From a virus: DNA of 64,000 bases. The notes under the pieces were generated by a model. That model was not told where the DNA came from. It worked only from the letters and a program-made list of their open reading frames with translations, and did no database searches. The position numbers were made by a program, and so were the translations under genes. How positions within the stretch are numbered: the first letter of the stretch is position 1; every line of letters starts with the position of its first letter. The stretch lies in the UHGV virus genome UHGV-0010228. One strand, written 5' to 3'. Below are positions 1 through 64,000 of this stretch, piece after piece.

Positions 1-329
1 TCCTTATGAGATTCTCTATATAAAGCATTAACTATTTCATGACATATTGCAATTATATCTGGAATTTTAGTACTTCTTCTAATAAAAGCTAATGGACCTT
101 TGAATTTATATTTTCTTCCAGATCTAACTGCATATATATCGCTATAACTATAATAAATATTGATATGTGATCCAAATATTACAGCTTTTACTTCTTTAAT
201 ATTTGGATCTAATATTCCTTTATTAGCATAAGGAAATGTTTCCTCATATAATAATCGCTTTTCAATATTACAATCTTCAGGATAGTATCGTAAAGCATTT
301 TCATAAATAGTTTCTTTTTCAAACATCAT
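1..329 (-). CDS. hypothetical protein, partial (continues past window start)
   Basis: Minus-strand open frame with no stop from ATGATG at 329..324 to position 1; AAAGGAGAAG RBS 5 nt upstream; absent from ORF track because incomplete. Confidence 0.45.
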   Translation of the reverse strand, partial: MMFEKETIYENALRYYPEDCNIEKRLLYEETFPYANKGILDPNIKEVKAVIFGSHINIYYSYSDIYAVRSGRKYKFKGPLAFIRRSTKIPDIIAICHEIVNALYRESHK

Positions 330-438
330 AGTTTCTTCTCCTTTACTATTATAACTGTATTTATTCATAATAATAATATATCTACATAACTCATTTAGAT
401 AATTGAACTTTATAATAAATTATTCCTAAGCAAAGGAG

Positions 439-1779
439 GTGAAATATATGGGACATATGATGAGTGTTGAAAAATCAAAATTTATCAATGATAATATTTC
501 AATCTATACTAAAAATAAAATAGGTCAATATAGTAAATTCTTAGAAAAGAATCCTATATTTGTAACATATTATCATCTAAATCAAGCTATGACAAGGTCA
601 GATGTTGGTACTGGTGGTATTGAGAAGGATATAGGAGATAGATCTCCATTAAGATTTAATAAGATCTTAGATTTTCCTTTATATAATATACCAGAATTAA
701 AACCTGATTTAGTATATGATGAAACCGGATATGATATAGATTTAGATATGAGTGATATAGTTTTATTACCAAATACAATAAAACCATCACCATCTGATTA
801 TGTATTAATAAAATTCCCAGGGATTAAAACTTATTTATTTAGAGTTAATTCAGTCGGATATAATACCGTTCAGTCTAATGATTTCTATACTATATCTATG
901 GATGTTAGATATATTGGTACTGATGTTGATGTTGCTAATATTGATAAACAAGTTGTAGAAACTTATCAGACAATATTCGAGAATATTGGTACTCAGGATA
1001 AATGTTTTATCAAATCAACAGATATTGACATAGTCAATAGTATAGTAGATCTGTTTTATACAATGAGACAGTTTTATATGGATATGTTTTATAAACAGGA
1101 TTGTAATTCGTTTGTATATACATCTACACAAGGTACTCCATGTGGAGAAACTTTAACTATATATGACCCATATTTGGAAGCATTTATTAATAAATCAAAT
1201 ATTTTCTTTGATGAAAATTCTGAATATGCTCTCGTATTAACGCCTAATGATATATTAGATGTATGCTTTAATGATACCTTTAATCGTAGTGTGTATAATG
1301 CAGTATTAAAGCATTCCACATTACAATTATCAAGGTATCAATATTATTATACATCAGCAGTTCAAAAATCTGCGTCTCCATTTAATCTATTAGGATATAA
1401 AACAAATTCAGTAAAGGTATTTACTAGTAAAATTGATTTGCGTAAATATGGAAATGATGGTAATGAACCATTGTGGGTAGACCTAAATCCAATACCAGGA
1501 TGGAAAGATACATGGACAGCTGGTGCTGATAATGCATATTTCTCTCTTGATTTTTTAGGTTGGCTTAAGGATGGGGATTGTATGCCATCAGATTATTTCC
1601 AGAGATTTATATATAATTATATGTATGATATTAAATTCCCAATATCTAAACGTGAATTATATGAAGAATCTGATAAAGATTTACAAAGATCATATAAGTA
1701 TTTACCGATAATATTGTATATACTAACACAGTTATATAATGAATATTTTCATAATGGCAAAGCTCTCGACTTACCATAA
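439..1779 (+). CDS. hypothetical protein (446 aa) in packaging/structural module
   Basis: Long ORF; AGGAGGTGA RBS 7 nt before ATG; no recognisable motif. Confidence 0.6.
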   Translation: MKYMGHMMSVEKSKFINDNISIYTKNKIGQYSKFLEKNPIFVTYYHLNQAMTRSDVGTGGIEKDIGDRSPLRFNKILDFPLYNIPELKPDLVYDETGYDIDLDMSDIVLLPNTIKPSPSDYVLIKFPGIKTYLFRVNSVGYNTVQSNDFYTISMDVRYIGTDVDVANIDKQVVETYQTIFENIGTQDKCFIKSTDIDIVNSIVDLFYTMRQFYMDMFYKQDCNSFVYTSTQGTPCGETLTIYDPYLEAFINKSNIFFDENSEYALVLTPNDILDVCFNDTFNRSVYNAVLKHSTLQLSRYQYYYTSAVQKSASPFNLLGYKTNSVKVFTSKIDLRKYGNDGNEPLWVDLNPIPGWKDTWTAGADNAYFSLDFLGWLKDGDCMPSDYFQRFIYNYMYDIKFPISKRELYEESDKDLQRSYKYLPIILYILTQLYNEYFHNGKALDLP

Positions 1780-1805
1780 TACCTTTAAGAAGGGAGAAAT
1801 TAACA

Positions 1806-2693
1806 ATGTTAGAAAATTTAGATGAAGCTTTAAGAAATCCATTATATGAATCTCTGATCGAATTTGATGAACCAGAAGACGAAATGGATTATGCTGAAGA
1901 ATCAAAAAAGGTAGACATTAATTCATTAACACTGGATGATTCAGATATTGATGAGCTTTTAAATGACGATGATGACGATGACGATGAACCAGATTTAGAA
2001 TCTGCAGAAGTTATTGAGGACGAATTCGATGAAGCTTTAGAATCAGTATTATATGATGATTTATCATCAGGTGATGAAAGTACTGATGATATTGTAGACG
2101 CACTCGAATCTATCTATGAAGAAACTGAAGAAGAAATCGAATCGGCATTAGAAAGCCTGGAAGGGGAATTTGATGATGATTTAGATTCAGCATTAGAATT
2201 CCAAGATACTAAATCAGAACTTGCTCGTAAAGCACTGATAGCTGTCAACCCTACTACTATGCCGGGTTATGCTATTAATCGTGGATTCCGTGTTGCTCAT
2301 ATTCGAAAGAGATTGCCTATAATTAATAAAGCGGATGATGTGATGGATGAAGCAAAAAAAATAAGCAAATCAGACCCTCAGGGTGCAATTGAAAAGATGA
2401 AATCTGCACAAAAAATGTACGAAAGAGCTCTCCAACAGGCATTATCTGCAAGATGGTGTAATTCGACAGTTGAATCATATCTTAAAAATAAAATTGATAG
2501 ATGTAGAGCTTACATCTTAAAATTTGATGGCGATGGACGAAGCATCCTTGAAATAATGAAATCTTTTGCTAAAGAACGTAGAAAATCAGTCAAGGATGCT
2601 AGAAAAAGATTGAAGAGCGGTGAGGATTTAGGAGCTGAAGAATCCTGGGTTGATTTTGAAGATGACTTTGATTTTGATATTGACGAAATTTAA
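1806..2693 (+). CDS. highly acidic protein (Asp/Glu-rich N-terminal half, DDDDDDDEPD)
   Basis: ORF with AAGGGAG RBS; extreme acidic composition in first ~130 aa, basic/helical C-terminal half. Confidence 0.6.
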   Translation: MLENLDEALRNPLYESLIEFDEPEDEMDYAEESKKVDINSLTLDDSDIDELLNDDDDDDDEPDLESAEVIEDEFDEALESVLYDDLSSGDESTDDIVDALESIYEETEEEIESALESLEGEFDDDLDSALEFQDTKSELARKALIAVNPTTMPGYAINRGFRVAHIRKRLPIINKADDVMDEAKKISKSDPQGAIEKMKSAQKMYERALQQALSARWCNSTVESYLKNKIDRCRAYILKFDGDGRSILEIMKSFAKERRKSVKDARKRLKSGEDLGAEESWVDFEDDFDFDIDEI

Positions 2694-2707
2694 GGAGGAA
2701 TATAATT

Positions 2708-3415
2708 ATGGCTAACATATCATTATATGATGATTATGATTATGCTACTGAAGGTATTTTCAGACCTTCAAAGGCAAATCGTGAAAAAGTTTCTAAGATG
2801 GAACTTAAAGAAATGCTTAGCATTTATATTAGAAAGAAGCAGAAACATGACCCTGGCTTCTTTGACAAGAGTGCCTCAAAGTTAAAAGCTGCAGCTAAAG
2901 AGATGAATGAAAGATATAGTGATGAATCTGATAGTGAAGGTGAGTCAGTACAGTTCATTGCTGTAGATGGAATTCCATTTGCTGTAATACTTAAGGATAA
3001 TAATCCAACAAGCATTATGTTTATGAGAGCTGGTAGTGTATCTAGAGGTAAGCTCGCAAAGCTTTCAGTGAACTCACTCAAGTCTGTTACTAGAGGTGCT
3101 GCTAGACAGTTAGATAGTGAAGATAAAGCTGCAAAGAAAGCTGCTAAGAATGCACCTGCAGAAGGCGGTGAAGCACCTGCTGGTGAATCACTCACTGATT
3201 TTGACTTCGATGAAGAAGACATTGAAGCAATGGAAGGTGTTATTAAGTGGCTGAAGGAAAAGCGTGCTAATCGTAAGGCTAAGAAAGCCGCTAAAAAGGC
3301 TGCGAAGGATACTGAAGATGAAGGTGAAAGTGTTGATGATGTTGATGAGTGTGTAGAATCACTTGAAAATATCCTCCTTGAGTCATATATTGATGGTGAT
3401 ATAGACTTATTTTAA
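2708..3415 (+). CDS. hypothetical Lys/Ala-rich DNA-binding-like protein (possible small terminase by position only)
   Basis: AAGGAGG RBS; AKKAAKKAAK histone-H1-like tails; immediately upstream of terL; hairpin terminator follows. Confidence 0.55.
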   Translation: MANISLYDDYDYATEGIFRPSKANREKVSKMELKEMLSIYIRKKQKHDPGFFDKSASKLKAAAKEMNERYSDESDSEGESVQFIAVDGIPFAVILKDNNPTSIMFMRAGSVSRGKLAKLSVNSLKSVTRGAARQLDSEDKAAKKAAKNAPAEGGEAPAGESLTDFDFDEEDIEAMEGVIKWLKEKRANRKAKKAAKKAAKDTEDEGESVDDVDECVESLENILLESYIDGDIDLF

Positions 3416-3432
3416 ACTTTTTAATAAGAACT

Positions 3433-3475
3433 TTACCGTAAATGGTAAAGTTCTTATTATTTTATAATAAGGAGG
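3433..3475 (+). terminator. hairpin terminator after 2708-3415
   Basis: aataagaactttacc gtaaat ggtaaagttcttatt + attttat. Confidence 0.6.
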
Positions 3476-3485
3476 TTTTTGAATC

Positions 3486-5807
3486 ATGGCAAGGATTACA
3501 AATTTAGATGAACAACCAAGAATATACGATGATTCTAAGGTTGATATTAATAATTTATACATAGATGATTCTACAATGCCTAAAGAATTTGAAGATAATA
3601 TAGTACAACTTCAAAATGCTGCAGCATCTTCATTAAAACAGCGAAAACCAATATACAATTTTAAGACTAAAAATAAATCATTTTTAAATCTTTATAATGA
3701 TTTATATAATATGGGTATTAAAAATAATAAATTCTTTTTAAAATTATATGATAAAGACTTATTAACCATAGACCCATATTCTCCAATATTACCTAAAGAC
3801 TTACAGTTGAAGATAATATTAGAATGCTTTATTAATCCATGGTATTATTTAAGAGAAATCGCAAGGATACCAGTAACAGGTTTGCCGATTGAACCTGGTG
3901 GTGGTGTACCGTTTAAAGCTGATAGAGGAAATATTGCATCATGGTATTTATTTCTGAACGGAATAGATCAGTACAATAGTAAGCCGAGACAGCAAGGTAA
4001 AACTCAGAATGCGCTATGTGAATTCTTATATGCATTTCAATTCGGTACTTTATCAACTCAAATGCTATTCTTTAATAAGGATCAACCACAGGCAGCCGAA
4101 AATTTAGCTAGAGCTAAGGATCAGAGAGATTTATTACCATCATGGATGCAAATGAGAACGTTTATTGATGAAAATGGTAAAGCTGATAATGGTAAAGATA
4201 ATGTTCGATCATGGAAGAGTCCAATTACAAATAACGAAATTAAGGTAATGGGTAAAGCAACTTCAATGATGGCTGCACAAAAGATGGGAAGAGGTGCAAC
4301 TGCCCCATTACAATTTTATGATGAAACTGACTTTACTCCATATCTTGATGAAATTTTAGGTTCAGCATCACTAGCATATTCGAAAGCAGCTGAAGTTGCA
4401 GCTAGTAATAAATCACTATATGGTAGATTATTCTGTTCTACACCTGGTGACTTGGATACTAAAGAAGGTGCTTGGGCATCTGAATGGATAGGTAGAATGT
4501 TTGTTTGGAAAGATGAATACTATGATAGACCAATAAATCAGATAAAGGCAACACTTTCAAGAACCGATAATAATGGTATCGTATTTGTAGAACATAATTG
4601 GAGGCAATTAAAATTAACGAATGCATGGTATGAAAAACAGTGTAAATTACTTGATTATAATGAACTTCGCATCATGCGTGAAATTGATCTTAAGCGCGTA
4701 CATGGATCAAATCAGTCACCATTCAAAAGATCCGATATTATATATCTGACTAAGCATCAAAAGAATCCTATAAAAACATTAGATCTACAAAAGAATTTCT
4801 TATACTTTAATATATATGAGAATTTTAAACCAAATATACCATATATATTAGTAGTTGACCCATCTGAAGGTCTTATGGAAGATAATAATGCAGTTACAAT
4901 CATTAATCCATATTCACAAAAACCAATATGTGAATTTAAATGTAATTATATTTCACAAAAGAAGATGTATGAGTTATTATGTGCATTAATGGATCAGTAT
5001 TGTCCTAGATCTATGATCGTTATAGAAAATAATAAGGGTCGAGAATTAATAAACTACTTCCTAGACTCAAGATATAAATATAATTTATATTATGATGATA
5101 GTAAGTTACTTAGTAATATAACTGAAAAAGTTGATAAATATGGTTCATTAGTACAAGAAGCAAATCAACGAAGAGCATATGGATTATCAACTACTAGATC
5201 TAATAGACCAAAATATTTTGCAATATTAGAAAATGTAGTTGAAGAGAGAAAAGAACTAATCTATACAGAATATTTAGTAGATGATGTTTGTGGATTGATT
5301 AGAAAGCCTAGTGGAAAGGTAGAAGCAGGACCAGGTAAGCATGATGATAATATAATGTCATATCTTATGGGATTATATATCTATTATAATGCCCCAGATG
5401 ATTTATTGGAACGCTATGGTATTATCAGAGGTGCATCTGATCCTAATATATATGATAATGATGGTAAAGAATTGACCGAGGAAGAGTCTGTCAGACAGTT
5501 AAAGATGTTAGCACAGACGCAGGCTTTACCACCTGAATTACAGCAGATTCTTAATGATACATTAACACAAAGAAATGAAGTTGATGATAGCTGGGATTAT
5601 TATAAACAAATAGAAGATGCAAAAAAGAATTATAATCAATTACCATCAGAAATGAATGCATATGATAGATTGGCATCACAGAATATAATTCAATCCGGAA
5701 GTCCATTAGATGACACATATTGGGCAAATTTTGATAATGATATAATTAAATCTAACTTTGAAAGATATGATCATTCGCAATTTGATATTAATGATTATAT
5801 CGATTAA
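3486..5807 (+). CDS. terL: terminase large subunit (T4 gp17-like ATPase + nuclease)
   Basis: Walker A SKPRQQGKTQ (cf. T4 SRQLGKT), Walker B QFYDETDF, C-terminal ILVVDPSEG RNase-H-like nuclease segment; AAGGAGG RBS. Confidence 0.85.
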   Translation: MARITNLDEQPRIYDDSKVDINNLYIDDSTMPKEFEDNIVQLQNAAASSLKQRKPIYNFKTKNKSFLNLYNDLYNMGIKNNKFFLKLYDKDLLTIDPYSPILPKDLQLKIILECFINPWYYLREIARIPVTGLPIEPGGGVPFKADRGNIASWYLFLNGIDQYNSKPRQQGKTQNALCEFLYAFQFGTLSTQMLFFNKDQPQAAENLARAKDQRDLLPSWMQMRTFIDENGKADNGKDNVRSWKSPITNNEIKVMGKATSMMAAQKMGRGATAPLQFYDETDFTPYLDEILGSASLAYSKAAEVAASNKSLYGRLFCSTPGDLDTKEGAWASEWIGRMFVWKDEYYDRPINQIKATLSRTDNNGIVFVEHNWRQLKLTNAWYEKQCKLLDYNELRIMREIDLKRVHGSNQSPFKRSDIIYLTKHQKNPIKTLDLQKNFLYFNIYENFKPNIPYILVVDPSEGLMEDNNAVTIINPYSQKPICEFKCNYISQKKMYELLCALMDQYCPRSMIVIENNKGRELINYFLDSRYKYNLYYDDSKLLSNITEKVDKYGSLVQEANQRRAYGLSTTRSNRPKYFAILENVVEERKELIYTEYLVDDVCGLIRKPSGKVEAGPGKHDDNIMSYLMGLYIYYNAPDDLLERYGIIRGASDPNIYDNDGKELTEEESVRQLKMLAQTQALPPELQQILNDTLTQRNEVDDSWDYYKQIEDAKKNYNQLPSEMNAYDRLASQNIIQSGSPLDDTYWANFDNDIIKSNFERYDHSQFDINDYID

Positions 5808-5907
5808 TAAATTTAATATACAGAAATATGCTATAAATGTATATTTCTGTATATTAACCATTACAATTCTTTAATATGAATTTTAATAGAAAGCGAGATT
5901 CATTGTT

Positions 5908-6684
5908 ATGAGCGTATATAAATTAGAAACGGTCGCCGAAATTATGCAGTCATTAGACGTCGGCGAAACAATTCAAATGATTAAATCTCAGATAGAAAAT
6001 CCTGACGATGATTATATCACTCCAGTTATTGATATCTTCCAACCAGTCTATAATAATTATAAAGATTTATTAGATATAACAGAAACTGAAGATCCTGAGG
6101 ATATTTCAATAGCAAAAGATAATTTCTTTATGATCTGTCGCAATATCATAGATGCTATATGTGAAAAGTATGATATGTCGATAGATGATGATTATTTAGA
6201 TGATAATAGAGAAAAGTTAGTTGGTATAACATTAGGGTTATACTCATTTATGATTAAGGATTTTTATGCTGTAACTTATGAAATTATTAAAAATTATTTT
6301 GTGGAAAATATGGTAGCATTATATGATGTATTCAAAGGAATATCCATGGGTAAAGATGCTGTATCATCTTCAAATATGAAAAGATATTCCTTAGCAATGG
6401 CAACTTTAATGACTAACATATATGATATTGCAGATTATATATTTACAATGATCGATCAGGTTAATGTATTTGATTATATAGATCCTGGTTATATACCATT
6501 GGTAATTATAAGGAATTTATATAATAAAGGTGTATTATCTGGTAATTTTGTAAGAGTATTTGCAGATATATTCAAAGATAATATTCCATTAAGATCTAAA
6601 ATTTGTTTCGAAATATTATACCAGATAAAGAATGAAACAATTGAAGATATATTTAAAAGACTTCCAGTTGATAAGGAGAATTAA
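5908..6684 (+). CDS. hypothetical protein (258 aa)
   Basis: ORF in same-strand gene train; weak RBS. Confidence 0.5.
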   Translation: MSVYKLETVAEIMQSLDVGETIQMIKSQIENPDDDYITPVIDIFQPVYNNYKDLLDITETEDPEDISIAKDNFFMICRNIIDAICEKYDMSIDDDYLDDNREKLVGITLGLYSFMIKDFYAVTYEIIKNYFVENMVALYDVFKGISMGKDAVSSSNMKRYSLAMATLMTNIYDIADYIFTMIDQVNVFDYIDPGYIPLVIIRNLYNKGVLSGNFVRVFADIFKDNIPLRSKICFEILYQIKNETIEDIFKRLPVDKEN

Positions 6685-6687
6685 ATC

Positions 6688-7590
6688 ATGGATGAAAAGA
6701 CTAAATTAAATGAACTCGATACAATTATAGGAGATACAAAAGAAATAAATGTCACTGAAGATTTAGATAAAGATCTTCAGGAATTGTTAGATTCTATTGA
6801 TAGTATGCCATATATTGAAATTGGTGGACTTAAACAGAGAACTGAAAATGATGTAATTCAATTACAGAATGTAAAGCAGTTTGTTGATACTGTAAAAGAA
6901 ATTGACGATCCGACAACAAGAAAGATTGCTGAAGCTAATATTCTTGATAACGTTAAGCTTCAGACAGAAATTAATGATTTCAATACATCGTATGAAGAAG
7001 ATATGAAGAAGTTTGGAATTATCATTGATAAGTGTACTGCTAAATTAAACGAGATTCCTGAAGAAGAAAGAAATAAGACATCATTCTTATCTAATTCAAT
7101 GGTGGAATCATTAAAGTATCGTATTGATAAAATTGATCCTAATAATCTCAATTATGATTATATAGTTAAGAAGTACAATGAAGTTATTCATGCGTTTGAA
7201 TACCGCATGGACCATACATATTTAATAGATAGAGCTAAATCATTTATGAGTAATAAGAAGAATCTCAAAATGATTAAGAAGTATTTATCTGATAACGGAT
7301 ATGCTAAGAAGGTAATGAAACCATTATCTGTAACAATTAGAATTGAAATTGTAAAAGATGCAATGGAAGAGTTATTGGATATAACAGGTAGTGAAAAAAG
7401 TACGATCTTATTCATTATATTCCTTTCTAAAATTATGGAGAAGGAAAAAAGAAGTGGCAAGGATTCATATGTAAAAGTAATGATCTTAAATCTTGCGGAT
7501 TTACATAATAAAGTATTTGATTTATCAGATCCTGATTACTATAGAGAGTACTTAAAGTCAACTCTTCTCCCAATATTTAAAATTGATTAA
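6688..7590 (+). CDS. hypothetical helical acidic protein (scaffold-like by composition/position)
   Basis: AAGGAGAA RBS; start 4 nt after previous stop; coiled-coil-like Glu/Lys-rich composition. Confidence 0.55.
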   Translation: MDEKTKLNELDTIIGDTKEINVTEDLDKDLQELLDSIDSMPYIEIGGLKQRTENDVIQLQNVKQFVDTVKEIDDPTTRKIAEANILDNVKLQTEINDFNTSYEEDMKKFGIIIDKCTAKLNEIPEEERNKTSFLSNSMVESLKYRIDKIDPNNLNYDYIVKKYNEVIHAFEYRMDHTYLIDRAKSFMSNKKNLKMIKKYLSDNGYAKKVMKPLSVTIRIEIVKDAMEELLDITGSEKSTILFIIFLSKIMEKEKRSGKDSYVKVMILNLADLHNKVFDLSDPDYYREYLKSTLLPIFKID

Positions 7591-7653
7591 AAATATATAT
7601 TATTTATATGAATCAAATATCACAATATATTTATAATAAAGGAGGAGAATAAA

Positions 7654-8133
7654 ATGAAATTTGATTTTGAAAATTACATCGTTATATCTAAGGGATCATC
7701 ACTTGATGATTATAAGACTAAAAATGGATATGAATACACTGTTGAAGGTGCAAAGATATATCCACTTGAAACTGCTCTTCCAATAATCATTCAGGGTTCT
7801 GGTTGTGTTGGTGTTGGTTGGATAACTAGATATATAGTTACAACAACATCTACTACAATTAGCTTTGATAAATTAATCTTCAATAAGCCTGAAGTTTTAG
7901 AAGCATACTATAATTTATATAAAGCAGTAGCATCTAATGATGAAAATTCAGAAGATGTTATAATTCCAGGACTTAAGAAGAAAAAGGAGCGCGCTCCAAA
8001 GAATAAGTTCAGAGTAGATAATGATAGTTATTCTAGATCTTCCAATAAGAAATTTATAGATTCACTTGATGATATTGATGATGATGATAGTGATGATGTT
8101 TCATCTTTCTTTAGAAATCTGAGAGACTTTTAA
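7654..8133 (+). CDS. hypothetical protein with poly-Asp C-terminus
   Basis: AAAGGAGGAG RBS; followed by 10-bp-stem hairpin 8164-8193. Confidence 0.6.
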   Translation: MKFDFENYIVISKGSSLDDYKTKNGYEYTVEGAKIYPLETALPIIIQGSGCVGVGWITRYIVTTTSTTISFDKLIFNKPEVLEAYYNLYKAVASNDENSEDVIIPGLKKKKERAPKNKFRVDNDSYSRSSNKKFIDSLDDIDDDDSDDVSSFFRNLRDF

Positions 8134-8213
8134 AGAATTTCTTATTGAATAATAAAACAAATTCCCCTCAAGGCATATTAGCACCTTGAGGGGATTTAAT
8201 AAAGGAGAAAATA

Positions 8214-8654
8214 ATGATAGGTGATAATTATAATATTCAGTGGAATATTAAACAGCAAGAAGTTGAAAATTTCTTTAATTCAAAAATGATTGCTAGACCT
8301 AATACATATTCTTCATATGAAGAATATGAAAATGAATTAAATAAATTCAGGAAGATATTATCTACTTACGATAAGGAATATATAGATATTGGAGTAGATA
8401 AGAAAATTAATGGGTTAATTATATATCCCGATTTATCAAGACCTTCTAAGTGTCATAGAACATATATAGATATTGAGAACCCATTTAAAGTTGGTTCTCG
8501 TATTTCAGATAAGGTTGGAATAATAAGAATAATGACTTTAAATACACGGGACATGATAATCGGAAATGAATATTATGAAGAGAATTTATATTTATCTTAT
8601 AATTTAAATAAGAATGAAATATACACATCAATATATGCTGATATGAAATTATAA
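8214..8654 (+). CDS. hypothetical protein (146 aa)
   Basis: AAAGGAGAA RBS; followed by GC hairpin plus T-run terminator. Confidence 0.6.
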   Translation: MIGDNYNIQWNIKQQEVENFFNSKMIARPNTYSSYEEYENELNKFRKILSTYDKEYIDIGVDKKINGLIIYPDLSRPSKCHRTYIDIENPFKVGSRISDKVGIIRIMTLNTRDMIIGNEYYEENLYLSYNLNKNEIYTSIYADMKL

Positions 8655-8662
8655 ATAACTTT

Positions 8663-8700
8663 GGGTGATGGAATGATCACCCTTTATTTTTTTATTTTTT
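8663..8700 (+). terminator. rho-independent terminator
   Basis: gggtgat ggaatg atcaccc followed by tttatttttttatttttt. Confidence 0.75.
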
Positions 8701-8726
8701 AACAGCTATGTAAAGGAGGTGAGGTC

Positions 8727-9461
8727 ATGAATTTTTTAATATCAGATGATAAGTATGTATATATAAATACAGAGAGAGCTGAAGCTTATATTCCTGAATC
8801 ATTATTTGGTAATATTGAAGAAAAACCATCTTCAATATGCTATGAATATGGTGAAGGATTTATGACTCTTGGTGTATTTTATATTGCATTCTTTGATGAG
8901 AGCGGAAAAAGAACCCTAAAAACTCTAACATATCCAAATGTATTTGAAACTCGACCATCTTCAAATAGATCTGCATCTTTAGAAATTGATGGAATAATAG
9001 ATAAATATAGAATTCTTGAATATGAAAAAGGTGATATGTTAATGCCATTACAGAATAAACGATCAGCTGATAATTGTGAAACTTTTATGAGATTGATAAC
9101 TAGTGGAAAAATACCATCAGCATTAGCATATGATGAAATATTTGAAGTGTGGCTTAGAAATTTCCAAATAAATGACTTAAGTCCTGATGTACCTTCTGTC
9201 ATATTACAGACAATTATATCAACAATGTGTAGATCTAAAAAAGATCCTAATATTGAATATAGACAGATCGCTGGAAGAAATCCAAATTATGATAAGCATG
9301 GATATAGATCGATGAATATGAATGCTATTTCTGCAAATTCATCTATAATGTCAGCATTATCTTTTGAAAGATTTGGTGAAAAATTAGCAACGTCGATCAA
9401 TATGACTAAAGAAGGAACAAAACAGAAAATTTCACCTGTTGAAAAAGTCCTTACTATGTAA
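8727..9461 (+). CDS. hypothetical protein (244 aa)
   Basis: AAAGGAGGTGAGG RBS. Confidence 0.6.
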   Translation: MNFLISDDKYVYINTERAEAYIPESLFGNIEEKPSSICYEYGEGFMTLGVFYIAFFDESGKRTLKTLTYPNVFETRPSSNRSASLEIDGIIDKYRILEYEKGDMLMPLQNKRSADNCETFMRLITSGKIPSALAYDEIFEVWLRNFQINDLSPDVPSVILQTIISTMCRSKKDPNIEYRQIAGRNPNYDKHGYRSMNMNAISANSSIMSALSFERFGEKLATSINMTKEGTKQKISPVEKVLTM

Positions 9462-9548
9462 TGTAAGGACGTTCTTGTGTGGAATAACAAGTAATTAAAT
9501 TAAAATAAAGCTTATATTTAATTTAAAATATAAAAGGAGGTATAAAAT

Positions 9549-11414
9549 ATGCCAGTAAGTTATCAGATAGTGCCGGAGCATATATACCCTCATCAGATGG
9601 TACAGATTAATGATAACTCAGAGGTTGTAGATAATACATATCAGACTAACTTTGATGTTAACTCTATTCTCTGTGTATTCTCATCTCCTAAAGGTAGAGA
9701 TGGAATGTATAGCATTACTTCTGGATCTCAGGGTTTTATCAATGAATATGGTGAAGGTTCCTTTGCGAACTATGGTCAGCCATATATGCAGGCCTTTGCA
9801 GCTGCAAGTTCTGGAGCTGCAACATTACAGTGCCTTAGAGTAACTGCTGATGATGCTACATATGCTGCATCATCACTTATGTGCAAGTACTCAGTAGAAG
9901 GTACTAAACTTAAGCTTGAATTTAGTGTTGGTGTTGATAACACTAATGCACTTACAGATCTTGATAATATTGAAGATGTAAATAAGACAACTACTACAGG
10001 TACAGTAAGACTCTTTACTGTAGCTTCAATTGGTAAGGGTGCTTATGGTAATAATATTAGATGGAGAATAAGAAATAATTCAGGTTCTGATAAGCAGAAT
10101 AATTATAAGAATTATATTTTTGATATTTATGAGCAGGAAAATGGCGGTCTTGTTCTTAGAGAATCATTTTCAGTATCATTCTCAGCAGATGCAATCTGGA
10201 ATGGCGAATCAATATTCTTTGATGAAGTTATTAATGATGTTGTAAGCGGTTCTAATAAGGTTAAGGTTGTTTCATTCCCAGAAGCTTTCCAGGAAATCTA
10301 TGACAAGTATAAGGAAGCTAATCCTGATACTGAATTCACAGTTGATACATTTGACTGTATTCTTGGTATTGATAAGTTTACTAGACAGGCTGAAAAGAAC
10401 GTTGAAATCGTTGCAGAATCAGTAGATGGTGCTGGAACTTCAGTTTCACCGTCTTCAACAGCAGGTCTTGCACTTGGTGCTGGTAGTGACGGTGCATTAG
10501 CACTCACTAACAATGCTGCAACACGTCAGGCTGCTCTTGATGCACTCTACACTAAAGCTTTCAACGGTGAAATTGACGAATATATCAAGTCAAAGAATAG
10601 ATATCCTGCATCACTTATAATTGATGCTAATTATCCAGTAGCTACCAAGCGTGCAATGGTTGCTCTTGCTACTAAGAGAACTGACTGTATGGTAATGCTT
10701 GACTGTGGTACTGGTATCACAACAAAGGCATCAGTACTTTCATACATCAACGAAAATCTGGATGATTTCACTCAGTCTAGAATTGTTACAATTGAAGCAT
10801 ACTGCATGAAGGTTCGTGATCCGATGACTAAGAAGTCAGTTGTTGTTACATCTGGTTATTGGTTATCAAGATACTATCCAGTTCATATTAAGAATTGGAA
10901 TGGTAAGCACAAGCCATTTGCTGGTAATAAGTATGGTATTATTGAAGGTGCAATTAGAAACTCAGTTTATCCAACATTTGATGAAGATCTTGATTCAGAA
11001 GTTATGGATGAACTTGCAGAAAAGCATATAAACTTTGCTAAGTATAATGCTAATAGAGATACTGTAAGAGCTATGCAGGATACTAGAAATCCTAAGCTCA
11101 CAAATCTTAGTGAACAGAATAACATGCTCGTTGTTCTTGATATTAAGAGAGATGCTGAGCAGATTTGTGCACAGTTCGAATTTGAATTTGCTGAAGCAGA
11201 AGATATCTCTAGATATAATACAATTCTTCAGGGACTTGTATCTAAGTATAATGAAGCTCAGGTTCGCTCAATTAGTGCAGTTATGTCTAAGAGTGATTGG
11301 GAATCTAAGCACAACATTATACACCTCGTTATTGCTCTTGTACATAAGGATCTCGTTAGAACTACAATTATTGAAATTGATGTTAATAGAGATTCAGATG
11401 TTACAGTTGGTTAA
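9549..11414 (+). CDS. virion structural protein (major capsid or tail-sheath candidate; cannot discriminate)
   Basis: 621-aa ORF, AAAGGAGG RBS, highest-quality codon usage in module, Gly/Ala/Thr-rich. Confidence 0.6.
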   Translation: MPVSYQIVPEHIYPHQMVQINDNSEVVDNTYQTNFDVNSILCVFSSPKGRDGMYSITSGSQGFINEYGEGSFANYGQPYMQAFAAASSGAATLQCLRVTADDATYAASSLMCKYSVEGTKLKLEFSVGVDNTNALTDLDNIEDVNKTTTTGTVRLFTVASIGKGAYGNNIRWRIRNNSGSDKQNNYKNYIFDIYEQENGGLVLRESFSVSFSADAIWNGESIFFDEVINDVVSGSNKVKVVSFPEAFQEIYDKYKEANPDTEFTVDTFDCILGIDKFTRQAEKNVEIVAESVDGAGTSVSPSSTAGLALGAGSDGALALTNNAATRQAALDALYTKAFNGEIDEYIKSKNRYPASLIIDANYPVATKRAMVALATKRTDCMVMLDCGTGITTKASVLSYINENLDDFTQSRIVTIEAYCMKVRDPMTKKSVVVTSGYWLSRYYPVHIKNWNGKHKPFAGNKYGIIEGAIRNSVYPTFDEDLDSEVMDELAEKHINFAKYNANRDTVRAMQDTRNPKLTNLSEQNNMLVVLDIKRDAEQICAQFEFEFAEAEDISRYNTILQGLVSKYNEAQVRSISAVMSKSDWESKHNIIHLVIALVHKDLVRTTIIEIDVNRDSDVTVG

Positions 11415-11434
11415 TGGAAAGGAGGAGTTGAAGT

Positions 11435-12367
11435 ATGCCTGCAGAAGATTTAAAAACTATACAGTCTAGTAGTTATAAAGACTTAAACAATAAACCATTC
11501 ATGGCGAAGAATGAAAAGTCATTTGAAAACTTCTCATACTTCTTAGGTGGTATTGATGTAACTCATCAGAATCTTGATCAGTTTAACCCTTATATTCAGG
11601 GTGTATCAAGATTATTCATGCATAAACCACCACTGTATATGAATGTTGCATTCCCATCCGCAACACAGCATTTTAAAACATATCTCGAATCTGGTTACAC
11701 TAGAATCGATGGTATTTCCGATATTTCTGTTTCATTCGTAGACTTTGAAGGTGGCTTCGCTGGTCAGAGATTCTCTAATGTTTCTCTTGCACAGGATGAA
11801 ACCGATACGATCACTGTATCAGTATACGAACTTTCAGGTTCACCAGTAAGAGAATATCTCGACACTTGGATTTCGGGTGTAAGAGATCCAAGATCAGGTA
11901 TTGCACATTATCATGGTCTTATTGGTAGAGCTATTACTGATGGTGGTATGGAATATGCGGAAACTAATCATACTGCTGAATTTATATATGTAACATTAGA
12001 TCCAACAGGCCTTAAGCCAGAATATTGCTGCATGTTTGCACATGCATTCCCAACTAAGGTTCCTAAGTCACACCTTAACTATGAAAAGGGTGAAAGATCA
12101 AACGTTCAGATGGATATTGAATTTAAGGTTACTAAATATGAGTCACCTGCAATAAATGATATTGGTATTTGGTATATCAATAACTCTAAGGTTACTTACA
12201 ATTATCTTGACTTCGATCCACACGTTAATCTTGAAGGTAAGGGTTATAATGATTATTACACTTACTCTTATGATGGAACATCAGGATTAAATAATGGAGA
12301 ATCAACTCCGGCTAAGTTTGGTCCAAATGCAAGTACTAAGGTTCAGAAGGACATTTTAAATTCATAA
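11435..12367 (+). CDS. virion structural protein (310 aa)
   Basis: GAAAGGAGGAG RBS; tightly coupled to upstream structural gene; perfect hairpin + T-run terminator after stop. Confidence 0.6.
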   Translation: MPAEDLKTIQSSSYKDLNNKPFMAKNEKSFENFSYFLGGIDVTHQNLDQFNPYIQGVSRLFMHKPPLYMNVAFPSATQHFKTYLESGYTRIDGISDISVSFVDFEGGFAGQRFSNVSLAQDETDTITVSVYELSGSPVREYLDTWISGVRDPRSGIAHYHGLIGRAITDGGMEYAETNHTAEFIYVTLDPTGLKPEYCCMFAHAFPTKVPKSHLNYEKGERSNVQMDIEFKVTKYESPAINDIGIWYINNSKVTYNYLDFDPHVNLEGKGYNDYYTYSYDGTSGLNNGESTPAKFGPNASTKVQKDILNS

Positions 12368-12372
12368 TATTA

Positions 12373-12406
12373 AGAGAAGAATCCTATTAGGATTCTTCTC
12401 TTTTTT
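12373..12406 (+). terminator. rho-independent terminator
   Basis: agagaagaatcct att aggattcttctct + tttttt. Confidence 0.75.
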
Positions 12407-12448
12407 AATATGTAATTTAACACTATCTTAAAAAGGAGGTGTTTATTT

Positions 12449-14863
12449 TTGGCAAGACAGGACTCCAAAAAAACCGACCAGATCAAAGTTGATAAAGATG
12501 TTAGTGCTCTTGATGTAGTCGCTAAAAGGATATTATCAACTATTGATAATACATACGATGAAAAAATAATTCTTAATAATAAAGCATCTAAATTACACAA
12601 GATTATTAATGATGAACTCCAGTTAGCAAAAGGTGTTAGTCAGGGTAATATTGTAGATTTCGTATCTGCAGTTGCAGTAAATAAGGATCCTAATAATAGA
12701 GATCAGAAAGTCGATATAGATGAATTATTTACTCAGGATGTAGGAAATTTATTTGGATATTTCCAGGATACTTATAAGAATAAATATGTTGAATTAGCAG
12801 ATTTAAAGTTTATTACAAAATTTATACCTGCTATAGGGGAAGCAGTTAAGGTTACTCTCGATTCAATTGTTGGTGCGGATGATTTATCATCGATATTAAC
12901 TAGAGTTATCGAATTACCAAAAACATTAACTGAAGAAGAAGTATCTCAGGTAATTGAAGAAATTGAGAGAATTGAGAGAGAAGAAAAACTTCTCAGAAAA
13001 TTAAAAAATGTTGATTATAAAAAAGCCTTAGTATCAGGTGTGCATTATGTATATGCAGTTCCATATTCTGAATTATTTAATGAATATGAAAGACTTAAAG
13101 CTAAAGGTAAAATCAACAAGAATCCATTAGCTGCAAATCCTAATCTTAAACCGGGTGCTGGTAAAACCAGTGGATTTAATATTAAAGCTCAGGAATCTTA
13201 TGAAGATAGTACAGATTCATTTGCATATGAATCTATAAATTTATTTGATGATAGTGTAATCGAAAATCTTAATTCAAGTAATATGTTTAATAAAGAAGAC
13301 ATTGCAGAAATTAAGAAATCATTAAAGACTAATACATTACCTATACAGGTATCAGATTCTGAATATCCTATAGATGCACTTGAAAGTGTAGCTTCATATC
13401 AAGCAATACAGAATCACCTTGGAAGTTATATCAATAAATTTGAAACTGCAGAAGTTCAATATAAAGACTTTGCATCTTCAGGTACTTATGATATAAATAA
13501 AGCTAATGTTAAACCTAAGAAGTTTAATACTAAGGGTACATACATAAAACATATAGATGCAAAGTATATGTTAAAGATAAAGATCTTTGATGAAGTCATA
13601 GGTTATTTCTATGTAAGAGATACCCCTATTAGCAAAAAAGATGTATCTACTCAGTCTATCACAAATAATACATTATTCTCAATAGGCTCTAATCTTTTCA
13701 ATTCTACTAAACTAACTGAGAATAAAAGAAATGCTGCTATTAGATCTATTGTAGATACAATATCTGAAGGAATTATTGATAAATTTTCAAATAAGTTTGT
13801 TAATAAGAATTCTGAATTCAAAAGAATCATTGCGGATTGTATAATTCAGAATGGTTTAGTAAATAACCAATTCCAGATTCAGTTCATTCCGGCTAAACAT
13901 GTTATCCCATTTGTAATAAACGAGAATGAAGATGGTGATGGAGAATCTATACTTGCAGATGCATTATTCCCAGCTAAGCTATTACTTTCATTAGTAGTAA
14001 ATAAGTTATTAACTTATCTTAATAAGGGTGGCAATAAAACTATTGCTCATATTAAGAAAGGTCCTATTAACTTAGATGGTGGTAATCACATTCAGAGAGT
14101 AATTAGAATGCTTCAGGAATCACAGATAACATTTAGTGATTTATTATCAACAAACTTAACATTTGCCAAGTTTGCTAGAGATGGAAATTTATCTATTCCA
14201 TCAGCTAAGAATGGTGATAGACTCGTTGAATTTGAAGTTCAAGAAGGTCAGCAAGTTGATATGAAACCTGAAATGGAAGAGTGGCTAGAAAAAATGGCAA
14301 TAATGGGTACAGGTGTACCATCTGTCATAATGGAATATACTGATGCTGCCGATTATGCTAAATCAATTGTAACAGCAAATATCAAATTTGCAGGTAGAGT
14401 CGCATCACTTCAGGGAGATCTCGAAGATCCAACAACTGATTTATATAAGATATTACTGCTTAATTCTAATTTAGATGAAGAACTAAAGAATAAAGCCATA
14501 CAGGGACTCAAATTCGTATTGCCAAGACCAAAAGTCTTATCAAACCAGAACATATCAGAGTATTTGTCAACTATACAGCAGTCAGCTCAGATGCAAAGTG
14601 ACATCATATTTGGGACAAATGGAACTGATGATAATGATCCGAGTTTACCAAAAGTTAAGGACGAATTCATTAAGATGACTGTGGCTGAAAATTCACCATT
14701 TATTGATTGGGATGCTGCTGAAGAACGAAGAAGAAAAGCAGTATTATCAGTTAAGGAAAAAGAAAAGATCGCTGTACCGACGGGAGATGATAACTCCGAT
14801 AGTGGAGGCCTCTCAGATGACTTTGGAGGTACTGGTGACGAAGATAATGGTGATGAGTTTTAA
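12449..14863 (+). CDS. large structural protein (portal-like by size and acidic C-tail; unverified)
   Basis: 804-aa ORF; TTG start at 12449 with AAAAGGAGG RBS 9 nt upstream; C-terminus DDFGGTGDEDNGDEF. Confidence 0.55.
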   Translation: MARQDSKKTDQIKVDKDVSALDVVAKRILSTIDNTYDEKIILNNKASKLHKIINDELQLAKGVSQGNIVDFVSAVAVNKDPNNRDQKVDIDELFTQDVGNLFGYFQDTYKNKYVELADLKFITKFIPAIGEAVKVTLDSIVGADDLSSILTRVIELPKTLTEEEVSQVIEEIERIEREEKLLRKLKNVDYKKALVSGVHYVYAVPYSELFNEYERLKAKGKINKNPLAANPNLKPGAGKTSGFNIKAQESYEDSTDSFAYESINLFDDSVIENLNSSNMFNKEDIAEIKKSLKTNTLPIQVSDSEYPIDALESVASYQAIQNHLGSYINKFETAEVQYKDFASSGTYDINKANVKPKKFNTKGTYIKHIDAKYMLKIKIFDEVIGYFYVRDTPISKKDVSTQSITNNTLFSIGSNLFNSTKLTENKRNAAIRSIVDTISEGIIDKFSNKFVNKNSEFKRIIADCIIQNGLVNNQFQIQFIPAKHVIPFVINENEDGDGESILADALFPAKLLLSLVVNKLLTYLNKGGNKTIAHIKKGPINLDGGNHIQRVIRMLQESQITFSDLLSTNLTFAKFARDGNLSIPSAKNGDRLVEFEVQEGQQVDMKPEMEEWLEKMAIMGTGVPSVIMEYTDAADYAKSIVTANIKFAGRVASLQGDLEDPTTDLYKILLLNSNLDEELKNKAIQGLKFVLPRPKVLSNQNISEYLSTIQQSAQMQSDIIFGTNGTDDNDPSLPKVKDEFIKMTVAENSPFIDWDAAEERRRKAVLSVKEKEKIAVPTGDDNSDSGGLSDDFGGTGDEDNGDEF

Positions 14864-15004
14864 ATCCTAAATGCTTGGCTAATTTATGAGTAATATGTGT
14901 TAACATTTCCCTTATAGTAATAAAAAATGCATTTAGAAATTAAATATTTATTTCTTATAACTCAAGACAAGCAATGTTTTAAACACTCCAGATTAATTCA
15001 CGTT

Positions 15005-15046
15005 AAAATAACTAGGATAGACATATGTCTATCCTAGTTATTTTTT
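15005..15046. terminator. bidirectional hairpin between convergent genes
   Basis: aaaataactaggatagaca ta tgtctatcctagttatttt flanked by A/T runs. Confidence 0.7.
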
Positions 15047-15665
15047 AAAAATGAAGACCACTAGCAGATCCATCAAAACCTGTATCAACATATCTATTTG
15101 GATATAGCATTGAATCATAACACTTCATGAATTTTGTACTAATAGTAGATAATAAATTAATTATCTTGCCAATAGGCTGAATTAATTCCTCATCAATCTC
15201 AGCAACATTAAATGTTTCAATATTTTTTATAGTTTCTTTAAATGTTTTATCTAATGTATTAAACATATTTTTTGCATCATTCATGGGAGCGGTTCTCCAC
15301 CAATGATCATCCGCATTATTCATTAATATAAAATTCATCTGACGGGTCATCTCATCCCATAATTCATTTAATCCTTCAAGCTCACTAACCATTACTGGAT
15401 AATCAGATACTAAATCGTACTTTAAGAATGTCTTATCAAATACTTTCTTAGTTTCTCTGAATCCAACTTTAAACTGATCATACATCTTAATATGTACTAA
15501 CTTATCCAACTTATCAGATTTGGTAAGTTTATAGAACCACTGTTTTACTCTTGACCATATTGCTTTAAGCCAATCTACGAATTTGTTAAAAATTTCAGAT
15601 ACCGAAATTCCTTCTAATACATGCTCATAGTTATTGATTTCTTCTAAAGCTACAGTATAATTCAT
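15045..15665 (-). CDS. hypothetical protein (206 aa)
   Basis: Minus-strand ORF terminated by bidirectional hairpin 15005-15046. Confidence 0.5.
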   Translation of the reverse strand: MNYTVALEEINNYEHVLEGISVSEIFNKFVDWLKAIWSRVKQWFYKLTKSDKLDKLVHIKMYDQFKVGFRETKKVFDKTFLKYDLVSDYPVMVSELEGLNELWDEMTRQMNFILMNNADDHWWRTAPMNDAKNMFNTLDKTFKETIKNIETFNVAEIDEELIQPIGKIINLLSTISTKFMKCYDSMLYPNRYVDTGFDGSASGLHF

Positions 15666-15716
15666 TATTACACCAACCTTTCTTAATAATAAAAAATAAG
15701 GAGTAGATTATATAAT

Positions 15717-15953
15717 CTACTCCTTATTATGTTCAATGTCGAATACCATTTCGTCATTTTCAAGTGTACAAGAAACTCTTACAACAGTTGGATCATCTAT
15801 AACCTCATTACAGAGTTTGATGAAATCCTCATAATGATTTCCTAACACAGCTTCGAAAATATCATCATTTATTATATCTGTGACTTTATCAACTGTAATA
15901 TGTCGAAATAATATTAACTGATCACTGAACACTGGAGTTGTATCAGTATTCAA
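15717..15953 (-). CDS. hypothetical small protein
   Basis: ORF; apparent TTG start; weak GGTGA SD. Confidence 0.4.
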   Translation of the reverse strand: MNTDTTPVFSDQLILFRHITVDKVTDIINDDIFEAVLGNHYEDFIKLCNEVIDDPTVVRVSCTLENDEMVFDIEHNKE

Positions 15954-15986
15954 AATTAGTCACCATTTATCCTTCCATTGCAAGAT

Positions 15987-16208
15987 TTAATATGCTGCTT
16001 CACTTATTGCATCTACAATAGTAGCATTCTTTGCTTTTTCTCGATAAATTAATTCTCGGTGTTTTCGTAAATATCCAAGTTCTTTAAATGACATATGTAA
16101 TATATCATTATATGAAAGCTGTCCTTTAAATTCGTATAACACAGTATCAACAAAAGCCATTAAGCTTTCAATTAACGAATCTCCGTGATCGAACCGAGGA
16201 CCCGCCAA
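15987..16208 (-). CDS. hypothetical small protein (start uncertain, may be internal Met at 16160)
   Basis: ORF overlapping 3' end of upstream gene by 37 nt. Confidence 0.35.
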   Translation of the reverse strand: MAGPRFDHGDSLIESLMAFVDTVLYEFKGQLSYNDILHMSFKELGYLRKHRELIYREKAKNATIVDAISEAAY

Positions 16209-17743
16209 AAAACCAGTGATTCAATATTAAGATCATGAGTCATTTCTTTACCACAATGTGGGCATTTTGAATGAAGTGTGAACTTAATCTTGAAATCATA
16301 TTCATCATTAATTCTATTCTGAAGCATTCTATGATCTTCTTCAGTAATAGATACTAATGTATCGAGCATAATCTCTGGTTCATTTTCAGTTACCTGAATA
16401 TAGCTGCCAGTCTTTTCATTATATATGTATACTTCCTGTAAGAAACATGCAATTGCTGCTGCTGAGCTTATTACTATATCTTTCTGATCAATTAATCTAT
16501 AGATAGTAGCAGCTCTAGCTACTGATGGATATGAAACTACATAAATATTATTTGTAAATGGAGACTGATACATAGTACCCTTAGCCCAATCATCATGCAT
16601 AGCACGTAATTCTGCAGGCTTAGATTTATTTCCAATTATTTTATCTATACGTTCCTTATATCTATCTGGCATGTCACTTGTATCTAATATAGATCTAATC
16701 TTATACTTAAATGGATAATTAGACTTGCATTCATCACATGTAATTTCTGTTTCAGTTTCTTCCATAGATGAGGCAACTAAAATGCCATATAATGCAAGAT
16801 CAAGATCGTGAAGTGGGAATTTATTTGCAAATTCATCGTATTCTAATACAATTCTACCCTTTTCATCAAACTTCTTTAATATACCACCTGATAATATCTT
16901 ATCATATACTAAAGAAGCCTTCTTATCTATAGCTTCTTCTATAGCATCATCTGGGTATGATATTGATGAATATAACTGGATTAACTGAGATCCCTTAAAT
17001 GTTACGAAATCGCCATAATATGGCAGTGGTACACTATATCTTGAAAGAGCGCCTTCAATTGACTTAACGTAATCTGCTTTATGATCGGAATCGATACGCT
17101 CAACCTTAATATTCTTAAGAGCTTCATCTTCAACTAATACTAAATTAATAGCCTTAGTTGTTCTAAGCTTAGCATGTTCTTCTTCAGTAAGACCAAGATC
17201 TTCAACTGGCTGTTTTGTCTTATCAAGATATATCATACCTACAGTTGTATCTGGTGTTTCATCTTCTAAAAGTTCTTCTTTTAAATCATTTAATGATACA
17301 CCATCACCAGTTGTAGGTTCACCAATACCATAATCCTTCTTAATCTTATTAGCAACTGCAATGGATGCTTCTTTAGGAGAGAATCCATCCATGATTAATT
17401 TCTTTTTATATTCTTCATACTTGATTCTATCTTCTGGTGGAATTGAATCAAGTGGGTTTTCCATATCTGCTGGTGCGGTAGAATCTTCAAATATTGAAGG
17501 ATCTAACTTAACTGGAGCATCTGGAATATTTATAGGTTCTGATTTTTCTAATGGAACATGGTTGCCAATAATGACAGTATCATCTTCTTCAAGTTCAACA
17601 TCTGGTTCAGGTTCAATAGTTTTCTCAACATCTGAATGATCTCCGAAGCTTACAATTTCAGTTGTATCTGAATCAAGTGAGCCATTTAAAACGTTATTAG
17701 AAGCTGCCTGTGCAAGTTCTTTTAAATTGATTTCATTTCCCAT
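16172..17743 (-). CDS. hypothetical protein with C-terminal CxxC...CPHCG zinc ribbon
   Basis: 523-aa ORF, GGAAAGGAAG RBS; acidic N-terminal third. Confidence 0.6.
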   Translation of the reverse strand: MGNEINLKELAQAASNNVLNGSLDSDTTEIVSFGDHSDVEKTIEPEPDVELEEDDTVIIGNHVPLEKSEPINIPDAPVKLDPSIFEDSTAPADMENPLDSIPPEDRIKYEEYKKKLIMDGFSPKEASIAVANKIKKDYGIGEPTTGDGVSLNDLKEELLEDETPDTTVGMIYLDKTKQPVEDLGLTEEEHAKLRTTKAINLVLVEDEALKNIKVERIDSDHKADYVKSIEGALSRYSVPLPYYGDFVTFKGSQLIQLYSSISYPDDAIEEAIDKKASLVYDKILSGGILKKFDEKGRIVLEYDEFANKFPLHDLDLALYGILVASSMEETETEITCDECKSNYPFKYKIRSILDTSDMPDRYKERIDKIIGNKSKPAELRAMHDDWAKGTMYQSPFTNNIYVVSYPSVARAATIYRLIDQKDIVISSAAAIACFLQEVYIYNEKTGSYIQVTENEPEIMLDTLVSITEEDHRMLQNRINDEYDFKIKFTLHSKCPHCGKEMTHDLNIESLVFWRVLGSITEIR

Positions 17744-17770
17744 ATGATATCTTCCTTTCCATATATTGAT

Positions 17771-18187
17771 TTAACCCCATGATATTTCAAAATCTAAAAA
17801 CTTTTTACCAACTTCAGAAGCGACTGCAGAAGCATCGACCACTCCATTATCGGTAAATTCAAATACCAAAATCATCCATGTTTGACCATTATCACTTACT
17901 ATCTTATTAGCACTAACATTTGTCAATGGAACATCTGGTAAATATATTTCAACCTGATTCTGTATTATTGATGGTAAATCATTAATAACATCATCCATGT
18001 ATTCATAATCGTAAGATTTGATTCCAATACCCATTTCAGGCATTGATGGATAAGTACCAGGCTCTAGAAATAAAAGATTTAATATTAATTGAGACCATGC
18101 ATTTTTACCAATCAATTCTGCTGGTTTATTGAATACATCGATCCCTAATAATAATTCTTTTTTACTAGCTTCGGTGTATGTAGTCAT
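17771..18187 (-). CDS. hypothetical protein (138 aa)
   Basis: AGAGGTGA RBS. Confidence 0.55.
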   Translation of the reverse strand: MTTYTEASKKELLLGIDVFNKPAELIGKNAWSQLILNLLFLEPGTYPSMPEMGIGIKSYDYEYMDDVINDLPSIIQNQVEIYLPDVPLTNVSANKIVSDNGQTWMILVFEFTDNGVVDASAVASEVGKKFLDFEISWG

Positions 18188-18251
18188 CTATCGTCACCTC
18201 TTAGTAAATTTTATTAAATATTTGTGCTCGCATATAAAAAAATATAAGTAA

Positions 18252-18285
18252 AAAGAAATAGCTGATATCAGCTATTTCTTTTTAA
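18252..18285 (-). terminator. hairpin terminator overlapping ppk stop
   Basis: aaagaaatagctga tatc agctatttcttt; T-rich on minus strand after stem. Confidence 0.6.
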
Positions 18286-19884
18286 TGATTCATATAATTC
18301 AATCATCTCACATTTTGCATTTGGTTCACTAATTTCCATTACAGTTTCCAAACGCTTATCGAGATTTCGAATTAATAGATCAGTAGACCCTATATAAATA
18401 GAGCAATGATCATTAGGACCAAACATGTATATTCGTTCATGCTCTAAATAAGGACCATTAATAGTTATAACTTTTATTCCTATAGGATTTAATCCTATAG
18501 AAGTTCTACAGATAACTTCAACATCAACCCCACAATTAGCAGCTCGTTGAAGATCTTTGATTATAGATCTATCCATTAGGTGATTTACCTTAATACGGAT
18601 TTTACCTTCAGAACCTTTCCTCATCTGCTCTCTAATTCTTAGTCGTATTAAAGCTCTGGCATTATTTTTGACATTACCATATCCACTATTAGTGAATCTT
18701 TGAGCTATAATATCAGATATAATGCCATATGCAGTTCTTATAACTGCACTATCTGAAGATATATAATGCAGATCTATATATTGACCAGATGTATCTGCAT
18801 TATAATTACCAGTACTTACATGTGCAAATGCTTTTTTATCGGTACATGCTAAGAATATCTTACCATGTATTTTATAATTAAAGAATTTAGATCTAATAAC
18901 TATATTAGGATATTCTTTTCGAAGTTCTAGTAATTGTCTGATATATTCTTCATTAGGTTCTTCATTACCTCTAGCCATAACTTCTATATAGATAAATACT
19001 CGTTTACCTAATTTTGCAGCCTTGTAAACGGATTCGATAATTTTAGAATTATCTTCAAATCTATACAAAGTTAAGAAGATATATTTTATTTTTTGATGGA
19101 TACACATCTGGTCTATAAAGTTTTGAACATTATCAAAACTATCCAATGGTGTTCTATAAATATATCCTTTACCAGTAGATAACTCTTTAAAATAATCAAT
19201 ATTGTTAAATGAAGTTTCTAGATCATTCTCAAATAATTCAGGATGTTTTTCCTTAGTTAATTTGAATTTATTACATGCCTGAAGGACTCTAATATCAAAT
19301 ACGAACGGTACATCGATTTTATAGTTTTTAATGACGTTCATTATTTGTCTAGAATCATTCTCGATATCAGCATAAATTATAGCAATACGATAATCCTCAA
19401 GTGTTTTAGTTTTTGGATGTAAGTATTGTCTATCCGAAAGTATCCTAATTATCATAGAATGTCTTAGATGAGCATAATCTTTTTCTTTATCAACTTCTAT
19501 GAAAAAATTACGATAGATCCTAGGAACCAAATATAATTTATCAGGTTCAAGTTTACGAACCGTTTTATGATTACCCCATTCCGCTTTGAGGTCTATTATA
19601 TCTGGTTTTTCTTCCTTGAATCTATCGCTCATCATTATCATTCCAATATTGATCTTTCTAACTAACTTATATAGAGTCAATATTTGTTCTGATAATAGAT
19701 ATGCATTGTAAGTTCTCATTCTAATATCAATATGCTCTAAGATATTAGATCTTACAATATTAAAATATTTAAGAGAGGATAATATCGGAGTATTTGGATT
19801 TATACCCTTCATTAATATCCTCTCTTGAAATTCTAATGATATCCATTCAGGCACATGATCCATTGGAGGAACATATTTTAGCAT
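18268..19884 (-). CDS. ppk: polyphosphate kinase 1 (PPK1) homologue, shortened
   Basis: N-terminal VPEWISLEFQERIL...LSSLKYFNIVRSNILEHID (cf. PPK1 ELSWL.FNERVL / LRFL.I.SSNLDEFF); PLD-like C domains HGKIFL...FAHVSTGNYN...YIDLHY, VNHLMDRSIIKDLQRAANCGVDVEVICR, GSTDLLIRNLDKRLE; TGA stop. Confidence 0.8.
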   Translation of the reverse strand: MLKYVPPMDHVPEWISLEFQERILMKGINPNTPILSSLKYFNIVRSNILEHIDIRMRTYNAYLLSEQILTLYKLVRKINIGMIMMSDRFKEEKPDIIDLKAEWGNHKTVRKLEPDKLYLVPRIYRNFFIEVDKEKDYAHLRHSMIIRILSDRQYLHPKTKTLEDYRIAIIYADIENDSRQIMNVIKNYKIDVPFVFDIRVLQACNKFKLTKEKHPELFENDLETSFNNIDYFKELSTGKGYIYRTPLDSFDNVQNFIDQMCIHQKIKYIFLTLYRFEDNSKIIESVYKAAKLGKRVFIYIEVMARGNEEPNEEYIRQLLELRKEYPNIVIRSKFFNYKIHGKIFLACTDKKAFAHVSTGNYNADTSGQYIDLHYISSDSAVIRTAYGIISDIIAQRFTNSGYGNVKNNARALIRLRIREQMRKGSEGKIRIKVNHLMDRSIIKDLQRAANCGVDVEVICRTSIGLNPIGIKVITINGPYLEHERIYMFGPNDHCSIYIGSTDLLIRNLDKRLETVMEISEPNAKCEMIELYESLKRNS

Positions 19885-20048
19885 ACTGCGAAGGCTGCTA
19901 ATTTATCTCCGAATTTGAATATCTTACTAACAAGCTTGGTATTACCAAGAGCACTAGCCAATTTACCTACATGTGCTGTGGCAAAAGCTGCTACTGCAGC
20001 TCCAAACTTTGCAATTACCCTTACGGTTGATTTTATATTTTTAAACAT
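19878..20048 (-). CDS. small hydrophobic protein (56 aa)
   Basis: AAGGAG RBS 7 nt before internal ATG; amphipathic/TM segment; stop overlaps ppk start. Confidence 0.45.
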   Translation of the reverse strand: MFKNIKSTVRVIAKFGAAVAAFATAHVGKLASALGNTKLVSKIFKFGDKLAAFAVC

Positions 20049-20244
20049 CTTTTTTCTCCTTCTTTTTAGTTTTGTTAGAATCCATAGATTCTGCCTCATT
20101 AGCATTCTTTCCATATTTATTGTCCATAGCGTCAGTAAATCCTTTTGTTGTAGTAGGATCATAACTTTGATATAATCCCAACGCACCACCGATAATCACG
20201 AAAAGTTCAGCCCAATTAAGCGTTGTTATTTTATTGCGATGCAT
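20041..20244 (-). CDS. small membrane protein (start uncertain)
   Basis: TM helix LNWAELFVIIGGALGLY; overlaps neighbour, no clear RBS. Confidence 0.3.
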   Translation of the reverse strand: MHRNKITTLNWAELFVIIGGALGLYQSYDPTTTKGFTDAMDNKYGKNANEAESMDSNKTKKKEKKDV

Positions 20245-20411
20245 AAGAAACTTATAAGAGCAAATCCAATAATCGCAAGGCAAACAATTGCTCCTGGAAA
20301 TGACGGTGATCGAACTGCACATTTAGCCAGTTCGCCTGCAACTTCGCCTGTATTGCTAGCAACATTTACTGCGGTATCTCCCGCGTTTTTAACTATTTTA
20401 GATACACTCAT
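20226..20411 (-). CDS. small membrane protein (61 aa)
   Basis: AGGAAG RBS; C-terminal TM helix. Confidence 0.45.
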   Translation of the reverse strand: MSVSKIVKNAGDTAVNVASNTGEVAGELAKCAVRSPSFPGAIVCLAIIGFALISFLCIAIK

Positions 20412-20413
20412 AT

Positions 20414-20644
20414 TTATAACTTCCTTACACTTTCTATCTGAGCCATAACTTCAGGCCCAAATAATATATCTATAGATATATTGATTAACTGAAGAATGAT
20501 ATTTCCTAATGCGCACGACACCTTATAGATACATATACCGAATCCGGTAATGATACCCATTCTTGGTAAATATGTTATCAAATATGCAAAGATAAATAAT
20601 ATTCGCTTACCAATATTGGTAAAGAAATTTTTACACATTTCCAT
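20414..20644 (-). CDS. small membrane protein (76 aa)
   Basis: AAAGGAGAA RBS; two hydrophobic segments. Confidence 0.5.
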   Translation of the reverse strand: MEMCKNFFTNIGKRILFIFAYLITYLPRMGIITGFGICIYKVSCALGNIILQLINISIDILFGPEVMAQIESVRKL

Positions 20645-20662
20645 GTATTTTCTCCTTTCTGA

Positions 20663-21079
20663 TTAGAGACAGAATGCAGCACCTGTTGTGGTATTTTCTT
20701 CTTCCTCATCATCTATATTTATACAGATATCTTCCTCAAATATCTCAATCGTTTCATCTTCATCGTTCTTTTTCTTATTTGTCTTTATAGAATCAGATAT
20801 ATATGAATAGCAAGTGCCAAATACAGATCCTATAATTCTGAGCAAGAATGAAATTGATAATAATGGTAATGAAACTATCTTCGTTGCAACCGTAGCAGCT
20901 TTCTGACCAACAGACTGTTTAGATTTAGGTGTTGATGCGGCTTTCTGCATAACCTTAGTTTTCTTAATAATATTTACAGGAGCCTCTACAATATTAGCTA
21001 CAGTATTTACAACTGCTTCTGCAATAGCACATATTGATGATACTATCGCTTTACCTATATTCAGAATAGACTTTAACAT
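20663..21079 (-). CDS. membrane protein with acidic C-terminus (138 aa)
   Basis: GGAAAGGAGGTGA RBS; conserved upstream element 21153-21181. Confidence 0.6.
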   Translation of the reverse strand: MLKSILNIGKAIVSSICAIAEAVVNTVANIVEAPVNIIKKTKVMQKAASTPKSKQSVGQKAATVATKIVSLPLLSISFLLRIIGSVFGTCYSYISDSIKTNKKKNDEDETIEIFEEDICINIDDEEEENTTTGAAFCL

Positions 21080-21152
21080 AATTCACCTCCTTTCCGGTTG
21101 AGGGGATATAACGATTGATTTATTGATTTAGAAGGGAATCATAACCCTTCTC

Positions 21153-21181
21153 TCGTGTTACATTGCATTATAATAATATAT
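21153..21181 (-). promoter_or_regulatory. conserved ~29-bp element upstream of membrane-protein gene (candidate early/middle promoter, minus orientation)
   Basis: tcgtgttacattgcattataataatatat; near-identical copy at 21770-21798; contains TATAAT-like and TTGCAT-like hexamers on minus strand ~60 nt before start codon. Confidence 0.45.
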
Positions 21182-21247
21182 TTTCATAAAATTTATAAAA
21201 AATAAAGATATTGCTAAAATTAAGCAATATCTTTATTATATGTACAA

Positions 21248-21499
21248 TTATTTAGAATCATCTTTAGACGCATCTTCTTCAACTTCAGTCTCTTTGGCGA
21301 AATCGTCGAATACATTTTTTGAATCATCCCAGTCGTCGTAGAAAAGATACATTAGAGGTATCATTGCACCAGTAATACAGAGCTTATTTGTCGAAGGCTT
21401 TTTATTCTGGAATATTAGTGTTAGGACGACAAATAGAACGGCCAATACAAGACATCCAATTTTCTGTCCAGTTGGATTATCTATTACAGATTTTTGCAA
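21248..21499 (-). CDS. small membrane protein (83 aa)
   Basis: TM helix; minus-strand hairpin terminator 21204-21234 downstream. Confidence 0.45.
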   Translation of the reverse strand: MQKSVIDNPTGQKIGCLVLAVLFVVLTLIFQNKKPSTNKLCITGAMIPLMYLFYDDWDDSKNVFDDFAKETEVEEDASKDDSK

Positions 21500-21524
21500 T
21501 TTTAGTGTCTATCATGATTAAATC

Positions 21525-21707
21525 TCACTTTCGTTTAAAACTGCAAATATTTGCTGATTTGGTTATTACTGATTTTATAACACCGATTATAGTACGAACA
21601 GCAAACTTTGCTTCAATAATAATTGTAAATGCAGCACCTATTCCCATGATTGTGTATATTATTATCATTATAAATTCGCCTAAGCTACCCTGAGTATTAT
21701 TTTTCAT
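21525..21707 (-). CDS. small membrane protein (60 aa)
   Basis: GAAAGGAGGAAA RBS before internal ATG of longer track ORF; single TM helix. Confidence 0.5.
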   Translation of the reverse strand: MKNNTQGSLGEFIMIIIYTIMGIGAAFTIIIEAKFAVRTIIGVIKSVITKSANICSFKRK

Positions 21708-21769
21708 TACAATTTTCCTCCTTTCTTTTTTAACTAAATTAAGATATTTTTTTAACATGAGCATGAGTT

Positions 21770-21798
21770 TCGTGTTGCATTGCACTATAATAATATAT
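21770..21798 (-). promoter_or_regulatory. second copy of conserved promoter-like element
   Basis: tcgtgttgcattgcactataataatatat, ~60 nt upstream of gene 21525-21707. Confidence 0.45.
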
Positions 21799-21880
21799 CA
21801 TTATTTTTTGTCAATTTTTATAGTCATATAAATAAGGGTATCAACAAAATCTTAATCTTAATAAGGAAGGAAGTGATAAA

Positions 21881-23752
21881 ATGAATGGTGTTATCACAAT
21901 GGCTTCCTCTTCGGCTAGTAGTTTATTTGGTAATGTAGGGTGTGGAATTAGAGAATTAATATTGTCTAAATTTCCACCAAATTATTTCAAATATACTAAT
22001 GTATCTACTGAATTAGCATTTAGAAATTTTAGTAGAGTCTTAGGGAGAAATTCATTAAACGAAATTCGTAAAAGAGTAAAGCCTTATATTGTAATACAAC
22101 CAGTATATCAAGTTCCTGAACAAGATTCTTTTCTACAGGGAATAAATCTTACTAAAAATATCGATGATTTAGAATATGGTATTAGTGGTAAAGAATTATT
22201 TACTGTACTTAAAGATGATAAATATGATTATAATTTAAAATTCAAATTAAATCGTGATAAAATAGAGTATGAAGTAAGAATAGCTGTTGAATCATTGCAT
22301 CAACAGTTAGATCTTTATAAGGCATTGCAGAATCATATTGTATGGGAGCGTAGTTATTTTCATCCTATGGCATTAGAATCCGTGATACCTAAGAATGTAA
22401 TATATTATATAAGTCATTTATGTCGTATGGATGTTGATGAACACCCTGAAATGATACCAGTATTCTTAAAGCATATGAATGCTGTTAGTGCAGGATATCC
22501 TATCACATATAAGATGAGGAATGCTAGTGCTACAGATGAATATTTTATGTATTATATGCATAATGTTGTAGTTACTTTCTATGACTTTAATTTAGATAGT
22601 GTAGAGAAACGTAATATGGTAGATGATCATTACGAATTATCATTTAGGGTATCTGCAGAATTTAATTTACCAGGATTATATATCATAGATGGTAATGTTG
22701 ATCATGCATATCAGATTAAGAGTTGGATTGAAAGTAAACCAGATATAAATAGTATATCAGATGCAGATACTGATTATATACCACTATTTACATATTCTAA
22801 TTTATGGAATAGATATCCTAGAGAGAAGAATGGTATGCAGTTGTATGGTACTACTATATTTACCACTGATAATAAAAATAGTAGATATCATTATGATAAT
22901 ATTGATATTGGTTCCGTATTCGACTTGGACCATACAAGAGTTATCAATTATTATGCATCATATAATAGCCTAGATACTATTATGCAAGTATATGTACTTA
23001 AGAATCAACATGAATTAGAAAGAGGAACGGAATTCTATTTTGATTGGAGTGCTATGGATGTAGTTATTATTAATCCTGATAATAAAGCAACTTATAGACT
23101 TATAATTTACATAGATTCTGCTAGATTTAATGAAATAATAAGAGATAAAATTGAAGAAACTTATATATCTGATAAATCTAAACTTAAAGAAAATAAGATC
23201 GATTGGATGCATATGTTTGATTCATATAAAATTCCAACTTTCTTATTGGATAAGGACTGTTTTGATGATCATGATGAGTTCTACATAAAGATTGATGATG
23301 AAGAACAGTCTGTTGGTATCAGTAATGTACATGATAAAGAATTTACAAATATTGAAGAAGCCAATAATAAACCATTCGGTATGGAATCTATATTTATTCT
23401 TTCAGTATGGGAATATATCTTCGGAGTTGATAGGGCTAAATTATTATTAAAGACTCAGAAGTTTGATGAATATAGTTATGGATACTATATGTACGATGAT
23501 GATAATGAAAAATGTTATATCACTAACTTTATTACATATAATCCAGAAGAAAAATCAGACTATTATGTTCAAATAATGTTTAGTTGGAAAAATATCTTAG
23601 GCGATAATTGCTTCGAATTATATGGATCTGATATATCTGATGATAATAAATCTGAAACGTTTATGATAATAGATGGAAAGAGATATTCTATAACGAACTT
23701 TGTTGATAACTATAAGACATCTCGTCCATCAGATGATATAATTCGCATATGA
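21881..23752 (+). CDS. hypothetical protein (623 aa), first gene of rightward tail/fibre block
   Basis: AAGGAAGGAAG RBS; divergent from minus-strand block. Confidence 0.6.
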   Translation: MNGVITMASSSASSLFGNVGCGIRELILSKFPPNYFKYTNVSTELAFRNFSRVLGRNSLNEIRKRVKPYIVIQPVYQVPEQDSFLQGINLTKNIDDLEYGISGKELFTVLKDDKYDYNLKFKLNRDKIEYEVRIAVESLHQQLDLYKALQNHIVWERSYFHPMALESVIPKNVIYYISHLCRMDVDEHPEMIPVFLKHMNAVSAGYPITYKMRNASATDEYFMYYMHNVVVTFYDFNLDSVEKRNMVDDHYELSFRVSAEFNLPGLYIIDGNVDHAYQIKSWIESKPDINSISDADTDYIPLFTYSNLWNRYPREKNGMQLYGTTIFTTDNKNSRYHYDNIDIGSVFDLDHTRVINYYASYNSLDTIMQVYVLKNQHELERGTEFYFDWSAMDVVIINPDNKATYRLIIYIDSARFNEIIRDKIEETYISDKSKLKENKIDWMHMFDSYKIPTFLLDKDCFDDHDEFYIKIDDEEQSVGISNVHDKEFTNIEEANNKPFGMESIFILSVWEYIFGVDRAKLLLKTQKFDEYSYGYYMYDDDNEKCYITNFITYNPEEKSDYYVQIMFSWKNILGDNCFELYGSDISDDNKSETFMIIDGKRYSITNFVDNYKTSRPSDDIIRI

Positions 23753-23837
23753 TAATAATCAAACAAATGCATAAAGCTTAATTAATATATTTTGGTATTA
23801 ATTAATCCTTTGAGATTTTAATAAAGGAGGTTATAAT

Positions 23838-25043
23838 ATGCCACACGATATATTATATGATACAACATATATATCAAAAGATGGTGAACGGAATGGATAT
23901 CCATATCCAAATCCTAACGGATATCCACCTCCACCACCATATCCACCGTACCCGTACCCACCATATCCTGGGCAGCCTGTACCTCCTCCACCAAAGCCAC
24001 CAACAACGAGTGATATTAATAAACCGTACTATGCAACTCATGGTACGCCTACTAAAATCACTCCGATGTTTAGGACTATTAATGGAGTAGAATATCAGGT
24101 ATTACCAGAAACGGTTACAGATGCGGTATATGATCGTGATGGACTTAATCTTACAGCAATTCTTGAATCACTTGCAAGAACTGAAGATCTTAAACCATTT
24201 ACAAATCGTCTTGAGCAGCTCAAGATGGCTGTTACAATTAAAGGCATTCTTGTAAATGATGAGGTAAGTAACGCAATAGATAAGCTTTATGGTATGACAT
24301 CTATGTCCATAGGTGATTTATACTTAGTAGAATCAAGGAATTTTGGTAGTGAAGTAAGTTATGATCAGTATTTATATGTAGGAATTGAACATGGATGGAT
24401 GTATTGTGGTACATCAGTACAAGCACAGAATGTAACTGCATATATACATACACATGTAAATAAAGATGTACTTGATGCTATACCAGAATTAGTTGCTGAT
24501 AAAGAAATAGTTCCACCTGGATCTGTATTAATGACAGCTGGTGATGGAACATCATTAATGTGGGCCGACGGAGTTATAACAGAAGTAACTTTAAAAGAAC
24601 ACAATGATGATCAAAAAGCTCATCCATATTTAAGATTCTTAATAAATGAAAAAGCTGATAAAGCTATTGGATATAATGATGTGCTTAAGGTTGATAATTG
24701 GACAGAATCTGCAGATGGACAGAATTTTGTGTATGAATATATTAGCAAATATATTCCTGATAATGCATATGTTTCAATTCTTCCTATAGAAGATTCAGCG
24801 GGAAAGATTGCTGATGCTATTTCTAAAGCTGAAATTCAGTCAAGTTTTGAAATTAGTAGTCCTATATCAGGAATTACCAGAGCGGTTATTCGTGCAACAT
24901 ATAGACCTACTATAGATATTCCAATCTTTGTAAAGGTCGATCACGATTTAGTAATGCAGGATAATGAAATCCCAGATAAGTGCCAGAATTGTAAGTGCTT
25001 TGATGGGGAACATTGTTGCATGAGCACATGCATTCATTACTAA
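23838..25043 (+). CDS. protein with Pro/Tyr-rich N-terminal linker and Cys-rich C-terminus
   Basis: AAAGGAGG RBS; GYPYPNPNGYPPPPPYPPYPYPPYPGQPVPPPPKPP; CQNCKCFDGEHCCMSTC at end. Confidence 0.6.
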   Translation: MPHDILYDTTYISKDGERNGYPYPNPNGYPPPPPYPPYPYPPYPGQPVPPPPKPPTTSDINKPYYATHGTPTKITPMFRTINGVEYQVLPETVTDAVYDRDGLNLTAILESLARTEDLKPFTNRLEQLKMAVTIKGILVNDEVSNAIDKLYGMTSMSIGDLYLVESRNFGSEVSYDQYLYVGIEHGWMYCGTSVQAQNVTAYIHTHVNKDVLDAIPELVADKEIVPPGSVLMTAGDGTSLMWADGVITEVTLKEHNDDQKAHPYLRFLINEKADKAIGYNDVLKVDNWTESADGQNFVYEYISKYIPDNAYVSILPIEDSAGKIADAISKAEIQSSFEISSPISGITRAVIRATYRPTIDIPIFVKVDHDLVMQDNEIPDKCQNCKCFDGEHCCMSTCIHY

Positions 25044-25128
25044 ACATTTATATTAATAATATGAATCATTTTTTGATTCGTTTTATTCTCATATTTTATA
25101 AATAATTTATAAAAGGAGGAAATTTCAC

Positions 25129-26307
25129 ATGAGTGGAAAAGTAATTGGTTCATTTAATCTGCCAACACCGAAGCCACATACAACTAACGTAATTTCTAAG
25201 GTTAGAGGCGAAGGTCAGACTGATGCAGCTATAATTGCTGAAGTTATTGCAGATGGATCATATGTTCTTGCTGCTGGCGATATGCTCACTATTCTTGATA
25301 TGAAGGATGAGTCTATCGTTGGTGAGGTTGCATATGCCTATGATGGTACAGAATTTAAGCCATTAAATTATGCATTAGATGCATCTAAGGTATACTTTAC
25401 ATCAGACATTACATGTGCAGGTCAGTATACTGCAGTTGGTAATGTTACTAAGTCTACTACAGGTACAACTACAATTGCATCTTCAGGTAAGACAGTAATG
25501 GATGTATTCCAGACTATCTTTACTAAGAAGCTTCAGCCAACTATCACTAAGCAGCCATCAGTAACGGGTTTTGCTCTTACTGGTGCTGGTAAGGTGGAAG
25601 CTGGTACTAAGGTTGCTTCTGCAGTATTTGGTACTGCTAAGCTTGATCCAGGTGCTTATACTTATGGTCCAGCAACTGGTATTGAAGCTGCTGCATTCTC
25701 TGTAGATAGAGTTGCACTCCCTGCAGACTCTAGTGCAACAGGTGTTGTAGCTGCAGCTAGTGGTACTGATGATAATGGTGGTGCTGGTTTCATAATTGGT
25801 GACCAGGGTGGTGATGGAGTTGTTTCTTCACTCGCTTATAAGTGTACAGTAACTTACCCAGAAGGTGCAGTTGCTAACGATAACCTTGGTGGTGCATCTG
25901 ATCCAGTTGTTAAGATTGCCGCTGGTTCTAAGACTCTTACTACAACAGCTTATACACCATTCAGAAAGTATTTCTATGGTTGCAAGACTTCTCAGGTAGA
26001 TGAAGTTAATTCTGCATTTGTAAGAGGCCTCACTAACTCTACCGGTGCTGCCGCTAAGGGTACTAAGATCACAATCTCAGTTCCTGGTGGTGCAACTAGA
26101 GTTGTAATTGCTTATCCTGCTACACTCGGTGATCTCACTGCAGTTGAGGATAAGAATGCTTTTGGTACAGATATCAAGGGCTCATTCGTTAAATCTGTAG
26201 TAGCAGTTGAAGGTGCGAATGGTTATACTGCAATCGATTACAAAGTATATGTAATGGATTCAGGTATTGCTCTTGCCGCTAATACTCTTACTGCTACAAT
26301 CGGTTAA
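25129..26307 (+). CDS. virion structural protein (Gly/Thr/Ala/Val-rich beta protein)
   Basis: AAAAGGAGG RBS; local GC rise typical of highly expressed structural genes. Confidence 0.65.
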   Translation: MSGKVIGSFNLPTPKPHTTNVISKVRGEGQTDAAIIAEVIADGSYVLAAGDMLTILDMKDESIVGEVAYAYDGTEFKPLNYALDASKVYFTSDITCAGQYTAVGNVTKSTTGTTTIASSGKTVMDVFQTIFTKKLQPTITKQPSVTGFALTGAGKVEAGTKVASAVFGTAKLDPGAYTYGPATGIEAAAFSVDRVALPADSSATGVVAAASGTDDNGGAGFIIGDQGGDGVVSSLAYKCTVTYPEGAVANDNLGGASDPVVKIAAGSKTLTTTAYTPFRKYFYGCKTSQVDEVNSAFVRGLTNSTGAAAKGTKITISVPGGATRVVIAYPATLGDLTAVEDKNAFGTDIKGSFVKSVVAVEGANGYTAIDYKVYVMDSGIALAANTLTATIG

Positions 26308-26326
26308 TAGAAGGGAGGATAAATAA

Positions 26327-29300
26327 ATGGCTAATTTTGAATTTAATGGAGCAACATTAGACTGGGCGTTAGCGTTTAAGCGTACTGGTGCGTTCCCAGT
26401 TGATCTCTCTTCAATGTTCACTTCTTATGCTGATGCTGTAAAGTATGCAGCAGGAGACGGTTCTGATGCTAGAGGACTTGGAAAGACATCATATATTGGT
26501 CAGCCAATCGTAGTATCAGAAAATGATGAAGTTCATATGTATATCATTAAGAGTGATAGAACTCTTGGTGAAGTTGGTGCAGCATTCAATGGTGATAACG
26601 TTTCTCTGGTAGTTACTGACAATGAGGATGGTTCTAAGACACTTGCAGTCGCTGGTGTTAAGGATGCTACAGTTGGTCAGACTCCAGTTATTTATAATGC
26701 AGGTACTGAAGAATCACCTGTAATGGGTATTAAGTGGATAACTCCAGACACTTCTACTGTAGAAGGACTTACAACAACAGTTGGAAATCTTAAGACTACA
26801 GTTGAAGAGCATACTACTACACTTGGTACACATGGTACAGATATTGAAGATCTCAAGACAGGTAAGGCTGATAAGGCTACTACACTCGCTGGTTATGGTA
26901 TCGAAGATGCTTATACTAAGAGCGAAATTGATGGTAAGCTTACTGGTGCTCTTCATTATAAGGGTACAAAGGAAACATTTGAAGCTCTTACAACAGATAC
27001 TGAATATACGCCTACAATTGGTGATACATGGAACATTACAACAGCTGGTGGTACTGATGCTAGTGGTACTGCTATTAAGGCTGGAGATAATGTTATTTAT
27101 AATGGTACTGGTTGGGATGCTTCGTCAGGTACAACTGATCTTTCTGCATACTATACTAAGAATGAAGTAAATACTACAGTTAGTGGTATTAATGATAAGA
27201 TCACTGCTATAAATGAAAAACTCGATACTGTTTCATCAGATGCAACTAAGGCTGAAAAGTCAGATGTTAATGGTAACATCAAGATTGATGGTGTTGAAAC
27301 TAAGGTTTATACTCTTCCAACTGCAGGTGAAGATCTTGGTGGTATTAAGTCTGCTACTGGCGATAATAAGGTTGTAGTTGATACTGAATCTGGAGAAGCA
27401 AGCGTTGCTTCTATTGCGGCGTCTACAATCAATGGCCAGACTACAGCAGATAAGCTTTACATCAACGAAGCTGCTGTTGCTGTTGCTGATATATTTGAAA
27501 CAACTGGTGCTGCTAAGTCTGCTTCTAAGGTTAATAAGACTCTCAAGATTGGTGAGAAGGAATTTGATGGTTCCGCTGCAGTCGAAATTACATCTGCTGA
27601 TGTTCCATTACCTGCAGACGTTGCTAAAACAGCAGATATTACTAAGCTTCAGGAACAGATTACTGCAAATGGTACAGCTATAGAAGGCCTTAAGACTGAT
27701 AAGGCTGATGTAGCAACTACACTTGCCGGTTATGGTATTGCTGATGCTTATACTAAGTCTGAAGTTGATACTGAACTTGCTAAGAAGCTCGAAGCTGCAG
27801 CTCTCGATAATTATGTAGAATATACTGACTATGCTACTGCTGAAAAGGGTGGTACAGTTAAGTCTTCTGAAGCTAAGGATGAAATCCTTGTTAAGTCAAC
27901 TGGTATTATGAGCCTTAATACAGTATCTGCTGATAAGGTTGATGGTACAGTTGCTTCTGCTGCTGATGTAACTTCTACTATAAATGGTAAGGCAATTAGC
28001 ACTATCTTTGAAGAAGATGGTGTAACAGCTAAGGCTGCTTCTAAGCTCGCTGCTGCTAGAACTATTTCTGTTGCTGGTGCTGCTACTGGTAGTGCAACAT
28101 TTGATGGTTCAGGTGATGCTGAAATTACTGTTGCGCTTAAGGATTCTGGTGTAACTGCAGGTACTTACACAAAGGTAACTGTAGATGCTAAGGGTCTTGT
28201 AACTGAAGGTGCTGCACTTGCTGCTGCTGATATTCCTGATCTTACACTTGCTAAGATTACAGATGCTAAGGCACTTGCTGCTAAAGATAAGGTAGCTAGA
28301 ACTGATATCACTGAAGAATTTGAAGCTGAAATTGCTGCACTTGAAGGTGCTAATCATACACATGATAACAAGTCAGTTCTTGATGGTATTTCATCTGCAA
28401 AGGTAACTGCATGGGATAAGGCTGTTGAAGATGTTGCTAAGAAGGCAGATTCTGCAACAACTCTTGCTGGTTATGGTATTGAAGATGCTTATACTAAGGC
28501 TGAAGTAAATGGTATGGTTGCTGGTGCATTCCACTATAAGGGTACAAAGGAAACTCTTGCTGCTCTTACTGGTGATACTGAATATACGCCTGCAACTGGT
28601 GATACATGGAACATTACAACAGCTGGTGGTACTGATGCTAATGGTACTGCTATTAAGGCTGGAGATAATGTTTGCTATAATGGTGAAGGATGGGATGTAC
28701 TTGCTGGTACAACTGATCTTTCTGCATACTACAACAGAACTGAAGTCAATGACGCATTAGCTAAGAAGGCTGACAAGGATGCATTCGATACAGTATCTGG
28801 TAAGGTAGATACACTTGTAACTGAAGTTGAAGATGCTGAAACTGGTCTCATTAAGAAGGTTACTGATGTTGTAGCTGAGTCTGCTCAGAATAAGAAGGAC
28901 ATCACAACTATTAATGAAACTACAATTCCAGCTCTTGATACTAGAGTTAAGAGTGCAGAAGAATCACTCGCTGCACTTACAGGTGATGGTGAAGATTCTG
29001 TTGCTGCAAAGGTTAAGGCTGTTGACGATAAGGTTACAGAATTAACTACAACAGTTACTGATAATAAGACAGCATTTGATGATCATCTTACAGCTGAAAC
29101 TGCTCATAAGGCTCTCTTTGATAAGAAGGCTGATAAGCCATTCAGTGCTACAGTAACATTTACTAGAGCTGCTAATGCTACAGCTCTTACTGGAACTATG
29201 ACTAATGCTGCATTTGCTGAAGATATTGATTACATTATCAATCTTAATGCTGCTACTGCAGCTGCAGAGAATGTAATTCGTGAACTCGAATGCTCTACAG

Positions 29301-29428
29301 TTCCAACTATTACAATTAGTGCTGGTAAGGCAGAAATTTCTATCGAATGTGCTGCTAAAACTAGCGAAACTGAGTCTACTGCTGAGATTACAGTTCAGGT
29401 ATTTCCAGCAGGTACTACAGTAGCGTAA
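26327..29428 (+). CDS. tail fibre protein with triplicated ATTLAGYGIEDAYTKSE module and duplicated ~100-aa domain
   Basis: 1033-aa ORF; GAAGGGAGG RBS; intragenic repeats; strong G10/C9 hairpin terminator after stop. Confidence 0.75.
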   Translation: MANFEFNGATLDWALAFKRTGAFPVDLSSMFTSYADAVKYAAGDGSDARGLGKTSYIGQPIVVSENDEVHMYIIKSDRTLGEVGAAFNGDNVSLVVTDNEDGSKTLAVAGVKDATVGQTPVIYNAGTEESPVMGIKWITPDTSTVEGLTTTVGNLKTTVEEHTTTLGTHGTDIEDLKTGKADKATTLAGYGIEDAYTKSEIDGKLTGALHYKGTKETFEALTTDTEYTPTIGDTWNITTAGGTDASGTAIKAGDNVIYNGTGWDASSGTTDLSAYYTKNEVNTTVSGINDKITAINEKLDTVSSDATKAEKSDVNGNIKIDGVETKVYTLPTAGEDLGGIKSATGDNKVVVDTESGEASVASIAASTINGQTTADKLYINEAAVAVADIFETTGAAKSASKVNKTLKIGEKEFDGSAAVEITSADVPLPADVAKTADITKLQEQITANGTAIEGLKTDKADVATTLAGYGIADAYTKSEVDTELAKKLEAAALDNYVEYTDYATAEKGGTVKSSEAKDEILVKSTGIMSLNTVSADKVDGTVASAADVTSTINGKAISTIFEEDGVTAKAASKLAAARTISVAGAATGSATFDGSGDAEITVALKDSGVTAGTYTKVTVDAKGLVTEGAALAAADIPDLTLAKITDAKALAAKDKVARTDITEEFEAEIAALEGANHTHDNKSVLDGISSAKVTAWDKAVEDVAKKADSATTLAGYGIEDAYTKAEVNGMVAGAFHYKGTKETLAALTGDTEYTPATGDTWNITTAGGTDANGTAIKAGDNVCYNGEGWDVLAGTTDLSAYYNRTEVNDALAKKADKDAFDTVSGKVDTLVTEVEDAETGLIKKVTDVVAESAQNKKDITTINETTIPALDTRVKSAEESLAALTGDGEDSVAAKVKAVDDKVTELTTTVTDNKTAFDDHLTAETAHKALFDKKADKPFSATVTFTRAANATALTGTMTNAAFAEDIDYIINLNAATAAAENVIRELECSTVPTITISAGKAEISIECAAKTSETESTAEITVQVFPAGTTVA

Positions 29429-29465
29429 TATAAATAACCTCACTATTTAATAATTAATTTAAATA

Positions 29466-29492
29466 GGGGGGGGGGTAAAATTACCCCCCCCC
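29466..29492 (+). terminator. G10-loop-C9 homopolymer hairpin terminator
   Basis: aaata gggggggggg taaaatta ccccccccc tattt immediately after 1033-aa fibre gene. Confidence 0.8.
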
Positions 29493-29560
29493 TATTTAAT
29501 GCATATATTTAGCACTCAACTCACGCATTATTTCATCATACTTTAGGAGGGTTAGAAACC

Positions 29561-29761
29561 ATGGCAAAAACAATTCGCGGAACACTTATTGTTCCACCAA
29601 AAATAAGTGAATCCCTCAAACAAGAAATACAGGATGAAATCAAAAATGCGTCAGTTGACTATAGTCAACTGACTAATATTCCCGTTTTAAAAATTGGAGA
29701 TTACGTTTTTGATGGATCATCCAGTTTAACTATTCCAGTATATAATGGCTCAATAAAATGA
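29561..29761 (+). CDS. short protein carrying fibre N-terminal anchor motif TIRGTLIVPPK
   Basis: AGGAGGG RBS; N-terminus matches 39340 gene N-terminus MPSTIRGSLVVPPK. Confidence 0.5.
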   Translation: MAKTIRGTLIVPPKISESLKQEIQDEIKNASVDYSQLTNIPVLKIGDYVFDGSSSLTIPVYNGSIK

Positions 29762-29783
29762 TACTATATTCTGGAGGTAAATT

Positions 29784-30242
29784 ATGAATCTAATTGTAAA
29801 TGAAAAAAATAATTGGGAATTGAATGGAGTATTAAGTACGAATGAGTACAATACAACATTAACAACTGCAGGATCATTTGTTGACAGAAATATTGAACTT
29901 CATATTAGAACGCCTGAAGGAAAAGCTACAATATCGAATGTAACATTAACAGTTGATCCTGAAATAAATTACAATTCGGAAAAAGATAATTATAAAATTA
30001 CAGTTTCAAATACAGTTCAATTATCTCCAGACGTAACACCAGGTTGGATCGAACAAGGAACTAGTGGTAATGTTACGATTACTGGAGGTATAGAACTTAA
30101 TAAGAGTGCGATGACTTCTTCTTTGATAACTGATGAATCAACAAATTCTGGATATAGATATTATAGAACATCTGCATCTGCAGGATATAATGATAATAAT
30201 TTAAATTCAGATATTGAAGTATATCAAGGAGAATTTAAATAA
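29784..30242 (+). CDS. tail fibre-associated protein (152 aa)
   Basis: GGAGG RBS; shares TAGSFVDRNIELHI-type N-module with next two genes. Confidence 0.55.
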   Translation: MNLIVNEKNNWELNGVLSTNEYNTTLTTAGSFVDRNIELHIRTPEGKATISNVTLTVDPEINYNSEKDNYKITVSNTVQLSPDVTPGWIEQGTSGNVTITGGIELNKSAMTSSLITDESTNSGYRYYRTSASAGYNDNNLNSDIEVYQGEFK

Positions 30243-30262
30243 ATTGAGGGAGGAATTTGAAT

Positions 30263-32080
30263 ATGGCGGATACAATTAATAGTAAACAATTGGTCCATGA
30301 TGATACTTCGTGGTCGTATAAAACTAAGAATCAAAATGGCACATATACTGCAGCAAATGTACCACTTGAATCACAGACAAAAACATTTACATTCGCTACT
30401 GCTGGAAAATATGTTGATAAAGACATTGCATTTTCAGTCAAAGCTAAAGATGGATCTGGATCAATATCTGGTGGTGGCTTAACGATAGACGATATTAGTA
30501 TAAGTGCAGGTAGTTCATATCTGACTAGCACCAATACAGGTTTAGCAATTACTGTTGGCAATAAAGCAACTAGAGCAGCTGCTAGTTATTCTGTTGGAAC
30601 GGCAGGATGGGTGGATGCAGTGGGCGACGTTACTGGTTTATCATCAACCAGTGCTAGTAAATCATTAACAAAATATATTATAAAAGGTGCTGCTAGTGTT
30701 TCTGCAAGTCAATCAATTGGTGTAAGTGGTTCAATTAAACATGATGGATCCGGAAATCTCTCAATTTCAATGAGTGGTTCAAAATCAATTACTGGTTCAG
30801 TTAGTACAGCTGGTTGGATAACATCTGTATCCGCAGCTAATGTAAGTGCTAGTGGTTCAGCATCTGCAAAGGCTTCTGATCTTGATTCAAACCTTAAAGC
30901 TGAGAATATTCTCACTGGTGTTAAAATCTTTGGTGTAACTGGTAAACTTCCAGAAGCTTCATTCTTAAATGCAGTAAAAACTGGTGAAAGCGCCGATGAT
31001 TATACTGATATTTCTGATGCTGAATCAACTCCCGTGCTTATCTCTGGAGACTATTTATATATAACTAAAGGCTATGTGAATGGAAATAAGAGAATTTCAC
31101 TTGCTAAATTAGTTCCAGATAAAGCATCACTTGTCACTGCAGGTGCTTCAAATATGCGTTCTGGAACTACAGCATATGATAACGATGGTAAGCTTGTGTC
31201 AGGTACAATGCCTAATGCGGTTATTACATCAGGTGCAGCAACATTAAAATCATCATCTGTAGGTGCATTAGCAAATAGTAAGTATCCATTAACGGTTACG
31301 GTTACTGCTGCAGCTCCTACGGTTGGTACAACTGGTTATATTTCATCGTCTGAGGGTACTAAGAACGCTAAAGATTCTTCGGTTACGGTTCAACTTACAC
31401 CTGCAACTTGCACCGTTTCTGGTGGTGGGTTAACTGCTGGATCAGGGTCTTCATCAATTAATGTAAATGGCTATTATGATGGCACTAATGTATCTTCAAC
31501 TGATAAGGTTACGCTTACAACAACTGCAGCTTCAGGTTATTATAAAATAGGCACAACTGGTAAGGGTACAGTTAATAGAGCGGCTATTACTGATACTCAT
31601 ACTGCTGGTTGGTTACCTGCTAAGTCGGCTTCTACTATTAGTGCCGCAACTTCACTTTCTTCTAATAGTGGTACAAGCACATATTATATTAAGAAGTCAA
31701 CACTTACAAAGGCTAGTACTGACCCAACTACTCCTACACAGAGTATTACACCATCAACTTCTAAGCAGACATATATTATTTCTGAGGGTTACTATCCATC
31801 AGACAGAACAGTTACGGTTGCTGCTATGACAAATGGTGCTATCAGTGCAGCAGATTCAACATCAATTACAGTTACACCTAAATTAGGTACTGCTGTAGAA
31901 GATGTTACTAATCTGAAGTACAATGTGCCAATTACTGTATCTGCTTCTGCTACGGCATATGCTAAAGTTACTACTTCTGGTTATGTCACTAATGCTAATA
32001 ATACATCAAAGGCACTTAGTGGCTCCGGGTCAGCTACAGTATCTATTGCAATGTATGATGGTACATTTACTATATCATAA
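30263..32080 (+). CDS. tail fibre protein (Ser/Thr/Gly-rich)
   Basis: GAGGGAGG RBS 9 nt before ATG at 30263 (track ORF starts at upstream TTG 30257); contains KIFGVTGK and GKLVSGTMP modules. Confidence 0.65.
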   Translation: MADTINSKQLVHDDTSWSYKTKNQNGTYTAANVPLESQTKTFTFATAGKYVDKDIAFSVKAKDGSGSISGGGLTIDDISISAGSSYLTSTNTGLAITVGNKATRAAASYSVGTAGWVDAVGDVTGLSSTSASKSLTKYIIKGAASVSASQSIGVSGSIKHDGSGNLSISMSGSKSITGSVSTAGWITSVSAANVSASGSASAKASDLDSNLKAENILTGVKIFGVTGKLPEASFLNAVKTGESADDYTDISDAESTPVLISGDYLYITKGYVNGNKRISLAKLVPDKASLVTAGASNMRSGTTAYDNDGKLVSGTMPNAVITSGAATLKSSSVGALANSKYPLTVTVTAAAPTVGTTGYISSSEGTKNAKDSSVTVQLTPATCTVSGGGLTAGSGSSSINVNGYYDGTNVSSTDKVTLTTTAASGYYKIGTTGKGTVNRAAITDTHTAGWLPAKSASTISAATSLSSNSGTSTYYIKKSTLTKASTDPTTPTQSITPSTSKQTYIISEGYYPSDRTVTVAAMTNGAISAADSTSITVTPKLGTAVEDVTNLKYNVPITVSASATAYAKVTTSGYVTNANNTSKALSGSGSATVSIAMYDGTFTIS

Positions 32081-32163
32081 TTAATCATAAATAAATAACT
32101 ATGTATATTAGAATAAGTTATATAATTTATTCTAATATACATTTATTATAGGAGGAAATTTAA

Positions 32164-33978
32164 ATGTCAACAACAGACAAATTAACATATGATTCTACAA
32201 ATAAAAAGAGATCTAAAACTGTGAGTCAATATGAATTATCAAAAACTTATAGTTTTAATACTAAAGGAAAATATAATGATTCAGATATAGATTTAACAGT
32301 AGATATAGATTTAGAACGACTTACTTCTGATGGAACCGCAGCACCAACTTATGTTCTTACAGGAAAAACTTATTATAATCGCGGAAAATTATTAGAAGGT
32401 AAAATGCCAATAATTAATACTATTTCACTCAATGTATCTTCGATGGATGTTGGTTCTACAATAACTAGTGCAAGTTCTTCAAGTTATACTTTAGAATCAA
32501 TAATTAATGATACTCTAACAGACCTTAAATCTTACATTTATTCAGCACTGGATAATGGAATAACAACGGTTAGGTTTTCGATAACAAATTCTAATCTGGC
32601 AGCCTCAATAGGTCTCACTGCAGACAAAATACTTAAAGGTAATACCATATTAGGCATTGATGGAACTGTGGAGAGCGGCTCAACTTTAGGAAAAGTATAT
32701 AAACAATCAAATTTTATTATGTCTTCAACTGATAGCTCGATCTGTGTAACGAAATTTTTTAATAAAATATTAGTAGCTCAGGTTAATAACGCGTTATATT
32801 ATTCTGAGGATGGAATAGATTGGACTATATCGAATATTACAACGGGTGCATATTATAGTAAGGCTAATGAAGTCAGTGGATATGCATTATTATATGGTGA
32901 AGCTAAGGGGTGTTTGTATTCTACTGATGGAAAAACGTGGACAAATCTTTCCGGTTCTCTTAGTACAGCAAATATATCGTATGCCACAGTATTGCTTGAT
33001 AGCCTTTATGTATCACCAATTAGGAATGGTTTATGGAGAACGTTAGGTACCATTGGTACTACCATGTATAGGTGTTTCTCACTTACTTCAGCCGAATATT
33101 ATGACAAAATTGTTACTTTTGGAGCAGGGAAAAAACAAATAATAATTGCAATAGGTGGCGATAGTAATACTGGTATAGTATATTATATGAAAGGGTCAGA
33201 TACATCATGGACAAAATATGATACTATTACATCTAGGATTGATAACATAATTCAATTAGATAATGGATTATACGTCGCAACATCAAGTGTTGGAAGTCAT
33301 TCGTATTATTCATCGGATCTTATTACATGGAATACCCATAGTGGAATAGAAGATTATGATGTATACACTCCGGGTGCACTTGCTTATGTTAGTGATAAAC
33401 CAATTAATGGTAGTCGATATATTGGAATTGCTAATAATAACACTGGACTTTATTATTCTGTAGATGGTAAAGAATGGATTCAGTCTAGTTTAACTGATGT
33501 GCGTTACAGTAGTAGTTCCAATAATAATGGTTTATATATATCAAATAATTATAATTTTGCTATTCAAGTATTTACTTTGAATAGTGCTGGCTCACAGAAT
33601 GGAATATGGTATACTACTAATGGTATTGATTGGACTAAATCAAACAGATCTGGTACTTATTTAGATCCAATTGTAGAACTACCGTATTATAACTTATTAT
33701 ATTCTGGATATTATTATTCTGAGGATAATGGTAAGACTTGGGTCCGGTCAAACTTATCACATAAAATATATAATGAGTACTTATACGTCACTGATTCAAT
33801 AATATGTTATAACTATGACACATATTTATATTATTCGACTGATGGTAAAGTATGGACCAAAGTTAATACAAACCATATGTCAGGATTAACATTCGGCGGT
33901 ATTAGTACTTCAATTGTATCTATTAAAGGCCGAATTATTGTTCCTGACGGCAAATTGGGATTTTTATACTCAGAATAA
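32164..33978 (+). CDS. receptor-binding protein with BNR/Asp-box-like beta-propeller repeats
   Basis: TAGGAGGAAA RBS; repeated YYSxDGxxWT motifs; ADKILKGNTILGIDGT module. Confidence 0.7.
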   Translation: MSTTDKLTYDSTNKKRSKTVSQYELSKTYSFNTKGKYNDSDIDLTVDIDLERLTSDGTAAPTYVLTGKTYYNRGKLLEGKMPIINTISLNVSSMDVGSTITSASSSSYTLESIINDTLTDLKSYIYSALDNGITTVRFSITNSNLAASIGLTADKILKGNTILGIDGTVESGSTLGKVYKQSNFIMSSTDSSICVTKFFNKILVAQVNNALYYSEDGIDWTISNITTGAYYSKANEVSGYALLYGEAKGCLYSTDGKTWTNLSGSLSTANISYATVLLDSLYVSPIRNGLWRTLGTIGTTMYRCFSLTSAEYYDKIVTFGAGKKQIIIAIGGDSNTGIVYYMKGSDTSWTKYDTITSRIDNIIQLDNGLYVATSSVGSHSYYSSDLITWNTHSGIEDYDVYTPGALAYVSDKPINGSRYIGIANNNTGLYYSVDGKEWIQSSLTDVRYSSSSNNNGLYISNNYNFAIQVFTLNSAGSQNGIWYTTNGIDWTKSNRSGTYLDPIVELPYYNLLYSGYYYSEDNGKTWVRSNLSHKIYNEYLYVTDSIICYNYDTYLYYSTDGKVWTKVNTNHMSGLTFGGISTSIVSIKGRIIVPDGKLGFLYSE

Positions 33979-34000
33979 CAAAGGAGGAGAATATTTTATT

Positions 34001-34207
34001 ATGAATTTAAATCTTAAAAACTTATATATCCGTCATGCGAAGGATATTAAAAATCTAGCAGATTCTAAAGCTGTAGATGTTGGAGTTGCACTCGATATGT
34101 GGTGTAATGATAGAGGAATTAGATATGTTCCTCACGATAATGAACAAATAGAATTCCTTAATTTATGTAGAGAGCATACTTTAGATAAAGTAGTAGAATC
34201 TTTATAA
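34001..34207 (+). CDS. hypothetical small protein (68 aa)
   Basis: AAAGGAGGAG RBS before internal ATG of track ORF 33914-34207; hairpin 34224-34251 after stop. Confidence 0.5.
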   Translation: MNLNLKNLYIRHAKDIKNLADSKAVDVGVALDMWCNDRGIRYVPHDNEQIEFLNLCREHTLDKVVESL

Positions 34208-34263
34208 AAATAATAATAATATTAGAGAATAGACAAAATTGTCTATTCTCTCTCTATTATTTC

Positions 34264-34518
34264 TCTATTACTTTCTCTATTATAACCTATAAATTAATAT
34301 AATAATATCTATAGTATAGAATAATTATATAATATAATTATTCTATACTATAGATATTATTATATTAATTTATAGTATTTTATATTATATATAGATTATA
34401 ACTATAGAAAGGAGATTATATAATTATGGCTTTTTATAGATGTGATAGAGGATTAGGATTTGATATAAGTAATAGTACAGGAAATAGTAGTGATGTATTG
34501 TATAGTAAGAAGTTTAAT
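34264..34518. repeat. inverted repeat IR-A left copy (~255 bp; P + leader + RBS + codons 1-31 of gene A)
   Basis: Reverse-complement identical (4 mismatches near inner end) to 38026-38280. Confidence 0.85.
34287..34375. repeat. 89-bp perfect palindrome P (42-nt arms, 5-nt centre), copy 1
   Basis: ctataaattaatataataatatctatagtatagaataattat ataat ataattattctatactatagatattattatattaatttatag; arms exact reverse complements. Confidence 0.9.
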
Positions 34519-36213
34519 AGAGATGTAGGTGATGTACAATTAAATGAATATAAGTTTCCATCACGTATATCTTACTCGCTACTTTCAAATAACTCTTTTA
34601 GAATTAATTCTAATATATATTTTGTAAATAATCTTTCAATAGATGGTGTTAAGCCCAGTGATATTAAATTAGGAATTAATCTATACAACATAAATGGAAC
34701 TACTAAAATGGCTTGTGCTAATTATAAAGAAACTACCCCCTTTCAGTATATTTCTGATTATATTCCATATTACAAATCCTCATGTTGTATATCCCCATCA
34801 ATTGGGTATAATAATTATATTTGTGGAAATAATACAATATACCAGATAAATAATGATGATAATCATATTATTAAAAAATTTAATCTTACAGAAATTCGTA
34901 ATCAGATTAATTTTTTATATCATAGATATCGATCTCAAAAAATTGAATCTTTTGTTAGTTCTAGATATGTACCAGAAATTTTAATATATGATTACATTCA
35001 TAAGACCGATGATCAAATAAAAACGATCTATAAAAATTATTTCAAATCTAATGGCAATATAAACATTGATCCTGATGATTATATTATTAATTATTTCAAT
35101 AATTTTTATCATCAGGAAATCTACTCTAGCGATATCGGAATATACTCTGAATGCGAAAATTATTTAATGTGTTATTTTCTCGGAAACGAAATTGGATCAG
35201 AAATGATTGATAGTATTGTATTTAAGAATATTGATAATGGGAAATATGACGCTGTATATGATTATACTCCTGCGGGTAGATATACTAGACATTTAGTATA
35301 CTTTTTAATTAAGATTGAGAATGACGAAATATATTTATATTCACAAACACTTTTTTCTAATGAAGAATTTAGATATAAATCTCTTCTAAAAATTGATAAT
35401 AATCATATCTATCATACAATTAACAATAGATCCTCGATGATAGTATGTGAACGAAATTCGAAAACATTTGAAATAATCGCTAAATACTCGGGATTTTATG
35501 ACAATACGTATTATTGCAATATTATTGAGCAAGATAATTATTTTTATTATGTTAAATATGCTAAATTATATAAACTAGATTTGGATCTTAATTTGATATC
35601 ATCTGAATTATTTGATAATGTTGCAACATTATATGGTGATGATCATATAAGTAAAAATCTTTACGCGACGCGGTTATCATATTCAAAAAATCATATTAAT
35701 ATATATGGGTTTACCAACGGATTTGGCTCGAAATCAACTACATTTAATGGTATTTCTGGAACTACGAAATATCTTCATAATGATGAAACTTATATAGATA
35801 TACCAATTCAAACAAATCTAAATACACTTACATTAGCAAATCCTAATCTGCTTAGGGTATATGTTACTGGTTCTATACACATGCTAGAAGATGTAGCGTG
35901 GCTCGAAACAGATGATTGTATATTCATGTTTTATAATAAATCAGAAGCTCCATTATATACAGTATTCAATACTGATTTTACATATGGCTACACATTAGAT
36001 TTATCACAGTATGCATTCTATGATATTTTATCACTGAATTTAAAAAATAATGTATTATATATATCATATAGAGATAGTAATCGCAATAGATTAAATATTT
36101 CTCGTATAGATCTCTACATCAATATTCTTTACTTTCTTAACAATTATAATGAAATTAATATAACTAATATAGACTCTTCTAATTCTAATTATACAGATTA
36201 CTATTTTAATTAA
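34426..36213 (+). CDS. receptor-binding/tail fibre paralogue A (595 aa)
   Basis: GAAAGGAGA RBS; first 28 codons and 160 bp upstream identical to inverted copy at 36256-38118; C-terminal YTDYYFN. Confidence 0.7.
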   Translation: MAFYRCDRGLGFDISNSTGNSSDVLYSKKFNRDVGDVQLNEYKFPSRISYSLLSNNSFRINSNIYFVNNLSIDGVKPSDIKLGINLYNINGTTKMACANYKETTPFQYISDYIPYYKSSCCISPSIGYNNYICGNNTIYQINNDDNHIIKKFNLTEIRNQINFLYHRYRSQKIESFVSSRYVPEILIYDYIHKTDDQIKTIYKNYFKSNGNINIDPDDYIINYFNNFYHQEIYSSDIGIYSECENYLMCYFLGNEIGSEMIDSIVFKNIDNGKYDAVYDYTPAGRYTRHLVYFLIKIENDEIYLYSQTLFSNEEFRYKSLLKIDNNHIYHTINNRSSMIVCERNSKTFEIIAKYSGFYDNTYYCNIIEQDNYFYYVKYAKLYKLDLDLNLISSELFDNVATLYGDDHISKNLYATRLSYSKNHINIYGFTNGFGSKSTTFNGISGTTKYLHNDETYIDIPIQTNLNTLTLANPNLLRVYVTGSIHMLEDVAWLETDDCIFMFYNKSEAPLYTVFNTDFTYGYTLDLSQYAFYDILSLNLKNNVLYISYRDSNRNRLNISRIDLYINILYFLNNYNEINITNIDSSNSNYTDYYFN

Positions 36214-36219
36214 TAAAAT

Positions 36220-36250
36220 ATACATACTATCTATTATAGATAGTATGTAT
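36220..36250. terminator. bidirectional hairpin between convergent paralogues A and A'
   Basis: atacatactatctat t atagatagtatgtat flanked by aaat / ttt. Confidence 0.7.
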
Positions 36251-36255
36251 TTGAT

Positions 36256-38118
36256 TTAGTTAAAGTAATAATCAGTATAAGATTCATTAGATGTATCTAT
36301 AGAATATCCAGAATATGATGTATCATAATCATTAAGAAGATAAAGAGTAGAAGCGTTTTTCGCTAATTCTATAATAAAATATTCCGAACAATAAGGATTT
36401 TTGTTTCCACTCGAATAGACAACATGCGGCATAAATAAATAACGGAATTTATCAATTGGCGATATTAAATATTCAAAATTTGAATTCATTTTATCTTCAA
36501 ATAGACGAATCTCAACTTCATTTGGATAATATGACAGTCTATTTAATAAAATATTTCTTTTAGTCGAATACGCATTCAAAGAAACCATATCCACGCAGAA
36601 AGATGTATTTTTTTTTGTAGCGTTACCACTTTCGACATCTGGTAATTTATAATTTATATCATTAAATGCTTCTAAATTTTCTAAATAATATCCACTAAAT
36701 GAGTTATCTGAGTCGTAACATCCGTTCAATGTCGAAAGGTATGCTGAATAATACGTTTTTCGAGAGTCATAAGAAAAATATAGTTGATTTCCAATTGGAA
36801 GTGGAACTAAATTATACCTGTTATGAAAATAAATATTAGTCTGTTTAGTGTTATTGGATATAAAATAAAGATTAATATATTTATCAATAATTAATTCTCC
36901 TGATATTATATCATAATATCTAATCTTATTAGAAAAAAAGACTATTAATTTTGAATTATCTTGGCTTATTTTATATATTAAATTAAAGGATCCGTCGCCA
37001 CTGATAGATTGAAATGGTTTATTAAATATTGCTATTTCAGACAAGGAATTTCTATCAATTACCACAACGCAATAATCAGTTACGTAAGTAGATTTATAAA
37101 CATACATATCATCATTAATATATGAGTGGTTATTACTAGTATTATAGACCTCAGTGCTATACATCCAATATTTGGCCAGAATCGCCTGATATTCGTTCGT
37201 AGAAGAGTTCATTCCCACTTTATCATTTGGATCAATCTCGAACTTATAACCAATTAAATACGTGTCCGAGACATCTAGTATTGAATATGTTTTCCATTTA
37301 TTTCCTGAATTCATAGAATAATCAATAAGCTCCATATTTTTATTAAATTTACACCAAATATAACCTGGATATATACGTGAAAAATATTTCTTATATGGCG
37401 AATCATTATATGAAAATCTAAAATCTGTAACGTATGGTTTTGGAAATAATAAGAAATAATCTCCCATATCATATAATTTAGTTTTTCGGTGGTTTATGTA
37501 CTTATGAGCATCATATGTATTAGAATCTACCAATGGTGAATTTGGAAATGTGATGTGTTTTATAAGTAAACCATCTGAATTATATATGTAATAATGTATT
37601 AAGCTGTTATAATCAGAGACTGAAAATATATAACAATTATTTGAGCTGTCATATGATATTCTATCATATCTAATATCATAATGGGTTTTATATGAATACA
37701 GATCGTAACGTATCATAGCTGTCTCATAAAATAATAAACTAGCAAATATGTGATCCAATTCGGGCATGTTAATGTATTTTATGGGACTCGTTGTTGTGTC
37801 AACAAATTTACAACATCCACGGATACCATAAATTTCCACTTTCTCAGAAATATAATTTTTAATATCCTTTGTTGTTGGTATAGTGATATCTTTAGTTAAC
37901 ATTGATGGCCTATATCCTCTTTCGTCATAGGATAAATAGTAATCATTCATATGATTTATTGTATTAAACCATACGCTATAAAATGAATTTAACGTTTCAA
38001 TATTACCTTTTCTACTCTCTCCATTGTTAAACGTCTTACTATACAATACATCACTACTCTCTCCTGTACTATTACTTATATCAAATCCTAATCCTCTATC
38101 ACATCTATAAAAAGCCAT
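36256..38118 (-). CDS. receptor-binding/tail fibre paralogue A' (620 aa), convergent with A
   Basis: Same RBS/N-terminus MAFYRCDRGLGFDISNSTG as A; same C-terminal YTDYYFN encoded with different codons. Confidence 0.7.
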   Translation of the reverse strand: MAFYRCDRGLGFDISNSTGESSDVLYSKTFNNGESRKGNIETLNSFYSVWFNTINHMNDYYLSYDERGYRPSMLTKDITIPTTKDIKNYISEKVEIYGIRGCCKFVDTTTSPIKYINMPELDHIFASLLFYETAMIRYDLYSYKTHYDIRYDRISYDSSNNCYIFSVSDYNSLIHYYIYNSDGLLIKHITFPNSPLVDSNTYDAHKYINHRKTKLYDMGDYFLLFPKPYVTDFRFSYNDSPYKKYFSRIYPGYIWCKFNKNMELIDYSMNSGNKWKTYSILDVSDTYLIGYKFEIDPNDKVGMNSSTNEYQAILAKYWMYSTEVYNTSNNHSYINDDMYVYKSTYVTDYCVVVIDRNSLSEIAIFNKPFQSISGDGSFNLIYKISQDNSKLIVFFSNKIRYYDIISGELIIDKYINLYFISNNTKQTNIYFHNRYNLVPLPIGNQLYFSYDSRKTYYSAYLSTLNGCYDSDNSFSGYYLENLEAFNDINYKLPDVESGNATKKNTSFCVDMVSLNAYSTKRNILLNRLSYYPNEVEIRLFEDKMNSNFEYLISPIDKFRYLFMPHVVYSSGNKNPYCSEYFIIELAKNASTLYLLNDYDTSYSGYSIDTSNESYTDYYFN

Positions 38119-38280
38119 AATTATATAATCTCCTTTCTATAGTTATAATCTATATATAATATAAAATACTATAAATTAATATAATAATATCTATAGTATA
38201 GAATAATTATATAATATAATTATTCTATACTATAGATATTATTATATTAATTTATAGGTTATAATAGAGAAAGTAATAGA
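38026..38280. repeat. inverted repeat IR-A right copy
   Basis: See 34264-34518. Confidence 0.85.
38169..38257. repeat. 89-bp perfect palindrome P, copy 2 (between divergent genes A' and B)
   Basis: Identical to 34287-34375. Confidence 0.9.
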
Positions 38281-38296
38281 GATATAGAGATATAGA

Positions 38297-38334
38297 GAAT
38301 GACTATTATTAGTCATTCTATTTGTTTTTTTTTT
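38297..38334 (+). terminator. leader hairpin + T10 upstream of gene B (attenuator-like)
   Basis: gaatgactattattagtcattc then tatttg + tttttttttt; mirrored at 55218-55254 on minus strand upstream of gene B'. Confidence 0.55.
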
Positions 38335-38490
38335 GTTATACATTATATTAATATTATATAATATAAGGAGGTATTATAATGTTTGATTTATATAATACAT
38401 TAGAATCATATAATATAATAGATAATGATTATGCATATGAAGGTATTATAGATAAAGTAAAAAATGTAGGTAGTACTATATGGGGATTTG
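38297..38490. repeat. inverted repeat IR-B left copy (~194 bp; hairpin+T10, leader, RBS, codons 1-37 of gene B)
   Basis: Reverse-complement identical to 55062-55254; outer flank continues into P with a ~20-nt ATAGAG-unit indel. Confidence 0.85.
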
Positions 38491-39203
38491 TAAAGAAAAT
38501 GTGGAAAGGAATGAAAGCTAAACTCGCATGGCTAGTTAAAAAAATGATACGTTCAGTTATAGGTAAAGATACGAAGAAAAAGTCTAAAGATGATGATGTT
38601 ATTGAAGTTGATGCTAAACCTGTAAATAATAAATCTGAAGATTCAAATGAATATAAAAATACAGTAAATAATGCAAAATCAAATATTAATGCTAGGCATT
38701 TAGATGTGAAACTATTAGAAAAATTCTTTAATCTTAGCATGAAACTTTCATCGATACATAGTATAATTAATAGATATCGTATAATGCTGAATCGCCAGTC
38801 GTTACATGATGCTAAAATATTTCGAGATTTAGGTGTTGATGTCGATGATATCAAGGTTGATGAAAACGACAATGATGATGAGGAGAATAAACTTAGAATA
38901 TCAGAAACTAAATCATTCATTGAAGAATTACAAGAAACGCTTAATAAGATTCCTAAGGAAAGCCGCATAAATCTTAAAGAATTTATTAAAACTAATGAAT
39001 CAGTAACAAAAGCATTCGTTACTGATTGTAACAAAACCATTAAAGAAATTGATGAAATTTTAAAAGAAGTTGATAAGTTAGTAAAAACATCAACAAGTAT
39101 AACAGAAAAGACAAAAAATATTATAATCACAAACACAAAAGAGATATCTCAAATAGTTGCAGCATATTATAAGTGTATGTCGGATGCTTATTTTTTACAT
39201 TAA
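38379..39203 (+). CDS. Lys/Glu-rich coiled-coil protein, paralogue B (274 aa)
   Basis: TAAGGAGG RBS; first 36 codons + 80 bp leader identical to inverted copy at 54163-55173. Confidence 0.65.
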   Translation: MFDLYNTLESYNIIDNDYAYEGIIDKVKNVGSTIWGFVKKMWKGMKAKLAWLVKKMIRSVIGKDTKKKSKDDDVIEVDAKPVNNKSEDSNEYKNTVNNAKSNINARHLDVKLLEKFFNLSMKLSSIHSIINRYRIMLNRQSLHDAKIFRDLGVDVDDIKVDENDNDDEENKLRISETKSFIEELQETLNKIPKESRINLKEFIKTNESVTKAFVTDCNKTIKEIDEILKEVDKLVKTSTSITEKTKNIIITNTKEISQIVAAYYKCMSDAYFLH

Positions 39204-39205
39204 TA

Positions 39206-39245
39206 TAATAAATAGAATTACTCATATGAGTAATTCTATTTATTA
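39206..39245 (+). terminator. long AT-rich palindrome after gene B
   Basis: tataataaatagaattactca ta tgagtaattctatttattaata. Confidence 0.55.
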
Positions 39246-39339
39246 ATATCCTTTATTTTACCTTATAATATCAACATTCTTATAATATGTTACATTTTGT
39301 CATGGTAATTTTATTAATTAATATAAAGGAGGTATTTGT

Positions 39340-40365
39340 ATGCCTAGTACAATACGTGGATCACTTGTAGTTCCCCCTAAAGGTAATTCTACAGGAGGAT
39401 CTGGTGGATTTGTAATTACTGTAGATTCTGATGGAAACCTTGATAAATCTTGGGGTGAAATAATCACCGCAAATAATGAAGGTCAGAATTTAATTATAAA
39501 AACCGTAGATGCCAATGGAAATGAACGTATTTTATATTTAGACAATATTGATGTAGATTCAACTACAAATATTGGTGATATCACATTTGTAAGTGGTACT
39601 GTTGATGGTGATGCTTTACAGTTAATATTATCATCTACTGATGGCGTTAATCATACAAAAACCACAACAAATGTAAATTATGTTGTAGCAGGTGCTGATG
39701 GTAAGTTAGATGGAAATTCTATTCCATCAGCATCAGCAACTACTGCAGGTGGAGTTAAATTATCCGATGCTACAGATTCAGATTTAAATGCAGCTACCGG
39801 TGGAACTGCTGCTACTCCTTATGCAGTTAAACAGTTGGCTACTTTAGTTGGTGAAAAGACATCATTTAGAGAAGTTACTCAGGCAGAATATGATGCATTA
39901 GTAGCAGCAAATACTGATGATCCTGAAGTTATCTATGTAATAACAGATTCGGATGATAGTAAGATCATTGGTCTTATAAATGAAACTATTCATCAGAATC
40001 AGACAACGTGGTATGGGACTTCTTCTACTGTAGCAAACTCTCCGGGTAAAACTGTAACTACTACAGGTGGAGATTTTGTACTCAAAGCAGGTAAGAAAGT
40101 AACTGTTAAGTTTACTAATGGTAATACTGCATCAGATATAACTTTAAATGTTGATGGTATGGGTATAAAGAAAATAACTAGATATGGTACTGTAGCTTCA
40201 GGAATATATCCTTGGAGTGCGGGTTCAGTTATTGATTTTATATACGATGGTGAAAGTTTTATAGCATTAAATGCAACTCCTACTATTCGTATAGGGACTA
40301 AAACTCCATCAGCATCAGATGGTATAGATGGTGATATCTTCTTAGTTTATGATGCTAAATCATAA
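39340..40365 (+). CDS. tail fibre protein with TIRGSLVVPPK N-terminal anchor motif
   Basis: AAAGGAGG RBS; Gly/Thr/Ala-rich. Confidence 0.7.
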   Translation: MPSTIRGSLVVPPKGNSTGGSGGFVITVDSDGNLDKSWGEIITANNEGQNLIIKTVDANGNERILYLDNIDVDSTTNIGDITFVSGTVDGDALQLILSSTDGVNHTKTTTNVNYVVAGADGKLDGNSIPSASATTAGGVKLSDATDSDLNAATGGTAATPYAVKQLATLVGEKTSFREVTQAEYDALVAANTDDPEVIYVITDSDDSKIIGLINETIHQNQTTWYGTSSTVANSPGKTVTTTGGDFVLKAGKKVTVKFTNGNTASDITLNVDGMGIKKITRYGTVASGIYPWSAGSVIDFIYDGESFIALNATPTIRIGTKTPSASDGIDGDIFLVYDAKS

Positions 40366-40387
40366 TAAGGAGGTGTGTCATCTTATT

Positions 40388-42403
40388 ATGTCTGAATATA
40401 TAATAAATGAAATCGGTAGTGCAGAGATGTCTATACCAGACGGTCTTTCAGAAGGTGATACTTTAAGATTTAATATTACAAACTCTGATGAAGCAACTGC
40501 ATATACTGGAACTATAATGAACTGGACAGTTCCTATGGACTTAGTTGTTCAGATAGATGCATATGGATCTAGAGGTTCATATGGTAACTTATATACATAT
40601 GGATTAACCGATACATCTAGATCCGGTAATGGTGCACATGTTGGTGGAGTATTTAATTTATCAGCAGGCTCTGAATTATTAATATTAGTTGGTCAACATG
40701 GTAAAGATGCTATGACAGGTACAGGATCTACTAGAGATGGTGTATCTGGTTGCGGTGGTGGAGGAACATTTGTTGTCCTTAAAACTGACGAATCAACTGG
40801 AAGTTTATTTGTTGGATCTGATACTAATGGATCTAAAGCTGCATATGGTGGATGGTATGTTTCGCCATTAGTAATTGCTGCAGGTGGCAATGGATCTAAG
40901 GATAATGGATATTCCGGAACTGGTCCCGGTAGAGGTGGTTTATCTACAACTTATACATCAAAACCTAGTTATTCATCATCATTGACAGGTGGTGGATTTG
41001 ATACTGCATATGGTACAAATAATAGCAATTCATCTTCATATGGATATGGTTTATCATTCTTAAATGGTGGATTAGGATCTCAGTATGCATATAGTAGATC
41101 TAGTATGACACCTAAAGCCGGATTCGGTGGCGGTGGAGGAAACTCCGATGATGGATATGGTGGTGGAGGTGGTGGATACTACGGCGGTATCCAATCTGCT
41201 GCTGCATGCTCATATGTTTCTCCTGATGCTGAATCAGTTATTACTGGTGAGGACGATATTAATGCTGGTGATGGATATGTTATTATAACTATAATTGAAG
41301 GAGGAAAAATATATTCTCCTGAAGTATATATGAGAGATAATGGCGAGATTCATAAATATTCAGATATGAAAGTATCTGTAAATGGCGAATTAAAAACTAT
41401 TAAAAACTTCTATTCTAAAATGGATGGAAAATGGGTTAAAATGGCAAGAGAAATTGTAGTATATGAAGCTGGTAAATCATGGACTCAATCTAATATAGAT
41501 AGTGGAAGTTTTTATAGTGTATATAATGCTAATGGTATATGGGTAGCTTGTAGTGGTGGTAATGGTCTTTATTATTCTACAGATGGTAAAGTATGGACTC
41601 AATCTAATATAACTAATGATGCTTTTCATACTGTATATAATGCTAATGGTATATGGGTAGCAGGTAATAATAATGGTCTATATTATTCTACAGATGGTAA
41701 AGCATGGACTCAATCTAATATAACCACTGGAGGTTTTAGACGAGTATATAATGCTAATGGCATATGGGTAGCATGTGATGCTGATGGTATTTATTATTCT
41801 ATGGATGGTAAATCATGGACTAAATCTAATATGACTTATGGAACTTATCATGATGCATATAATGCTAATGATATATGGGTAGCAGGTGGTAGTGGTAGTC
41901 TTTACTATTCTACAGATGGTAAAGTATGGACTCAATCTAATATAGATAATGGTAGTACTACCATCTTTTTCTCAGTATATAATGCCGATGATATATGGGT
42001 AGCAGGTAGTGATAATGGTCTTTATTATTCTACAGATGGTAAAGTATGGACTCAATCTAATATAGATAATGGTAGTTTTAATACTGTATATAATGCTAAT
42101 GGTATATGGGTAGCTTGTAGTGGTGGTAATGGTCTTTATTATTCTACAGATGGTAAAGTATGGACTCAATCTAATATAGATAATGGTAATTTTAATACTG
42201 TATATAATGCTAATGGTATATGGGTAGCTTGTAGTGATGGTAATGGTCTTTATTATTCTACAGATGGTAAAGTATGGACTCAATCTAATATAGATAATGG
42301 TAATTTTAATACTGTATATAATGCTAATGGTATATGGGTAGCTTGTAGTGATGGTAATGGTCTTTATTATTCAGAAACTAGAACAGAATATGTCAATAAA
42401 TAA
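40388..42403 (+). CDS. receptor-binding protein: Gly-rich domain + ~11 tandem BNR-like 38-aa beta-propeller repeats
   Basis: TAAGGAGGTG RBS before ATG 40388 (track ORF starts at 40349); GFGGGGGNSDDGYGGGGGGYYGG; repeats LYYSTDGKVWTQSNIDNG.FNTVYNANGIWVA. Confidence 0.7.
   Translation: MSEYIINEIGSAEMSIPDGLSEGDTLRFNITNSDEATAYTGTIMNWTVPMDLVVQIDAYGSRGSYGNLYTYGLTDTSRSGNGAHVGGVFNLSAGSELLILVGQHGKDAMTGTGSTRDGVSGCGGGGTFVVLKTDESTGSLFVGSDTNGSKAAYGGWYVSPLVIAAGGNGSKDNGYSGTGPGRGGLSTTYTSKPSYSSSLTGGGFDTAYGTNNSNSSSYGYGLSFLNGGLGSQYAYSRSSMTPKAGFGGGGGNSDDGYGGGGGGYYGGIQSAAACSYVSPDAESVITGEDDINAGDGYVIITIIEGGKIYSPEVYMRDNGEIHKYSDMKVSVNGELKTIKNFYSKMDGKWVKMAREIVVYEAGKSWTQSNIDSGSFYSVYNANGIWVACSGGNGLYYSTDGKVWTQSNITNDAFHTVYNANGIWVAGNNNGLYYSTDGKAWTQSNITTGGFRRVYNANGIWVACDADGIYYSMDGKSWTKSNMTYGTYHDAYNANDIWVAGGSGSLYYSTDGKVWTQSNIDNGSTTIFFSVYNADDIWVAGSDNGLYYSTDGKVWTQSNIDNGSFNTVYNANGIWVACSGGNGLYYSTDGKVWTQSNIDNGNFNTVYNANGIWVACSDGNGLYYSTDGKVWTQSNIDNGNFNTVYNANGIWVACSDGNGLYYSETRTEYVNK
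41468..42372 (+). repeat. tandem array of 114-bp coding repeats (BNR-like blade units); last three units >97% identical
   Basis: Units at 42061-42174, 42175-42288, 42289-42370 differ by 1-2 nt. Confidence 0.85.
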
Positions 42404-42421
42404 AATTGGGGGTGATATTTC

Positions 42422-43165
42422 ATGAAAATGATGAAAAGAAATAAAACTACCGGTAATCGTGAGATTATTGGTGGTAGCGTAGCACCTGCTACAATAAAAG
42501 TTGAAAATGTTGGTACTGATGTTAAGATAACAACAACTGACCAGGAAGAAACTACAGTAGCAACATTTGGTAATGGTATAAAAGTTGTAGGTACATTATC
42601 TAAAGGTGCTACTGAAATTATACTCAAACATGATCAGATAACTGAAGATAGTATTATTGAATGCTATAGTAGTGTATACAATGCTAGACCACAAGATATT
42701 GAAACTAGTAGTGGGCAGGTTAAATTAACATTTGCTGCTCAGAGTAGTGATATACAAGTTATGATATTAATCAAAACTGTAGACATGGGTAAAGTATATC
42801 TTGATACAACAGATGCAACAGCAACTGCCAGTGATATCGCTAATGGCAAAACTGCATATGTAAATGGTAAGAAAATAAGTGGTGGGTTAGAAAACGCTGA
42901 TTTAATTCATTTAGGAATAACAGACACATCAGAATTGCGCGATTTTGATGATTCAAAAGCAATTGGTGTTTTATATTCTAGTAATTATAAAATGACTTCT
43001 GATAGACTTACCTCCGGAAAATATATTGTTGATATGTCTAATACGGTTATAACTGCATATGCATCATATGCTGCATTAGCCGAGGTTATTGGATTAACTG
43101 CAGATAAGATTGTAAAAGGCAATACTATATTAGGTATTGCTGGAACTGCAGAAGTATCATCATAA
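42422..43165 (+). CDS. fibre-associated protein (247 aa), paralogue of next gene
   Basis: GGGGGTGA RBS; N-terminus MKMMKRNKTTGNREIIGG; C-terminal ADKIVKGNTILGIAGT module. Confidence 0.6.
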   Translation: MKMMKRNKTTGNREIIGGSVAPATIKVENVGTDVKITTTDQEETTVATFGNGIKVVGTLSKGATEIILKHDQITEDSIIECYSSVYNARPQDIETSSGQVKLTFAAQSSDIQVMILIKTVDMGKVYLDTTDATATASDIANGKTAYVNGKKISGGLENADLIHLGITDTSELRDFDDSKAIGVLYSSNYKMTSDRLTSGKYIVDMSNTVITAYASYAALAEVIGLTADKIVKGNTILGIAGTAEVSS

Positions 43166-43186
43166 CTAATTGGTGGTGATTGTATT

Positions 43187-43549
43187 ATGAAGTTAATGAG
43201 ACGAAACAAAACTACTGGTAATAGAGATGCTGTAGGTGAATATATTGATCCTGGGTATTTATCTGTTACAACTAGTGGAACTGATATAATAATATCTACG
43301 AATAATCCTACTGGAGAAAATACTACCGCTACAGTAAGTAATGGTATTTTAGTAACTGGAAATTTAGCAGTAGGTGCAACTTCTTTAGTATTAGAAAATC
43401 CAAATATTACAACATCAAGCATGTTTGAATGTTATACGTCAAATTATAATATTCGACCTAAGAATATTAGTGTAGCTGCAGGTAAAGCTACAATAACTTT
43501 TATCGCACAAACAGAAGCAGTTACAGTATATTTACTGATAAAAGGATAA
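43187..43549 (+). CDS. fibre-associated protein (120 aa), tandem paralogue
   Basis: GGTGGTGA RBS; N-terminus MKLMRRNKTTGNRDAVGE aligns with 42422 product. Confidence 0.6.
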   Translation: MKLMRRNKTTGNRDAVGEYIDPGYLSVTTSGTDIIISTNNPTGENTTATVSNGILVTGNLAVGATSLVLENPNITTSSMFECYTSNYNIRPKNISVAAGKATITFIAQTEAVTVYLLIKG

Positions 43550-43559
43550 TACATATATT

Positions 43560-43609
43560 AATTACGGTATATTCTATATATAGAATATACCGTAATTTCT
43601 TTTTTTTTT
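43560..43609 (+). terminator. 38-nt perfect palindrome + T9 terminator (copy 1 of duplicated terminator)
   Basis: aattacggtatattctatatatagaatataccgtaatt tct ttttttttt. Confidence 0.8.
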
Positions 43610-43624
43610 CTATTATTATGCTAT

Positions 43625-43641
43625 CAAAACATCACAGTAAA
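43625..43641 (+). promoter_or_regulatory. conserved fibre-gene upstream motif caaaacatcacagtaaa (candidate late promoter element)
   Basis: One of four copies of CAAAACAYC...ATAAA 18-47 nt upstream of large fibre gene starts. Confidence 0.5.
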
Positions 43642-43687
43642 CTTAATGCTTTCATTAATTATTTTTTTTTTGAAAGGAGATGACAGT

Positions 43688-46228
43688 ATGGCTTGGTATG
43701 AATATCGAGGAACTACTAATGACAAAGTAATCCCTATAAATACTACAGCAACTGCTGAAGATATAGCAACTGGTAAAACTGTATATAGTAATGGTGAAAA
43801 AATTGTTGGTAATATAGCATCGATAGGAATTAAAACATATTCCCCAGGAAAGGCAAATATTACTATACCTAAAAATTATTATTTATCCGGAAATCAGACT
43901 ATAAAAGGCGATTCAAATTTAATTGCAGCTAATATTATAAAGGGAAAATCAATATTTGGTGTAACTGGAACAACCAACGTTGTTAATTATAGAGCTGATA
44001 CAAAAAACTATACTAGTAGCAGTGAGAATTGTGGCGAAGTGTACAATGGTGTGACAATACCATATATAAATGATGCTATGTTGTTTGCGTATCCATCAGA
44101 AGCTCAAATTTCTAATAATCGATACTCATCTGGATCGAATCTATTTTTTAGTTCTCTTGGTGGTTATTTATGGTATACTATATCATGGTATTATAGATAT
44201 AACTCGGTTTATCAAAAAGCAAAATATTTACTATATGATCATACACTATCTACAGTAACTGCGATATATGGTAATCACTTAGTTAAATTTTTTCAATATC
44301 AATATTATATTAACAATGAATCATCTTATGAATGTATTTCAACATATGACTCGAATGTATCATTTAGTTCAAATTATATATCGATGATATTGAGTGCTGA
44401 TGATAAATATGTGTATATCAGCGATGTTGGAACGCCATCAACAACAACGGTATATATGGCTAATAATAATTCTGGTAGTAGTAAAAACATTACACTCACA
44501 AATAAAATTCCATATACATTATGTAGGCCATATTATGAAGAAGAAAAAAATCTATTATTTCATAAAAGGATTTATCTTACAGGAAGCGATTCTGCAAATG
44601 GTGTATATTATTCATATGATGGAAAAATATGGACTAAGACCAGTATATCATCAGGACAATTTAATATGTCTGCTAATGTTAAAAGTAGATTAGGATTTAT
44701 CTCCGTTGGTTCTACATTATACTATTCATATGACGGTATATCGTGGTCTCAATTTTCGAATACTGTTGCAATGGGCTCTTGTCAAAAATTTGTCAGTGGT
44801 ACAAATTCAGGACAAAGTATGAATGCTGCTATTGGAAGTGGTGGAAATGAAGGATTGTTATGTATCTCACCTTTTAGTGATCTTTCATATGGTGGAGAAA
44901 TTGACACTACAAACATAACAACGGGAAATTTTCATTATTTAGCGTCAAGTAGCGAATATATAATTGCAGCATCTGGTGATGATGGTACGCCTATATATTA
45001 TAGTTATAATGGATATTCATGGGCACAATATGGATCAATAACTTCTTCAGTAAAATGTTTAGAATATGCTAACGAAATATTTGTATTAGCTACTACCGAT
45101 GGTATGTATACAAGCAATAAACAGTGTAGTGGTTGGAAAAAAATATCTATCACTGATTCAACGATAGGATTTGATTTTGTTTTTTATGGAACTAATAAAG
45201 TTTGGGTCGGTGGATATAAAACATTAAATTATGTTTATTACTCAACCGATAATGGTACAACTTGGACTAAATCTGATGCAATATCCGGCAGTACAGGATT
45301 TAGTTCTGGATGTTACAATAGATTTACACAATTATATCTCATAGGTAGTTCGTCAGGAAATGGAATATATTATTCAAAAGATGGAATATCGTGGTATCCT
45401 AGTGAATTAACATCCCAAACTGTTAATAAATTTATGGTTACAAATACAAATGTTGTTGCATTGACAAATGCTGGGGTATATTATTCACATGATGGAGTTG
45501 TATGGAATATAACAAATCTTACAAATGCCATATATACAAAGATGAGTTACATTGACGTATTACAACGTCCAATAATCGATTATGATGTTCTATATGTTAG
45601 CACAGGAAGTTCAGATAATACTAATAATGGAGTATGCATGATCGCTGGTTATAATGGATATAATGGATCATCTTCCGGATCAATCATATGGTCAATAACT
45701 GAAAATTCATCAACATATGGAGCTATAATAGATATTATTACCGATATTGATAATCAATACATTTTTGGTCTATCTAAAAATGGATATCTGGTGGTTTATA
45801 ATATACGATCAAAGACATGTGTTGCTAAATTAGTCGATTCTGCTGGTGAAATGTGTAGAATTTCATATAACGCAGGAATAATAGCTGTTGGTTATATGTC
45901 TAATAATACAAATGTTATAATTAAGACTTTTATATTAAACTATGGAAATACAGATGGAATTAAAAATCTCATAATCAGGGACTTTACTTCAATCACAACA
46001 ACATCTTCAGCGTCAGATAATCCACCAAAAATCAAAGCACTTACAATTAATAATGAGGGGATAATTAAGTTTGGATTATCAAATGGGTATATATCAGCGA
46101 GTTATATATGTACAGGTGAATTATATGGCCAAAATATGTTAACATCTGAAGCTATCACAGGTTCACTTCCAGTGCTAAATGAAGTGGGGGATATTATAGG
46201 AACTAAATATTTTAAAACATTTTATTAA
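43688..46228 (+). CDS. receptor-binding protein, AWY-class N-domain + divergent BNR-like repeats
   Basis: GAAAGGAGATGA RBS before ATG 43688 (track ORF from 43646 is an upstream extension); N-terminus MAWYEY...NIIKGKSIFGVTGT; flanked by identical 53-bp terminator repeats. Confidence 0.7.
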   Translation: MAWYEYRGTTNDKVIPINTTATAEDIATGKTVYSNGEKIVGNIASIGIKTYSPGKANITIPKNYYLSGNQTIKGDSNLIAANIIKGKSIFGVTGTTNVVNYRADTKNYTSSSENCGEVYNGVTIPYINDAMLFAYPSEAQISNNRYSSGSNLFFSSLGGYLWYTISWYYRYNSVYQKAKYLLYDHTLSTVTAIYGNHLVKFFQYQYYINNESSYECISTYDSNVSFSSNYISMILSADDKYVYISDVGTPSTTTVYMANNNSGSSKNITLTNKIPYTLCRPYYEEEKNLLFHKRIYLTGSDSANGVYYSYDGKIWTKTSISSGQFNMSANVKSRLGFISVGSTLYYSYDGISWSQFSNTVAMGSCQKFVSGTNSGQSMNAAIGSGGNEGLLCISPFSDLSYGGEIDTTNITTGNFHYLASSSEYIIAASGDDGTPIYYSYNGYSWAQYGSITSSVKCLEYANEIFVLATTDGMYTSNKQCSGWKKISITDSTIGFDFVFYGTNKVWVGGYKTLNYVYYSTDNGTTWTKSDAISGSTGFSSGCYNRFTQLYLIGSSSGNGIYYSKDGISWYPSELTSQTVNKFMVTNTNVVALTNAGVYYSHDGVVWNITNLTNAIYTKMSYIDVLQRPIIDYDVLYVSTGSSDNTNNGVCMIAGYNGYNGSSSGSIIWSITENSSTYGAIIDIITDIDNQYIFGLSKNGYLVVYNIRSKTCVAKLVDSAGEMCRISYNAGIIAVGYMSNNTNVIIKTFILNYGNTDGIKNLIIRDFTSITTTSSASDNPPKIKALTINNEGIIKFGLSNGYISASYICTGELYGQNMLTSEAITGSLPVLNEVGDIIGTKYFKTFY

Positions 46229-46249
46229 TCTAGAAGTTAAATATCTATT

Positions 46250-46298
46250 AATTACGGTATATTCTATATATAGAATATACCGTAATTTCTTTTTTTTT
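46250..46298 (+). terminator. identical terminator copy 2
   Basis: Same 53-bp sequence as 43556-43609 (T-run one shorter). Confidence 0.8.
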
Positions 46299-46362
46299 AT
46301 TAGTATATTATTAAAGTGAATAAATACAATACATAGTATATAATATAAGGAGGAATATTACT

Positions 46363-46893
46363 ATGAAAAGAATCTCTACTATGGAAGACCTTCGCGAGTT
46401 TGCAGATGAAGTAAATACAGTCATCCCAGCTCTGAATGCGGACAAGGAATGTGGTAACGTATATTATGATACCGACATAATAGAACAGTGTAGTCTTATA
46501 ATAGACTATACTGATGAAGAGCACGTTAGTGCTCTGAAGAAGATAGATGAAATTGCTAAGCATCAATTTCATCTATCTTCTGGTCTGGAGTTGATTCTCC
46601 AGATACGGGAATTGTATCAGTTGCGTCGTATTGGTGCACCTGATACTGGGGAGTATGATTACTCCTGTGGGGCCGAAATGATAATATGTGAACAGGTCCT
46701 CAGTACTGCTGAGGCGGCTGAGAAATCTACCATTGAGCAGCGCTGGGGACTTGTTCGACAGGCGGGTGTTGATATGGAGAAATATTACCCAGTCATCAGC
46801 GATGGAAGCCGCTGGGGTGATTATGAGGAGAACGCCAGTGACCTCGCCCAAGTGATAACTGATATTTATTTAAAGGGATTATCCCTTAAATAA
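46363..46893 (+). CDS. hypothetical acidic protein, GC-rich moron (176 aa)
   Basis: AAGGAGG RBS; local GC ~45% vs ~30% background; bounded by terminators. Confidence 0.6.
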   Translation: MKRISTMEDLREFADEVNTVIPALNADKECGNVYYDTDIIEQCSLIIDYTDEEHVSALKKIDEIAKHQFHLSSGLELILQIRELYQLRRIGAPDTGEYDYSCGAEMIICEQVLSTAEAAEKSTIEQRWGLVRQAGVDMEKYYPVISDGSRWGDYEENASDLAQVITDIYLKGLSLK

Positions 46894-46910
46894 ATATCGT
46901 AAAAAATATA

Positions 46911-46940
46911 AGTTAGGTTTTCCCTAACTTTATTTTTTAT
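46911..46940 (+). terminator. hairpin terminator after moron 46363-46893
   Basis: agttagg ttttc cctaact + ttattttttat. Confidence 0.6.
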
Positions 46941-46952
46941 ACTTATACCTGC

Positions 46953-46969
46953 CAAAACATCACAATAAA
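46953..46969 (+). promoter_or_regulatory. conserved fibre-gene upstream motif caaaacatcacaataaa
   Basis: 46 nt upstream of ATG 47015. Confidence 0.5.
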
Positions 46970-47014
46970 AATTAATAAAATAAATTATTTTTTGAAAGGA
47001 GTTGACTTAAATAT

Positions 47015-50000
47015 ATGCCATGGTTTCCTACATGTGGAGGCGTTGATACATCAGACGCAAATGTAACTCCAGAAGATGTATTAGAAGGAAAAATAGTATA
47101 TTCACATAATGGCCCAGTTGTGGGCACAATACCAAGTTTACCAGAAAAAACCTGGATTCCAGGACCTGAAGAACAGGTAATTCCGGGAGGACATTATATT
47201 GCAGGTACACAGACAATTAAAGGTGATCCTAACCTTTATCCAGAAAATATAGTTAAAGGTAAAACTATATTTGGTGTAGAAGGCACAGGTATACCTGTGG
47301 AATTTAACGATCCAACATTTATTGAAAAATTGTGCGTATCAGATTTTAAAGGTAAAGTTGATTTCTCTAAAGATTCCGAATATTTCTATACTTATGGTAC
47401 TTCAATTATTAATAAACATAATTCGACAACTGGAGAAGTTATATGGTCTCAATCAATATCTGATGATACTAAAAAAATATATTCAAATTTATATATAACA
47501 CCAGATGATCTTCTTATATATTATGGATCTAAAAATGGATATTTAAATTCAATAATAGCAGATTCAGGAATTTCTCATTTAAGTGTTAAGGTATTAGATA
47601 CAACAAAATCTGTTGAATATATAAAGGGTATTGAAAATTATAAAGGTTCAACATTCAGCTTATTATTATTTGTGCCAAATACAACAGTTATTGGAAGGGT
47701 AGATTTTATTGACACGTCTACTAATAATATAGAAACAATTACTATACCATCTAGTTATTCTATCGATGTCGATGATAAGGATATCTATTATTATTGCAAT
47801 TCTTCTTCTCCAAGAAAGATATGCAAGATATGTACAGATTCAGCGGATAATTATGAAATTGAAACTGGAACTATAAATAGTTATGGAATACAACCTGATG
47901 GAAAATATTTATACACAGTAGCTAAGGTTGATAATACTACTGATAAATTATCACAGTATAATGCAGAAACTGGTGCATTAGTACGTAGTGTGAACGTTGA
48001 TGTAAACACCCGTGATAACTGCTCATTACTTATTACGGATAGTTTATCGGAATATATATATCTTCAAAATACTAGAACTATATATAGATACTCAACTGAT
48101 TTGTTGTTAAATTATGCTAATAACCCATTTTTATTTACAGATGGTACAGTGTCCAGTGCTGTTGATAGTGCTAGTGTTGATAGTAATGGAGAATATGTAT
48201 ATGTATCATATTTAAGTGAAGATACCTCTGAGTTGTATAAATATAAGCAGGTATTTGGATCAATATACCCATTGGAAAATCCGGATCCTTATATCAATAT
48301 AGATAGAATTATTAAGAGAAAGAAAGATACTTATAAAACATATGAAACCCCAGTAGAAATCTGGGATGATGAATATGATTCAGAAATTGACTCTATTAGT
48401 TGTACTGATGATGGTCATTATGTATACATATGCACGCAGAATAATGGATTTATAAAAATGAATTCTGTAAATAAGAAAATTATATGGTCATATAATGATG
48501 GTATGTCAGGATATGTAGTTGTAGATCATAATGATAAGTATGTATATGTAGCAACGAATAGTGCATTAACTAAACTTGACGCATCAAATGGTAATGTTGT
48601 AATTTCATTATCAGATTATGCAAGATCTAGAACTGCTGCATATTCTATACAGAATATGACTATTACAGATGATAATGAATATTTAGTATATATTAATAAC
48701 AATAGTAGCTCTGCAAGTAGTAGTAAAATTGTTAAATTTAAAACTTCAGATATGAGTGTTAAATGGGAAAAGACACCTCATACTAATTACATTAACCAAT
48801 TAGATTTAGTAAGTAAAACTGGAGATATATATTTCAATAAATCTTCTCAGATACCTATTGAAACGGATTATATTCTTCCATTCACTGGTGGTGTAAATAA
48901 TGTAGTATATTTTAATAGTAAATATTTATTATTACCTAATAAAACTTTCATTACTAATAGTGAAACTAATACAACTGAGTTTACTTATTACTTAGGCGAT
49001 ACTCTTAATATAGCGTATATGGAAAAGCACACTATTAGTACTGATGGGATGAATACTAATTTTAGCGATTATACGATAACCAAAATAGTTGCATCTTCAT
49101 ATGTGTGTATTATATATGTAAAAGGCATTGACAATGCATCATTAACTGAAAGTGAAACTTCATTAAATAAATATTATTATACTTATGATGGCGTAAATTG
49201 GAGTGAGGGTTCATTTGGTTTATACTGCCCAACGTCAAATATTATTAATTGTAGTAATACATTTATATATTCGGCATCGGATAAGAGTACATATAATAAA
49301 TTATTCTCATCATATGATGGAATAAATTGGACTGAGAATACTAATTATACAGATACATATACTAATGGTACTGTATGGGGATTAGGATATGTCAATTCAA
49401 GATATTTATTAGTATCTAATATATTACAATATTCTACAGATTTTAAAACTTTTAGTACTGCAACTATTGCTAGTTTGCCTAGTGAAACTGCTGTTGGTGA
49501 GAATTTTGCTAATAAATATGGAGAAATTCACTGTGTTTATATATATAGCAGATATTATTTAGCTTGTGCTGATGGAATATATTATTCGTCTGATTTAAAT
49601 ACTTGGACAAAATGTACATTTACTTATCCGACTAGTGCGGATTTTCCTTCCGAATTATCTTACCCATTATTAATGACCAACTATAGTAATTATATATATA
49701 TTATAGAATCTGCTAGTGGTAATACAGCTGAAATATCGAATTATGTAAGATCAATTTATATTACTTCAACATCACAGACATCTTTCAATGTAACTAATAT
49801 TAAAGCTGCACCATTATTAAGTGAAACATCATCAACATCAACATTATTTGTAACTGGTGGATGTGTAAGTGATAATGCTATTGCCGGTCTTTATTATTCT
49901 ACAGATGGTAAAACATGGACTCAGTCTAATCTAACAACTGGACTTTTTAGCGATGTGTGTAATTTTGATATATGGGTAGCAGGTAGTAGTGATGATGGAC

Positions 50001-53000
50001 TTTATTATTCTATAGATGGTAAAACGTGGACTCAATCTAATATAACAACTGGTCATTTTAGTGCTGTATATAATACTACTGGCATATGGATAGCAGGTAG
50101 TAGTATTTTTGATAGTAAAGGTCTTTATTATTCTACAAATGGTAAAACATGGTTTCAATCTAATATAACAAGCGGAGGATTCTATACTATAAATTATGCT
50201 AATGATATATATCTAGCTTGTGGGGAAGGACTTTATTATTCTACAGACGGTAAAACATGGGAAAAGACTACTGTGAGTGGAGGATATCTGACTAGTGGGG
50301 GTTTTAGAAATGCATATTACGCTGATGCTATGTGGGTAGTGTGTAGTAATGATGACTATTGCTCTTATTATTCTAAAGATGGTAAAGCGTGGGCGCAATG
50401 TGAACCAGCTGTCGAAGAGGATGTATTTTGTAATATAGTATATTATTCTAATAAGAGTATATGGGTAGCTGGTAGTGAGCAAAGTAATGGATTGCAATAC
50501 TCTACAAATGGTATGTCGTGGACTCAGTCTAATATAAGCACTGGAATTATTAGAACGGTGTGTTATGGTAATAATATAGTTATAGCTGGTGGATATAACA
50601 CTGGTATATATTATTCTACAGATGGTAAAACGTGGACTCAATCTAATACAACCACTGGATCTTTTAATTTACTTTATTATTATGAGGATATATATATAGC
50701 TGTTAGTGGCAATAATAAAGGTCTTTATTATTCTACAGATGGTAAAACATGGACTCAATCTAATATAACTAGTGGAAGTTTTATGACTTCTATAGGTGAA
50801 TCATACCACCCAGTTACAACAAATAACAACAATAATTACATCTACTGTAATAGTAGATTAGCATCTTTCCCTGCGGTTACTGCTGATGATACTCATAGTA
50901 ATACTAAATATAGTATTGGATCATTAGAGAATTCTAAAATTCAACAATTAACTTATCAGGATACTAGAACTACTAATACAACATATTACGGATTATCTAC
51001 ATTTAATAATTCAACAGCAATATTATTAGGTCAATTCGAAGGGGCGAATCAAATTACTGATAATTATGCATATTCTACAGATAGTGGAGCAACATGGACT
51101 GGTGCGCATATGCCTAAAAAAGGCGAATGGATACATGTCGGAAAATTAATGAGTAAATATATTGCAGTATGTAATAGTAGTAATAATTTAGCAATATATG
51201 AATCGTCAGATGGGAAATCATGGTCACAGGGATCTATAACAAATTCCAATGGTAACGCATTAGCAAATAACATGATATCTATAAATAACGATGAAAATGA
51301 TGTTAAAATAAAAGTAATAACTAGTCCACTTATATCATCATTTGCAATAATCGTTTATACAACAATTGGCATAAATGTTGAAGGATATTATGTTTCATCT
51401 TCATTAAGCACTGGAAGTGCATTTAAAGTACAAAATTTCTCATCAAATATGACATCAACCCCATTATGTGCTATAAACGATACTTCACAAAAATGTATGT
51501 TTTTAGGTTGGAGTAATAATGGTAAATTTATGTACAGTGATGATATGCTATTATCACTCATGAATGGTGATTACTATACTGAAGTTACATCTTCAGAATC
51601 AATATCAAACTGGGATATGTATTCTGAAATAACAGGTGTAAAACTTTCAGATACTCAATATTTAGTATCGATGCAACCAACTTCATCATCAAGCTTAGTT
51701 AAAGTAGGATTGCTCGATACAAGTGCAAATACTTTAACATTTAGAGCGTCAACGTGGTATAATGGTAGATTTGTTGCTCCAGCAAATGGTAAGTTATATG
51801 CACTTAATACTTATAGTGTAAATGGAAATAGTGGTGGAGGTAAATTTACATCTATAACAAACTATGACACAACTAATACTGTAAAAGATGATGTTCTTCC
51901 GTCAGATCTATCATCATCTATAAGTAAAAATGATAAAACATATACTACATTATGCTCTTCAGGTACAAATCTTATTACAGTTATAAATGGTGAACCATAT
52001 GCATATTATACTAAGAACCCATTAGTAATTTCTGGTGGTGATGATAGATATATTAGAGCTATAGATTTCTTAACTGGAAATACAATATGGTCATTCTCAT
52101 TATCATATGCTGCAAATGGTATATATGTAAGTGATGATAAGAAGTTTGTATATGCTACAGTAAATGGCAATTCATCATCAGCTAATCTTTATAAATATAA
52201 TATTAATGCTACTAATTTATCTTCAATGAAGTATTCTACTAATTCATATTCTAGTGCAATATTCGGTAATGGAGATAAGATATTTACTGTTAAAAGTTCT
52301 AATGGTGGTATATTAGCCGCATATGATCCTGAATATCTTACAAATGATTATTCACTTACAGGTGCTAATGATACATCAACTGGACAGGAATATGGTAGAT
52401 GTTTAACTTATGATTCTGCTGGTGATTATATATATGCTGGTACTTATATGAATACTGGCAAAGGCCATTTACATAAATATAAATTAAAAGAAATTGAATA
52501 TGAAAAGATAGCAAGGGTATATAAGACTACTACAACAGGAGAAGATACTGAGGGAAAGGTATGGACTCAATCTAATATAAATAGTGGAGATTTTTATACA
52601 GTGTATTATGGTAATAGTATATGGGTAGCCGGCAGTATTAGCGGTAAAGGTCTTTATTATTCTACAAACGGTAAAGTATGGACTCAATCTAATATAACTA
52701 GTGGAGATTTTAGATCTGTATATAATGCTAATGGTATATGGGTAGCTGCTAGTGATAGTGATAATGGTCTATATTATTCTACAGATGGTAAAGTATGGAC
52801 TCAATCTAATATAAATAGTGGATATTTTTATACAGTGTATTATGATAATAGTATATGGGTAGCTTGTAGTGGTAAAGGTATATTTTATTCTACAGATGGT
52901 AAATCATGGACTCAATCTAATATAAATAGTGGAGATTTTTATACAGTGTATAATGCTAATGGTATATGGATAGCTGGTGGTATTGATACTGGTCTTTATT

Positions 53001-53476
53001 ATTCTACAAACGGTAAAGTATGGACTCAATCTAATATAACTAGTGGAGATTTTAGATCTGTATATAATGCTAATGGTATATGGGTAGCTGGTAGTGATAG
53101 TGATAATGGTCTATATTATTCTACAGATGGTAAAGTATGGACTCAATCTAATATAGATAATGGTAGTTTTAATACTGTATATTATGCTAATGATATATGG
53201 GTAGCTGGTAGTAGTGTTAATAAAGGTCTTTATTATTCTACAGATGGTAAATCGTGGACTCAATCTAATATAACTAGTGGAGATTTTAGATCTGTATATA
53301 ATGCTAATGGTATAATTATTGCTGGTAGTTATAGTAGTAATGGTATATTTTATTCTACAGATGGTAAATCATGGATTCAATCTAATATAAATAGTGGAGA
53401 TTTTTATACTGTATATAATGCTAATGGTATATGGGTAGCTGGTAGTATTGATACTGGTCTTTATTATTCAGAATAA
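47015..53476 (+). CDS. giant receptor-binding protein (2153 aa) with multiple BNR-like beta-propeller arrays
   Basis: GAAAGGAG RBS; N-terminal module shared with 43688 and 55467; two arrays of near-identical 114-bp repeats (49876-50790, 52556-53473). Confidence 0.75.
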   Translation: MPWFPTCGGVDTSDANVTPEDVLEGKIVYSHNGPVVGTIPSLPEKTWIPGPEEQVIPGGHYIAGTQTIKGDPNLYPENIVKGKTIFGVEGTGIPVEFNDPTFIEKLCVSDFKGKVDFSKDSEYFYTYGTSIINKHNSTTGEVIWSQSISDDTKKIYSNLYITPDDLLIYYGSKNGYLNSIIADSGISHLSVKVLDTTKSVEYIKGIENYKGSTFSLLLFVPNTTVIGRVDFIDTSTNNIETITIPSSYSIDVDDKDIYYYCNSSSPRKICKICTDSADNYEIETGTINSYGIQPDGKYLYTVAKVDNTTDKLSQYNAETGALVRSVNVDVNTRDNCSLLITDSLSEYIYLQNTRTIYRYSTDLLLNYANNPFLFTDGTVSSAVDSASVDSNGEYVYVSYLSEDTSELYKYKQVFGSIYPLENPDPYINIDRIIKRKKDTYKTYETPVEIWDDEYDSEIDSISCTDDGHYVYICTQNNGFIKMNSVNKKIIWSYNDGMSGYVVVDHNDKYVYVATNSALTKLDASNGNVVISLSDYARSRTAAYSIQNMTITDDNEYLVYINNNSSSASSSKIVKFKTSDMSVKWEKTPHTNYINQLDLVSKTGDIYFNKSSQIPIETDYILPFTGGVNNVVYFNSKYLLLPNKTFITNSETNTTEFTYYLGDTLNIAYMEKHTISTDGMNTNFSDYTITKIVASSYVCIIYVKGIDNASLTESETSLNKYYYTYDGVNWSEGSFGLYCPTSNIINCSNTFIYSASDKSTYNKLFSSYDGINWTENTNYTDTYTNGTVWGLGYVNSRYLLVSNILQYSTDFKTFSTATIASLPSETAVGENFANKYGEIHCVYIYSRYYLACADGIYYSSDLNTWTKCTFTYPTSADFPSELSYPLLMTNYSNYIYIIESASGNTAEISNYVRSIYITSTSQTSFNVTNIKAAPLLSETSSTSTLFVTGGCVSDNAIAGLYYSTDGKTWTQSNLTTGLFSDVCNFDIWVAGSSDDGLYYSIDGKTWTQSNITTGHFSAVYNTTGIWIAGSSIFDSKGLYYSTNGKTWFQSNITSGGFYTINYANDIYLACGEGLYYSTDGKTWEKTTVSGGYLTSGGFRNAYYADAMWVVCSNDDYCSYYSKDGKAWAQCEPAVEEDVFCNIVYYSNKSIWVAGSEQSNGLQYSTNGMSWTQSNISTGIIRTVCYGNNIVIAGGYNTGIYYSTDGKTWTQSNTTTGSFNLLYYYEDIYIAVSGNNKGLYYSTDGKTWTQSNITSGSFMTSIGESYHPVTTNNNNNYIYCNSRLASFPAVTADDTHSNTKYSIGSLENSKIQQLTYQDTRTTNTTYYGLSTFNNSTAILLGQFEGANQITDNYAYSTDSGATWTGAHMPKKGEWIHVGKLMSKYIAVCNSSNNLAIYESSDGKSWSQGSITNSNGNALANNMISINNDENDVKIKVITSPLISSFAIIVYTTIGINVEGYYVSSSLSTGSAFKVQNFSSNMTSTPLCAINDTSQKCMFLGWSNNGKFMYSDDMLLSLMNGDYYTEVTSSESISNWDMYSEITGVKLSDTQYLVSMQPTSSSSLVKVGLLDTSANTLTFRASTWYNGRFVAPANGKLYALNTYSVNGNSGGGKFTSITNYDTTNTVKDDVLPSDLSSSISKNDKTYTTLCSSGTNLITVINGEPYAYYTKNPLVISGGDDRYIRAIDFLTGNTIWSFSLSYAANGIYVSDDKKFVYATVNGNSSSANLYKYNINATNLSSMKYSTNSYSSAIFGNGDKIFTVKSSNGGILAAYDPEYLTNDYSLTGANDTSTGQEYGRCLTYDSAGDYIYAGTYMNTGKGHLHKYKLKEIEYEKIARVYKTTTTGEDTEGKVWTQSNINSGDFYTVYYGNSIWVAGSISGKGLYYSTNGKVWTQSNITSGDFRSVYNANGIWVAASDSDNGLYYSTDGKVWTQSNINSGYFYTVYYDNSIWVACSGKGIFYSTDGKSWTQSNINSGDFYTVYNANGIWIAGGIDTGLYYSTNGKVWTQSNITSGDFRSVYNANGIWVAGSDSDNGLYYSTDGKVWTQSNIDNGSFNTVYYANDIWVAGSSVNKGLYYSTDGKSWTQSNITSGDFRSVYNANGIIIAGSYSSNGIFYSTDGKSWIQSNINSGDFYTVYNANGIWVAGSIDTGLYYSE
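49876..50790 (+). repeat. tandem BNR-like repeat array 1 in giant fibre gene
   Basis: Recurring ggtctttattattctacagatggtaaaacatggactcaatctaatataac units. Confidence 0.8.
52556..53473 (+). repeat. tandem BNR-like repeat array 2 in giant fibre gene (eight 114-bp units)
   Basis: Near-identical units e.g. 52677-52790 vs 53022-53136. Confidence 0.8.
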
Positions 53477-53633
53477 TTTTATTTTTTAAATCTAAAAATT
53501 TATATTTAATATTAACACTTAATTCACACAAAAGAAGAGTTAAAAATATTAATATTTAATGATATTAATATTTTTCTATTAATAAATTTTGTGTTAATTG
53601 AGTAAATTCAATTAATAATTCAAATTTGTAATT

Positions 53634-53692
53634 AAAAAAAAATGTAGATGAGTATATATTTTAAAATATATACTCATCTACATTTTTTTTTT
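53634..53692. terminator. bidirectional A9-palindrome-T10 terminator between giant fibre gene and gene B'
   Basis: aaaaaaaaa tgtagatgagtatatatttt aaaatatatactcatctaca tttttttttt. Confidence 0.8.
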
Positions 53693-53730
53693 ATCATCTA
53701 TATCTCTCTTCATTCTCTATATATTTTTTT

Positions 53731-53770
53731 CTATAAATTAATATATAGATATTATTATATTAATTTATAG
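53731..53770. repeat. truncated P element
   Basis: ctataaattaatata + tagatattattatattaatttatag followed by gtaaataagagagaaa and palindrome gaatgactaatattagtcattc (53793-53814). Confidence 0.7.
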
Positions 53771-54162
53771 GTAAATAAGAGAGAAAAATAGTGAATGACT
53801 AATATTAGTCATTCACTATTTTAATATATTTAAATATTTATTAGCTTCATCATTACTTATCTTACACGTTCACGATAATGCTTACTCCGTAAAGTATTTA
53901 TTATATTATACATTTCATCTTTACTCATGAATCGAAGCTGATTATCTAATTTATACACATAAAATTTTGTGGTACCTAAATCAGATTTAAACGTTACTGC
54001 TGAAAAAGATATACCTTTGACTTTAAAATATTTAATTTTTGACTTGATATTTGGATTTGAGTTAGTAATCTCTTTACCTTTTTCTTTAGCTTGAATCTTA
54101 TAGAATTCGATAAAGAATTTTTCATTAAGAGTAGTCCGTTTAAAAGGTTATATAATTAATTA

Positions 54163-55173
54163 TTAATTTGGCGATACTATTAATTTAGATATAATTGCGC
54201 TTATTCTGGTATAATGAGATGATAAATATTTAGTTTTTTTGAGAATGAGTTCATGTATATTAGTTCCTGTACGGCCGTCACCTATGCGTTGTCGTGCAAT
54301 ACGTAATCCGTTGTCATTTTTCATATTAAATTCGTAATTTCCATGATGAGTTTTTAACTCATTCAGTCTGTTATTGATAAAATTTAAGATAATACCGGCG
54401 CTCTTGTTTAATTTCGATACTTTATTTAAAAGTGTAATATAATGTTTTTCAACACTAGGTATCTTACTCGTTAATAGATTAGATCCTTTATTCGCTATAC
54501 TATTTTCCAATTTTGTTAATTGAGAATCAATCTCATCATTAGAATAACGACGGCTATTATCCTCATAATATTCTAAGCGATCTTCTGCCTTATCATCTGA
54601 TATTATTTTTGTTCCTCGTTTAGCTTCGAGAATTATTATATTTAACGCTTCGTTATATCTATTAGCTTCCACATCTATATAATCTGCTATTCTTACCAAG
54701 AATCTCAAATCAATTTCTAAGTCTTTTTTCAATTGATTACCTTTTAATTTAGGGCTTTTATATCTACTAGTCTTTTCAGGCTCTGGTAAACTTTTAACTA
54801 TTGGCTTATCTTCTTCTTTACCATCACTTTTTAATCTTCTTCTAGTTATATTCTTACCTCTACCTTTAGCAAATTTATTAGATGTAGAAGTAGATAAATT
54901 ATCTTCATCATTTTCTTCTGGATATGGTTCTTCTTCATCTTCTTCTTCTATTGATTTATTTCCTCTATTTTTAATAAAGTTTTTAACAGATTCCCACGCT
55001 TTCTTTATCTTTTTACCTAATTCTCCTAATTTATTCGTTATAGTTTCCCATATTTTCTTTAACCATCCCCATATAGTACTACCTACATTTTTTACTTTAT
55101 CTATAATACCTTCATATGCATAATCATTATCTATTATATTATATGATTCTAATGTATTATATAAATCAAACAT
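54163..55173 (-). CDS. Lys/Glu-rich protein, paralogue B' (336 aa)
   Basis: RBS and first 36 codons identical to 38379 gene in inverted orientation. Confidence 0.65.
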   Translation of the reverse strand: MFDLYNTLESYNIIDNDYAYEGIIDKVKNVGSTIWGWLKKIWETITNKLGELGKKIKKAWESVKNFIKNRGNKSIEEEDEEEPYPEENDEDNLSTSTSNKFAKGRGKNITRRRLKSDGKEEDKPIVKSLPEPEKTSRYKSPKLKGNQLKKDLEIDLRFLVRIADYIDVEANRYNEALNIIILEAKRGTKIISDDKAEDRLEYYEDNSRRYSNDEIDSQLTKLENSIANKGSNLLTSKIPSVEKHYITLLNKVSKLNKSAGIILNFINNRLNELKTHHGNYEFNMKNDNGLRIARQRIGDGRTGTNIHELILKKTKYLSSHYTRISAIISKLIVSPN

Positions 55174-55254
55174 TATAATACCTCCTTATATTATATAATA
55201 TTAATATAATGTATAACAAAAAAAAAACAAATGAATGACTAATAATAGTCATTC
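55062..55254. repeat. inverted repeat IR-B right copy
   Basis: See 38297-38490. Confidence 0.85.
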
Positions 55255-55272
55255 TCTATTCTCTATTATAAC

Positions 55273-55326
55273 CTATAAATTAATATAATTATTCTATACT
55301 ATAGATATTATTATATTAATTTATAG
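55273..55326. repeat. truncated P element (left arm deleted)
   Basis: ctataaattaatata + attattctatactatagatattattatattaatttatag; followed by gtaaataagagagaaagtaataga. Confidence 0.75.
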
Positions 55327-55410
55327 GTAAATAAGAGAGAAAGTAATAGATAGAGTAATGATAGATAGAGTATACATCGTCTTAGATGTATACTCATATA
55401 TTATTCGCCT

Positions 55411-55427
55411 CAAAACACCATGATAAA
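55411..55427 (+). promoter_or_regulatory. conserved fibre-gene upstream motif caaaacaccatgataaa
   Basis: 40 nt upstream of TTG 55467. Confidence 0.45.
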
Positions 55428-55466
55428 TTTTATATAAACCATAAATCCCTGAAAGGAGTGATTATA

Positions 55467-58400
55467 TTGGCATGGTATACAGCAGTTAATGCACATGATA
55501 CATCAGATGCTACTGCATCTGATAATGATATTAGAAAAGGTAAAACTGCATATGTTAATAATAAATTAGTTACTGGTACAATGCCAGAAAAAGCTGCTGC
55601 TACATATACACCATCAACGAAAGATCAAACTATAACTAGTGGAGTATATTTAGCCGGAGATCAGACTATAAAAGGAGATTCTAATCTCATATCTGATAAT
55701 ATAGTTAGAAAAAAATCAATATTTGGAGTTGAAGGAAATCAAATTCCTATAGAATTTAATGATCAAGTAAAGATGCTGAGTGGGATTACTCACGAAACTA
55801 TAACCTATGATAATGAAAAAATATTAACATCTTTTAATAAAAATACCAATGCCGCTGTAATAATGAGCGCAATTAGATTAAATGATGAAAATTATAATGT
55901 AACGAAAGTTTATTCATATAAGATATTATTTACATATTTGTCATTAGATACATATGATGTAGTATCATCATCAACATTCATTATTTGTAGATCTAAAATT
56001 GATGGTTATGCTGATAGTGATACTGATGAAATAATACAATCTAGAAATAACTTTACTACTACAAATTTCTTTCCTGTAACTGAAAGACCAATGATAACTA
56101 GTATTTCATTAGAAAATGATGGAATAGTACTTGTATCTATGAGAGGAATCAGTTCATACATTGGATCTGGTGCTAATTTTCAAAATATAGCAAAAATCGA
56201 TCTGAAAAACGGAAAATTGATATCAACAATGTCAATTCTTGATGATTATGTAAATCATATATCAAATGCAGTTAATTGTGTGAAAATGATTGATGATAAT
56301 ATTTATATAGATGGTCCTGCAACACAGCCGGGATTAAATTATATAACAGTTGATGGTGCATATTCAATATCGCCATACTCATCGGCAATTAATGGATATA
56401 TATTATATGAATATCATAATGATATAAGCACTGAACCTATACAATATTATGTTGTAACCGAACAATATAATTCATCGTTAGGTATATATGAACCAAAACT
56501 ATCTGAGAAAAAACAGATCCCAGCATATGGTTGGTGTATGGATAGATACTCTAGAATTATGCTTACTGATTATCATAATGCTAATGTCTGGGACTATATA
56601 TGTTATTTTAACGGATATTACTATATAATATTTGGTTTGGCATATGATGATCATTTATTAAGAACTACAGATTTTTCTAATTTTGATTATATTAGCTTTA
56701 CTGATGATTTTAAAATTTCATTTTACAGTAATCGAACTGCCATGGTATCTGCTCTTATTTCAGATACAGTAAATAATAAATTATTATTTTTATGCACTGA
56801 CGATCATCGTTTTGCTATATATGATGGTACTACTAATAAAACATCATATTTAGCCTTACCATATGATAACTATAATACAGGATATAATGGATTTACAACA
56901 CTTAGAAGTGCGGCATTTGACTATAATAAAACCTTCGTATTTCATTTTGGACAAAATAGTGCAAATTCAAAAGATTATCCAGATCCAACGAATAACTATA
57001 TTTTCGTGACAACAAATTATGGATCGTCATACACAGTTATTGACATTAAAGATATCTTTTCAGAAGCTATACAAAATCAGCTAAGCGGTTATTCGATTAA
57101 TTATGGCATTGGTCTTGGATATATAAATGAAGCTTTTTATATATTTTCAACAGCTAGAAATTCTAATTCATCGAGTTATAATAGCTATGTTATAATATCT
57201 AAATCTATTGATGGACTTAATTGGGAAACACCTACATTAGTATATAATAGCGACACATATTATACAACACATTCAAAAAAAAGTATTGCCGGTGATAGTA
57301 ATAATACTATAGTAATCATAACCACATCAGAACGAAATAATGATGATAGTACAAGAGTAGGATATATATATTCAAGGGATAATGGGGTATCATGGTCATC
57401 AATAAATACATTAAGATCTTCTTTTACTGCGAATGGTACTATCGCAACCTCAATTGCATATGGTAATGGAAAATTTATTGTTACAATTAGCTGTTCTGAT
57501 GATGATTATGTTAGAATATACTATAGTACAAATGGGTCGTCGTGGTCAAGCACATCTTTATCAATCAATAGTGATAAAGAGTGTTGTTATAGAGTTTCGT
57601 ATTGTAATGATCGCTTTATAATGATGCCATCATGGGGCTATAGATTTTTTTATAGCACAGATGGTATATCTTGGACATCATCTGCTGCGCTATATAATAG
57701 AGGATCATGCAAAATAACTATAAAACCATATATGCTGACTGATTCTAGATACTCATTGTATTTTAACAATTCTTCATATTCTTCACAATATCTTGAAAAG
57801 ATATTATACATTGTACCGGACTATTGTTCGAGTCTTGGTTGGAGCAGTTATGGTATAAATAAAACGATAGGAACTCTTGATGGCTCATCGTGGTATTTGT
57901 ATAAACGTAATGATTCTTTTTCTATTTCAGCTCCTGATTGGTTATCTGATACTTACTATCCTAATAAAAGTTACGAATGTGATGATGAGAAATCCTTTAC
58001 AAATAATATTTATATTGGCATGAGTTATGGTACAGACCCAACCTCATCAATATATGGAAAGTACCCATTTTACACAACTAATGGGCGACAGATATATGCA
58101 TGGACAGCAATGATTTCTGTGCTTGCTCAGCTTAAATCAATTACTACCAATATGGTTGATTATTTTTGTGTATTCTATAGCACATATTATAATAAATATT
58201 TAATTATACTTACTATATATGATAAACCGAATTCAAAACGTGTTACGTATATGTACTATACCACATCTATCGGAACTGCAACTGTAAATAGTTACAATTT
58301 TGATTCTGCCGATTTTCACGACAATTTTGTTTCTGCTATAGATATGTCCACTCTTAGTATGTATGAAGAATTAGATATTGGGAAAATTGTCTTTTATAGT

Positions 58401-59738
58401 AAAACTGGGCTCGCAATTTTTAAATTTAATGCCAATGGAACAGCTATTGATAGTGTATCAATCACAAAATTATCTTTTACTGATAATACTATATATAAAT
58501 ACAACAATAAATATTATACATATATTTCATCAAATGATAATATTAAAATTTATGAATCGTCAAATCTTTCAGATTGGACAACAAAGACTATTTCAGAATG
58601 TAATATTTTTAAAATAATAAATCAAGGGGTTGCCTCTTCCAATATTGGAAAGAGTGCTGAAAATTATAGTTATATGACTCTTGGCAACATTCGCTTATCA
58701 TTAGGGCTTATTCCATTTAGTGATAAGGGTTATGGTGGCGATGAAATTAACAGTAGTTATAGCAAATCGATATCGTCTCCTGGCATATATTTATATGACA
58801 GTAGTTCTAATATGGAATATTTAATGTGTATAGATGCTAATTTAATACGAATAGTTCGATCTCAAAAAATGAATAATATTGGTGGTGCGCTAGCATCTAA
58901 TAATTTAGTGCTGTTACATAGTCAAAAAAATAGTAAAAAGGTGCTATACTATATTCATCCAAAGTCTAAATCGGGGTATCGAACTTCATTATATAAACTA
59001 AATGATGATAGTGATTCATACACAATCATCGACGATTCCCCAAACGATTATATTGATGGCGATGTTATTGATATATTACAAATATCTGAAACTAGATATA
59101 TTACAGTAAATAAGCGCAGATTATTATCTACAGCTTTAGGTGTAGAATATGCCAGACCTATGGAATATCTTATTAATTATTATACTATAAATGAGGGTAA
59201 GGCAGATACAAAACAAAATACTATCGCTATATCTGTAAATCCTACTAATTATACATTTACATATTTACATAGTATATATTCTAATTCATATATATATACA
59301 ACATTCTTAAGAAGTGATAATAGGATGATACGATATACTCAAACAAATGATATTGAATCATCATTGACCGATATACCAGTATCATCTATATCAGGCGTTT
59401 CAACATTCGGTGGAGCACTTGTTACTTCGGATTATATATATATAATACGCACAAATAATATTTTACAAAAGCTATATCGAGGAACCACGTCAATTGGATC
59501 ATCAATATGGAAATTTACAATTCCACAGACAAATACTAATGAATCATTTATTAAAATTGATATAGATTCTAGGGGAAATATATGGTGTATTTCACAATAT
59601 AGAACTGTAATATTAGTAGAGTCAGTAGGCTCTGCATATCTCAAATCTAATAAAACTAATGATCCTGCATATATTGCAATAAATAACAGGTCTGAAGAAT
59701 ATAATGATCTATATGATGTTTTTTATATATATGATTAA
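55467..59738 (+). CDS. large receptor-binding protein (about 1424 aa), AWY-class N-domain, divergent Asp-box-like repeats
   Basis: Probable TTG start 55467 (GAAAGGAGTG 9 nt upstream) giving MAWYTAV aligned to MAWYEY of 43688; track ORF begins further upstream. Confidence 0.6.
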   Translation: MAWYTAVNAHDTSDATASDNDIRKGKTAYVNNKLVTGTMPEKAAATYTPSTKDQTITSGVYLAGDQTIKGDSNLISDNIVRKKSIFGVEGNQIPIEFNDQVKMLSGITHETITYDNEKILTSFNKNTNAAVIMSAIRLNDENYNVTKVYSYKILFTYLSLDTYDVVSSSTFIICRSKIDGYADSDTDEIIQSRNNFTTTNFFPVTERPMITSISLENDGIVLVSMRGISSYIGSGANFQNIAKIDLKNGKLISTMSILDDYVNHISNAVNCVKMIDDNIYIDGPATQPGLNYITVDGAYSISPYSSAINGYILYEYHNDISTEPIQYYVVTEQYNSSLGIYEPKLSEKKQIPAYGWCMDRYSRIMLTDYHNANVWDYICYFNGYYYIIFGLAYDDHLLRTTDFSNFDYISFTDDFKISFYSNRTAMVSALISDTVNNKLLFLCTDDHRFAIYDGTTNKTSYLALPYDNYNTGYNGFTTLRSAAFDYNKTFVFHFGQNSANSKDYPDPTNNYIFVTTNYGSSYTVIDIKDIFSEAIQNQLSGYSINYGIGLGYINEAFYIFSTARNSNSSSYNSYVIISKSIDGLNWETPTLVYNSDTYYTTHSKKSIAGDSNNTIVIITTSERNNDDSTRVGYIYSRDNGVSWSSINTLRSSFTANGTIATSIAYGNGKFIVTISCSDDDYVRIYYSTNGSSWSSTSLSINSDKECCYRVSYCNDRFIMMPSWGYRFFYSTDGISWTSSAALYNRGSCKITIKPYMLTDSRYSLYFNNSSYSSQYLEKILYIVPDYCSSLGWSSYGINKTIGTLDGSSWYLYKRNDSFSISAPDWLSDTYYPNKSYECDDEKSFTNNIYIGMSYGTDPTSSIYGKYPFYTTNGRQIYAWTAMISVLAQLKSITTNMVDYFCVFYSTYYNKYLIILTIYDKPNSKRVTYMYYTTSIGTATVNSYNFDSADFHDNFVSAIDMSTLSMYEELDIGKIVFYSKTGLAIFKFNANGTAIDSVSITKLSFTDNTIYKYNNKYYTYISSNDNIKIYESSNLSDWTTKTISECNIFKIINQGVASSNIGKSAENYSYMTLGNIRLSLGLIPFSDKGYGGDEINSSYSKSISSPGIYLYDSSSNMEYLMCIDANLIRIVRSQKMNNIGGALASNNLVLLHSQKNSKKVLYYIHPKSKSGYRTSLYKLNDDSDSYTIIDDSPNDYIDGDVIDILQISETRYITVNKRRLLSTALGVEYARPMEYLINYYTINEGKADTKQNTIAISVNPTNYTFTYLHSIYSNSYIYTTFLRSDNRMIRYTQTNDIESSLTDIPVSSISGVSTFGGALVTSDYIYIIRTNNILQKLYRGTTSIGSSIWKFTIPQTNTNESFIKIDIDSRGNIWCISQYRTVILVESVGSAYLKSNKTNDPAYIAINNRSEEYNDLYDVFYIYD

Positions 59739-59822
59739 ATATATTATATGCAATAAACTTATATATAAAAATGATATTTCAAATCTCAAAAAATGTAAAT
59801 TATTAATGGAGGTATTATTATA

Positions 59823-60179
59823 ATGGCTGATACTAGAAAGTTTATCAGAACAGATGCTAATGAACTCATCACATTTACGCATTATATGCCATTTGATGCA
59901 GTTCATGGTATGAAGAAGACAGAAGCTGAACTTCTTGAATCTGGTGGTTATCTTGTAGACGATATTCCAACAGCAACAGATGTTCCAGAAGGAAAGATAG
60001 CTTCAACTCACTATAATCCAACTAAGGGATTCTATTTCACTTATGAGGATGCTCCAGAACCAGTTGTTGAAGATTCTCCAGAAACTTTAACTGCGAAGGT
60101 AGCTGCTCTTGAAGAGTCAAATGAAACAATGGCAGAACTTCTTGACCAGATACTTATGGGTGAAGTTGAAATTGCTTAA
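59823..60179 (+). CDS. hypothetical protein (118 aa) downstream of fibre genes (XkdW-like position)
   Basis: AATGGAGG RBS; GC-richer than surroundings. Confidence 0.55.
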   Translation: MADTRKFIRTDANELITFTHYMPFDAVHGMKKTEAELLESGGYLVDDIPTATDVPEGKIASTHYNPTKGFYFTYEDAPEPVVEDSPETLTAKVAALEESNETMAELLDQILMGEVEIA

Positions 60180-60195
60180 AGGAGGAAATCTTAAT

Positions 60196-60309
60196 ATGGC
60201 AAAGTATCTTGCAATGAGAATCAAGGCTGGAAAGCTTGATAAGGATGAAGTATATGCTAGATATCCTAAGTATAAGGGTGCAATCGAAGCTATACTCGCC
60301 GAAGAGTAA
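60196..60309 (+). CDS. XkdX-like small protein (38 aa), tentative
   Basis: AAAGGAGGAAA RBS before internal ATG of track ORF 60109-60309; MAKYLAMRIKAGKLDKDEVYARYPKYKGAIEAILAEE; bidirectional hairpin follows. Confidence 0.45.
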   Translation: MAKYLAMRIKAGKLDKDEVYARYPKYKGAIEAILAEE

Positions 60310-60356
60310 AAAAAAAAGAAAACGAGAGGTAAGCATTGCTTACCTCTCTTATATTT
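60310..60356. terminator. bidirectional terminator between XkdX-like gene and DHH gene
   Basis: A10 run, gagaggtaagc att gcttacctctc, then ttatatttg. Confidence 0.7.
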
Positions 60357-60357
60357 G

Positions 60358-61485
60358 CTACTCTGTAGCTGCTAACTCCAGAGCTTTTGTAATGGTTGTA
60401 TCAACCATTATCTGTCTAAGCTCTGGAGTTATACCCGCTCCAGCGGCCTTCTTGTGGCCACCTCCGAGCGGGTTGAATGCCTTAGCTATTATGCTAAGGT
60501 CGATATCGTCTCTCTCAGTCCTGAGACTGATGGCGTTGTCGCCAATAATTGCGACAAAATCCAGCTCAGGATAAATTGCCATGAGCTCATGCCCCACATC
60601 GTTCATGAGCTTTTCCGCGAACACTGCGCGGAACTTGTACTCGTGGCCATTAATAGTCGCACTACGTTCGAAGCTCTTCTCGAGCTTCTTTTCAACGTAG
60701 TCAGCGTCCTGTTTAAGAACATTGATTACGAGTGATTTATAAATTCCATCGTGAATATTGTTGAGACCATATATTATTAAATCATTCATACTTCTTGGTG
60801 GTTTATTGATCTCATATGTTGCATATATGAGATCAATAAAGTTTCTACCGACATCACCACCCAAATGATACACCGTATTTAGCAATTGGGCCGAGTGATA
60901 AATTTTTGAATTTAGCCCTAATCCAGCAAACGAAATATTGTTTACGGGATCTTTTTTGAATTCATATGTATCATACATACGAATCATTTCGGAAACTAAG
61001 TCTCCGATTTCAAAGAAGATGTCGATATTCTCAATATCAACATATCGTAAAACCCCCCATACCAGGCTTGTAGCGCATATCGGCTCACCTTCGTATGATG
61101 AGAGGATGCAACTGTTTTCCTCCCACCACATATTGTCCCAGTCTACCTGGGTCTGGTGGTGATCTATCCAGATCACCTTATCCAGATGACCTGAGTTACT
61201 CAGGAGATCATATGCCTCCTGAGTCAAATTTAGATCTGTTACTACTAACAGATCTAAATCTGCGCTCTCAAATAATTCGAGAGCTTTTTCAAGGCTCTCG
61301 ATTAATGGCTTGCCTGGGTTTGATCTATCCCAGGTATGAGTTTTTTCCATGAAAGCCTGTTTAAACAGGCTTTCGCACCCATATCCGTCAAGATCTGTAT
61401 GCGAAATAGTATGGATTCTTTCTGGTGGATTCTCCACCATTTCAATAAGCTTTGACGAATATATATTCATTTCTCTGTAATCCAT
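60358..61485 (-). CDS. DHH/DHHA1 family phosphoesterase (NrnA-like nanoRNase / pAp or cyclic-dinucleotide phosphodiesterase)
   Basis: ISHTDLDGYGC (motif I), LLVVTDLN, VIWIDHHQT (DHH), C-terminal FNPLGGGHKKAAGAGI (DHHA1 GGGH); AAGGAGG RBS; GC ~45-50%. Confidence 0.75.
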   Translation of the reverse strand: MDYREMNIYSSKLIEMVENPPERIHTISHTDLDGYGCESLFKQAFMEKTHTWDRSNPGKPLIESLEKALELFESADLDLLVVTDLNLTQEAYDLLSNSGHLDKVIWIDHHQTQVDWDNMWWEENSCILSSYEGEPICATSLVWGVLRYVDIENIDIFFEIGDLVSEMIRMYDTYEFKKDPVNNISFAGLGLNSKIYHSAQLLNTVYHLGGDVGRNFIDLIYATYEINKPPRSMNDLIIYGLNNIHDGIYKSLVINVLKQDADYVEKKLEKSFERSATINGHEYKFRAVFAEKLMNDVGHELMAIYPELDFVAIIGDNAISLRTERDDIDLSIIAKAFNPLGGGHKKAAGAGITPELRQIMVDTTITKALELAATE

Positions 61486-61580
61486 AGTTTTATCCTCCTT
61501 ATAATAACTATGTAGCTTTAACTTTTCAATATAATAATATATTTATTAAAAAAAAACAAATTTCGGTATATTATCCACCC

Positions 61581-61597
61581 CAAAACACGATAATAAA
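61581..61597 (+). promoter_or_regulatory. conserved fibre-gene upstream motif caaaacacgataataaa
   Basis: 18 nt upstream of ATG 61615. Confidence 0.45.
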
Positions 61598-61614
61598 ACG
61601 GAGGTGATTAAATT

Positions 61615-64000
61615 ATGGCAGATGAACCTGTAATGTATGATAAAGTATATTATATCCATACTAAATTAACAGAAAAATTTCCTATTATTCCATACCGTAC
61701 AGTTGGTATGATAGATACTGATGATGCTGTATACTGTATGTGCCAAGTAACATCATCAACAGGAAATTATGAGATATATAAATTAGATATTCCAAGTGAT
61801 GGATTAACTCCGATATATGATAGAACCTTAACTTGGAAATCTGCCGCAGTTTTAAGTTATTCAGATTATGGTTATATCTATCATTATCAAAAGCCTAATT
61901 ATTATAGAATGAACGATAAAGATGCTGATTATAAATATTTTATTGTAACCGGTAATAAATTATATTTTAGCGATGACCCTGTTGGTCCTTTTACTAAAGC
62001 AACTGGAGATTTTCTGACTAGTACTGCTCCATCAAATATAGTTTATGCATATTCTAAATATTGTATAATTTATCAATATAGATTATACTCTTCAACTGAT
62101 GGAGTTATTTGGGAAATAGCTAATGCAAATCTCTATGATAAGACAAATTATCAGGGATTATTTATACTCAATAATCAATTAGTTGCTGCAGTTGTTGGTC
62201 TTGAATATTTATATATATTAATCGAAACTACTGGATCGTTACCTGGAACGTGGAAAGAGTATAAATATTTAAACGACTCTGTTGAAGGTGCATATAAAGG
62301 TAATTATATAGAAAGCGTTAATGATTTACTACTTAATGAAATATGTGGTGAAGATATAATTGTAATTAGTAAAATGTCAAATAATTATTTTAGTTATCAA
62401 TTTCACCTGGTAAATTTTAAAGATGGATTACCAACAGGTAGTAGCGGGGAGAATTTTTATTCACCACATGTTACAGATGCTAATAATGGGTTTTCATTAA
62501 TTCATTCATCTAAAAGTTATAAGAATGAATATTTCTTATGTTCAGAATCTAAATTGAATGATGTTAAACCTGCATTATCAATATATTCAAAATTAGATGC
62601 ACATAACCAATTTACAGATGTAAGTACTGATACATCTAGTTCTAGTAATAATCTATATACGTTTCAGTTAGATACGCCTACAGGATTTCATGTATCTAAG
62701 AATTGTGATTATGTAATATCATATCCAACTGATTCATCGGAATATATTAAAGAAAAACGAATTATTGATGTTGATCCATATATATTTGTAGCTTGTAGTT
62801 ATAGTGATAAAGGTCTTTATTATTCTAATGATGGTAAATCATGGATTCAATCTAATATAACTAATGGTAATTTTCATAATGTATATAATGCTAATGGTAT
62901 GTGGATAACATGTAGTTATGATAATAATGGTGGTAAAGGACTATATTATTCTACAGATGGTAAAATATGGACTCAATCTAATATAACTAGTGGAATATTT
63001 CATACTATATATAATGCTAATGGCATATGGGTAGCTGGTAGTTATAGTGATAAAGGTCTTTATTATTCTACAGATGGTAAAGTATGGACTCAATCTAATA
63101 TAACCAGTGGTAATTTTAATGATGTATATAATGCTAATGGTATATTTGTAGCATGTAGTTATAGTAGTAAAGGTCTTTATTATTCTACTGATGGTAAAAC
63201 ATGGACTCAATCTAATATAACTAGTGGTAGTTTTTATGATGTATATAATGCTAATGGCATATGGATTGCAGGTAGTTATGGTGATAAAGGTCTATATTAT
63301 TCTACAGATGGTAAAACATGGACTCAATCTAATATAACTAGTGGTAATTTTAGTGGCATATATAATGCTAATGGCATATGGGTAGCTGGTAATTATAGTA
63401 ATGGTCTTTATTATTCTACAGATGGTAGAGTATGGACTCAATCTAATATAACCAGTGGTAATTTTAGACGAGTATATAATGCTAATGGCATATGGGTAGC
63501 TGGTAATTATAGTAATGGTCTTTATTATTCTACAGATGGTAGAGTATGGACTCAATCTAATATAACTAGTGGTAGTTTTTATGATGTATATAATGCTAAT
63601 GGCATATGGATTGCAGGTAGTAATAAAGGATTATACTATTCTACAGACGGTAGATCATGGACTCAATCTAATATAACTAGTAGTAATTTTATTGACATAT
63701 ATAGTACAGTTAATATTATGGTTGGAGGTATTGGTAGTAATGGGCTTTATTATTCCACAGATGGTAAATCGTGGATTCAATCTAATATAACTAGTAGATA
63801 TTTTGAGAATATATATAATGCTAATGGTATATGGGTAGCTTGTAGTGGTAATGGTATTTATTATTCTACAGACGGTAAATCATGGAGTCGTGTTTTAAAC
63901 AAAAGTATTATTAATTCTATATATAATGCTAATGGTATATGGGTAGCTTGTAGTGATAATCATGAAGGTATATTCTATTCTACAGATGGTAAAGTATGGA
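61615..64000 (+). CDS. receptor-binding protein with tandem BNR-like 38-aa repeats, 3'-partial (runs off window)
   Basis: ACGGAGGTGA RBS; ATG 61615; no stop through 64000; repeat array from ~62770; missing from ORF track because incomplete. Confidence 0.7.
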   Translation, partial: MADEPVMYDKVYYIHTKLTEKFPIIPYRTVGMIDTDDAVYCMCQVTSSTGNYEIYKLDIPSDGLTPIYDRTLTWKSAAVLSYSDYGYIYHYQKPNYYRMNDKDADYKYFIVTGNKLYFSDDPVGPFTKATGDFLTSTAPSNIVYAYSKYCIIYQYRLYSSTDGVIWEIANANLYDKTNYQGLFILNNQLVAAVVGLEYLYILIETTGSLPGTWKEYKYLNDSVEGAYKGNYIESVNDLLLNEICGEDIIVISKMSNNYFSYQFHLVNFKDGLPTGSSGENFYSPHVTDANNGFSLIHSSKSYKNEYFLCSESKLNDVKPALSIYSKLDAHNQFTDVSTDTSSSSNNLYTFQLDTPTGFHVSKNCDYVISYPTDSSEYIKEKRIIDVDPYIFVACSYSDKGLYYSNDGKSWIQSNITNGNFHNVYNANGMWITCSYDNNGGKGLYYSTDGKIWTQSNITSGIFHTIYNANGIWVAGSYSDKGLYYSTDGKVWTQSNITSGNFNDVYNANGIFVACSYSSKGLYYSTDGKTWTQSNITSGSFYDVYNANGIWIAGSYGDKGLYYSTDGKTWTQSNITSGNFSGIYNANGIWVAGNYSNGLYYSTDGRVWTQSNITSGNFRRVYNANGIWVAGNYSNGLYYSTDGRVWTQSNITSGSFYDVYNANGIWIAGSNKGLYYSTDGRSWTQSNITSSNFIDIYSTVNIMVGGIGSNGLYYSTDGKSWIQSNITSRYFENIYNANGIWVACSGNGIYYSTDGKSWSRVLNKSIINSIYNANGIWVACSDNHEGIFYSTDGKVW
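62770..64000 (+). repeat. tandem BNR-like repeat array in partial fibre gene
   Basis: Same 114-bp unit family as 41468-42372 and 52556-53473. Confidence 0.8.

Follow-up and report, generated by a model that had tools for sequence, protein, structure and literature searches.

The window is the whole 64,000-nucleotide stretch of virus genome UHGV-0010228 analysed here. The terminase is nearest to those of the Bacillus jumbo phages BpSp and AR9 (35% at the amino acid level). Judged by its sequence, the source is an AR9/phiKZ-related gut jumbo phage with a genome of ~256 kb. The fibre region of the window contains two pairs of large inverted repeats, IR-A and IR-B, at the heads of the gene pairs A/A´ and B/B´. 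The features are as follows, with the strand given where one applies.

34224-34251: t1, a GC-containing hairpin that bounds the left A-family cassette on the outside, a homologue of t2 that resembles a bidirectional terminator
34258-34517, + strand: left arm of IR-A, with CTCTAT repeats, the X flank, PAL1, a leader with SD and the first ~30 codons of gene A
34278-34384: PAL1, a 107-nt palindrome with a perfect 87-nt core (34288-34374) and the ends CTATAAAT / ATTTATAG
34426-36213, + strand: gene A, 595 aa, with a fibre-like N-terminal ~100 aa, a unique body and a type 1 C-terminus ending YTDYYFN
36115-36344: conserved centre, the 3´ modules of both A genes and a putative bidirectional terminator hairpin (36220-36250)
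36256-38118, - strand: gene A´, 620 aa, also of the A family, whose body differs and whose C-terminus is of type 2
38027-38286, - strand: right arm of IR-A, the mirror of the left arm
38160-38266: PAL2, the second full-length palindrome
38291-38545, + strand: left arm of IR-B, with a hairpin, a T-run, TTGTTA-18-TATAAT, AAGGAGG, 36 identical codons and then ~20 diverging codons of gene B
38296-38319: t2, a hairpin followed by a T-run on the + strand, which the B cassette shares with the A´ cassette, at the outer end of the latter
38379-39203, + strand: gene B, 274 aa, a B-family member kept in all strains seen
39340-53476, + strand: long fibre genes between the IR-B arms, with AR9-type AACA-N6-TA motifs upstream and Asp-box-like tandem repeats
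53731-53770: PAL3, a shortened 40-nt palindrome between hairpins at 53639-53686 and 53785-53822, flanked by CTCTAT/AGAG repeats
54163-55173, - strand: gene B´, 336 aa, a B-family member with a body unrelated to that of B; other strains have a different body here
55007-55260, - strand: right arm of IR-B, including the hairpin t2´ (55233-55254)
55273-55326: PAL4, a palindrome of 54 nt that lacks its centre and has its outer flank in common with PAL1
55467-59738, + strand: a 1423-aa fibre gene that starts with TTG and borders the alternative cassette site on the right

The two IR-A arms (260 nt each) are 98% complementary, with five mismatches and a separation of 3509 nt, and span 168 nt of upstream DNA together with ~30 codons of A and A´. 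In IR-B, ~38291-38487 pairs with 55065-55260 through one 1-nt indel. A perfect run of 168 nt occupies 38320-38487 and the similarity decays out to 38545/55007, giving arms of ~197-254 nt that carry the hairpin, the T-run, the promoter-like sequence, the SD and the first 36 codons, identical in B and B´. This run is the longest exact inverted repeat in the window and far exceeds the 16-19 nt obtained in 20 Markov-1 simulations, which confirms the large inverted repeats of the original prediction. The description of these repeats as perfect holds for the IR-B core and not for IR-A. They are also not nested as had been proposed, since both IR-A arms are situated to the left of both IR-B arms, although PAL and its outer flank do recur past the right IR-B arm (55254-55328). 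The two pairs abut, as predicted, at a palindrome, which is the hairpin t2. The IR-B arms bracket fibre genes, but the enclosed segment measures 16.5 kb rather than 17 kb. An assembly artefact was ruled out because the same architecture was recovered in independent samples by independent assemblers.

A and A´ share 29 of 31 residues at the N-terminus and no other similarity detectable by BLASTP. The claim that the remainder of the two genes is unrelated at the DNA level needs correction at the 3´ ends, where 36168-36301 forms a 75% inverted repeat. Both proteins end in YTDYYFN, and the seven codons differ at four synonymous positions, in agreement with the different codons noted previously. 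Family A comprises at least 12 distinct bodies, between which no alignment is possible; one 5´ cassette, the fibre-like N-terminal domain and the C-terminal YTDYYFN are common to all. Each unit consists of an outer hairpin, CTCTAT repeats, PAL, the leader with SD, 26–31 conserved codons, the body, ~30 conserved C-terminal codons and then a probable terminator. The centre (36115-36344) is 94–99% identical in other strains despite their differing bodies; this conserved 3´ module with its terminator was absent from the original prediction. The family is rare, with only 18 matches among 1.84 billion representative proteins, and three members (P0004, P0026 and P0027) are encoded in the 256.5-kb genome. 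A-family residues 1–108 match the N-terminal domain of fibre proteins of 860, 2153 and 1423 aa (hhalign probability 89.7%, E 1.8e-6), and P0018 bridges the A family and this fibre-protein group. The A and A´ bodies gave nothing meaningful in Pfam or PHROGs, and an AlphaFold2 model of A built on an alignment of six sequences had a mean pLDDT of 30.3, too low for use. The N-terminal homology suggests a receptor-binding or fibre/virion role for family A, although its genes are not preceded by the AR9-type late motif seen at the long fibre genes.

Genes of family B begin with a head made up of hairpin, T-run, sigma-70-like promoter sequence, SD and 14–56 conserved codons, which resembles the PeSL cassettes considered below. 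In IR-B, the predicted promoter TTGTTA-18-TATAAT matches at 10/12 positions, and t2 with its T-run is a candidate terminator. The same head stands upstream of at least five B-family genes. Each genome has at least four paralogues with different bodies, and one contig (L023) holds a second convergent pair with this head. B and B´ gave nothing meaningful in Pfam or PHROGs and are not evidently fibre proteins. This point was missing from the earlier account, as were the further genome copies of both families. The AR9-type late motif AACA-N6-TA precedes structural and long fibre genes. Upstream of A and B, neither the AR9-type early motif (AAATATATATTAT-N6-G) nor the late motif (AACA-N6-TR) was observed, and an Rfam search over 33000-56500 returned no match.

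One near-perfect PAL of 87–107 nt lies in each IR-A arm; since PAL is palindromic, PAL2 is also a 93% direct repeat of PAL1. Three PAL types (34, 87 and 90 nt) have the ends CTATAAAT/ATTTATAG in common, and the length ranges from 34 to 94+ nt. The type is the same within a genome and different between genomes. Strict palindromy is retained: strains differ at ~9 positions per arm, and every difference is mirrored in the other arm. PAL occurs at A-family sites only, always 40–50 nt upstream of the SD, and folds strongly as DNA (-34.6 kcal/mol, z -12). PAL3 is interpreted as the solo scar of an A-family site. PAL4 is the empty form of a site that holds an A-family pair in contig k141_119764 and is apparently also occupied by such a pair in three other contigs (L014-L016), which end in an A arm at the place between the B´-like and 1423-aa genes. 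Neither the long palindromes nor the solo-PAL scars featured in the original prediction. The CTATAAAT box was considered as a T4-type late promoter (TATAAATA), an idea that was dropped because the TATAAATA motif is common in AT-rich DNA and its placement is unspecific. A long co-varying palindrome before every family-A gene constitutes a well-defined regulatory or recombinogenic element that is experimentally tractable.

Megablast of 33900-39300 against INPHARED gave no match. Neither the exact 5´ module nor patterns derived from a profile led to relatives in IMG/VR, JGI metagenomes or GTDB genomes, so all comparative data come from ENA/Logan contigs. The strain comparison covers ~10 metagenome samples and uses assembled contigs, which show the majority arrangement only.

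Comparison of these contigs with the window revealed replacement, loss and relocation of genes. Contig L012 matches 34274-36344 at 99.1% and 38041-38312 at 96%, and between them the A´ body is swapped for an unrelated 573-aa body. In contig k141_119764, the B´ body is replaced and the A/A´ pair is missing beside B, where a scar retains a single PAL and a truncated A´ leader; an A-family pair is located instead between the B´-like gene and the 1423-aa gene. This relative, which lacks the pair beside B, has the A gene of the window (99%) together with another partner, adjoining the 1423-aa fibre gene, and the window has only the solo PAL4 at this site. The same A gene is found at different sites in two strains that are ~98–99% identical. 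Sample ERZ26858444 contains two A-family pairs at similar coverage with four further bodies. A singleton A gene is located 9.8 kb upstream of the window; its palindrome is short, and its leader and terminator are those of the other members. Breakpoints of the rearrangements mostly map to the coding part of the 5´ module, to the 3´ module, to hairpin t2 and to the X/Y flanks, and not to PAL. The arms evolve in concert, and their polymorphisms are genome-specific: codon 14 is ATA in both arms of the window and ACT in both arms of another strain, and the variant at codon 20 is exchanged with respect to the A body. All A copies have the same first 13 codons, in contrast to the YTDYYFN codons with their synonymous differences. 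The original prediction had called the locus a diversification hotspot and suggested comparing related genomes for varied bodies on one 5´ module; both find support in the 12 or more A bodies and in the body replacement and pair relocation between strains.

Two further explanations of the rearrangements were rejected. The two strain arrangements are not inversion isomers produced by successive PAL1xPAL4, IR-BxIR-B and IR-AxIR-A inversions, because the empty site keeps a truncated A´ leader and the site-2-type flank of the relocated pair ends in half of t2. The scar and this flank fit deletion, duplication or transfer by homologous recombination, not clean inversions. A transposon was also dismissed: the duplication is the whole 87–107-nt PAL, with neither a short target-site duplication nor a transposase.

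We consider it probable that IR-A and IR-B are the shared front ends of two hypervariable multi-copy families, whose members are swapped, lost and moved by homologous recombination. Two A units placed tail to tail around one bidirectional terminator account for IR-A, and the heads of B and B´ in opposite directions account for IR-B. Within a genome, the heads would be held nucleotide-identical by recombination or gene conversion. The heads, and in family A also the tails, may serve as homology handles, on which general homologous recombination could replace bodies, delete units and relocate or duplicate whole pairs among several sites. Because PAL is palindromic, any two A cassettes are homologous in both orientations, which allows inversion as well as deletion or circle formation. 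An inversion between the arms would have almost no effect; the symmetry anticipated in the original prediction is evident, with an identical upstream cassette, SD, ATG and N-terminal codons in both arms. Modular exchange or gene conversion on shared 5´ modules, which that prediction had favoured, agrees well with the A´ body swap, the pair that is absent here and present elsewhere, and the genome-specific arm variants. Homologous recombination is the likely enzymology, as suggested by the positions of the breakpoints, and the promoters and terminators of the cassettes are predicted from sequence. A model based purely on homology handles does not account for the strict palindromy of PAL, which may point to a further structural role.

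Such a role is central to the proposal that PAL is a folded hairpin or cruciform site similar to attC, at which a dedicated nuclease or recombinase excises A-family pairs as circles and reinserts them in either orientation at any PAL. The conserved ends, variable length and mirrored interior differences would be expected of such a site, as would the confinement of PAL to A-family sites, its strong DNA fold, and the presence of two PALs at an occupied site and one at the empty site 4. However, no recombinase was detected in the ~90 kb covered, the empty site beside B is an imprecise scar with breakpoints outside PAL, the right flank of the relocated pair stops inside hairpin t2, and the body-swap breakpoints lie in coding modules. 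The position of PAL 40–50 nt upstream of the SD fits a 5´-UTR or regulatory element equally well. We regard this proposal as unlikely, and likewise its fuller form, in which pairs of receptor-binding-protein genes are also reinserted into the PALs of a co-infecting relative. If true, it would represent a virus-encoded, orientation-independent cassette system for host-range genes based on a structure-specific enzyme. Static ancient duplications, in which purifying selection alone, acting on an N-terminal anchor and a regulatory element, would maintain the 5´ identity without ongoing exchange, appear quite improbable. Conservation of the N-terminal peptide and C-terminal heptapeptide at the protein level in all members, together with the synonymous differences at the C-terminus, is what purifying selection alone predicts. 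The first 13–26 codons, in contrast, are identical at synonymous sites and ~170 nt of non-coding upstream DNA is identical between the arms; the genome-specific arm variants, the replaced partner, the scars and the A gene shared between different sites also speak against a static locus.

A programmed inversion switch of the Mu G / P1 C or shufflon type, in which a serine or tyrosine invertase encoded elsewhere in the genome flips the 3.5-kb and/or the 16.5-kb segment and changes the fibre genes expressed, is very improbable, and the Mu G / P1 C option offered by the original prediction finds no support here. Large inverted repeats do surround genes with fibre-like N-termini, the arms are precisely where short-read assemblies break (any repeat longer than k would have this effect), and invertible regions without a nearby recombinase are known (PMC9881135). 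Nevertheless, an SD, a start codon and an identical upstream cassette are present in each arm, and a flip would therefore leave expression unchanged. The arms are 200–260 nt long, not crossover sites of 20–35 nt; all contigs that cross them agree in orientation (on the left L005, L006 and L008, on the right L004, L012 and L018); and singleton genes and other loci carry these cassettes as well. No invertase match was obtained in the ~90 kb covered. The original statement that the window has no recombinase gene agrees with the absence of recombinase-family matches in 39 window ORFs scanned against Pfam, 29 of them also against PHROGs. Extension of the search beyond the window, as had been advised, detected none in the precomputed Pfam annotation of L012, L013 and L023 (~26 kb of flanks), which brings the coverage to ~90 kb of the ~256-kb genome. 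Cassette exchange by homologous recombination would allow an uncultured gut jumbo phage to diversify putative host-recognition genes without a switch or a diversity-generating retroelement, by drawing on a pool of unrelated bodies, shared across the population, which fit into fixed 5´ and 3´ handles and change sites. Since the repeats split short-read assemblies at the arms, the orientation and copy number of such modules in metagenome-assembled phages can be trusted only with long reads.

Several known systems resemble parts of this architecture. Integrons combine the IntI tyrosine integrase, an attI site and the Pc promoter with attC sites, in which extrahelical bases set the strand choice. 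PAL shares with attC a palindromic form with conserved ends, and its interior stays self-complementary although length and sequence vary; two copies are present at occupied sites and one at empty sites, and the cassettes occupy alternative positions. Unlike attC, PAL is nearly perfect without extrahelical bases, and the breakpoints lie mostly outside it. No match to an IntI-like integrase appeared in the ~90 kb covered, there is no attI/Pc platform here, and the cassettes carry two convergent genes with what appear to be their own expression signals. The invertible tail-fibre segments of Mu G (Gin), P1 C (Cin), e14 (Pin) and p15B (Min) have crossover sites of 26–34 bp inside the coding region, downstream of a constant N-terminal part that has one fixed promoter. 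The segment is flipped by a serine invertase encoded beside or within it, one alternative is expressed at a time, and both orientations coexist in a clonal population. In both cases, inverted repeats bracket oppositely oriented alternative fibre-type genes in the tail-fibre region. Here, however, every arm (260 nt in IR-A and ~197-254 nt in IR-B) has its own start, SD and upstream cassette, both genes could be expressed at once, and no invertase was found in ~90 kb. General features of programmed inversions are given in PMC9881135.

The original prediction knew of no described system with this layout, but the layout has more precedent than this suggests: the locus resembles both classical tail-fibre cassette exchange and PeSL cassettes. 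The T-even distal tail-fibre/adhesin genes of Tetart 1998 and Repoila 1994 reportedly undergo mosaic exchange with short conserved motifs as recombination handles (see also PMC3157838). The variable ORFs of the T-even internal-protein locus have one capsid-targeting leader. Many unrelated bodies likewise follow one conserved N-terminal peptide here, and handles would swap putative specificity-determining parts. In this phage, the handle also includes ~170 nt of non-coding upstream DNA that is nucleotide-identical within a genome, a palindrome is present and whole gene pairs relocate. The PeSL (promoter-early stem-loop) cassettes of T4-type phages comprise a stem-loop terminator, a sigma-70-like promoter and an SD, and flank variable genes in hyperplastic regions (Arbiol 2010 PMC2839356; Comeau 2014 PMC4122927). 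Indel and replacement breakpoints between close relatives fall in these cassettes, and neighbouring cassettes can recombine to release circles (PMC2839356; PMC4122927). They belong to T4-type myoviruses, and their early promoters are used by the host RNA polymerase. The IR-B head, with its hairpin, T-run, TTGTTA-18-TATAAT and AAGGAGG, appears to be of the same kind, and the comparison of the window with k141_119764, with a pair lost at one site and present at another and the A´ and B´ bodies replaced, shows similar behaviour. Conversely, the phage is AR9/phiKZ-like rather than T4-like, and the cassettes reach 14–56 codons into the genes and thereby define two paralogous families. Family A has a conserved 3´ module and a long co-varying palindrome instead of a short GC stem, and the members form convergent pairs that give rise to large inverted repeats. 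The idea of PeSL-type shuffling of regulatory cassettes, known from T4-type phages, is extended here to a lineage far from these and to coding sequence.

Both inverted-repeat pairs are present at the positions originally predicted, as re-derivation of the IR-A and IR-B coordinates confirmed. IR-A joins the 5´ ends of genes A and A', and IR-B joins those of genes B and B'.

Inverted repeats and gene pairs (window coordinates).
34258-34517 and 38027-38286: IR-A arms, 260 nt, 98% complementary
~38291-38545 versus 55007-55260: IR-B, one 1-nt indel, perfect 168-nt run at 38320-38487, decaying tail
34426-36213, + strand: gene A
36256-38118, - strand: gene A'
38379-39203, + strand: gene B
54163-55173, - strand: gene B'

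The repeats had been described as perfect and nested. The IR-B core is indeed perfect, whereas IR-A is 98% complementary and the remainder of IR-B carries the indel and the tail; the two pairs are not nested and instead abut at the hairpin at 38296-38319. The longest exact inverted repeat measures 168 nt, compared with 16-19 nt in 20 Markov-1 simulations of the window. This layout is not an artefact, since independent assemblies of other samples show the same arrangement. IR-A comprises 168 nt of upstream DNA and ~30 codons of both A and A', whose BLASTP similarity is limited to 29/31 N-terminal residues. Both proteins end in YTDYYFN, with four synonymous differences between the copies. IR-B comprises the upstream region and the first 36 codons of B and B', which are identical.

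A/A' and B/B' are not isolated pairs but belong to two multi-member gene families. Family A contains at least 12 distinct bodies of 573-724 aa with an overall identity of 23-31%, and all members begin with MAFYRCDRGLGFD and end with YTDYYFN. The family profile matches only 18 proteins among 1.84 billion representatives. Residues 1-108 are homologous to the N-terminal domain of the 860-, 2153- and 1423-aa fibre proteins of the locus (hhalign probability 89.7%, E 1.8e-6), from which we infer a putative fibre-like or receptor-binding role. AlphaFold2 gave an unusable model of A (pLDDT 30).

Family B proteins (~200-350 aa) all begin with MFDLYNTLESYNII and have unrelated bodies. At least four paralogues are present in the source genome. 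Some 12-14 kb upstream of the window, L023 has a second convergent pair behind the same head (6171+ and 8158-). A conserved (A/S)YE|G closes the shared leader and is retained where the residues before it vary. This leader end resembles the S/A/G-X-E motif at which phiKZ-type prohead proteases cleave, so B-family proteins could, speculatively, be processed virion or ejected proteins. G-runs in the conserved heads vary between assemblies (GGGG versus GGGGG; 9 G in L023), and these length changes split or shift ORFs; the differences could reflect slipped-strand phase variation or sequencing error.

Sites in the B-family heads.
38379-38450, 55102-55173, database proteins P0023 and P0026, and L012 863-1543: N-termini with (A/S)-Y-E-G
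38482-38485 / 55067-55070, L018 ~2100, L019, and L023 6210-6220: G-runs

Each IR-A arm also contains a long palindrome (PAL), and shortened copies are located elsewhere in the window.

Palindromes and outer hairpins.
34278-34384 and 38160-38266: PAL in the IR-A arms, 107-nt palindrome with a perfect core of 87 nt
53731-53770: PAL3, shortened PAL
55273-55326: PAL4, shortened PAL
34224-34251: outer hairpin t1
38296-38319: outer hairpin t2
53785-53822: outer hairpin t3
55233-55254: outer hairpin t2'

The PAL arm motif CTATAAATTAATATAAT occurs 8 times in the window against a chance expectation of 0.8, and all occurrences fall within the four PAL sites. CTCTAT-type repeats and a GC-containing hairpin flank every PAL on its outer side, and terminator-like hairpins are ~25-fold enriched in the PAL-flank regions. 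One bidirectional terminator is predicted from the sequence at 36220-36250, where A and A' converge. The IR-B head is composed, in order, of a hairpin, a T-run, TTGTTA-18-TATAAT, AAGGAGG and ATG. The ends of PAL are conserved, its length is variable and its interior is fully compensated, which shows that the palindromic symmetry is itself maintained. In every case PAL precedes the SD of an A-family gene by 40-50 nt, a position that fits a regulatory or RNA element. A transcript starting inside the left arm is predicted to fold PAL into a 33-bp 5´-UTR hairpin (-49.9 kcal/mol, z -8.6), and at the DNA level a cruciform might form by extrusion of PAL (-34.6 kcal/mol, z -12.2). The centre base (34331, 38213), the sole asymmetric one, is A on the + strand wherever PAL flanks a gene pair; it is T in the solo PAL at the scar site of contig k141_119764 (L005 ~9842), either by a point change or in a flipped palindrome. 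A separate 64-nt cassette, formed by a 38-nt perfect palindrome (AATTACGGTATATTCTATATATAGAATATACCGTAATT) and a T-run, is directly repeated at 43553-43616 and 46243-46306 (94%). These two copies bracket the 860-aa fibre gene, and a third lies ~18 kb upstream of the window (L023 1410-1553). This further regulatory repeat could be a substrate for deletion or exchange.

Related strains differ by loss, relocation and replacement of these units. The A/A' pair is missing in k141_119764 (L005) and in L008, where the order at the scar is a 68-aa gene, a truncated A' leader, a single PAL and then B. That same contig k141_119764 (here L012) has a pair elsewhere, with a B'-like gene on one side and the 1423-aa fibre gene on the other; in the window, this site holds nothing but PAL4. 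On the left of this pair is A itself (99.1% identity over 2,081 nt), with the flanking core DNA likewise 98-99% identical; L014-L016 also terminate in an A-type arm at the PAL4-equivalent position. Identity between L012 and the window ends at 36344 in the A' 3´ module and restarts at 38041 (codon 26 of the 5´ module), and an unrelated 573-aa body replaces that of A'. The B' body also differs in the other strain, and the shared part is 14 codons only. In sample ERZ26858444, two contigs of 3.7-3.9 kb with similar coverage each carry one convergent pair, providing four further bodies; compared with the window, identity is 83-94% over the central 3´ modules and the terminator, and the bodies are unalignable. 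In related strains, a singleton A-family gene of 696 aa precedes the window by 9.8 kb, with a 34-nt palindrome that has PAL ends and with the leader, SD and terminator hairpin of other members. PAL3 and PAL4 are each flanked by both outer-flank repeats and hairpins and look like solo scars. The ~340 nt downstream of B' (53823-54162) contain no ORF longer than 43 aa and may be the decayed remnant of an earlier gene beside the PAL3 scar.

The two arms of a pair vary together. Both window arms have ATA at codon 14, where both arms of the other strain have ACT, and the N20/E20 variant is swapped with respect to the A body. Across all A copies the first 13 codons agree at every nucleotide, whereas the C-terminal heptapeptide varies at synonymous sites. 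Relative to the window PAL, each arm of the ERZ26858444 PAL has ~six substitutions and three indels; the opposite arm mirrors them all, and the same PAL type recurs at another site of that sample. Sequence comparison thus supports the view that the arms undergo concerted evolution.

The lost, relocated and rebuilt units and the concerted arms support the modular exchange or gene conversion favoured in the original prediction. In the simplest account, IR-A and IR-B would arise from family members placed in opposite orientation, and the arms would be nearly identical because conserved cassettes of ~100-300 nt continue to recombine or to undergo gene conversion with one another. These cassettes would serve as handles for homologous recombination, by which bodies could be replaced, units deleted, and pairs duplicated or relocated. 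Breakpoints are scattered over the coding 5´ module, the 3´ module, hairpin t2 and the X/Y flanks of PAL, and one deletion is imprecise, which supports general recombination over a site-specific enzyme. PAL could stimulate exchange between A cassettes because its palindromy gives them homology in both orientations and because long palindromes are fragile DNA; that it belongs to a dedicated attC-like system is improbable.

The alternative of an invertible switch is not borne out. Either repeat pair could physically support inversion; like would then be swapped for like, since every arm carries an upstream cassette, an SD and a start codon of its own. No recombinase family match was found in the 39 window ORFs (Pfam; 29 of these also PHROGs) or in ~26 kb of neighbouring DNA. 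All arm-crossing contigs have one orientation, a result for assembled contigs, in which minority isomers would not appear.

The window (GC ~30%) encodes a terminase, tail sheath, tail tube and head-tail joining protein. The nearest terminases, at 35% amino-acid identity, come from two Bacillus jumbo phages, BpSp and AR9. Related contigs span 223-235 kb, and a 256,540-bp contig encodes the same proteins according to cluster records. The genome in sample ERZ27286939 is divided into contigs of 235,396, 16,745 and 3,861 bp, and the small ones coincide exactly with the IR-B-bounded and PAL-bounded segments. The AR9 late promoter consensus AACA-N6-TR (PMC5312081) is two-fold depleted in the window (61 versus 128 +/- 13 expected), yet many structural genes, the long fibre genes among them, are preceded by a copy at a distance of 25-80 nt (e.g. 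9486, 21843, 23762, 39273, 43628, 46956 and 55414). The AR9 early consensus AAATATATATTAT-N6-G has one exact match (7591-7610). Neither AR9-type motif was found upstream of A, A', B or B'. The A/A' segment (34001-38000) has a GC content of 25-26%, compared with 30-37% in the surrounding structural genes, and N, Y and I are very abundant in its proteins. Several fibre genes carry coding repeats in tandem, with units of 111-117 nt (YYSTDGKxWTQSNI, Asp-box/BNR-like).

Tandem coding repeats.
33405-33564
41399-42472
49846-50821
52429-53569
62780-64000

Their copy number depends on the strain (684 versus 595, 633 or 619 aa; 2153 versus 1843 aa; 964-1162 aa for the gene at the window end). Copy change is a second, independent route of variation in these fibre genes.

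The locus recalls the mosaic tail fibres of T-even phages as well as the internal-protein locus of those phages, in which a leader is shared. Membership among Gin/Cin-type switches was rejected, as none of three defining features tested was found. Programmed inversions usually have a recombinase nearby and change expression (PMC9881135), whereas at the present locus the scanned DNA gave no recombinase match and inversion would be expected to leave expression unchanged. The closest described system is the PeSL cassettes of T4-type phages. Each repeat combines an SD with a sigma-70-like promoter and a stem-loop terminator; the repeats flank variable genes, through them close relatives come to differ by insertions, deletions and replacements, and they can release mini-circles (PMC2839356; see also PMC4122927). 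The B-family head matches a PeSL cassette in its sequence make-up. Unlike PeSL, the cassettes here occur in an AR9-like lineage, reach into coding sequence, and serve two dedicated paralogous families whose members are arranged as convergent pairs, with a conserved 3´ module in family A and a long co-varying palindrome. With PAL as the one element left unexplained by the cassette-exchange account, the locus extends a known type of phage genome plasticity.

Follow-up and report, generated by a model that had tools for sequence, protein, structure and literature searches.

The 89-nt perfect palindrome P of this phage is suggested to be the 5' boundary element of mobile, hypervariable gene cassettes (here termed A-type) for which it may provide portable recombination homology, a reading which, as judged from sequence comparison, has about an even chance of being correct. 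With equal reserve, P is considered to mark a recombination-prone cassette boundary, rather than to act as a late promoter of general use, as an origin of replication or as a site of packaging. The window, i.e., the whole stretch of 64,000 nt that was analysed from virus UHGV-0010228, holds two full copies of P, located at 34287-34375 (50 nt upstream of the A start codon) and at 38169-38257 (50 nt upstream of the minus-strand gene A' and 121 nt upstream of B); in total, ~85 kb of a genome of roughly 225-255 kb were inspected. The exact 89-nt repeats given in a preliminary description were thus confirmed, and the 42-5-42 structure assigned there is replaced by 44-1-44, with the centre base alone being unpaired. 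The DNA hairpin of the first copy was calculated at -34 kcal/mol (z = -13), perfect hairpin arms in 30 Markov resamples were 9-14 nt at their longest as compared to 44 nt in P, and a 28-nt arm probe gave six matches where 0.00 were expected (100 shuffles). The stem is almost pure A/T, G-C pairs accounting for 4 of its 44 pairs. Across samples P was identical at 89 of 89 positions in five contexts, the centre base excepted, which is either A or T and uncoupled from flank orientation, while differences in (TA)n length and indels in the spacers are seen in the flanks. Rfam covariance models gave no match at gathering thresholds throughout the window, and no copy of P was found in IMG/VR, JGI metagenomes or GTDB genomes, the eight matches to its termini pattern in IMG/VR all being non-palindromic chance matches.

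P is not free-standing, as it is embedded in larger inverted repeats together with the leader and the first ~31 codons of A-type genes. Both full copies lie inside IR-A, a 98% inverted repeat of 260 nt, whose left arm (34258-34517, plus strand) comprises a CT-rich spacer b', the first P copy, a leader a' with Shine-Dalgarno site and codons 1-31 of A, and whose right arm (38027-38286, minus strand) places the same spacer-P-leader-31-codon unit in front of A'. The gene A (595 aa; 34426-36213, plus strand) combines a conserved N-terminal part of ~31 aa and a conserved C-terminal part of ~33 aa with a variable middle, and its convergent partner A' (620 aa; 36256-38118, minus strand) has only the first 31 aa in common with it. 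Between their 3' ends resides a perfect palindrome (36220-36250), likely a bidirectional terminator, of which a near-identical version follows a third A-type paralogue (L012:15885-15915). The order of an A-type cassette is therefore palindrome, short leader with Shine-Dalgarno site, conserved first codons (the N-terminus reading MAFYRCDRGLGFD...), variable body, conserved last codons and terminator hairpin. A palindrome of the form CTATAAAT...ATTTATAG was present in 8 of 8 distinct A-type upstream regions recovered, covering A and A', A and A'' of the second genome type described below, the gene of a diverged relative (L037) and the third paralogue (696/724 aa). A distance of 37-60 nt separates its end from the ATG, and CTATAGAAAGGAG follows it; at the third paralogue, which is unlinked, the palindrome possesses the same termini and measures only 34 nt. 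A and A' had no match in Pfam, PHROG or PDB and belong to no known family, their AlphaFold model gave a pLDDT of 31, and relatives of A-type proteins numbered only six among 1.84 billion representatives. Considering the missing matches and this pLDDT, the label "fibre cassette" for A and A' is putative. The A-type genes are a lineage-restricted, hypervariable gene family of an AR9/PBS1-related gut jumbo phage, and a palindrome of this kind lies directly upstream of every A-type gene seen.

The second full copy and the copy at 55273 adjoin a further inverted repeat, IR-B, which includes a 168-nt exact run. Its left arm (38320-38545, plus strand) holds a T-run, a promoter-like region, a Shine-Dalgarno site and the first ~55 codons of B, and its right arm (55007-55232, minus strand) lies in front of B'. 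B (274 aa; 38379-39203, plus strand) and B' (336 aa; 54163-55173, minus strand; first 56 aa in common with B) are the first and last gene of a 17-kb fibre block, and the gene F (55467-59738, plus strand) is located to its right. The small palindromes said to accompany P were recovered, as were GA-rich flanks. Next to the second copy, on the side facing away from the A-type gene, a GA-rich spacer b (38258-38295, plus strand) with AATAGAGA-type repeats is found, and a terminator-like hairpin, GAATGACTATTATTAGTCATTC with T-run (38296-38335, plus strand), separates this copy from the B promoter region. Ahead of the first copy, the 68-aa gene is followed by a terminator-like hairpin (34224-34251) which is kept in relatives without P.

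Two shortened copies were identified, a 40-nt derivative (53731-53770) joining bases 1-15 of P to bases 65-89, i.e., P lacking 49 central nt and with no A-type gene as neighbour, and a 54-nt derivative (55273-55326) joining bases 1-17 to bases 53-89, i.e., the left 17 and right 37 nt with a loss of 35 nt between two AATATAAT repeats. The deletion in the 40-nt copy is likewise accompanied by a short direct repeat, TATA. The truncated copies reported earlier hence exist at these positions, yet as products of internal deletion between short direct repeats and not of end truncation. The 40-nt derivative is framed by a 58-nt perfect palindrome with A/T runs on its left (53634-53691, bidirectional terminator-like) and by a hairpin containing GAATGACTAATATTAGTCATTC on its right (53785-53822). 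The 54-nt derivative is preceded by a hairpin, GAATGACTAATAATAGTCATTC, with CT-rich spacer b' (55233-55272), and a GA-rich spacer c with hairpin hp2 (55368-55395) extends from 55327 to 55395 (plus strand) between this derivative and the F promoter region. As for gene context, the placement of the first copy upstream of A, of the second between the divergent A' and B, and of the 54-nt derivative upstream of the fibre gene at 55467 (F) agrees with what had been described. A location between divergent genes holds for the latter two (the 54-nt derivative lying between B' and F) but not for the first copy, which resides between the co-directional 68-aa gene and A. The 40-nt derivative, assumed to lie upstream of B', is in fact found past the B' 3' end, between the end of a convergent 2153-aa gene and a start-less gene remnant.

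The proposal that P serves B or F as bidirectional late promoter or operator is not supported, as both genes possess their own promoter-like sequences nearer to the ATG and beyond terminator-like hairpins as viewed from P; for F this is AACACCATGATA (55414-55425, plus strand), an AR9-type late-promoter-like motif (AACA-N6-TA) separate from P. Sigma-70-like hexamers inside P were no commoner than in shuffles. With regard to the A-type genes themselves, P might mainly be a cis-regulatory element, the rearrangements described below being incidental; this is tentatively entertained at a probability well short of even, and P would then act as symmetric operator for a dimeric or oligomeric regulator, as upstream promoter element, or as insulating stem-loop or terminator before the A-type promoter, comparable to the stem-loop half of the PeSL cassettes of T4-type phages. 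Consistent with this, the position of P relative to the ATG (37-60 nt upstream) differs little among all paralogues and the diverged relative, and its termini, CTATAAAT(T/A)A, are kept; the leader matches the AR9 early-promoter consensus in 11 of 13 positions, copies without gene are decayed, and an analogous cassette of hairpin, T-run and promoter serves the B-type genes and a 189-aa gene elsewhere. Further, TATTTTAT follows P on the A-gene side, giving a hairpin and a T-rich tail such as might serve a rho-independent terminator, but with G-C at 4 of 44 pairs the almost pure A/T stem is poorly suited for intrinsic termination, the evident terminators of this phage having 12-29-bp stems with G/C cores and A/T runs. 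Neither the hexamers in P nor the early-consensus match with its two mismatches exceeds what chance would give, the distance from P to the Shine-Dalgarno site varies by 10-20 nt via (TA)n changes, and a 34-nt version suffices at the third paralogue. Half-sites of 44 bp lie far beyond those of known operators, which are to our knowledge far shorter, and divergence is faster in the interior of P than in the flanks, rendering P unlike a sequence-specific operator of such length. An additional cis role in A-type expression, as insulating stem-loop or control region, would be plausible, and the hairpin, T-run and promoter cassette before the B-type genes would fit a PeSL promoter/terminator module better than P does.

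Comparison with related genomes revealed two arrangements of the locus. In type W (this window, ERZ28615499 and ERZ27286939) the order is X, P, A (forward), A' (reverse), P, B (forward) through to B' (reverse), the 54-nt derivative and F, while in type L (gut-metagenome phages from five samples) it is X, a leader remnant with P, B (forward) through to B'' (reverse), P, A (forward), A'' (reverse), P and F. As a consequence, the P-bounded pair of A and its A-type partner locates to opposite sides of a fibre block of 15-17 kb. A is 99.5% identical between the types, its partner gene differs except at the termini, and B as well as a 176-aa and a 118-aa protein were identical by exact look-up. Boundaries with P or one of its derivatives number four in the window and five in type-L genomes, and in both types each empty cassette site retains a P scar. 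The 54-nt derivative occupies the very site at which, in type L, the A/A'' cassette is enclosed by two full P copies, and the junction of this right-hand empty site fits a position inside P, as expected of loss by P x P exchange. Of the three candidate roles considered before, the link with recombination alone gained comparative support, both from the opposite placement of the pair and from this right-hand remnant. The left-hand empty site, found in type L, counts against the boundary reading, as its junction lies outside P, in spacer b' and the A' leader, with ~3-4 nt of microhomology; it is not a clean P x P exchange, hence P is not needed for every event. Likewise, an ancestor with cassettes at both sites and two independent losses would explain the two types without any movement, and the longer inverted repeats (260 nt and 168+ nt) could sustain homologous recombination without P. 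The P copies devoid of an A-type gene, with the leader remnant kept or the centre lost, look like scars of deleted or moved cassettes, the comparison of full and decayed copies with adjacent-gene presence comprising seven non-independent sites.

Assuming the boundary role, the repeated identical modules consisting of P, spacer, hairpin, promoter region and N-terminal codons would constitute portable homology for the general recombination machinery of the phage. As P is its own reverse complement, two copies could pair in either register, which would permit inversion as well as deletion or excision. Arm-to-arm correction by template switching within the hairpin would keep the symmetry perfect, and without an adjacent A-type gene the palindrome would decay through slippage between short direct repeats. 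An effect of this kind, quasipalindromes being made perfect by template switching, has been documented (PMC7202029).

In the diverged relative L037 the place of P is taken by a different palindrome, P', of 92 nt (45-2-45), which differs from P by six substitutions and three indel positions per arm (about nine changes). Every one of these differences is mirrored, hence it is the symmetry that is maintained and not the interior sequence, the latter having diverged by about 20% versus ~7% in the adjacent leader and N-terminal codons. In L033, a genome with P', the end of P' is likewise present upstream of F, and together with the near-invariance of P across contexts this may reflect concerted evolution. 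A syntenic relative of the same gene order possesses neither P nor A-type genes in the region. These data also bear on the idea, considered unlikely, that P is functionless, the A-type 5' region having been duplicated head-to-head long ago and P being the core of this duplication, kept perfect by hairpin correction and carried along with the genes. Such perfection of quasipalindromes by template switching requires no selection (PMC7202029). P decays readily, as both derivatives document, it is absent from the syntenic relative, and its far-side flank briefly resembles the leader (TTATAA(C)TA(T/G)AGAAAG), but this resemblance is not significant (p about 0.17). Long palindromes are prone to deletion, yet full-length versions persist upstream of A-type genes across ~20% arm divergence, and a palindrome with the same termini is also found at the unlinked third paralogue.

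AT-rich long palindromes occur at some viral origins, e.g., herpesvirus oriL, where short flanking repeats and divergent transcription units accompany them. A function as replication origin or packaging (pac) signal, which had been listed among the candidate roles, is nonetheless highly improbable: two or three full copies along with decayed ones lie within 21 kb of a variable region, copy number and position differ between close relatives, decayed copies are tolerated, and the skew shows no inflection at P. The relative with the same gene order, lacking P and A-type genes, disfavours this role as well.

That a dedicated structure- or site-specific enzyme shuffles the cassettes by targeting P, either as attC-like hairpin site or as cruciform cut by a phage resolvase or nuclease, is regarded as quite doubtful. 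It is with the same low expectation that the CTATAAAT...ATTTATAG palindromes are viewed as structure-recognised recombination sites of an unrecognised cassette system of AR9-like jumbo phages. Here, the hairpin or cruciform, once extruded, would serve a phage enzyme as target for binding or cleavage, with conserved ends demanded and the interior left free, and hypervariable gene pairs would be excised, inverted and re-inserted at other P sites; if true, the phage would own a generator of diversity that works like an integron or shufflon but has no integrase homologue. AT-rich perfect palindromes readily extrude cruciforms, and conserved ends with a variable, perfectly paired interior are what recognition of a structure together with end motifs would lead one to expect; the two alternative P-marked sites of the cassette and the uncoupled centre base point the same way. 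On the other hand, a scan of ~30 proteins around the locus (Pfam, PHROGs) gave no domain of a recombinase, integrase, transposase or homing endonuclease, P is without attC-type core sites, extrahelical bases and target-site duplication, the junction of the left-hand empty site maps outside P, and P is absent from the three sequence collections searched.

Among known systems, the PeSLs of T4-type phages resemble P in being short repeated intergenic modules of stem-loop and promoter region which flank orphan, non-core genes in a hyperplastic region (PMC2839356, PMC4122927). These repeated terminator-promoter cassettes mediate insertion, deletion and replacement of orphan genes (PMC2839356), near-identical phages differ through such repeat-bounded events (for P, one of two junctions fits), and with no dedicated recombinase known homology-driven exchange was proposed. 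P or its derivatives likewise border non-core or orphan genes of a variable region. However, P and P' are 89-92-nt, almost pure A/T perfect palindromes tied to a single gene family and accompanied by conserved N-terminal codons, whereas a PeSL is a short G/C stem beside a sigma-70 promoter; promoter and terminator activity as well as mini-circles belong to the PeSLs, P being described from sequence, and the phage is AR9-like with its own RNA polymerases and not T4-like. The repeats of the Campylobacter group II phages CP21/CP220 (PMC4546147), which are oriented directly or inversely, also lie between modules that close relatives carry in different order and orientation, and they too break assemblies; they form arrays of 72-86-bp units over hundreds of bases between large modules, while P is a single perfect palindrome on one gene family. 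In the invertible segments Mu G/Gin, P1 C/Cin, e14 P/Pin and the p15B Min shufflon, inverted repeats bracket alternative, oppositely oriented tail-fibre-region genes with a constant N-terminal part, as they do here. A and A' as well as B and B' are, in contrast to Gin/Cin/Hin-type systems, complete genes, each of which has a leader and a start codon to itself within the repeats, hence expression would not be switched by an inversion, and the repeats measure 170-260 nt as compared to ~26-34-bp crossover sites inside one ORF. Such a segment was rejected, as no serine invertase was found in flanking or internal proteins (Pfam, PHROGs) and single-ORF crossover sites were absent. Integron attC sites are, like P, palindromic with conserved ends and variable interior and mark gene-cassette boundaries with alternative cassette positions, but they are imperfect, contain extrahelical bases and RYYYAAC/GTTRRRY cores, follow promoterless ORFs and undergo recombination by IntI in the form of single-strand hairpins. 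This class was excluded, as the arms of P and P' pair perfectly, a GTTRRRY core is lacking, no integrase occurs among the scanned proteins, and the cassettes own a Shine-Dalgarno site and leader. A MITE or insertion-sequence-derived repeat was dismissed given flanks without duplication (AACC before and TATT after P at one copy, AATA and GGTT at the other) and no copies in the three collections searched, and a protelomerase target (telRL) given multiple internal copies, their differing number between relatives and no protelomerase match among the scanned proteins.

For practical purposes, P repeats break metagenome assemblies, and mis-ordered fibre regions can result; contig breaks at P sites are explained by repeats above the assembler k (168-nt exact run) and by the palindrome itself. 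With its two naturally occurring arrangements, its defined scars and a pair of palindrome variants that differ by about nine mirrored changes per arm, the locus is usable for studying the survival and action of long palindromes in phage genomes. If the boundary reading is true, a large lytic gut phage would swap and relocate fast-evolving genes beside its tail-fibre block without a dedicated recombinase, the genes being moved by self-complementary boundary elements that pair in either orientation. The idea of linker-like, mobile regulatory cassettes would thereby come to include, besides T4-type phages, the AR9-like jumbo phages found in the human gut.

An identical 89-nt palindrome, termed P, was found at both 34287-34375 and 38169-38257, in agreement with the preliminary description, whereas the 42-5-42 structure assigned to it there has to be corrected: P equals its own reverse complement save for one unpaired centre base, giving 44-1-44. 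A 28-nt probe from the P arm gave six matches in the window and none in shuffles, perfect hairpin arms reached a maximum of 9-14 nt in 30 Markov resamples of the window, and folding of P as single-stranded DNA yielded -34 kcal/mol (z = -13). Counting arms of at least 12 nt, 24 perfect palindromes occur in the window. Almost all are terminator-like hairpins in intergenic DNA that have a G/C core and arms 12-29 nt long; among the 24, P is an outlier in length and composition, only 4 of its 44 pairs being G-C. Rfam returned no match. The palindrome is thus confirmed as real, far exceeds chance and has more structure than was first seen. Other hairpins were recorded alongside: at 43560-43597 and 46250-46287, after a 120-aa and an 860-aa gene, the same 38-nt perfect palindrome (AATTACGGTATATTCTATATATAGAATATACCGTAATT) occurs with a T-run behind it, both copies being kept with changes in the distant relative L010, and the hairpin GGGGGGGGGTAAAATTACCCCCCCCC (G9/C9) at 29467-29492 is striking for a genome of 30% GC.

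The window codes for a terminase, a tail sheath and members of 'virion structural protein' families that are characteristic of jumbo phages. The terminase is closest (28-35% identity) to those of the Bacillus phages BpSp, Goe21, AR9 and PBS1 and of the Staphylococcus jumbo phage S6; together with the strong Shine-Dalgarno sites, this affinity suggests a low-GC Firmicute as host. Exact look-up identified the window's proteins on 223-235 kb human gut metagenome contigs, Hadza samples included. Here, P is embedded in a larger inverted repeat (34258-34517 and 38027-38286; 260 nt, 98% identity) made up of spacer b' (CT-rich), P, leader a' (50 nt, with a Shine-Dalgarno site) and codons 1-31 of two convergent genes, A (34426-36213, plus strand) and A' (36256-38118, minus strand), whose products have only these first 31 residues in common. 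A second inverted repeat at the locus (38320-38545 and 55007-55232) includes an exact run of 168 nt; in its arms, a T-run, promoter-like sequence and Shine-Dalgarno site precede the opening ~55 codons of B (38379-39203, plus strand) and B' (54163-55173, minus strand). From left to right, the 68-aa gene X and a terminator are followed by b', P, a', A, the opposing A', leader a, P, spacer b, a hairpin with T-run and B; next come six fibre-region genes, a 2153-aa gene on the plus strand, the shortened copy P3 (53731-53770), a gene remnant and the leftward B', and then a hairpin, b', the shortened copy P4 (55273-55326), spacer c, a hairpin and the rightward gene F (55467-59738). The earlier placing of P in divergent promoter regions therefore holds for the copy at 38169-38257 and for P4, which lie between divergent genes, but not for the others; P3, previously assigned upstream of B', lies beyond its 3' end, between the 2153-aa gene and the gene remnant. 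A proposed origin of spacer b as a decayed copy of leader a' was dismissed, the resemblance not being significant.

Several further features of this region were noted. GC content of the A/A' cassette (34001-38000) is ~25% as compared to 30-33% in neighbouring structural genes. The A-type leader carries a (TA)n tract (34376-34407, 38137-38168 and, in relatives, L014:17122-17163 and L001:9762-9797) whose length differs among copies and genomes, and P is separated from the Shine-Dalgarno site by 29 to 42 nt. Dozens of tandem repeats of 111-117 nt (~38 aa) in four large fibre-region genes (41328-42536, 49869-50895, 52408-53517, 62795-63964) encode YYSTDGKxWTQSNI, a BNR/Asp-box-like motif, with copy numbers differing between relatives (684 vs 595 aa; 2153 vs 1843, 1871 and 1885 aa). 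A gene resembling DHH-family phosphoesterases (60358-61485, minus strand; 363-375 aa across relatives) is interspersed with the fibre genes in the reverse orientation.

For the A-type proteins, 1.84 billion representatives contained six relatives, and Pfam and PHROG gave no match; a PDB sequence search with A and A' gave no match, and AlphaFold, run on A with no alignment, returned an unusable model (pLDDT 31). Although their neighbours are fibre-like, the label 'fibre' is unverified for A and A' themselves. With 33000-40000 as the megablast query, none of 50,697 phage records (INPHARED) matched at the DNA level, the P arm was absent from exact scans of IMG/VR, JGI metagenomes and GTDB genomes, the A-type start region was not found in IMG/VR and JGI metagenomes, and neither was back-translated protein A in IMG/VR. 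The termini pattern CTATAAATTA-N55-85-TAATTTATAG matched eight times in IMG/VR, with none of the eight being palindromic. The candidate P0005 was placed at an unrelated locus and discarded.

Comparison with the relatives that were recovered ties P to the A-type genes. The diverged relative L037 (ERZ26858444) possesses another convergent A-type pair with a 92-nt palindrome, P' (45-2-45, -35.9 kcal/mol), about 47 nt upstream of the ATG, that is at the same relative position as P but of different sequence, its termini being CTATAAATTA...TAATTTATAG as in P. Relative to P, each arm of P' has 6 substitutions and 3 indel positions, all mirrored in the opposite arm, whereas the adjoining leader and N-terminal codons are only about 7% different. 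This mirrored divergence shows that symmetry has been preserved, with the inner sequence changing faster than what flanks it, an outcome which template-switch correction of quasipalindromes can yield without selection (PMC7202029). In L033, a stretch from the same sample as L037, the site upstream of F begins with the end of P', indicating that the copies of a given genome are of the same variant. Some 10 kb ahead of the window, a third A-type paralogue (696/724 aa) is preceded by a 34-nt palindrome, CTATAAATAAATATAT-TT-ATATATTTATTTATAG, which ends 37 nt before the ATG and is followed by CTATAGAAAGGAG; in total, such a palindrome was identified upstream in 8 of 8 distinct A-type regions recovered. 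In a more distant relative with conserved gene order (231-237 kb contigs; B 47% identical), P is absent and the locus is devoid of A-type genes, the terminator after the 68-aa gene being kept. As a separate observation, L010 carries at the same locus a B homologue between an inverted pair of 186-aa paralogues (9387-11357; inverted repeat 9667-9834 / 10925-11092, 86%), an inverted-duplicate arrangement without P. From these comparisons, the simplest account of all copies would be one in which P forms part of the 5' end of A-type genes; copies without such a neighbour retain a leader remnant (left-hand site of type L) or are missing their centre (P3, P4). A cis-regulatory or insulating role of P for A-type genes is compatible with this.

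A late-promoter role, as suggested earlier, is unsupported. The AR9 late-promoter consensus AACA-N6-TA (PMC5312081) occurs 30-60 nt before many of the window's structural genes, among them those starting at 43646, 47015, 55467 (F), 61615, 9549, 12449, 8727, 21881, 23838 and 39340 (sites at 43628-43639, 46956-46967, 55414-55425 and 61584-61595), and its recurrence suggests that this gut phage may use an AR9-like non-virion RNA polymerase. A longer form, CAAAACAYC, is common to four giant fibre genes. The site of F (55414-55425) lies past a hairpin downstream of P4, and between P and the ATG of B and B' a conserved cassette of hairpin, T-run, promoter-like element and Shine-Dalgarno site is located, which also precedes a 189-aa gene elsewhere where P is absent. 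As B and F thus carry their own promoter-like elements past hairpins, P is not expected to be their promoter. The cassette itself, hairpin GAATGACTA..TAGTCATTC, T-run and GTTATACATTATATTAATATTATATAATATAAGGAGG (38296-38374, 55178-55254, 46320-46356 and 9507-9543; L012:16515-16610 in a relative), is found in part before the 176-aa and sheath genes as well and is, by analogy, a PeSL-like module in its own right. No AACA motif was found in the A-type leader, and its 11/13 match to the AR9 early consensus belongs to a class (two mismatches; 47 vs 29 expected) too common to count. Sigma-70-type promoters or hexamers inside P are at chance level, and CTATAAAT, considered as a general promoter word, is not enriched (20 vs 13 expected) and is intergenic outside P copies at one site only (5831). 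The sole zero-mismatch match to the AR9 early consensus in the window, AAATATATATTAT-N6-G at 7591-7610 (plus strand), is located upstream of a 159-aa gene (7654-8133).

In long palindromes, slippage across the hairpin from one short direct repeat to another is the classic route of decay. P4 consists of P bases 1-17 and 53-89, joined at a duplicated AATATAAT, and P3 of bases 1-15 and 65-89; both short copies hence exist as reported, yet represent internal deletions of this kind rather than end truncations. Persistence of full-length palindromes beside A-type genes despite this visible decay tendency argues for some benefit. Adjoining P3, directly after the B' stop, an open frame of 96 codons without a usable start (53857-54147, minus strand) is present which is missing from type-L genomes and probably derives from a displaced gene; the idea that it is what remains of a recombinase or endonuclease was dropped, as no family match was obtained.

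Closely related genomes with several identical proteins in common fall into two arrangements, type W (the window, ERZ28615499, ERZ27286939 and two other samples) and type L (ERZ27287442, ERZ27287438, ERZ28614457 and two Hadza samples). B, the 176-aa and the 118-aa protein are identical in both and A is 99.5% identical, whereas A' and its type-L counterpart A'' (573 aa) have only the first ~26 and last 31 residues in common. On the left, type L is devoid of A and A': after the 68-aa gene and its terminator come part of b', an A' leader remnant, one full P, b, the hairpin and B. Right of the block it possesses the leftward B'' (226 aa), a hairpin, b', P, a', A, the opposing A'', leader a, P, a b-type spacer and F. 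In type W, P4 occupies exactly the position where type L has the pair between two full P copies, which fits loss of the pair via exchange between two P copies at the AATATAAT repeat; at the empty left-hand site of type L the junction lies outside P, with 3-4 nt of microhomology. The pair may have moved, by excision and re-insertion at another P or by successive inversions between P-containing repeats, or an ancestor may have had both sites filled, each lineage losing one. Contig breaks at P sites were rejected as a sign of population heterogeneity, as the repeats are longer than the assembler's k.

The recombination role considered in the preliminary description is thus borne out in part, in that a P-bracketed unit differs in position between nearly identical genomes, with the type-L left junction outside P not conforming; judged from these genome comparisons, involvement in rearrangement is the sole activity of P with direct comparative support. 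A dedicated, structure-specific cassette recombination system is of low probability. Likewise, a replication origin or packaging site, also proposed before, is unlikely given that P varies in copy number and position, its decay is tolerated, a syntenic relative is without P and no skew inflection occurs at P. Of the elements in the repeated boundary modules, P alone is shared by A-, B- and F-type junctions, and these modules would bracket the unit that differs in position, in the manner of PeSL cassettes in T4-type phages (PMC2839356) and of repeat regions in Campylobacter group II phages (PMC4546147). By this analogy, P would extend the known modular shuffling mediated by linker or regulatory cassettes.

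Follow-up and report, generated by a model that had tools for sequence, protein, structure and literature searches.

Four copies of a 17-base motif, lying just ahead of four large fibre genes, are very likely, by analogy with phages of the AR9/PBS1 group, late promoters for a non-virion RNA polymerase of the AR9/PBS1 type, a multisubunit enzyme encoded by the phage. The motifs were studied in a stretch of 64,000 nucleotides of the virus genome UHGV-0010228 (the window), together with additional sequence from the same phage reaching ~17 kb beyond it (L024 and L001, the latter being another assembly). Exact matches to CAAAACAYNNNNRTAAA in the window number four, at 43625, 46953, 55411 and 61581 and on the + strand only, against a chance expectation of 0.01, so that the copies reported in the original prediction are real; none of 100 dinucleotide-preserving shuffles reached four. 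The motif can be dissected into C-AA-[AACA]-N6-[TA]-AA, which all four sites fit:

43625-43641, + strand: putative extended late promoter 1, CAAAACATCACAGTAAA, AACA core at 43628-43631; predicted transcription start at A 43639, leader of 49 nt to the ATG at 43688
46953-46969, + strand: putative extended late promoter 2, CAAAACATCACAATAAA; predicted transcription start at A 46967, leader of 48 nt to the ATG at 47015
55411-55427, + strand: putative extended late promoter 3, CAAAACACCATGATAAA, identical in L001; predicted transcription start at A 55425, leader of 42 nt to the TTG at 55467
61581-61597, + strand: putative extended late promoter 4, CAAAACACGATAATAAA, identical in L001; predicted transcription start at A 61595, leader of 20 nt to the ATG at 61615

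When the four upstream regions are aligned, the main blocks of identity are the motif and the ribosome-binding site, the remainder being scattered single invariant columns. A Shine-Dalgarno sequence (GAAAGGAG or GGAGGTG) 7-9 nt ahead of each start bears out the four start codons as originally called, and the distance from motif to start, given as 18-47 nt, was confirmed as 47, 46, 40 and 18 nt for sites 1-4. The further claim that the motif occurs nowhere else in the window holds for the 17-mer, which a motif scan of the kind first proposed placed only at the four sites in the window and the ~17 kb of L024 and L001, but not for its AACA-N6-TAA core, which lies upstream of six more genes. Moreover, the 8-mer CAAAACAY is confined to the four sites on both strands of ~81 kb of phage sequence. 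Matches to CAAAACAYNNNNRTAAA with up to two mismatches number 20 versus 17.5 expected, and because this is no excess, the 17-mer has no degenerate copies.

The genes that follow the four motifs are these:

43688-46228, + strand: putative fibre or receptor-binding protein of 846 aa, with an N-terminal ~95 aa as in the 47015 and 55467 proteins
47015-53476, + strand: putative fibre protein of 2153 aa with a beta-propeller-like match (PQQ_2)
55467-59738, + strand: putative fibre protein of 1423 aa, matching BNR_2 below threshold (25.1 bits versus a curated cut-off of 31.4)
61615-64000, + strand: large repeat protein, continuing past the window end (964 aa in L001)

Three of the four proteins share an N-terminus (MAWY, MPWF or LAWY), and their genes are paralogous, with 67-78% nucleotide identity in the 5' coding parts (repeats D8 and D9); the N-terminus of the protein from 61615 is unrelated to the other three. 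The 2153-aa protein carries many YYSTDGKxWTQSNI repeats of ~38 aa each. In L001 the 61615 gene is followed by an 82-aa and then a 2167-aa gene, with short gaps of 27 and 20 nt, and the three genes probably share one transcription unit. Predicted terminators lie 16-28 nt upstream of three of the four motifs:

43560-43597, + strand: intrinsic terminator hairpin with T-run, ending 28 nt before promoter 1
46910-46930, + strand: terminator-like hairpin with T-run, ending 23 nt before promoter 2
55368-55395, + strand: terminator-like hairpin, ending 16 nt before promoter 3

A near-identical copy of the first terminator lies at 46250-46287, downstream of the first fibre gene (direct repeat D12). The fibre region as a whole is rich in repeats, duplicated terminators and long inverted repeats.

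The phage, so far met only in metagenomes, is a human-gut jumbo phage related to the AR9/PBS1 group, and contigs of the same phage span up to 223-235 kb. The terminase finds its best tblastn matches in vB_BpuM-BpSp, Goe21 and Staphylococcus jumbo phages, then in Fusobacterium phages and AR9/PBS1 (26-35% identity), and the sheath in phiR1-37, AR9 and PBS1. Terminase, sheath, tube, capsid and protease are closest to, and syntenic with, the AR9/PBS1 group, and the gene order protease (- strand), capsid, terminase, sheath, tube and large virion protein is that of AR9 at 88-107 kb.

In AR9, the late promoter of the non-virion RNA polymerase is AACA-(6N)-TA/G, with its last base as the start; 94 late start sites have been mapped, and mutating positions -11 to -8 abolishes in vitro transcription (PMC5312081, PMC5449584). 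The footprint of the AR9 polymerase extends from -20 to +20. In the present phage, AACA-N6-TA is found at the four fibre sites, at six further sites in the window and at two in L024. This match to the AR9 consensus supports well the original claim of a phage late promoter and narrows its type, whereas the activator-binding element offered alongside is disfavoured, as the motif would span roughly -14 to +3 relative to the predicted start, within the polymerase footprint, and has no dyad or repeat structure. By analogy, the beta-N subunit and a sigma-like specificity subunit, gp226 in the case of AR9, would jointly read the template strand, recognizing the bases opposite AACA at -11 to -8 (3'-TTGT-5', or UUGU if the DNA contains uracil), and transcription would start six bases and a T after AACA, at the A of TA. 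With a terminator before three of the four promoters and a strong ribosome-binding site after all four, every large fibre gene or fibre operon would be a separate late transcription unit. We infer the presence of the polymerase and specificity-subunit genes in this genome, the start sites and the late timing.

Beyond the four large fibre genes, the core lies ahead of six more genes in the window:

8701-8713, + strand: putative generic late promoter, AACAGCTATGTAA, before virion-protein gene 8727, the counterpart of AR9 g125
9486-9498, + strand: putative generic late promoter before tail-sheath gene 9549, the counterpart of AR9 g126
12419-12431, + strand: putative generic late promoter before gene 12449 for an 804-aa virion protein, the counterpart of AR9 g128
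21843-21855, + strand: putative generic late promoter before gene 21881, the counterpart of AR9 g251
23762-23774, + strand: putative generic late promoter before gene 23838
39273-39285, + strand: putative generic late promoter before gene 39340 (341 aa, tail-fibre PHROG)

The same core stands ahead of the capsid and protease genes in L024, just outside the window. For AACANNNNNNTAA, the window holds 12 copies versus 25.7 expected, and 10 of these 12 AACA-N6-TAA copies lie 15-65 nt ahead of + strand start codons. Sense matches to AACA-N6-T[AG] in the 3271 nt of upstream zones number 10, versus 1.9 +/- 1.3 in dinucleotide shuffles, a count reached by none of 2000 shuffles. Furthermore, the noncoding count peaks at the 6-nt spacing (11 at N6 versus 2-8 at N2-N11). 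Inside genes the motif is depleted at other spacings too, because AACA/TGTT is itself depleted, and this adds little. Specificity for receptor-binding genes, as first proposed, is therefore mostly wrong for a motif whose core precedes the sheath gene, a small fibre gene and four further virion-block genes; it survives only for the CAA that occupies -14 to -12 and the Y found at -7, while the rest, including the TAAA part, is general to the late promoters of this phage. The fibre-like genes 34426, 36256 and 26327 (the last inside an operon) lack the motif.

Late starts with the motif have been mapped in AR9 for g114 (protease), g117 (capsid), g125, g126 (sheath), g128 and g251 (AR9 Table S3), and six of the eight comparable counterparts of AR9 late genes carry it here: the L024 protease and capsid genes, 8727, 9549, 12449 and 21881, with leaders of 15-52 nt. 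The other two, though their AR9 counterparts have late promoters, are the terminase gene, with no AACA motif upstream, and the baseplate-wedge gene, with no perfect motif and only a one-mismatch variant (CACA). The late promoters here resemble those of AR9/PBS1 in the invariant AACA, the 6-nt spacer and the T-A at the start, in leader length, short in both (15-65 nt in this phage and, in AR9, mostly 17-65 nt), in standing ahead of structural genes, six of them orthologous, and in their partner, the early-promoter core ATATATTAT-N6-G. They differ in that A occupies +2 in 12 of 12 sites of this phage versus 37% in AR9, that the spacers may be G/C-rich, and that the AR9 consensus has nothing corresponding to the CAA at -14 to -12 of four promoters; the proteins are only 23-38% identical to those of AR9.

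The early core itself occurs nine times in the window versus 2.5 expected, and five of the nine matches are intergenic and properly oriented toward non-structural genes or gene clusters:

366-381, - strand: candidate early-promoter core
7595-7610, + strand: candidate early-promoter core, part of an exact 20-nt match at 7591-7610 to the full AR9 early consensus AAATATATATTAT-N6-G (consensus from PMC5312081), 44 nt before gene 7654
21166-21181, - strand: candidate early-promoter core
21783-21798, - strand: candidate early-promoter core
61527-61542, - strand: candidate AR9-type early-promoter core, ATATATTATTATATTG, predicted to drive the divergent DHH-phosphoesterase gene 60358-61485, in the same intergenic region as late promoter 4

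This core is conserved in distant AR9-group phages, and the late motif was not recoverable de novo in the same study (bioRxiv 10.1101/2020.12.14.422802). Here the late motif is conspicuous for two reasons: the window covers a block of structural genes, and this phage has an added TAA at the start.

Could another machinery read these sites? It is extremely improbable that they are promoters for a host holoenzyme with sigma-A, an alternative sigma or a T4-like late sigma reading an ATAAA-type -10. ATAAA and GATAAAT do loosely resemble a -10 box and the T4 late element TATAAATA, but no -35 partner lies 16-18 nt away, TATAAATA is absent from all four sites, which read CAGTAAAC, CAATAAAA, TGATAAAT and TAATAAAA, and an invariant AACA 6 nt ahead of TA is foreign to sigma-70 and T4 late promoters. 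Moreover, the phage is AR9-like rather than T4-like, and AR9-group phages transcribe independently of host polymerase (PMC7598289). Sigma-70-like sites show no enrichment (146 found versus 149.8 expected), and none of the best 60 of the 146 on the + strand falls at the four motif places. T4 late promoters, with TATAAATA at -10 and read with gp55/gp33 and the sliding clamp, resemble the present ones in that one short A/T-rich element precedes late structural genes, with a superficial ATAAA likeness; here conservation lies in AACA, upstream of an A-rich start, and the phage is unrelated to T4-like phages. With the late promoters of phiKZ, read by its non-virion RNA polymerase, the present ones would share a phage multisubunit polymerase with a gp68/gp226-type subunit, and they do share a very short start-proximal consensus with no -35 element. 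However, their consensus is TATG, with G as the start, which none of the four predicted starts shows, the phiKZ enzyme reads thymine-containing double-stranded DNA, and the present phage is closer to AR9 by sheath and terminase. Among candidates screened, a sigma-70-type promoter was rejected because no -35/-10 pair among the best 60 of 146 coincides with any of the four sites, and a T4-type late promoter for want of TATAAATA near -10. That the motif acts instead in RNA, as a 5'-leader structure, a processing site or a translational operator for the fibre mRNAs, would fit its place just ahead of the ribosome-binding site in all four genes, yet it hardly deserves credence: there is no Rfam match, the predicted leaders show no folding advantage over shuffled sequences (z -0.6 to +2.4), and the motif lies anywhere from about 5 to 33 nt ahead of the ribosome-binding site. 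Because three of the four sites directly follow a terminator, the motif itself must provide a transcription start rather than come after one.

With the motif taken as an AR9-type late promoter, there remains the CAA at -14 to -12, present in four of four fibre promoters versus none of the eight other late promoters of the phage. Most simply, it reflects either shared ancestry of promoter cassettes or a local variant of strength or timing. Inheritance without selection, with promoters deriving from one or two cassettes copied or recombined along with fibre modules and only the AACA-N6-TAA core selected, is a real if tentative possibility. Three of the four genes are paralogous, the sites form two look-alike pairs (sites 1 and 2 share CAAAACATCACA[GA]TAAA; sites 3 and 4 share TATATTAT-N6-CAAAACAC, with 11 of 16 bases identical upstream), and cassette exchange is plausible in so repeat-rich a region. 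However, the leaders between motif and ribosome-binding site have diverged past alignment while 11 of 11 fixed motif positions are identical in the four copies, more conservation than ~70% neutral identity would leave, and the 5' end of the fourth gene is not paralogous. Since the N-terminus encoded there is unrelated, simple gene duplication fails to explain the fourth motif copy, a point in favour of a distinct promoter subclass, in which the extension would be functional and, in line with the original prediction, class-specific: CAA (with Y at -7) would be recognized by an extra phage factor or an alternative specificity subunit, so that large fibre genes have a timing or expression level of their own, e.g. 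'very late', on a retained AR9-type core. The contrast in CAA, the restriction of CAAAACAY to these sites in ~81 kb and the position of the extension inside the AR9 enzyme footprint agree with such a subclass, which nevertheless seems unlikely: the fibre class was defined via the motif, making the contrast post hoc, the fibre-like genes 39340, 34426, 36256 and 26327 (operon-internal) lack the extension, and the window yielded no candidate for such a factor. Of the 94 AR9 late promoters, 3 contain CAAAACA, unlinked to gene class, and AR9 promoters with AA at -13/-12 are not stronger, their start-site signal being unchanged.

Polymerase subunits and a gp226 homologue were not found in the window or the ~17 kb of flanks. 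The gp226 family has 682 representatives in metagenomes, none placed on contigs of this phage; the placeable human-gut homologues lie on contigs of 23% or 49% GC, which for that reason are different phages, and one sits on a 3.3-kb fragment of matching GC (0.32) without a tie to this genome. On a gut jumbo contig of 49% GC with a gp226 homologue, AACA-N6-TR stands ahead of five genes. Uracil at template-strand positions -11/-10 is a strict requirement of the AR9 enzyme. As the present phage assembles readily from ordinary metagenome libraries, unlike reports for dU phages, its mechanism may depart from that of AR9 in the uracil requirement; dU-metabolism genes were absent from the window and flanks. 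In most gut-metagenome homologues, not tied to this phage, V206, the thymine-excluding valine of AR9 gp226, is replaced. A joint reading, in which a gp226 variant without the uracil-selecting valine would recognize the template strand of thymine DNA in AR9 style, and a second late-promoter tier (CAAAACAY...TAAA) would time or boost the giant receptor-binding proteins apart from other virion genes, is distinctly improbable.

At the level of sequence, the putative late promoters described here add to a known promoter type, whose core is already familiar from AR9. That core is not specific to fibre genes, and just three bases of the motif, CAA, are special to them.

An exact search of the 64-kb window recovered four copies of CAAAACAYNNNNRTAAA, at 43625, 46953, 55411 and 61581 (sites 1-4), all on the plus strand and each ahead of a large fibre gene (43688, 47015, 55467 and 61615, named by start coordinate). 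Dinucleotide-preserving shuffles expect 0.01, which bears out the four-copy motif of the original prediction. The 8-mer CAAAACAY is restricted to these sites on both strands of the window, and when up to two mismatches to CAAAACAYNNNNRTAAA are allowed the count in the window is not above expectation. The gene starts had also been placed correctly: a strong Shine-Dalgarno sequence stands before every one, and an N-terminus is common to three of the four proteins. When the four upstream regions are aligned, the motif, in the register C-AA-[AACA]-N6-[TA]-AA, and the ribosome-binding site form the main blocks of identity, other invariant columns being single and scattered. Intrinsic-terminator-like hairpins, enriched in the region (24 against 4.7 expected), lie upstream of sites 1, 2 and 3 at gaps of 28, 23 and 16 nt. 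Copies of one such hairpin (43553-43616 and 46243-46306; 94% identity over 64 nt) stand on both flanks of gene 43688, which thus forms a terminator-promoter-gene-terminator cassette.

PHROG scans of the window found a tube protein, baseplate parts, ‘virion structural proteins’ and the following:

3486-5807: large terminase
9549-11414: tail sheath

No phage record matches the window at the nucleotide level, and in IMG/VR neither the terminase nor a gp226-like query protein has a close relative (gp226 is the specificity subunit of the non-virion RNA polymerase of the Bacillus jumbo phage AR9). By protein, the closest annotated relatives of the terminase are the Bacillus phages vB_BpuM-BpSp and Goe21 and Staphylococcus jumbo phages, followed by Fusobacterium phages and AR9/PBS1 (26-35% identity), and those of the sheath are Yersinia phiR1-37, AR9 and PBS1. 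When two 50-kb segments of AR9 were searched by local tblastn, nine proteins of the phage matched AR9 genes, in the AR9 order: protease, capsid, terminase, g125-like, sheath, tube, g128-like, baseplate wedge and g251-like. The first two of these are encoded immediately upstream of the window, in a locus from another assembly of the same phage (L024). Look-ups of identical proteins put the phage on contigs of 223,545 and 235,396 bp from human-gut metagenomes, Hadza samples included. Judged by these protein relatives, the gene order and the contigs, the phage is an uncultivated jumbo relative of the AR9 group, whose members carry two multisubunit RNA polymerases and of which AR9, PBS1, S6 and phiR1-37 have uracil DNA (PMC7598289). 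As a separate observation, two other assemblies (L014 and L018) encode a 514-aa polyphosphate-kinase-like protein (PP_kinase_C, PLDc_2) where the window has a 538-aa ORF (18268-19884, minus strand).

In AR9, differential RNA sequencing and primer extension defined the late promoter as AACA-(6N)-TA/G, the final base being the transcription start, at 94 of 118 late starts (PMC5312081). The purified non-virion polymerase, in which gp226 reads the template strand and whose footprint spans about -20 to +20, loses all in vitro transcription when any base from -11 to -8 is changed (PMC5449584, PMC9209446). Read in this way, sites 1-4 have predicted starts at 43639, 46967, 55425 and 61595 and leaders of 49, 48, 42 and 20 nt, inside the mapped AR9 range. 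Across the 3271 nt of noncoding sequence up to 120 nt upstream of genes, AACA-N6-T[AG] occurs ten times on the sense strand against 1.9 +/- 1.3 expected, a count reached in 0 of 2000 shuffles of these zones. The noncoding excess is peculiar to the N6 spacing (11 matches, against 2-8 at spacings of 2-11 nt). All 12 candidate late sites of the phage have A at +2, and the sharpened pattern AACANNNNNNTAA has 12 copies in the window, fewer than the 25.7 expected, ten of which lie 15-65 nt ahead of starts 8727, 9549 (sheath), 12449, 21881, 23838, 39340, 43688, 47015, 55467 and 61615. The core stands twice more in L024, ahead of the protease and capsid genes. Moreover, six core-bearing genes match AR9 g114, g117, g125, g126, g128 and g251, all of which have mapped late starts and the same motif; a perfect core copy is absent before the counterparts of the AR9 terminase and baseplate-wedge genes. 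The core is thus in general use by the phage and not confined to fibre genes, and the four motifs are probably late promoters of the AR9 non-virion-polymerase type, a narrower reading of the late promoter originally proposed, which the upstream enrichment of core and spacing and the motif shared with AR9 counterparts support.

Other promoter classes fit poorly. Sigma-70-like promoters are not enriched in the region and sites 1-4 coincide with none of the 60 best-scoring listed, while neither the T4 late element TATAAATA nor the phiKZ TATG fits the four sites. The activator-binding element suggested as an alternative is unlikely, since the motif spans -14 to +3 and lacks symmetry; an Rfam search matched no family and the leaders are unstructured on folding. 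Inside genes the motif falls short of expectation (46 seen against 71 expected from synonymous-codon shuffles), which might be taken for selection against stray promoters; we give this no weight because other spacings show it likewise, AACA/TGTT itself being rare. In the coding regions of the window, AACA occurs 304 times against 340 +/- 13 and TGTT 248 times against 291 +/- 10.5 in such shuffles, under-represented at all TA spacings; this scarcity could be promoter-core avoidance or mere codon-pair bias.

Of the specificity for receptor-binding genes originally claimed, only a three- to four-base extension remains, the core and TAAA being general features of the phage’s late promoters. C-14, A-13, A-12 and a pyrimidine at -7 are the sole distinction of sites 1-4, present in four of four against none of the eight other sites, a contrast drawn post hoc. 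Fibre-like genes without the extension include 39340 (plain core), 34426 and 36256 (no core) and 26327 (within an operon). In AR9, by comparison, CAAAACA occurs in three of 94 late promoters, unconnected to gene class, and AA at -13/-12 is not tied to higher start-site signal in the phage’s own data (p = 0.77). A plausible explanation is inheritance through shared descent of promoter cassettes, given that the sites form two look-alike pairs (1 with 2, and 3 with 4, the latter sharing TATATTAT-N6 upstream) and that three of the four fibre genes are 5'-paralogues. Counting against pure descent, the leaders have wholly diverged, yet every fixed motif position is unchanged across the four sites, and the extension may alternatively mark a functional promoter subclass. 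Among loci sharing the fibre N-terminal domain, five of 54 upstream regions carry the core, but this set (80 metagenome loci of 27-61% GC, with the domain mostly inside operons or larger proteins) spans such mixed phages that it is uninformative on conservation of the extended motif in relatives and does not count against it.

The early class of AR9 promoters is also recognizable. Its core and start base, ATATATTAT-N6-G, occur nine times in the window against 2.5 expected, and five of these are intergenic and aimed at small or non-structural genes:

366-381, minus strand: intergenic ATATATTAT-N6-G
7591-7610, plus strand: exact match to the full 20-nt AR9 consensus AAATATATATTAT-N6-G
21166-21181, minus strand: intergenic ATATATTAT-N6-G
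21783-21798, minus strand: intergenic ATATATTAT-N6-G
61527-61542, minus strand: core for a DHH-phosphoesterase gene, divergent from fibre promoter 4

The direction of these intergenic cores suggests that early genes are interspersed within the structural block. The same early core has been reported in jumbo phages of Staphylococcus, from which a de novo search did not recover the late motif. The early-promoter core also appears as (A)TATATTAT at 55396-55410 and 61567-61580, ending 6 nt ahead of the C of CAAAACA at fibre promoters 3 and 4, so that an early-type start there would be C and not the usual G; these copies may be degenerate early promoters or chance. A near-identical block (TACATTATATTAATATTATATAATATAAGGAGG; at 38339-38378, plus strand, 55174-55213, minus strand, and L024 2450-2510, minus strand) lies upstream of three genes, two of which encode the N-terminus MFDLYNTLESYN... 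and none of which has the AACA motif; it is possibly a third promoter type.

The fibre region is rich in repeats. An inverted repeat of 260 nt (34258-34517 / 38027-38286; 98% complementary) encloses a convergent pair of paralogous fibre-like genes whose upstream regions and N-termini are identical, and another of 226 nt (38320-38545 / 55007-55232; 90%) encloses 16.5 kb with two large fibre genes. A public assembly of the phage (L001) ends about 375 nt past its copy of gene 55467, roughly at the second inverted repeat, and inversion or recombination of fibre modules is possible. An AT-rich near-perfect palindrome of about 107 nt, present in two copies (34278-34384 and 38160-38266) with half of it repeated close to fibre promoter 3 (55283-55328), could be a recombination site or bidirectional terminator. 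Furthermore, dozens of ~111-117-nt repeats, common to at least five tail genes, encode G-L-Y-Y-S-T-D-G-K-x-W-T-Q-S-N-I (BNR / beta-propeller-like), and their copy number in gene 61615 is unequal between the window and L001:

41400-42400: ~111-117-nt repeats
49850-50800: ~111-117-nt repeats
52430-53540: ~111-117-nt repeats
62700-64000: ~111-117-nt repeats
33400-33900 and 44590-44650: further copies

Neither polymerase subunits nor a gp226-like subunit lie within the window or ~17 kb of its flanks, and no transcription factor or polymerase subunit was recognized when every sizeable window protein was scanned against PHROG and Pfam. Homology searches from AR9 gp226 and two distant hits, with a profile search, yielded a family of 682 metagenome representatives at 50% identity, far beyond the twelve from GenBank in the alignment of the 2022 structure paper. 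The placeable homologues belong to phages other than this one, on contigs of 264 kb with 23% GC and on one of 238 kb with 49% GC, and another, on a 3.3-kb fragment of 32% GC, is not assignable to a phage. AACA-N6-TR lies ahead of five genes on a gut jumbo contig (49% GC) with a gp226 homologue. V206, reported as invariant in the gp226 of phages with uracil-containing DNA and behind the rejection of thymine by AR9 gp226, gives way to S, T, P or I in most gut homologues of our alignment; combined with how easily standard libraries yield assemblies of the phage, this is compatible with the lineage reading thymine DNA.

The predicted promoters described here would be a further instance of the already known AR9 type, whose late rule has been experimentally mapped in one phage only. 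A review of these polymerases held that sequence analysis cannot predict the late promoters of the group (PMC7598289), and MEME did not recover those of Staphylococcus phage MarsHill (bioRxiv 10.1101/2020.12.14.422802). Reading them offers a practical means to map transcription units and early and late gene classes in uncultivated jumbo phages, useful for annotation, and defines four terminator-promoter-fibre cassettes (with terminator-like hairpins at sites 1-3) that are open to tests of separate receptor-binding protein control. Both the late rule and a matching early core are legible in the bare sequence of this gut phage, although its proteins share only ~25-35% identity with those of AR9, which suggests conservation of the two-polymerase programme of transcription and of its promoter code across the whole lineage.
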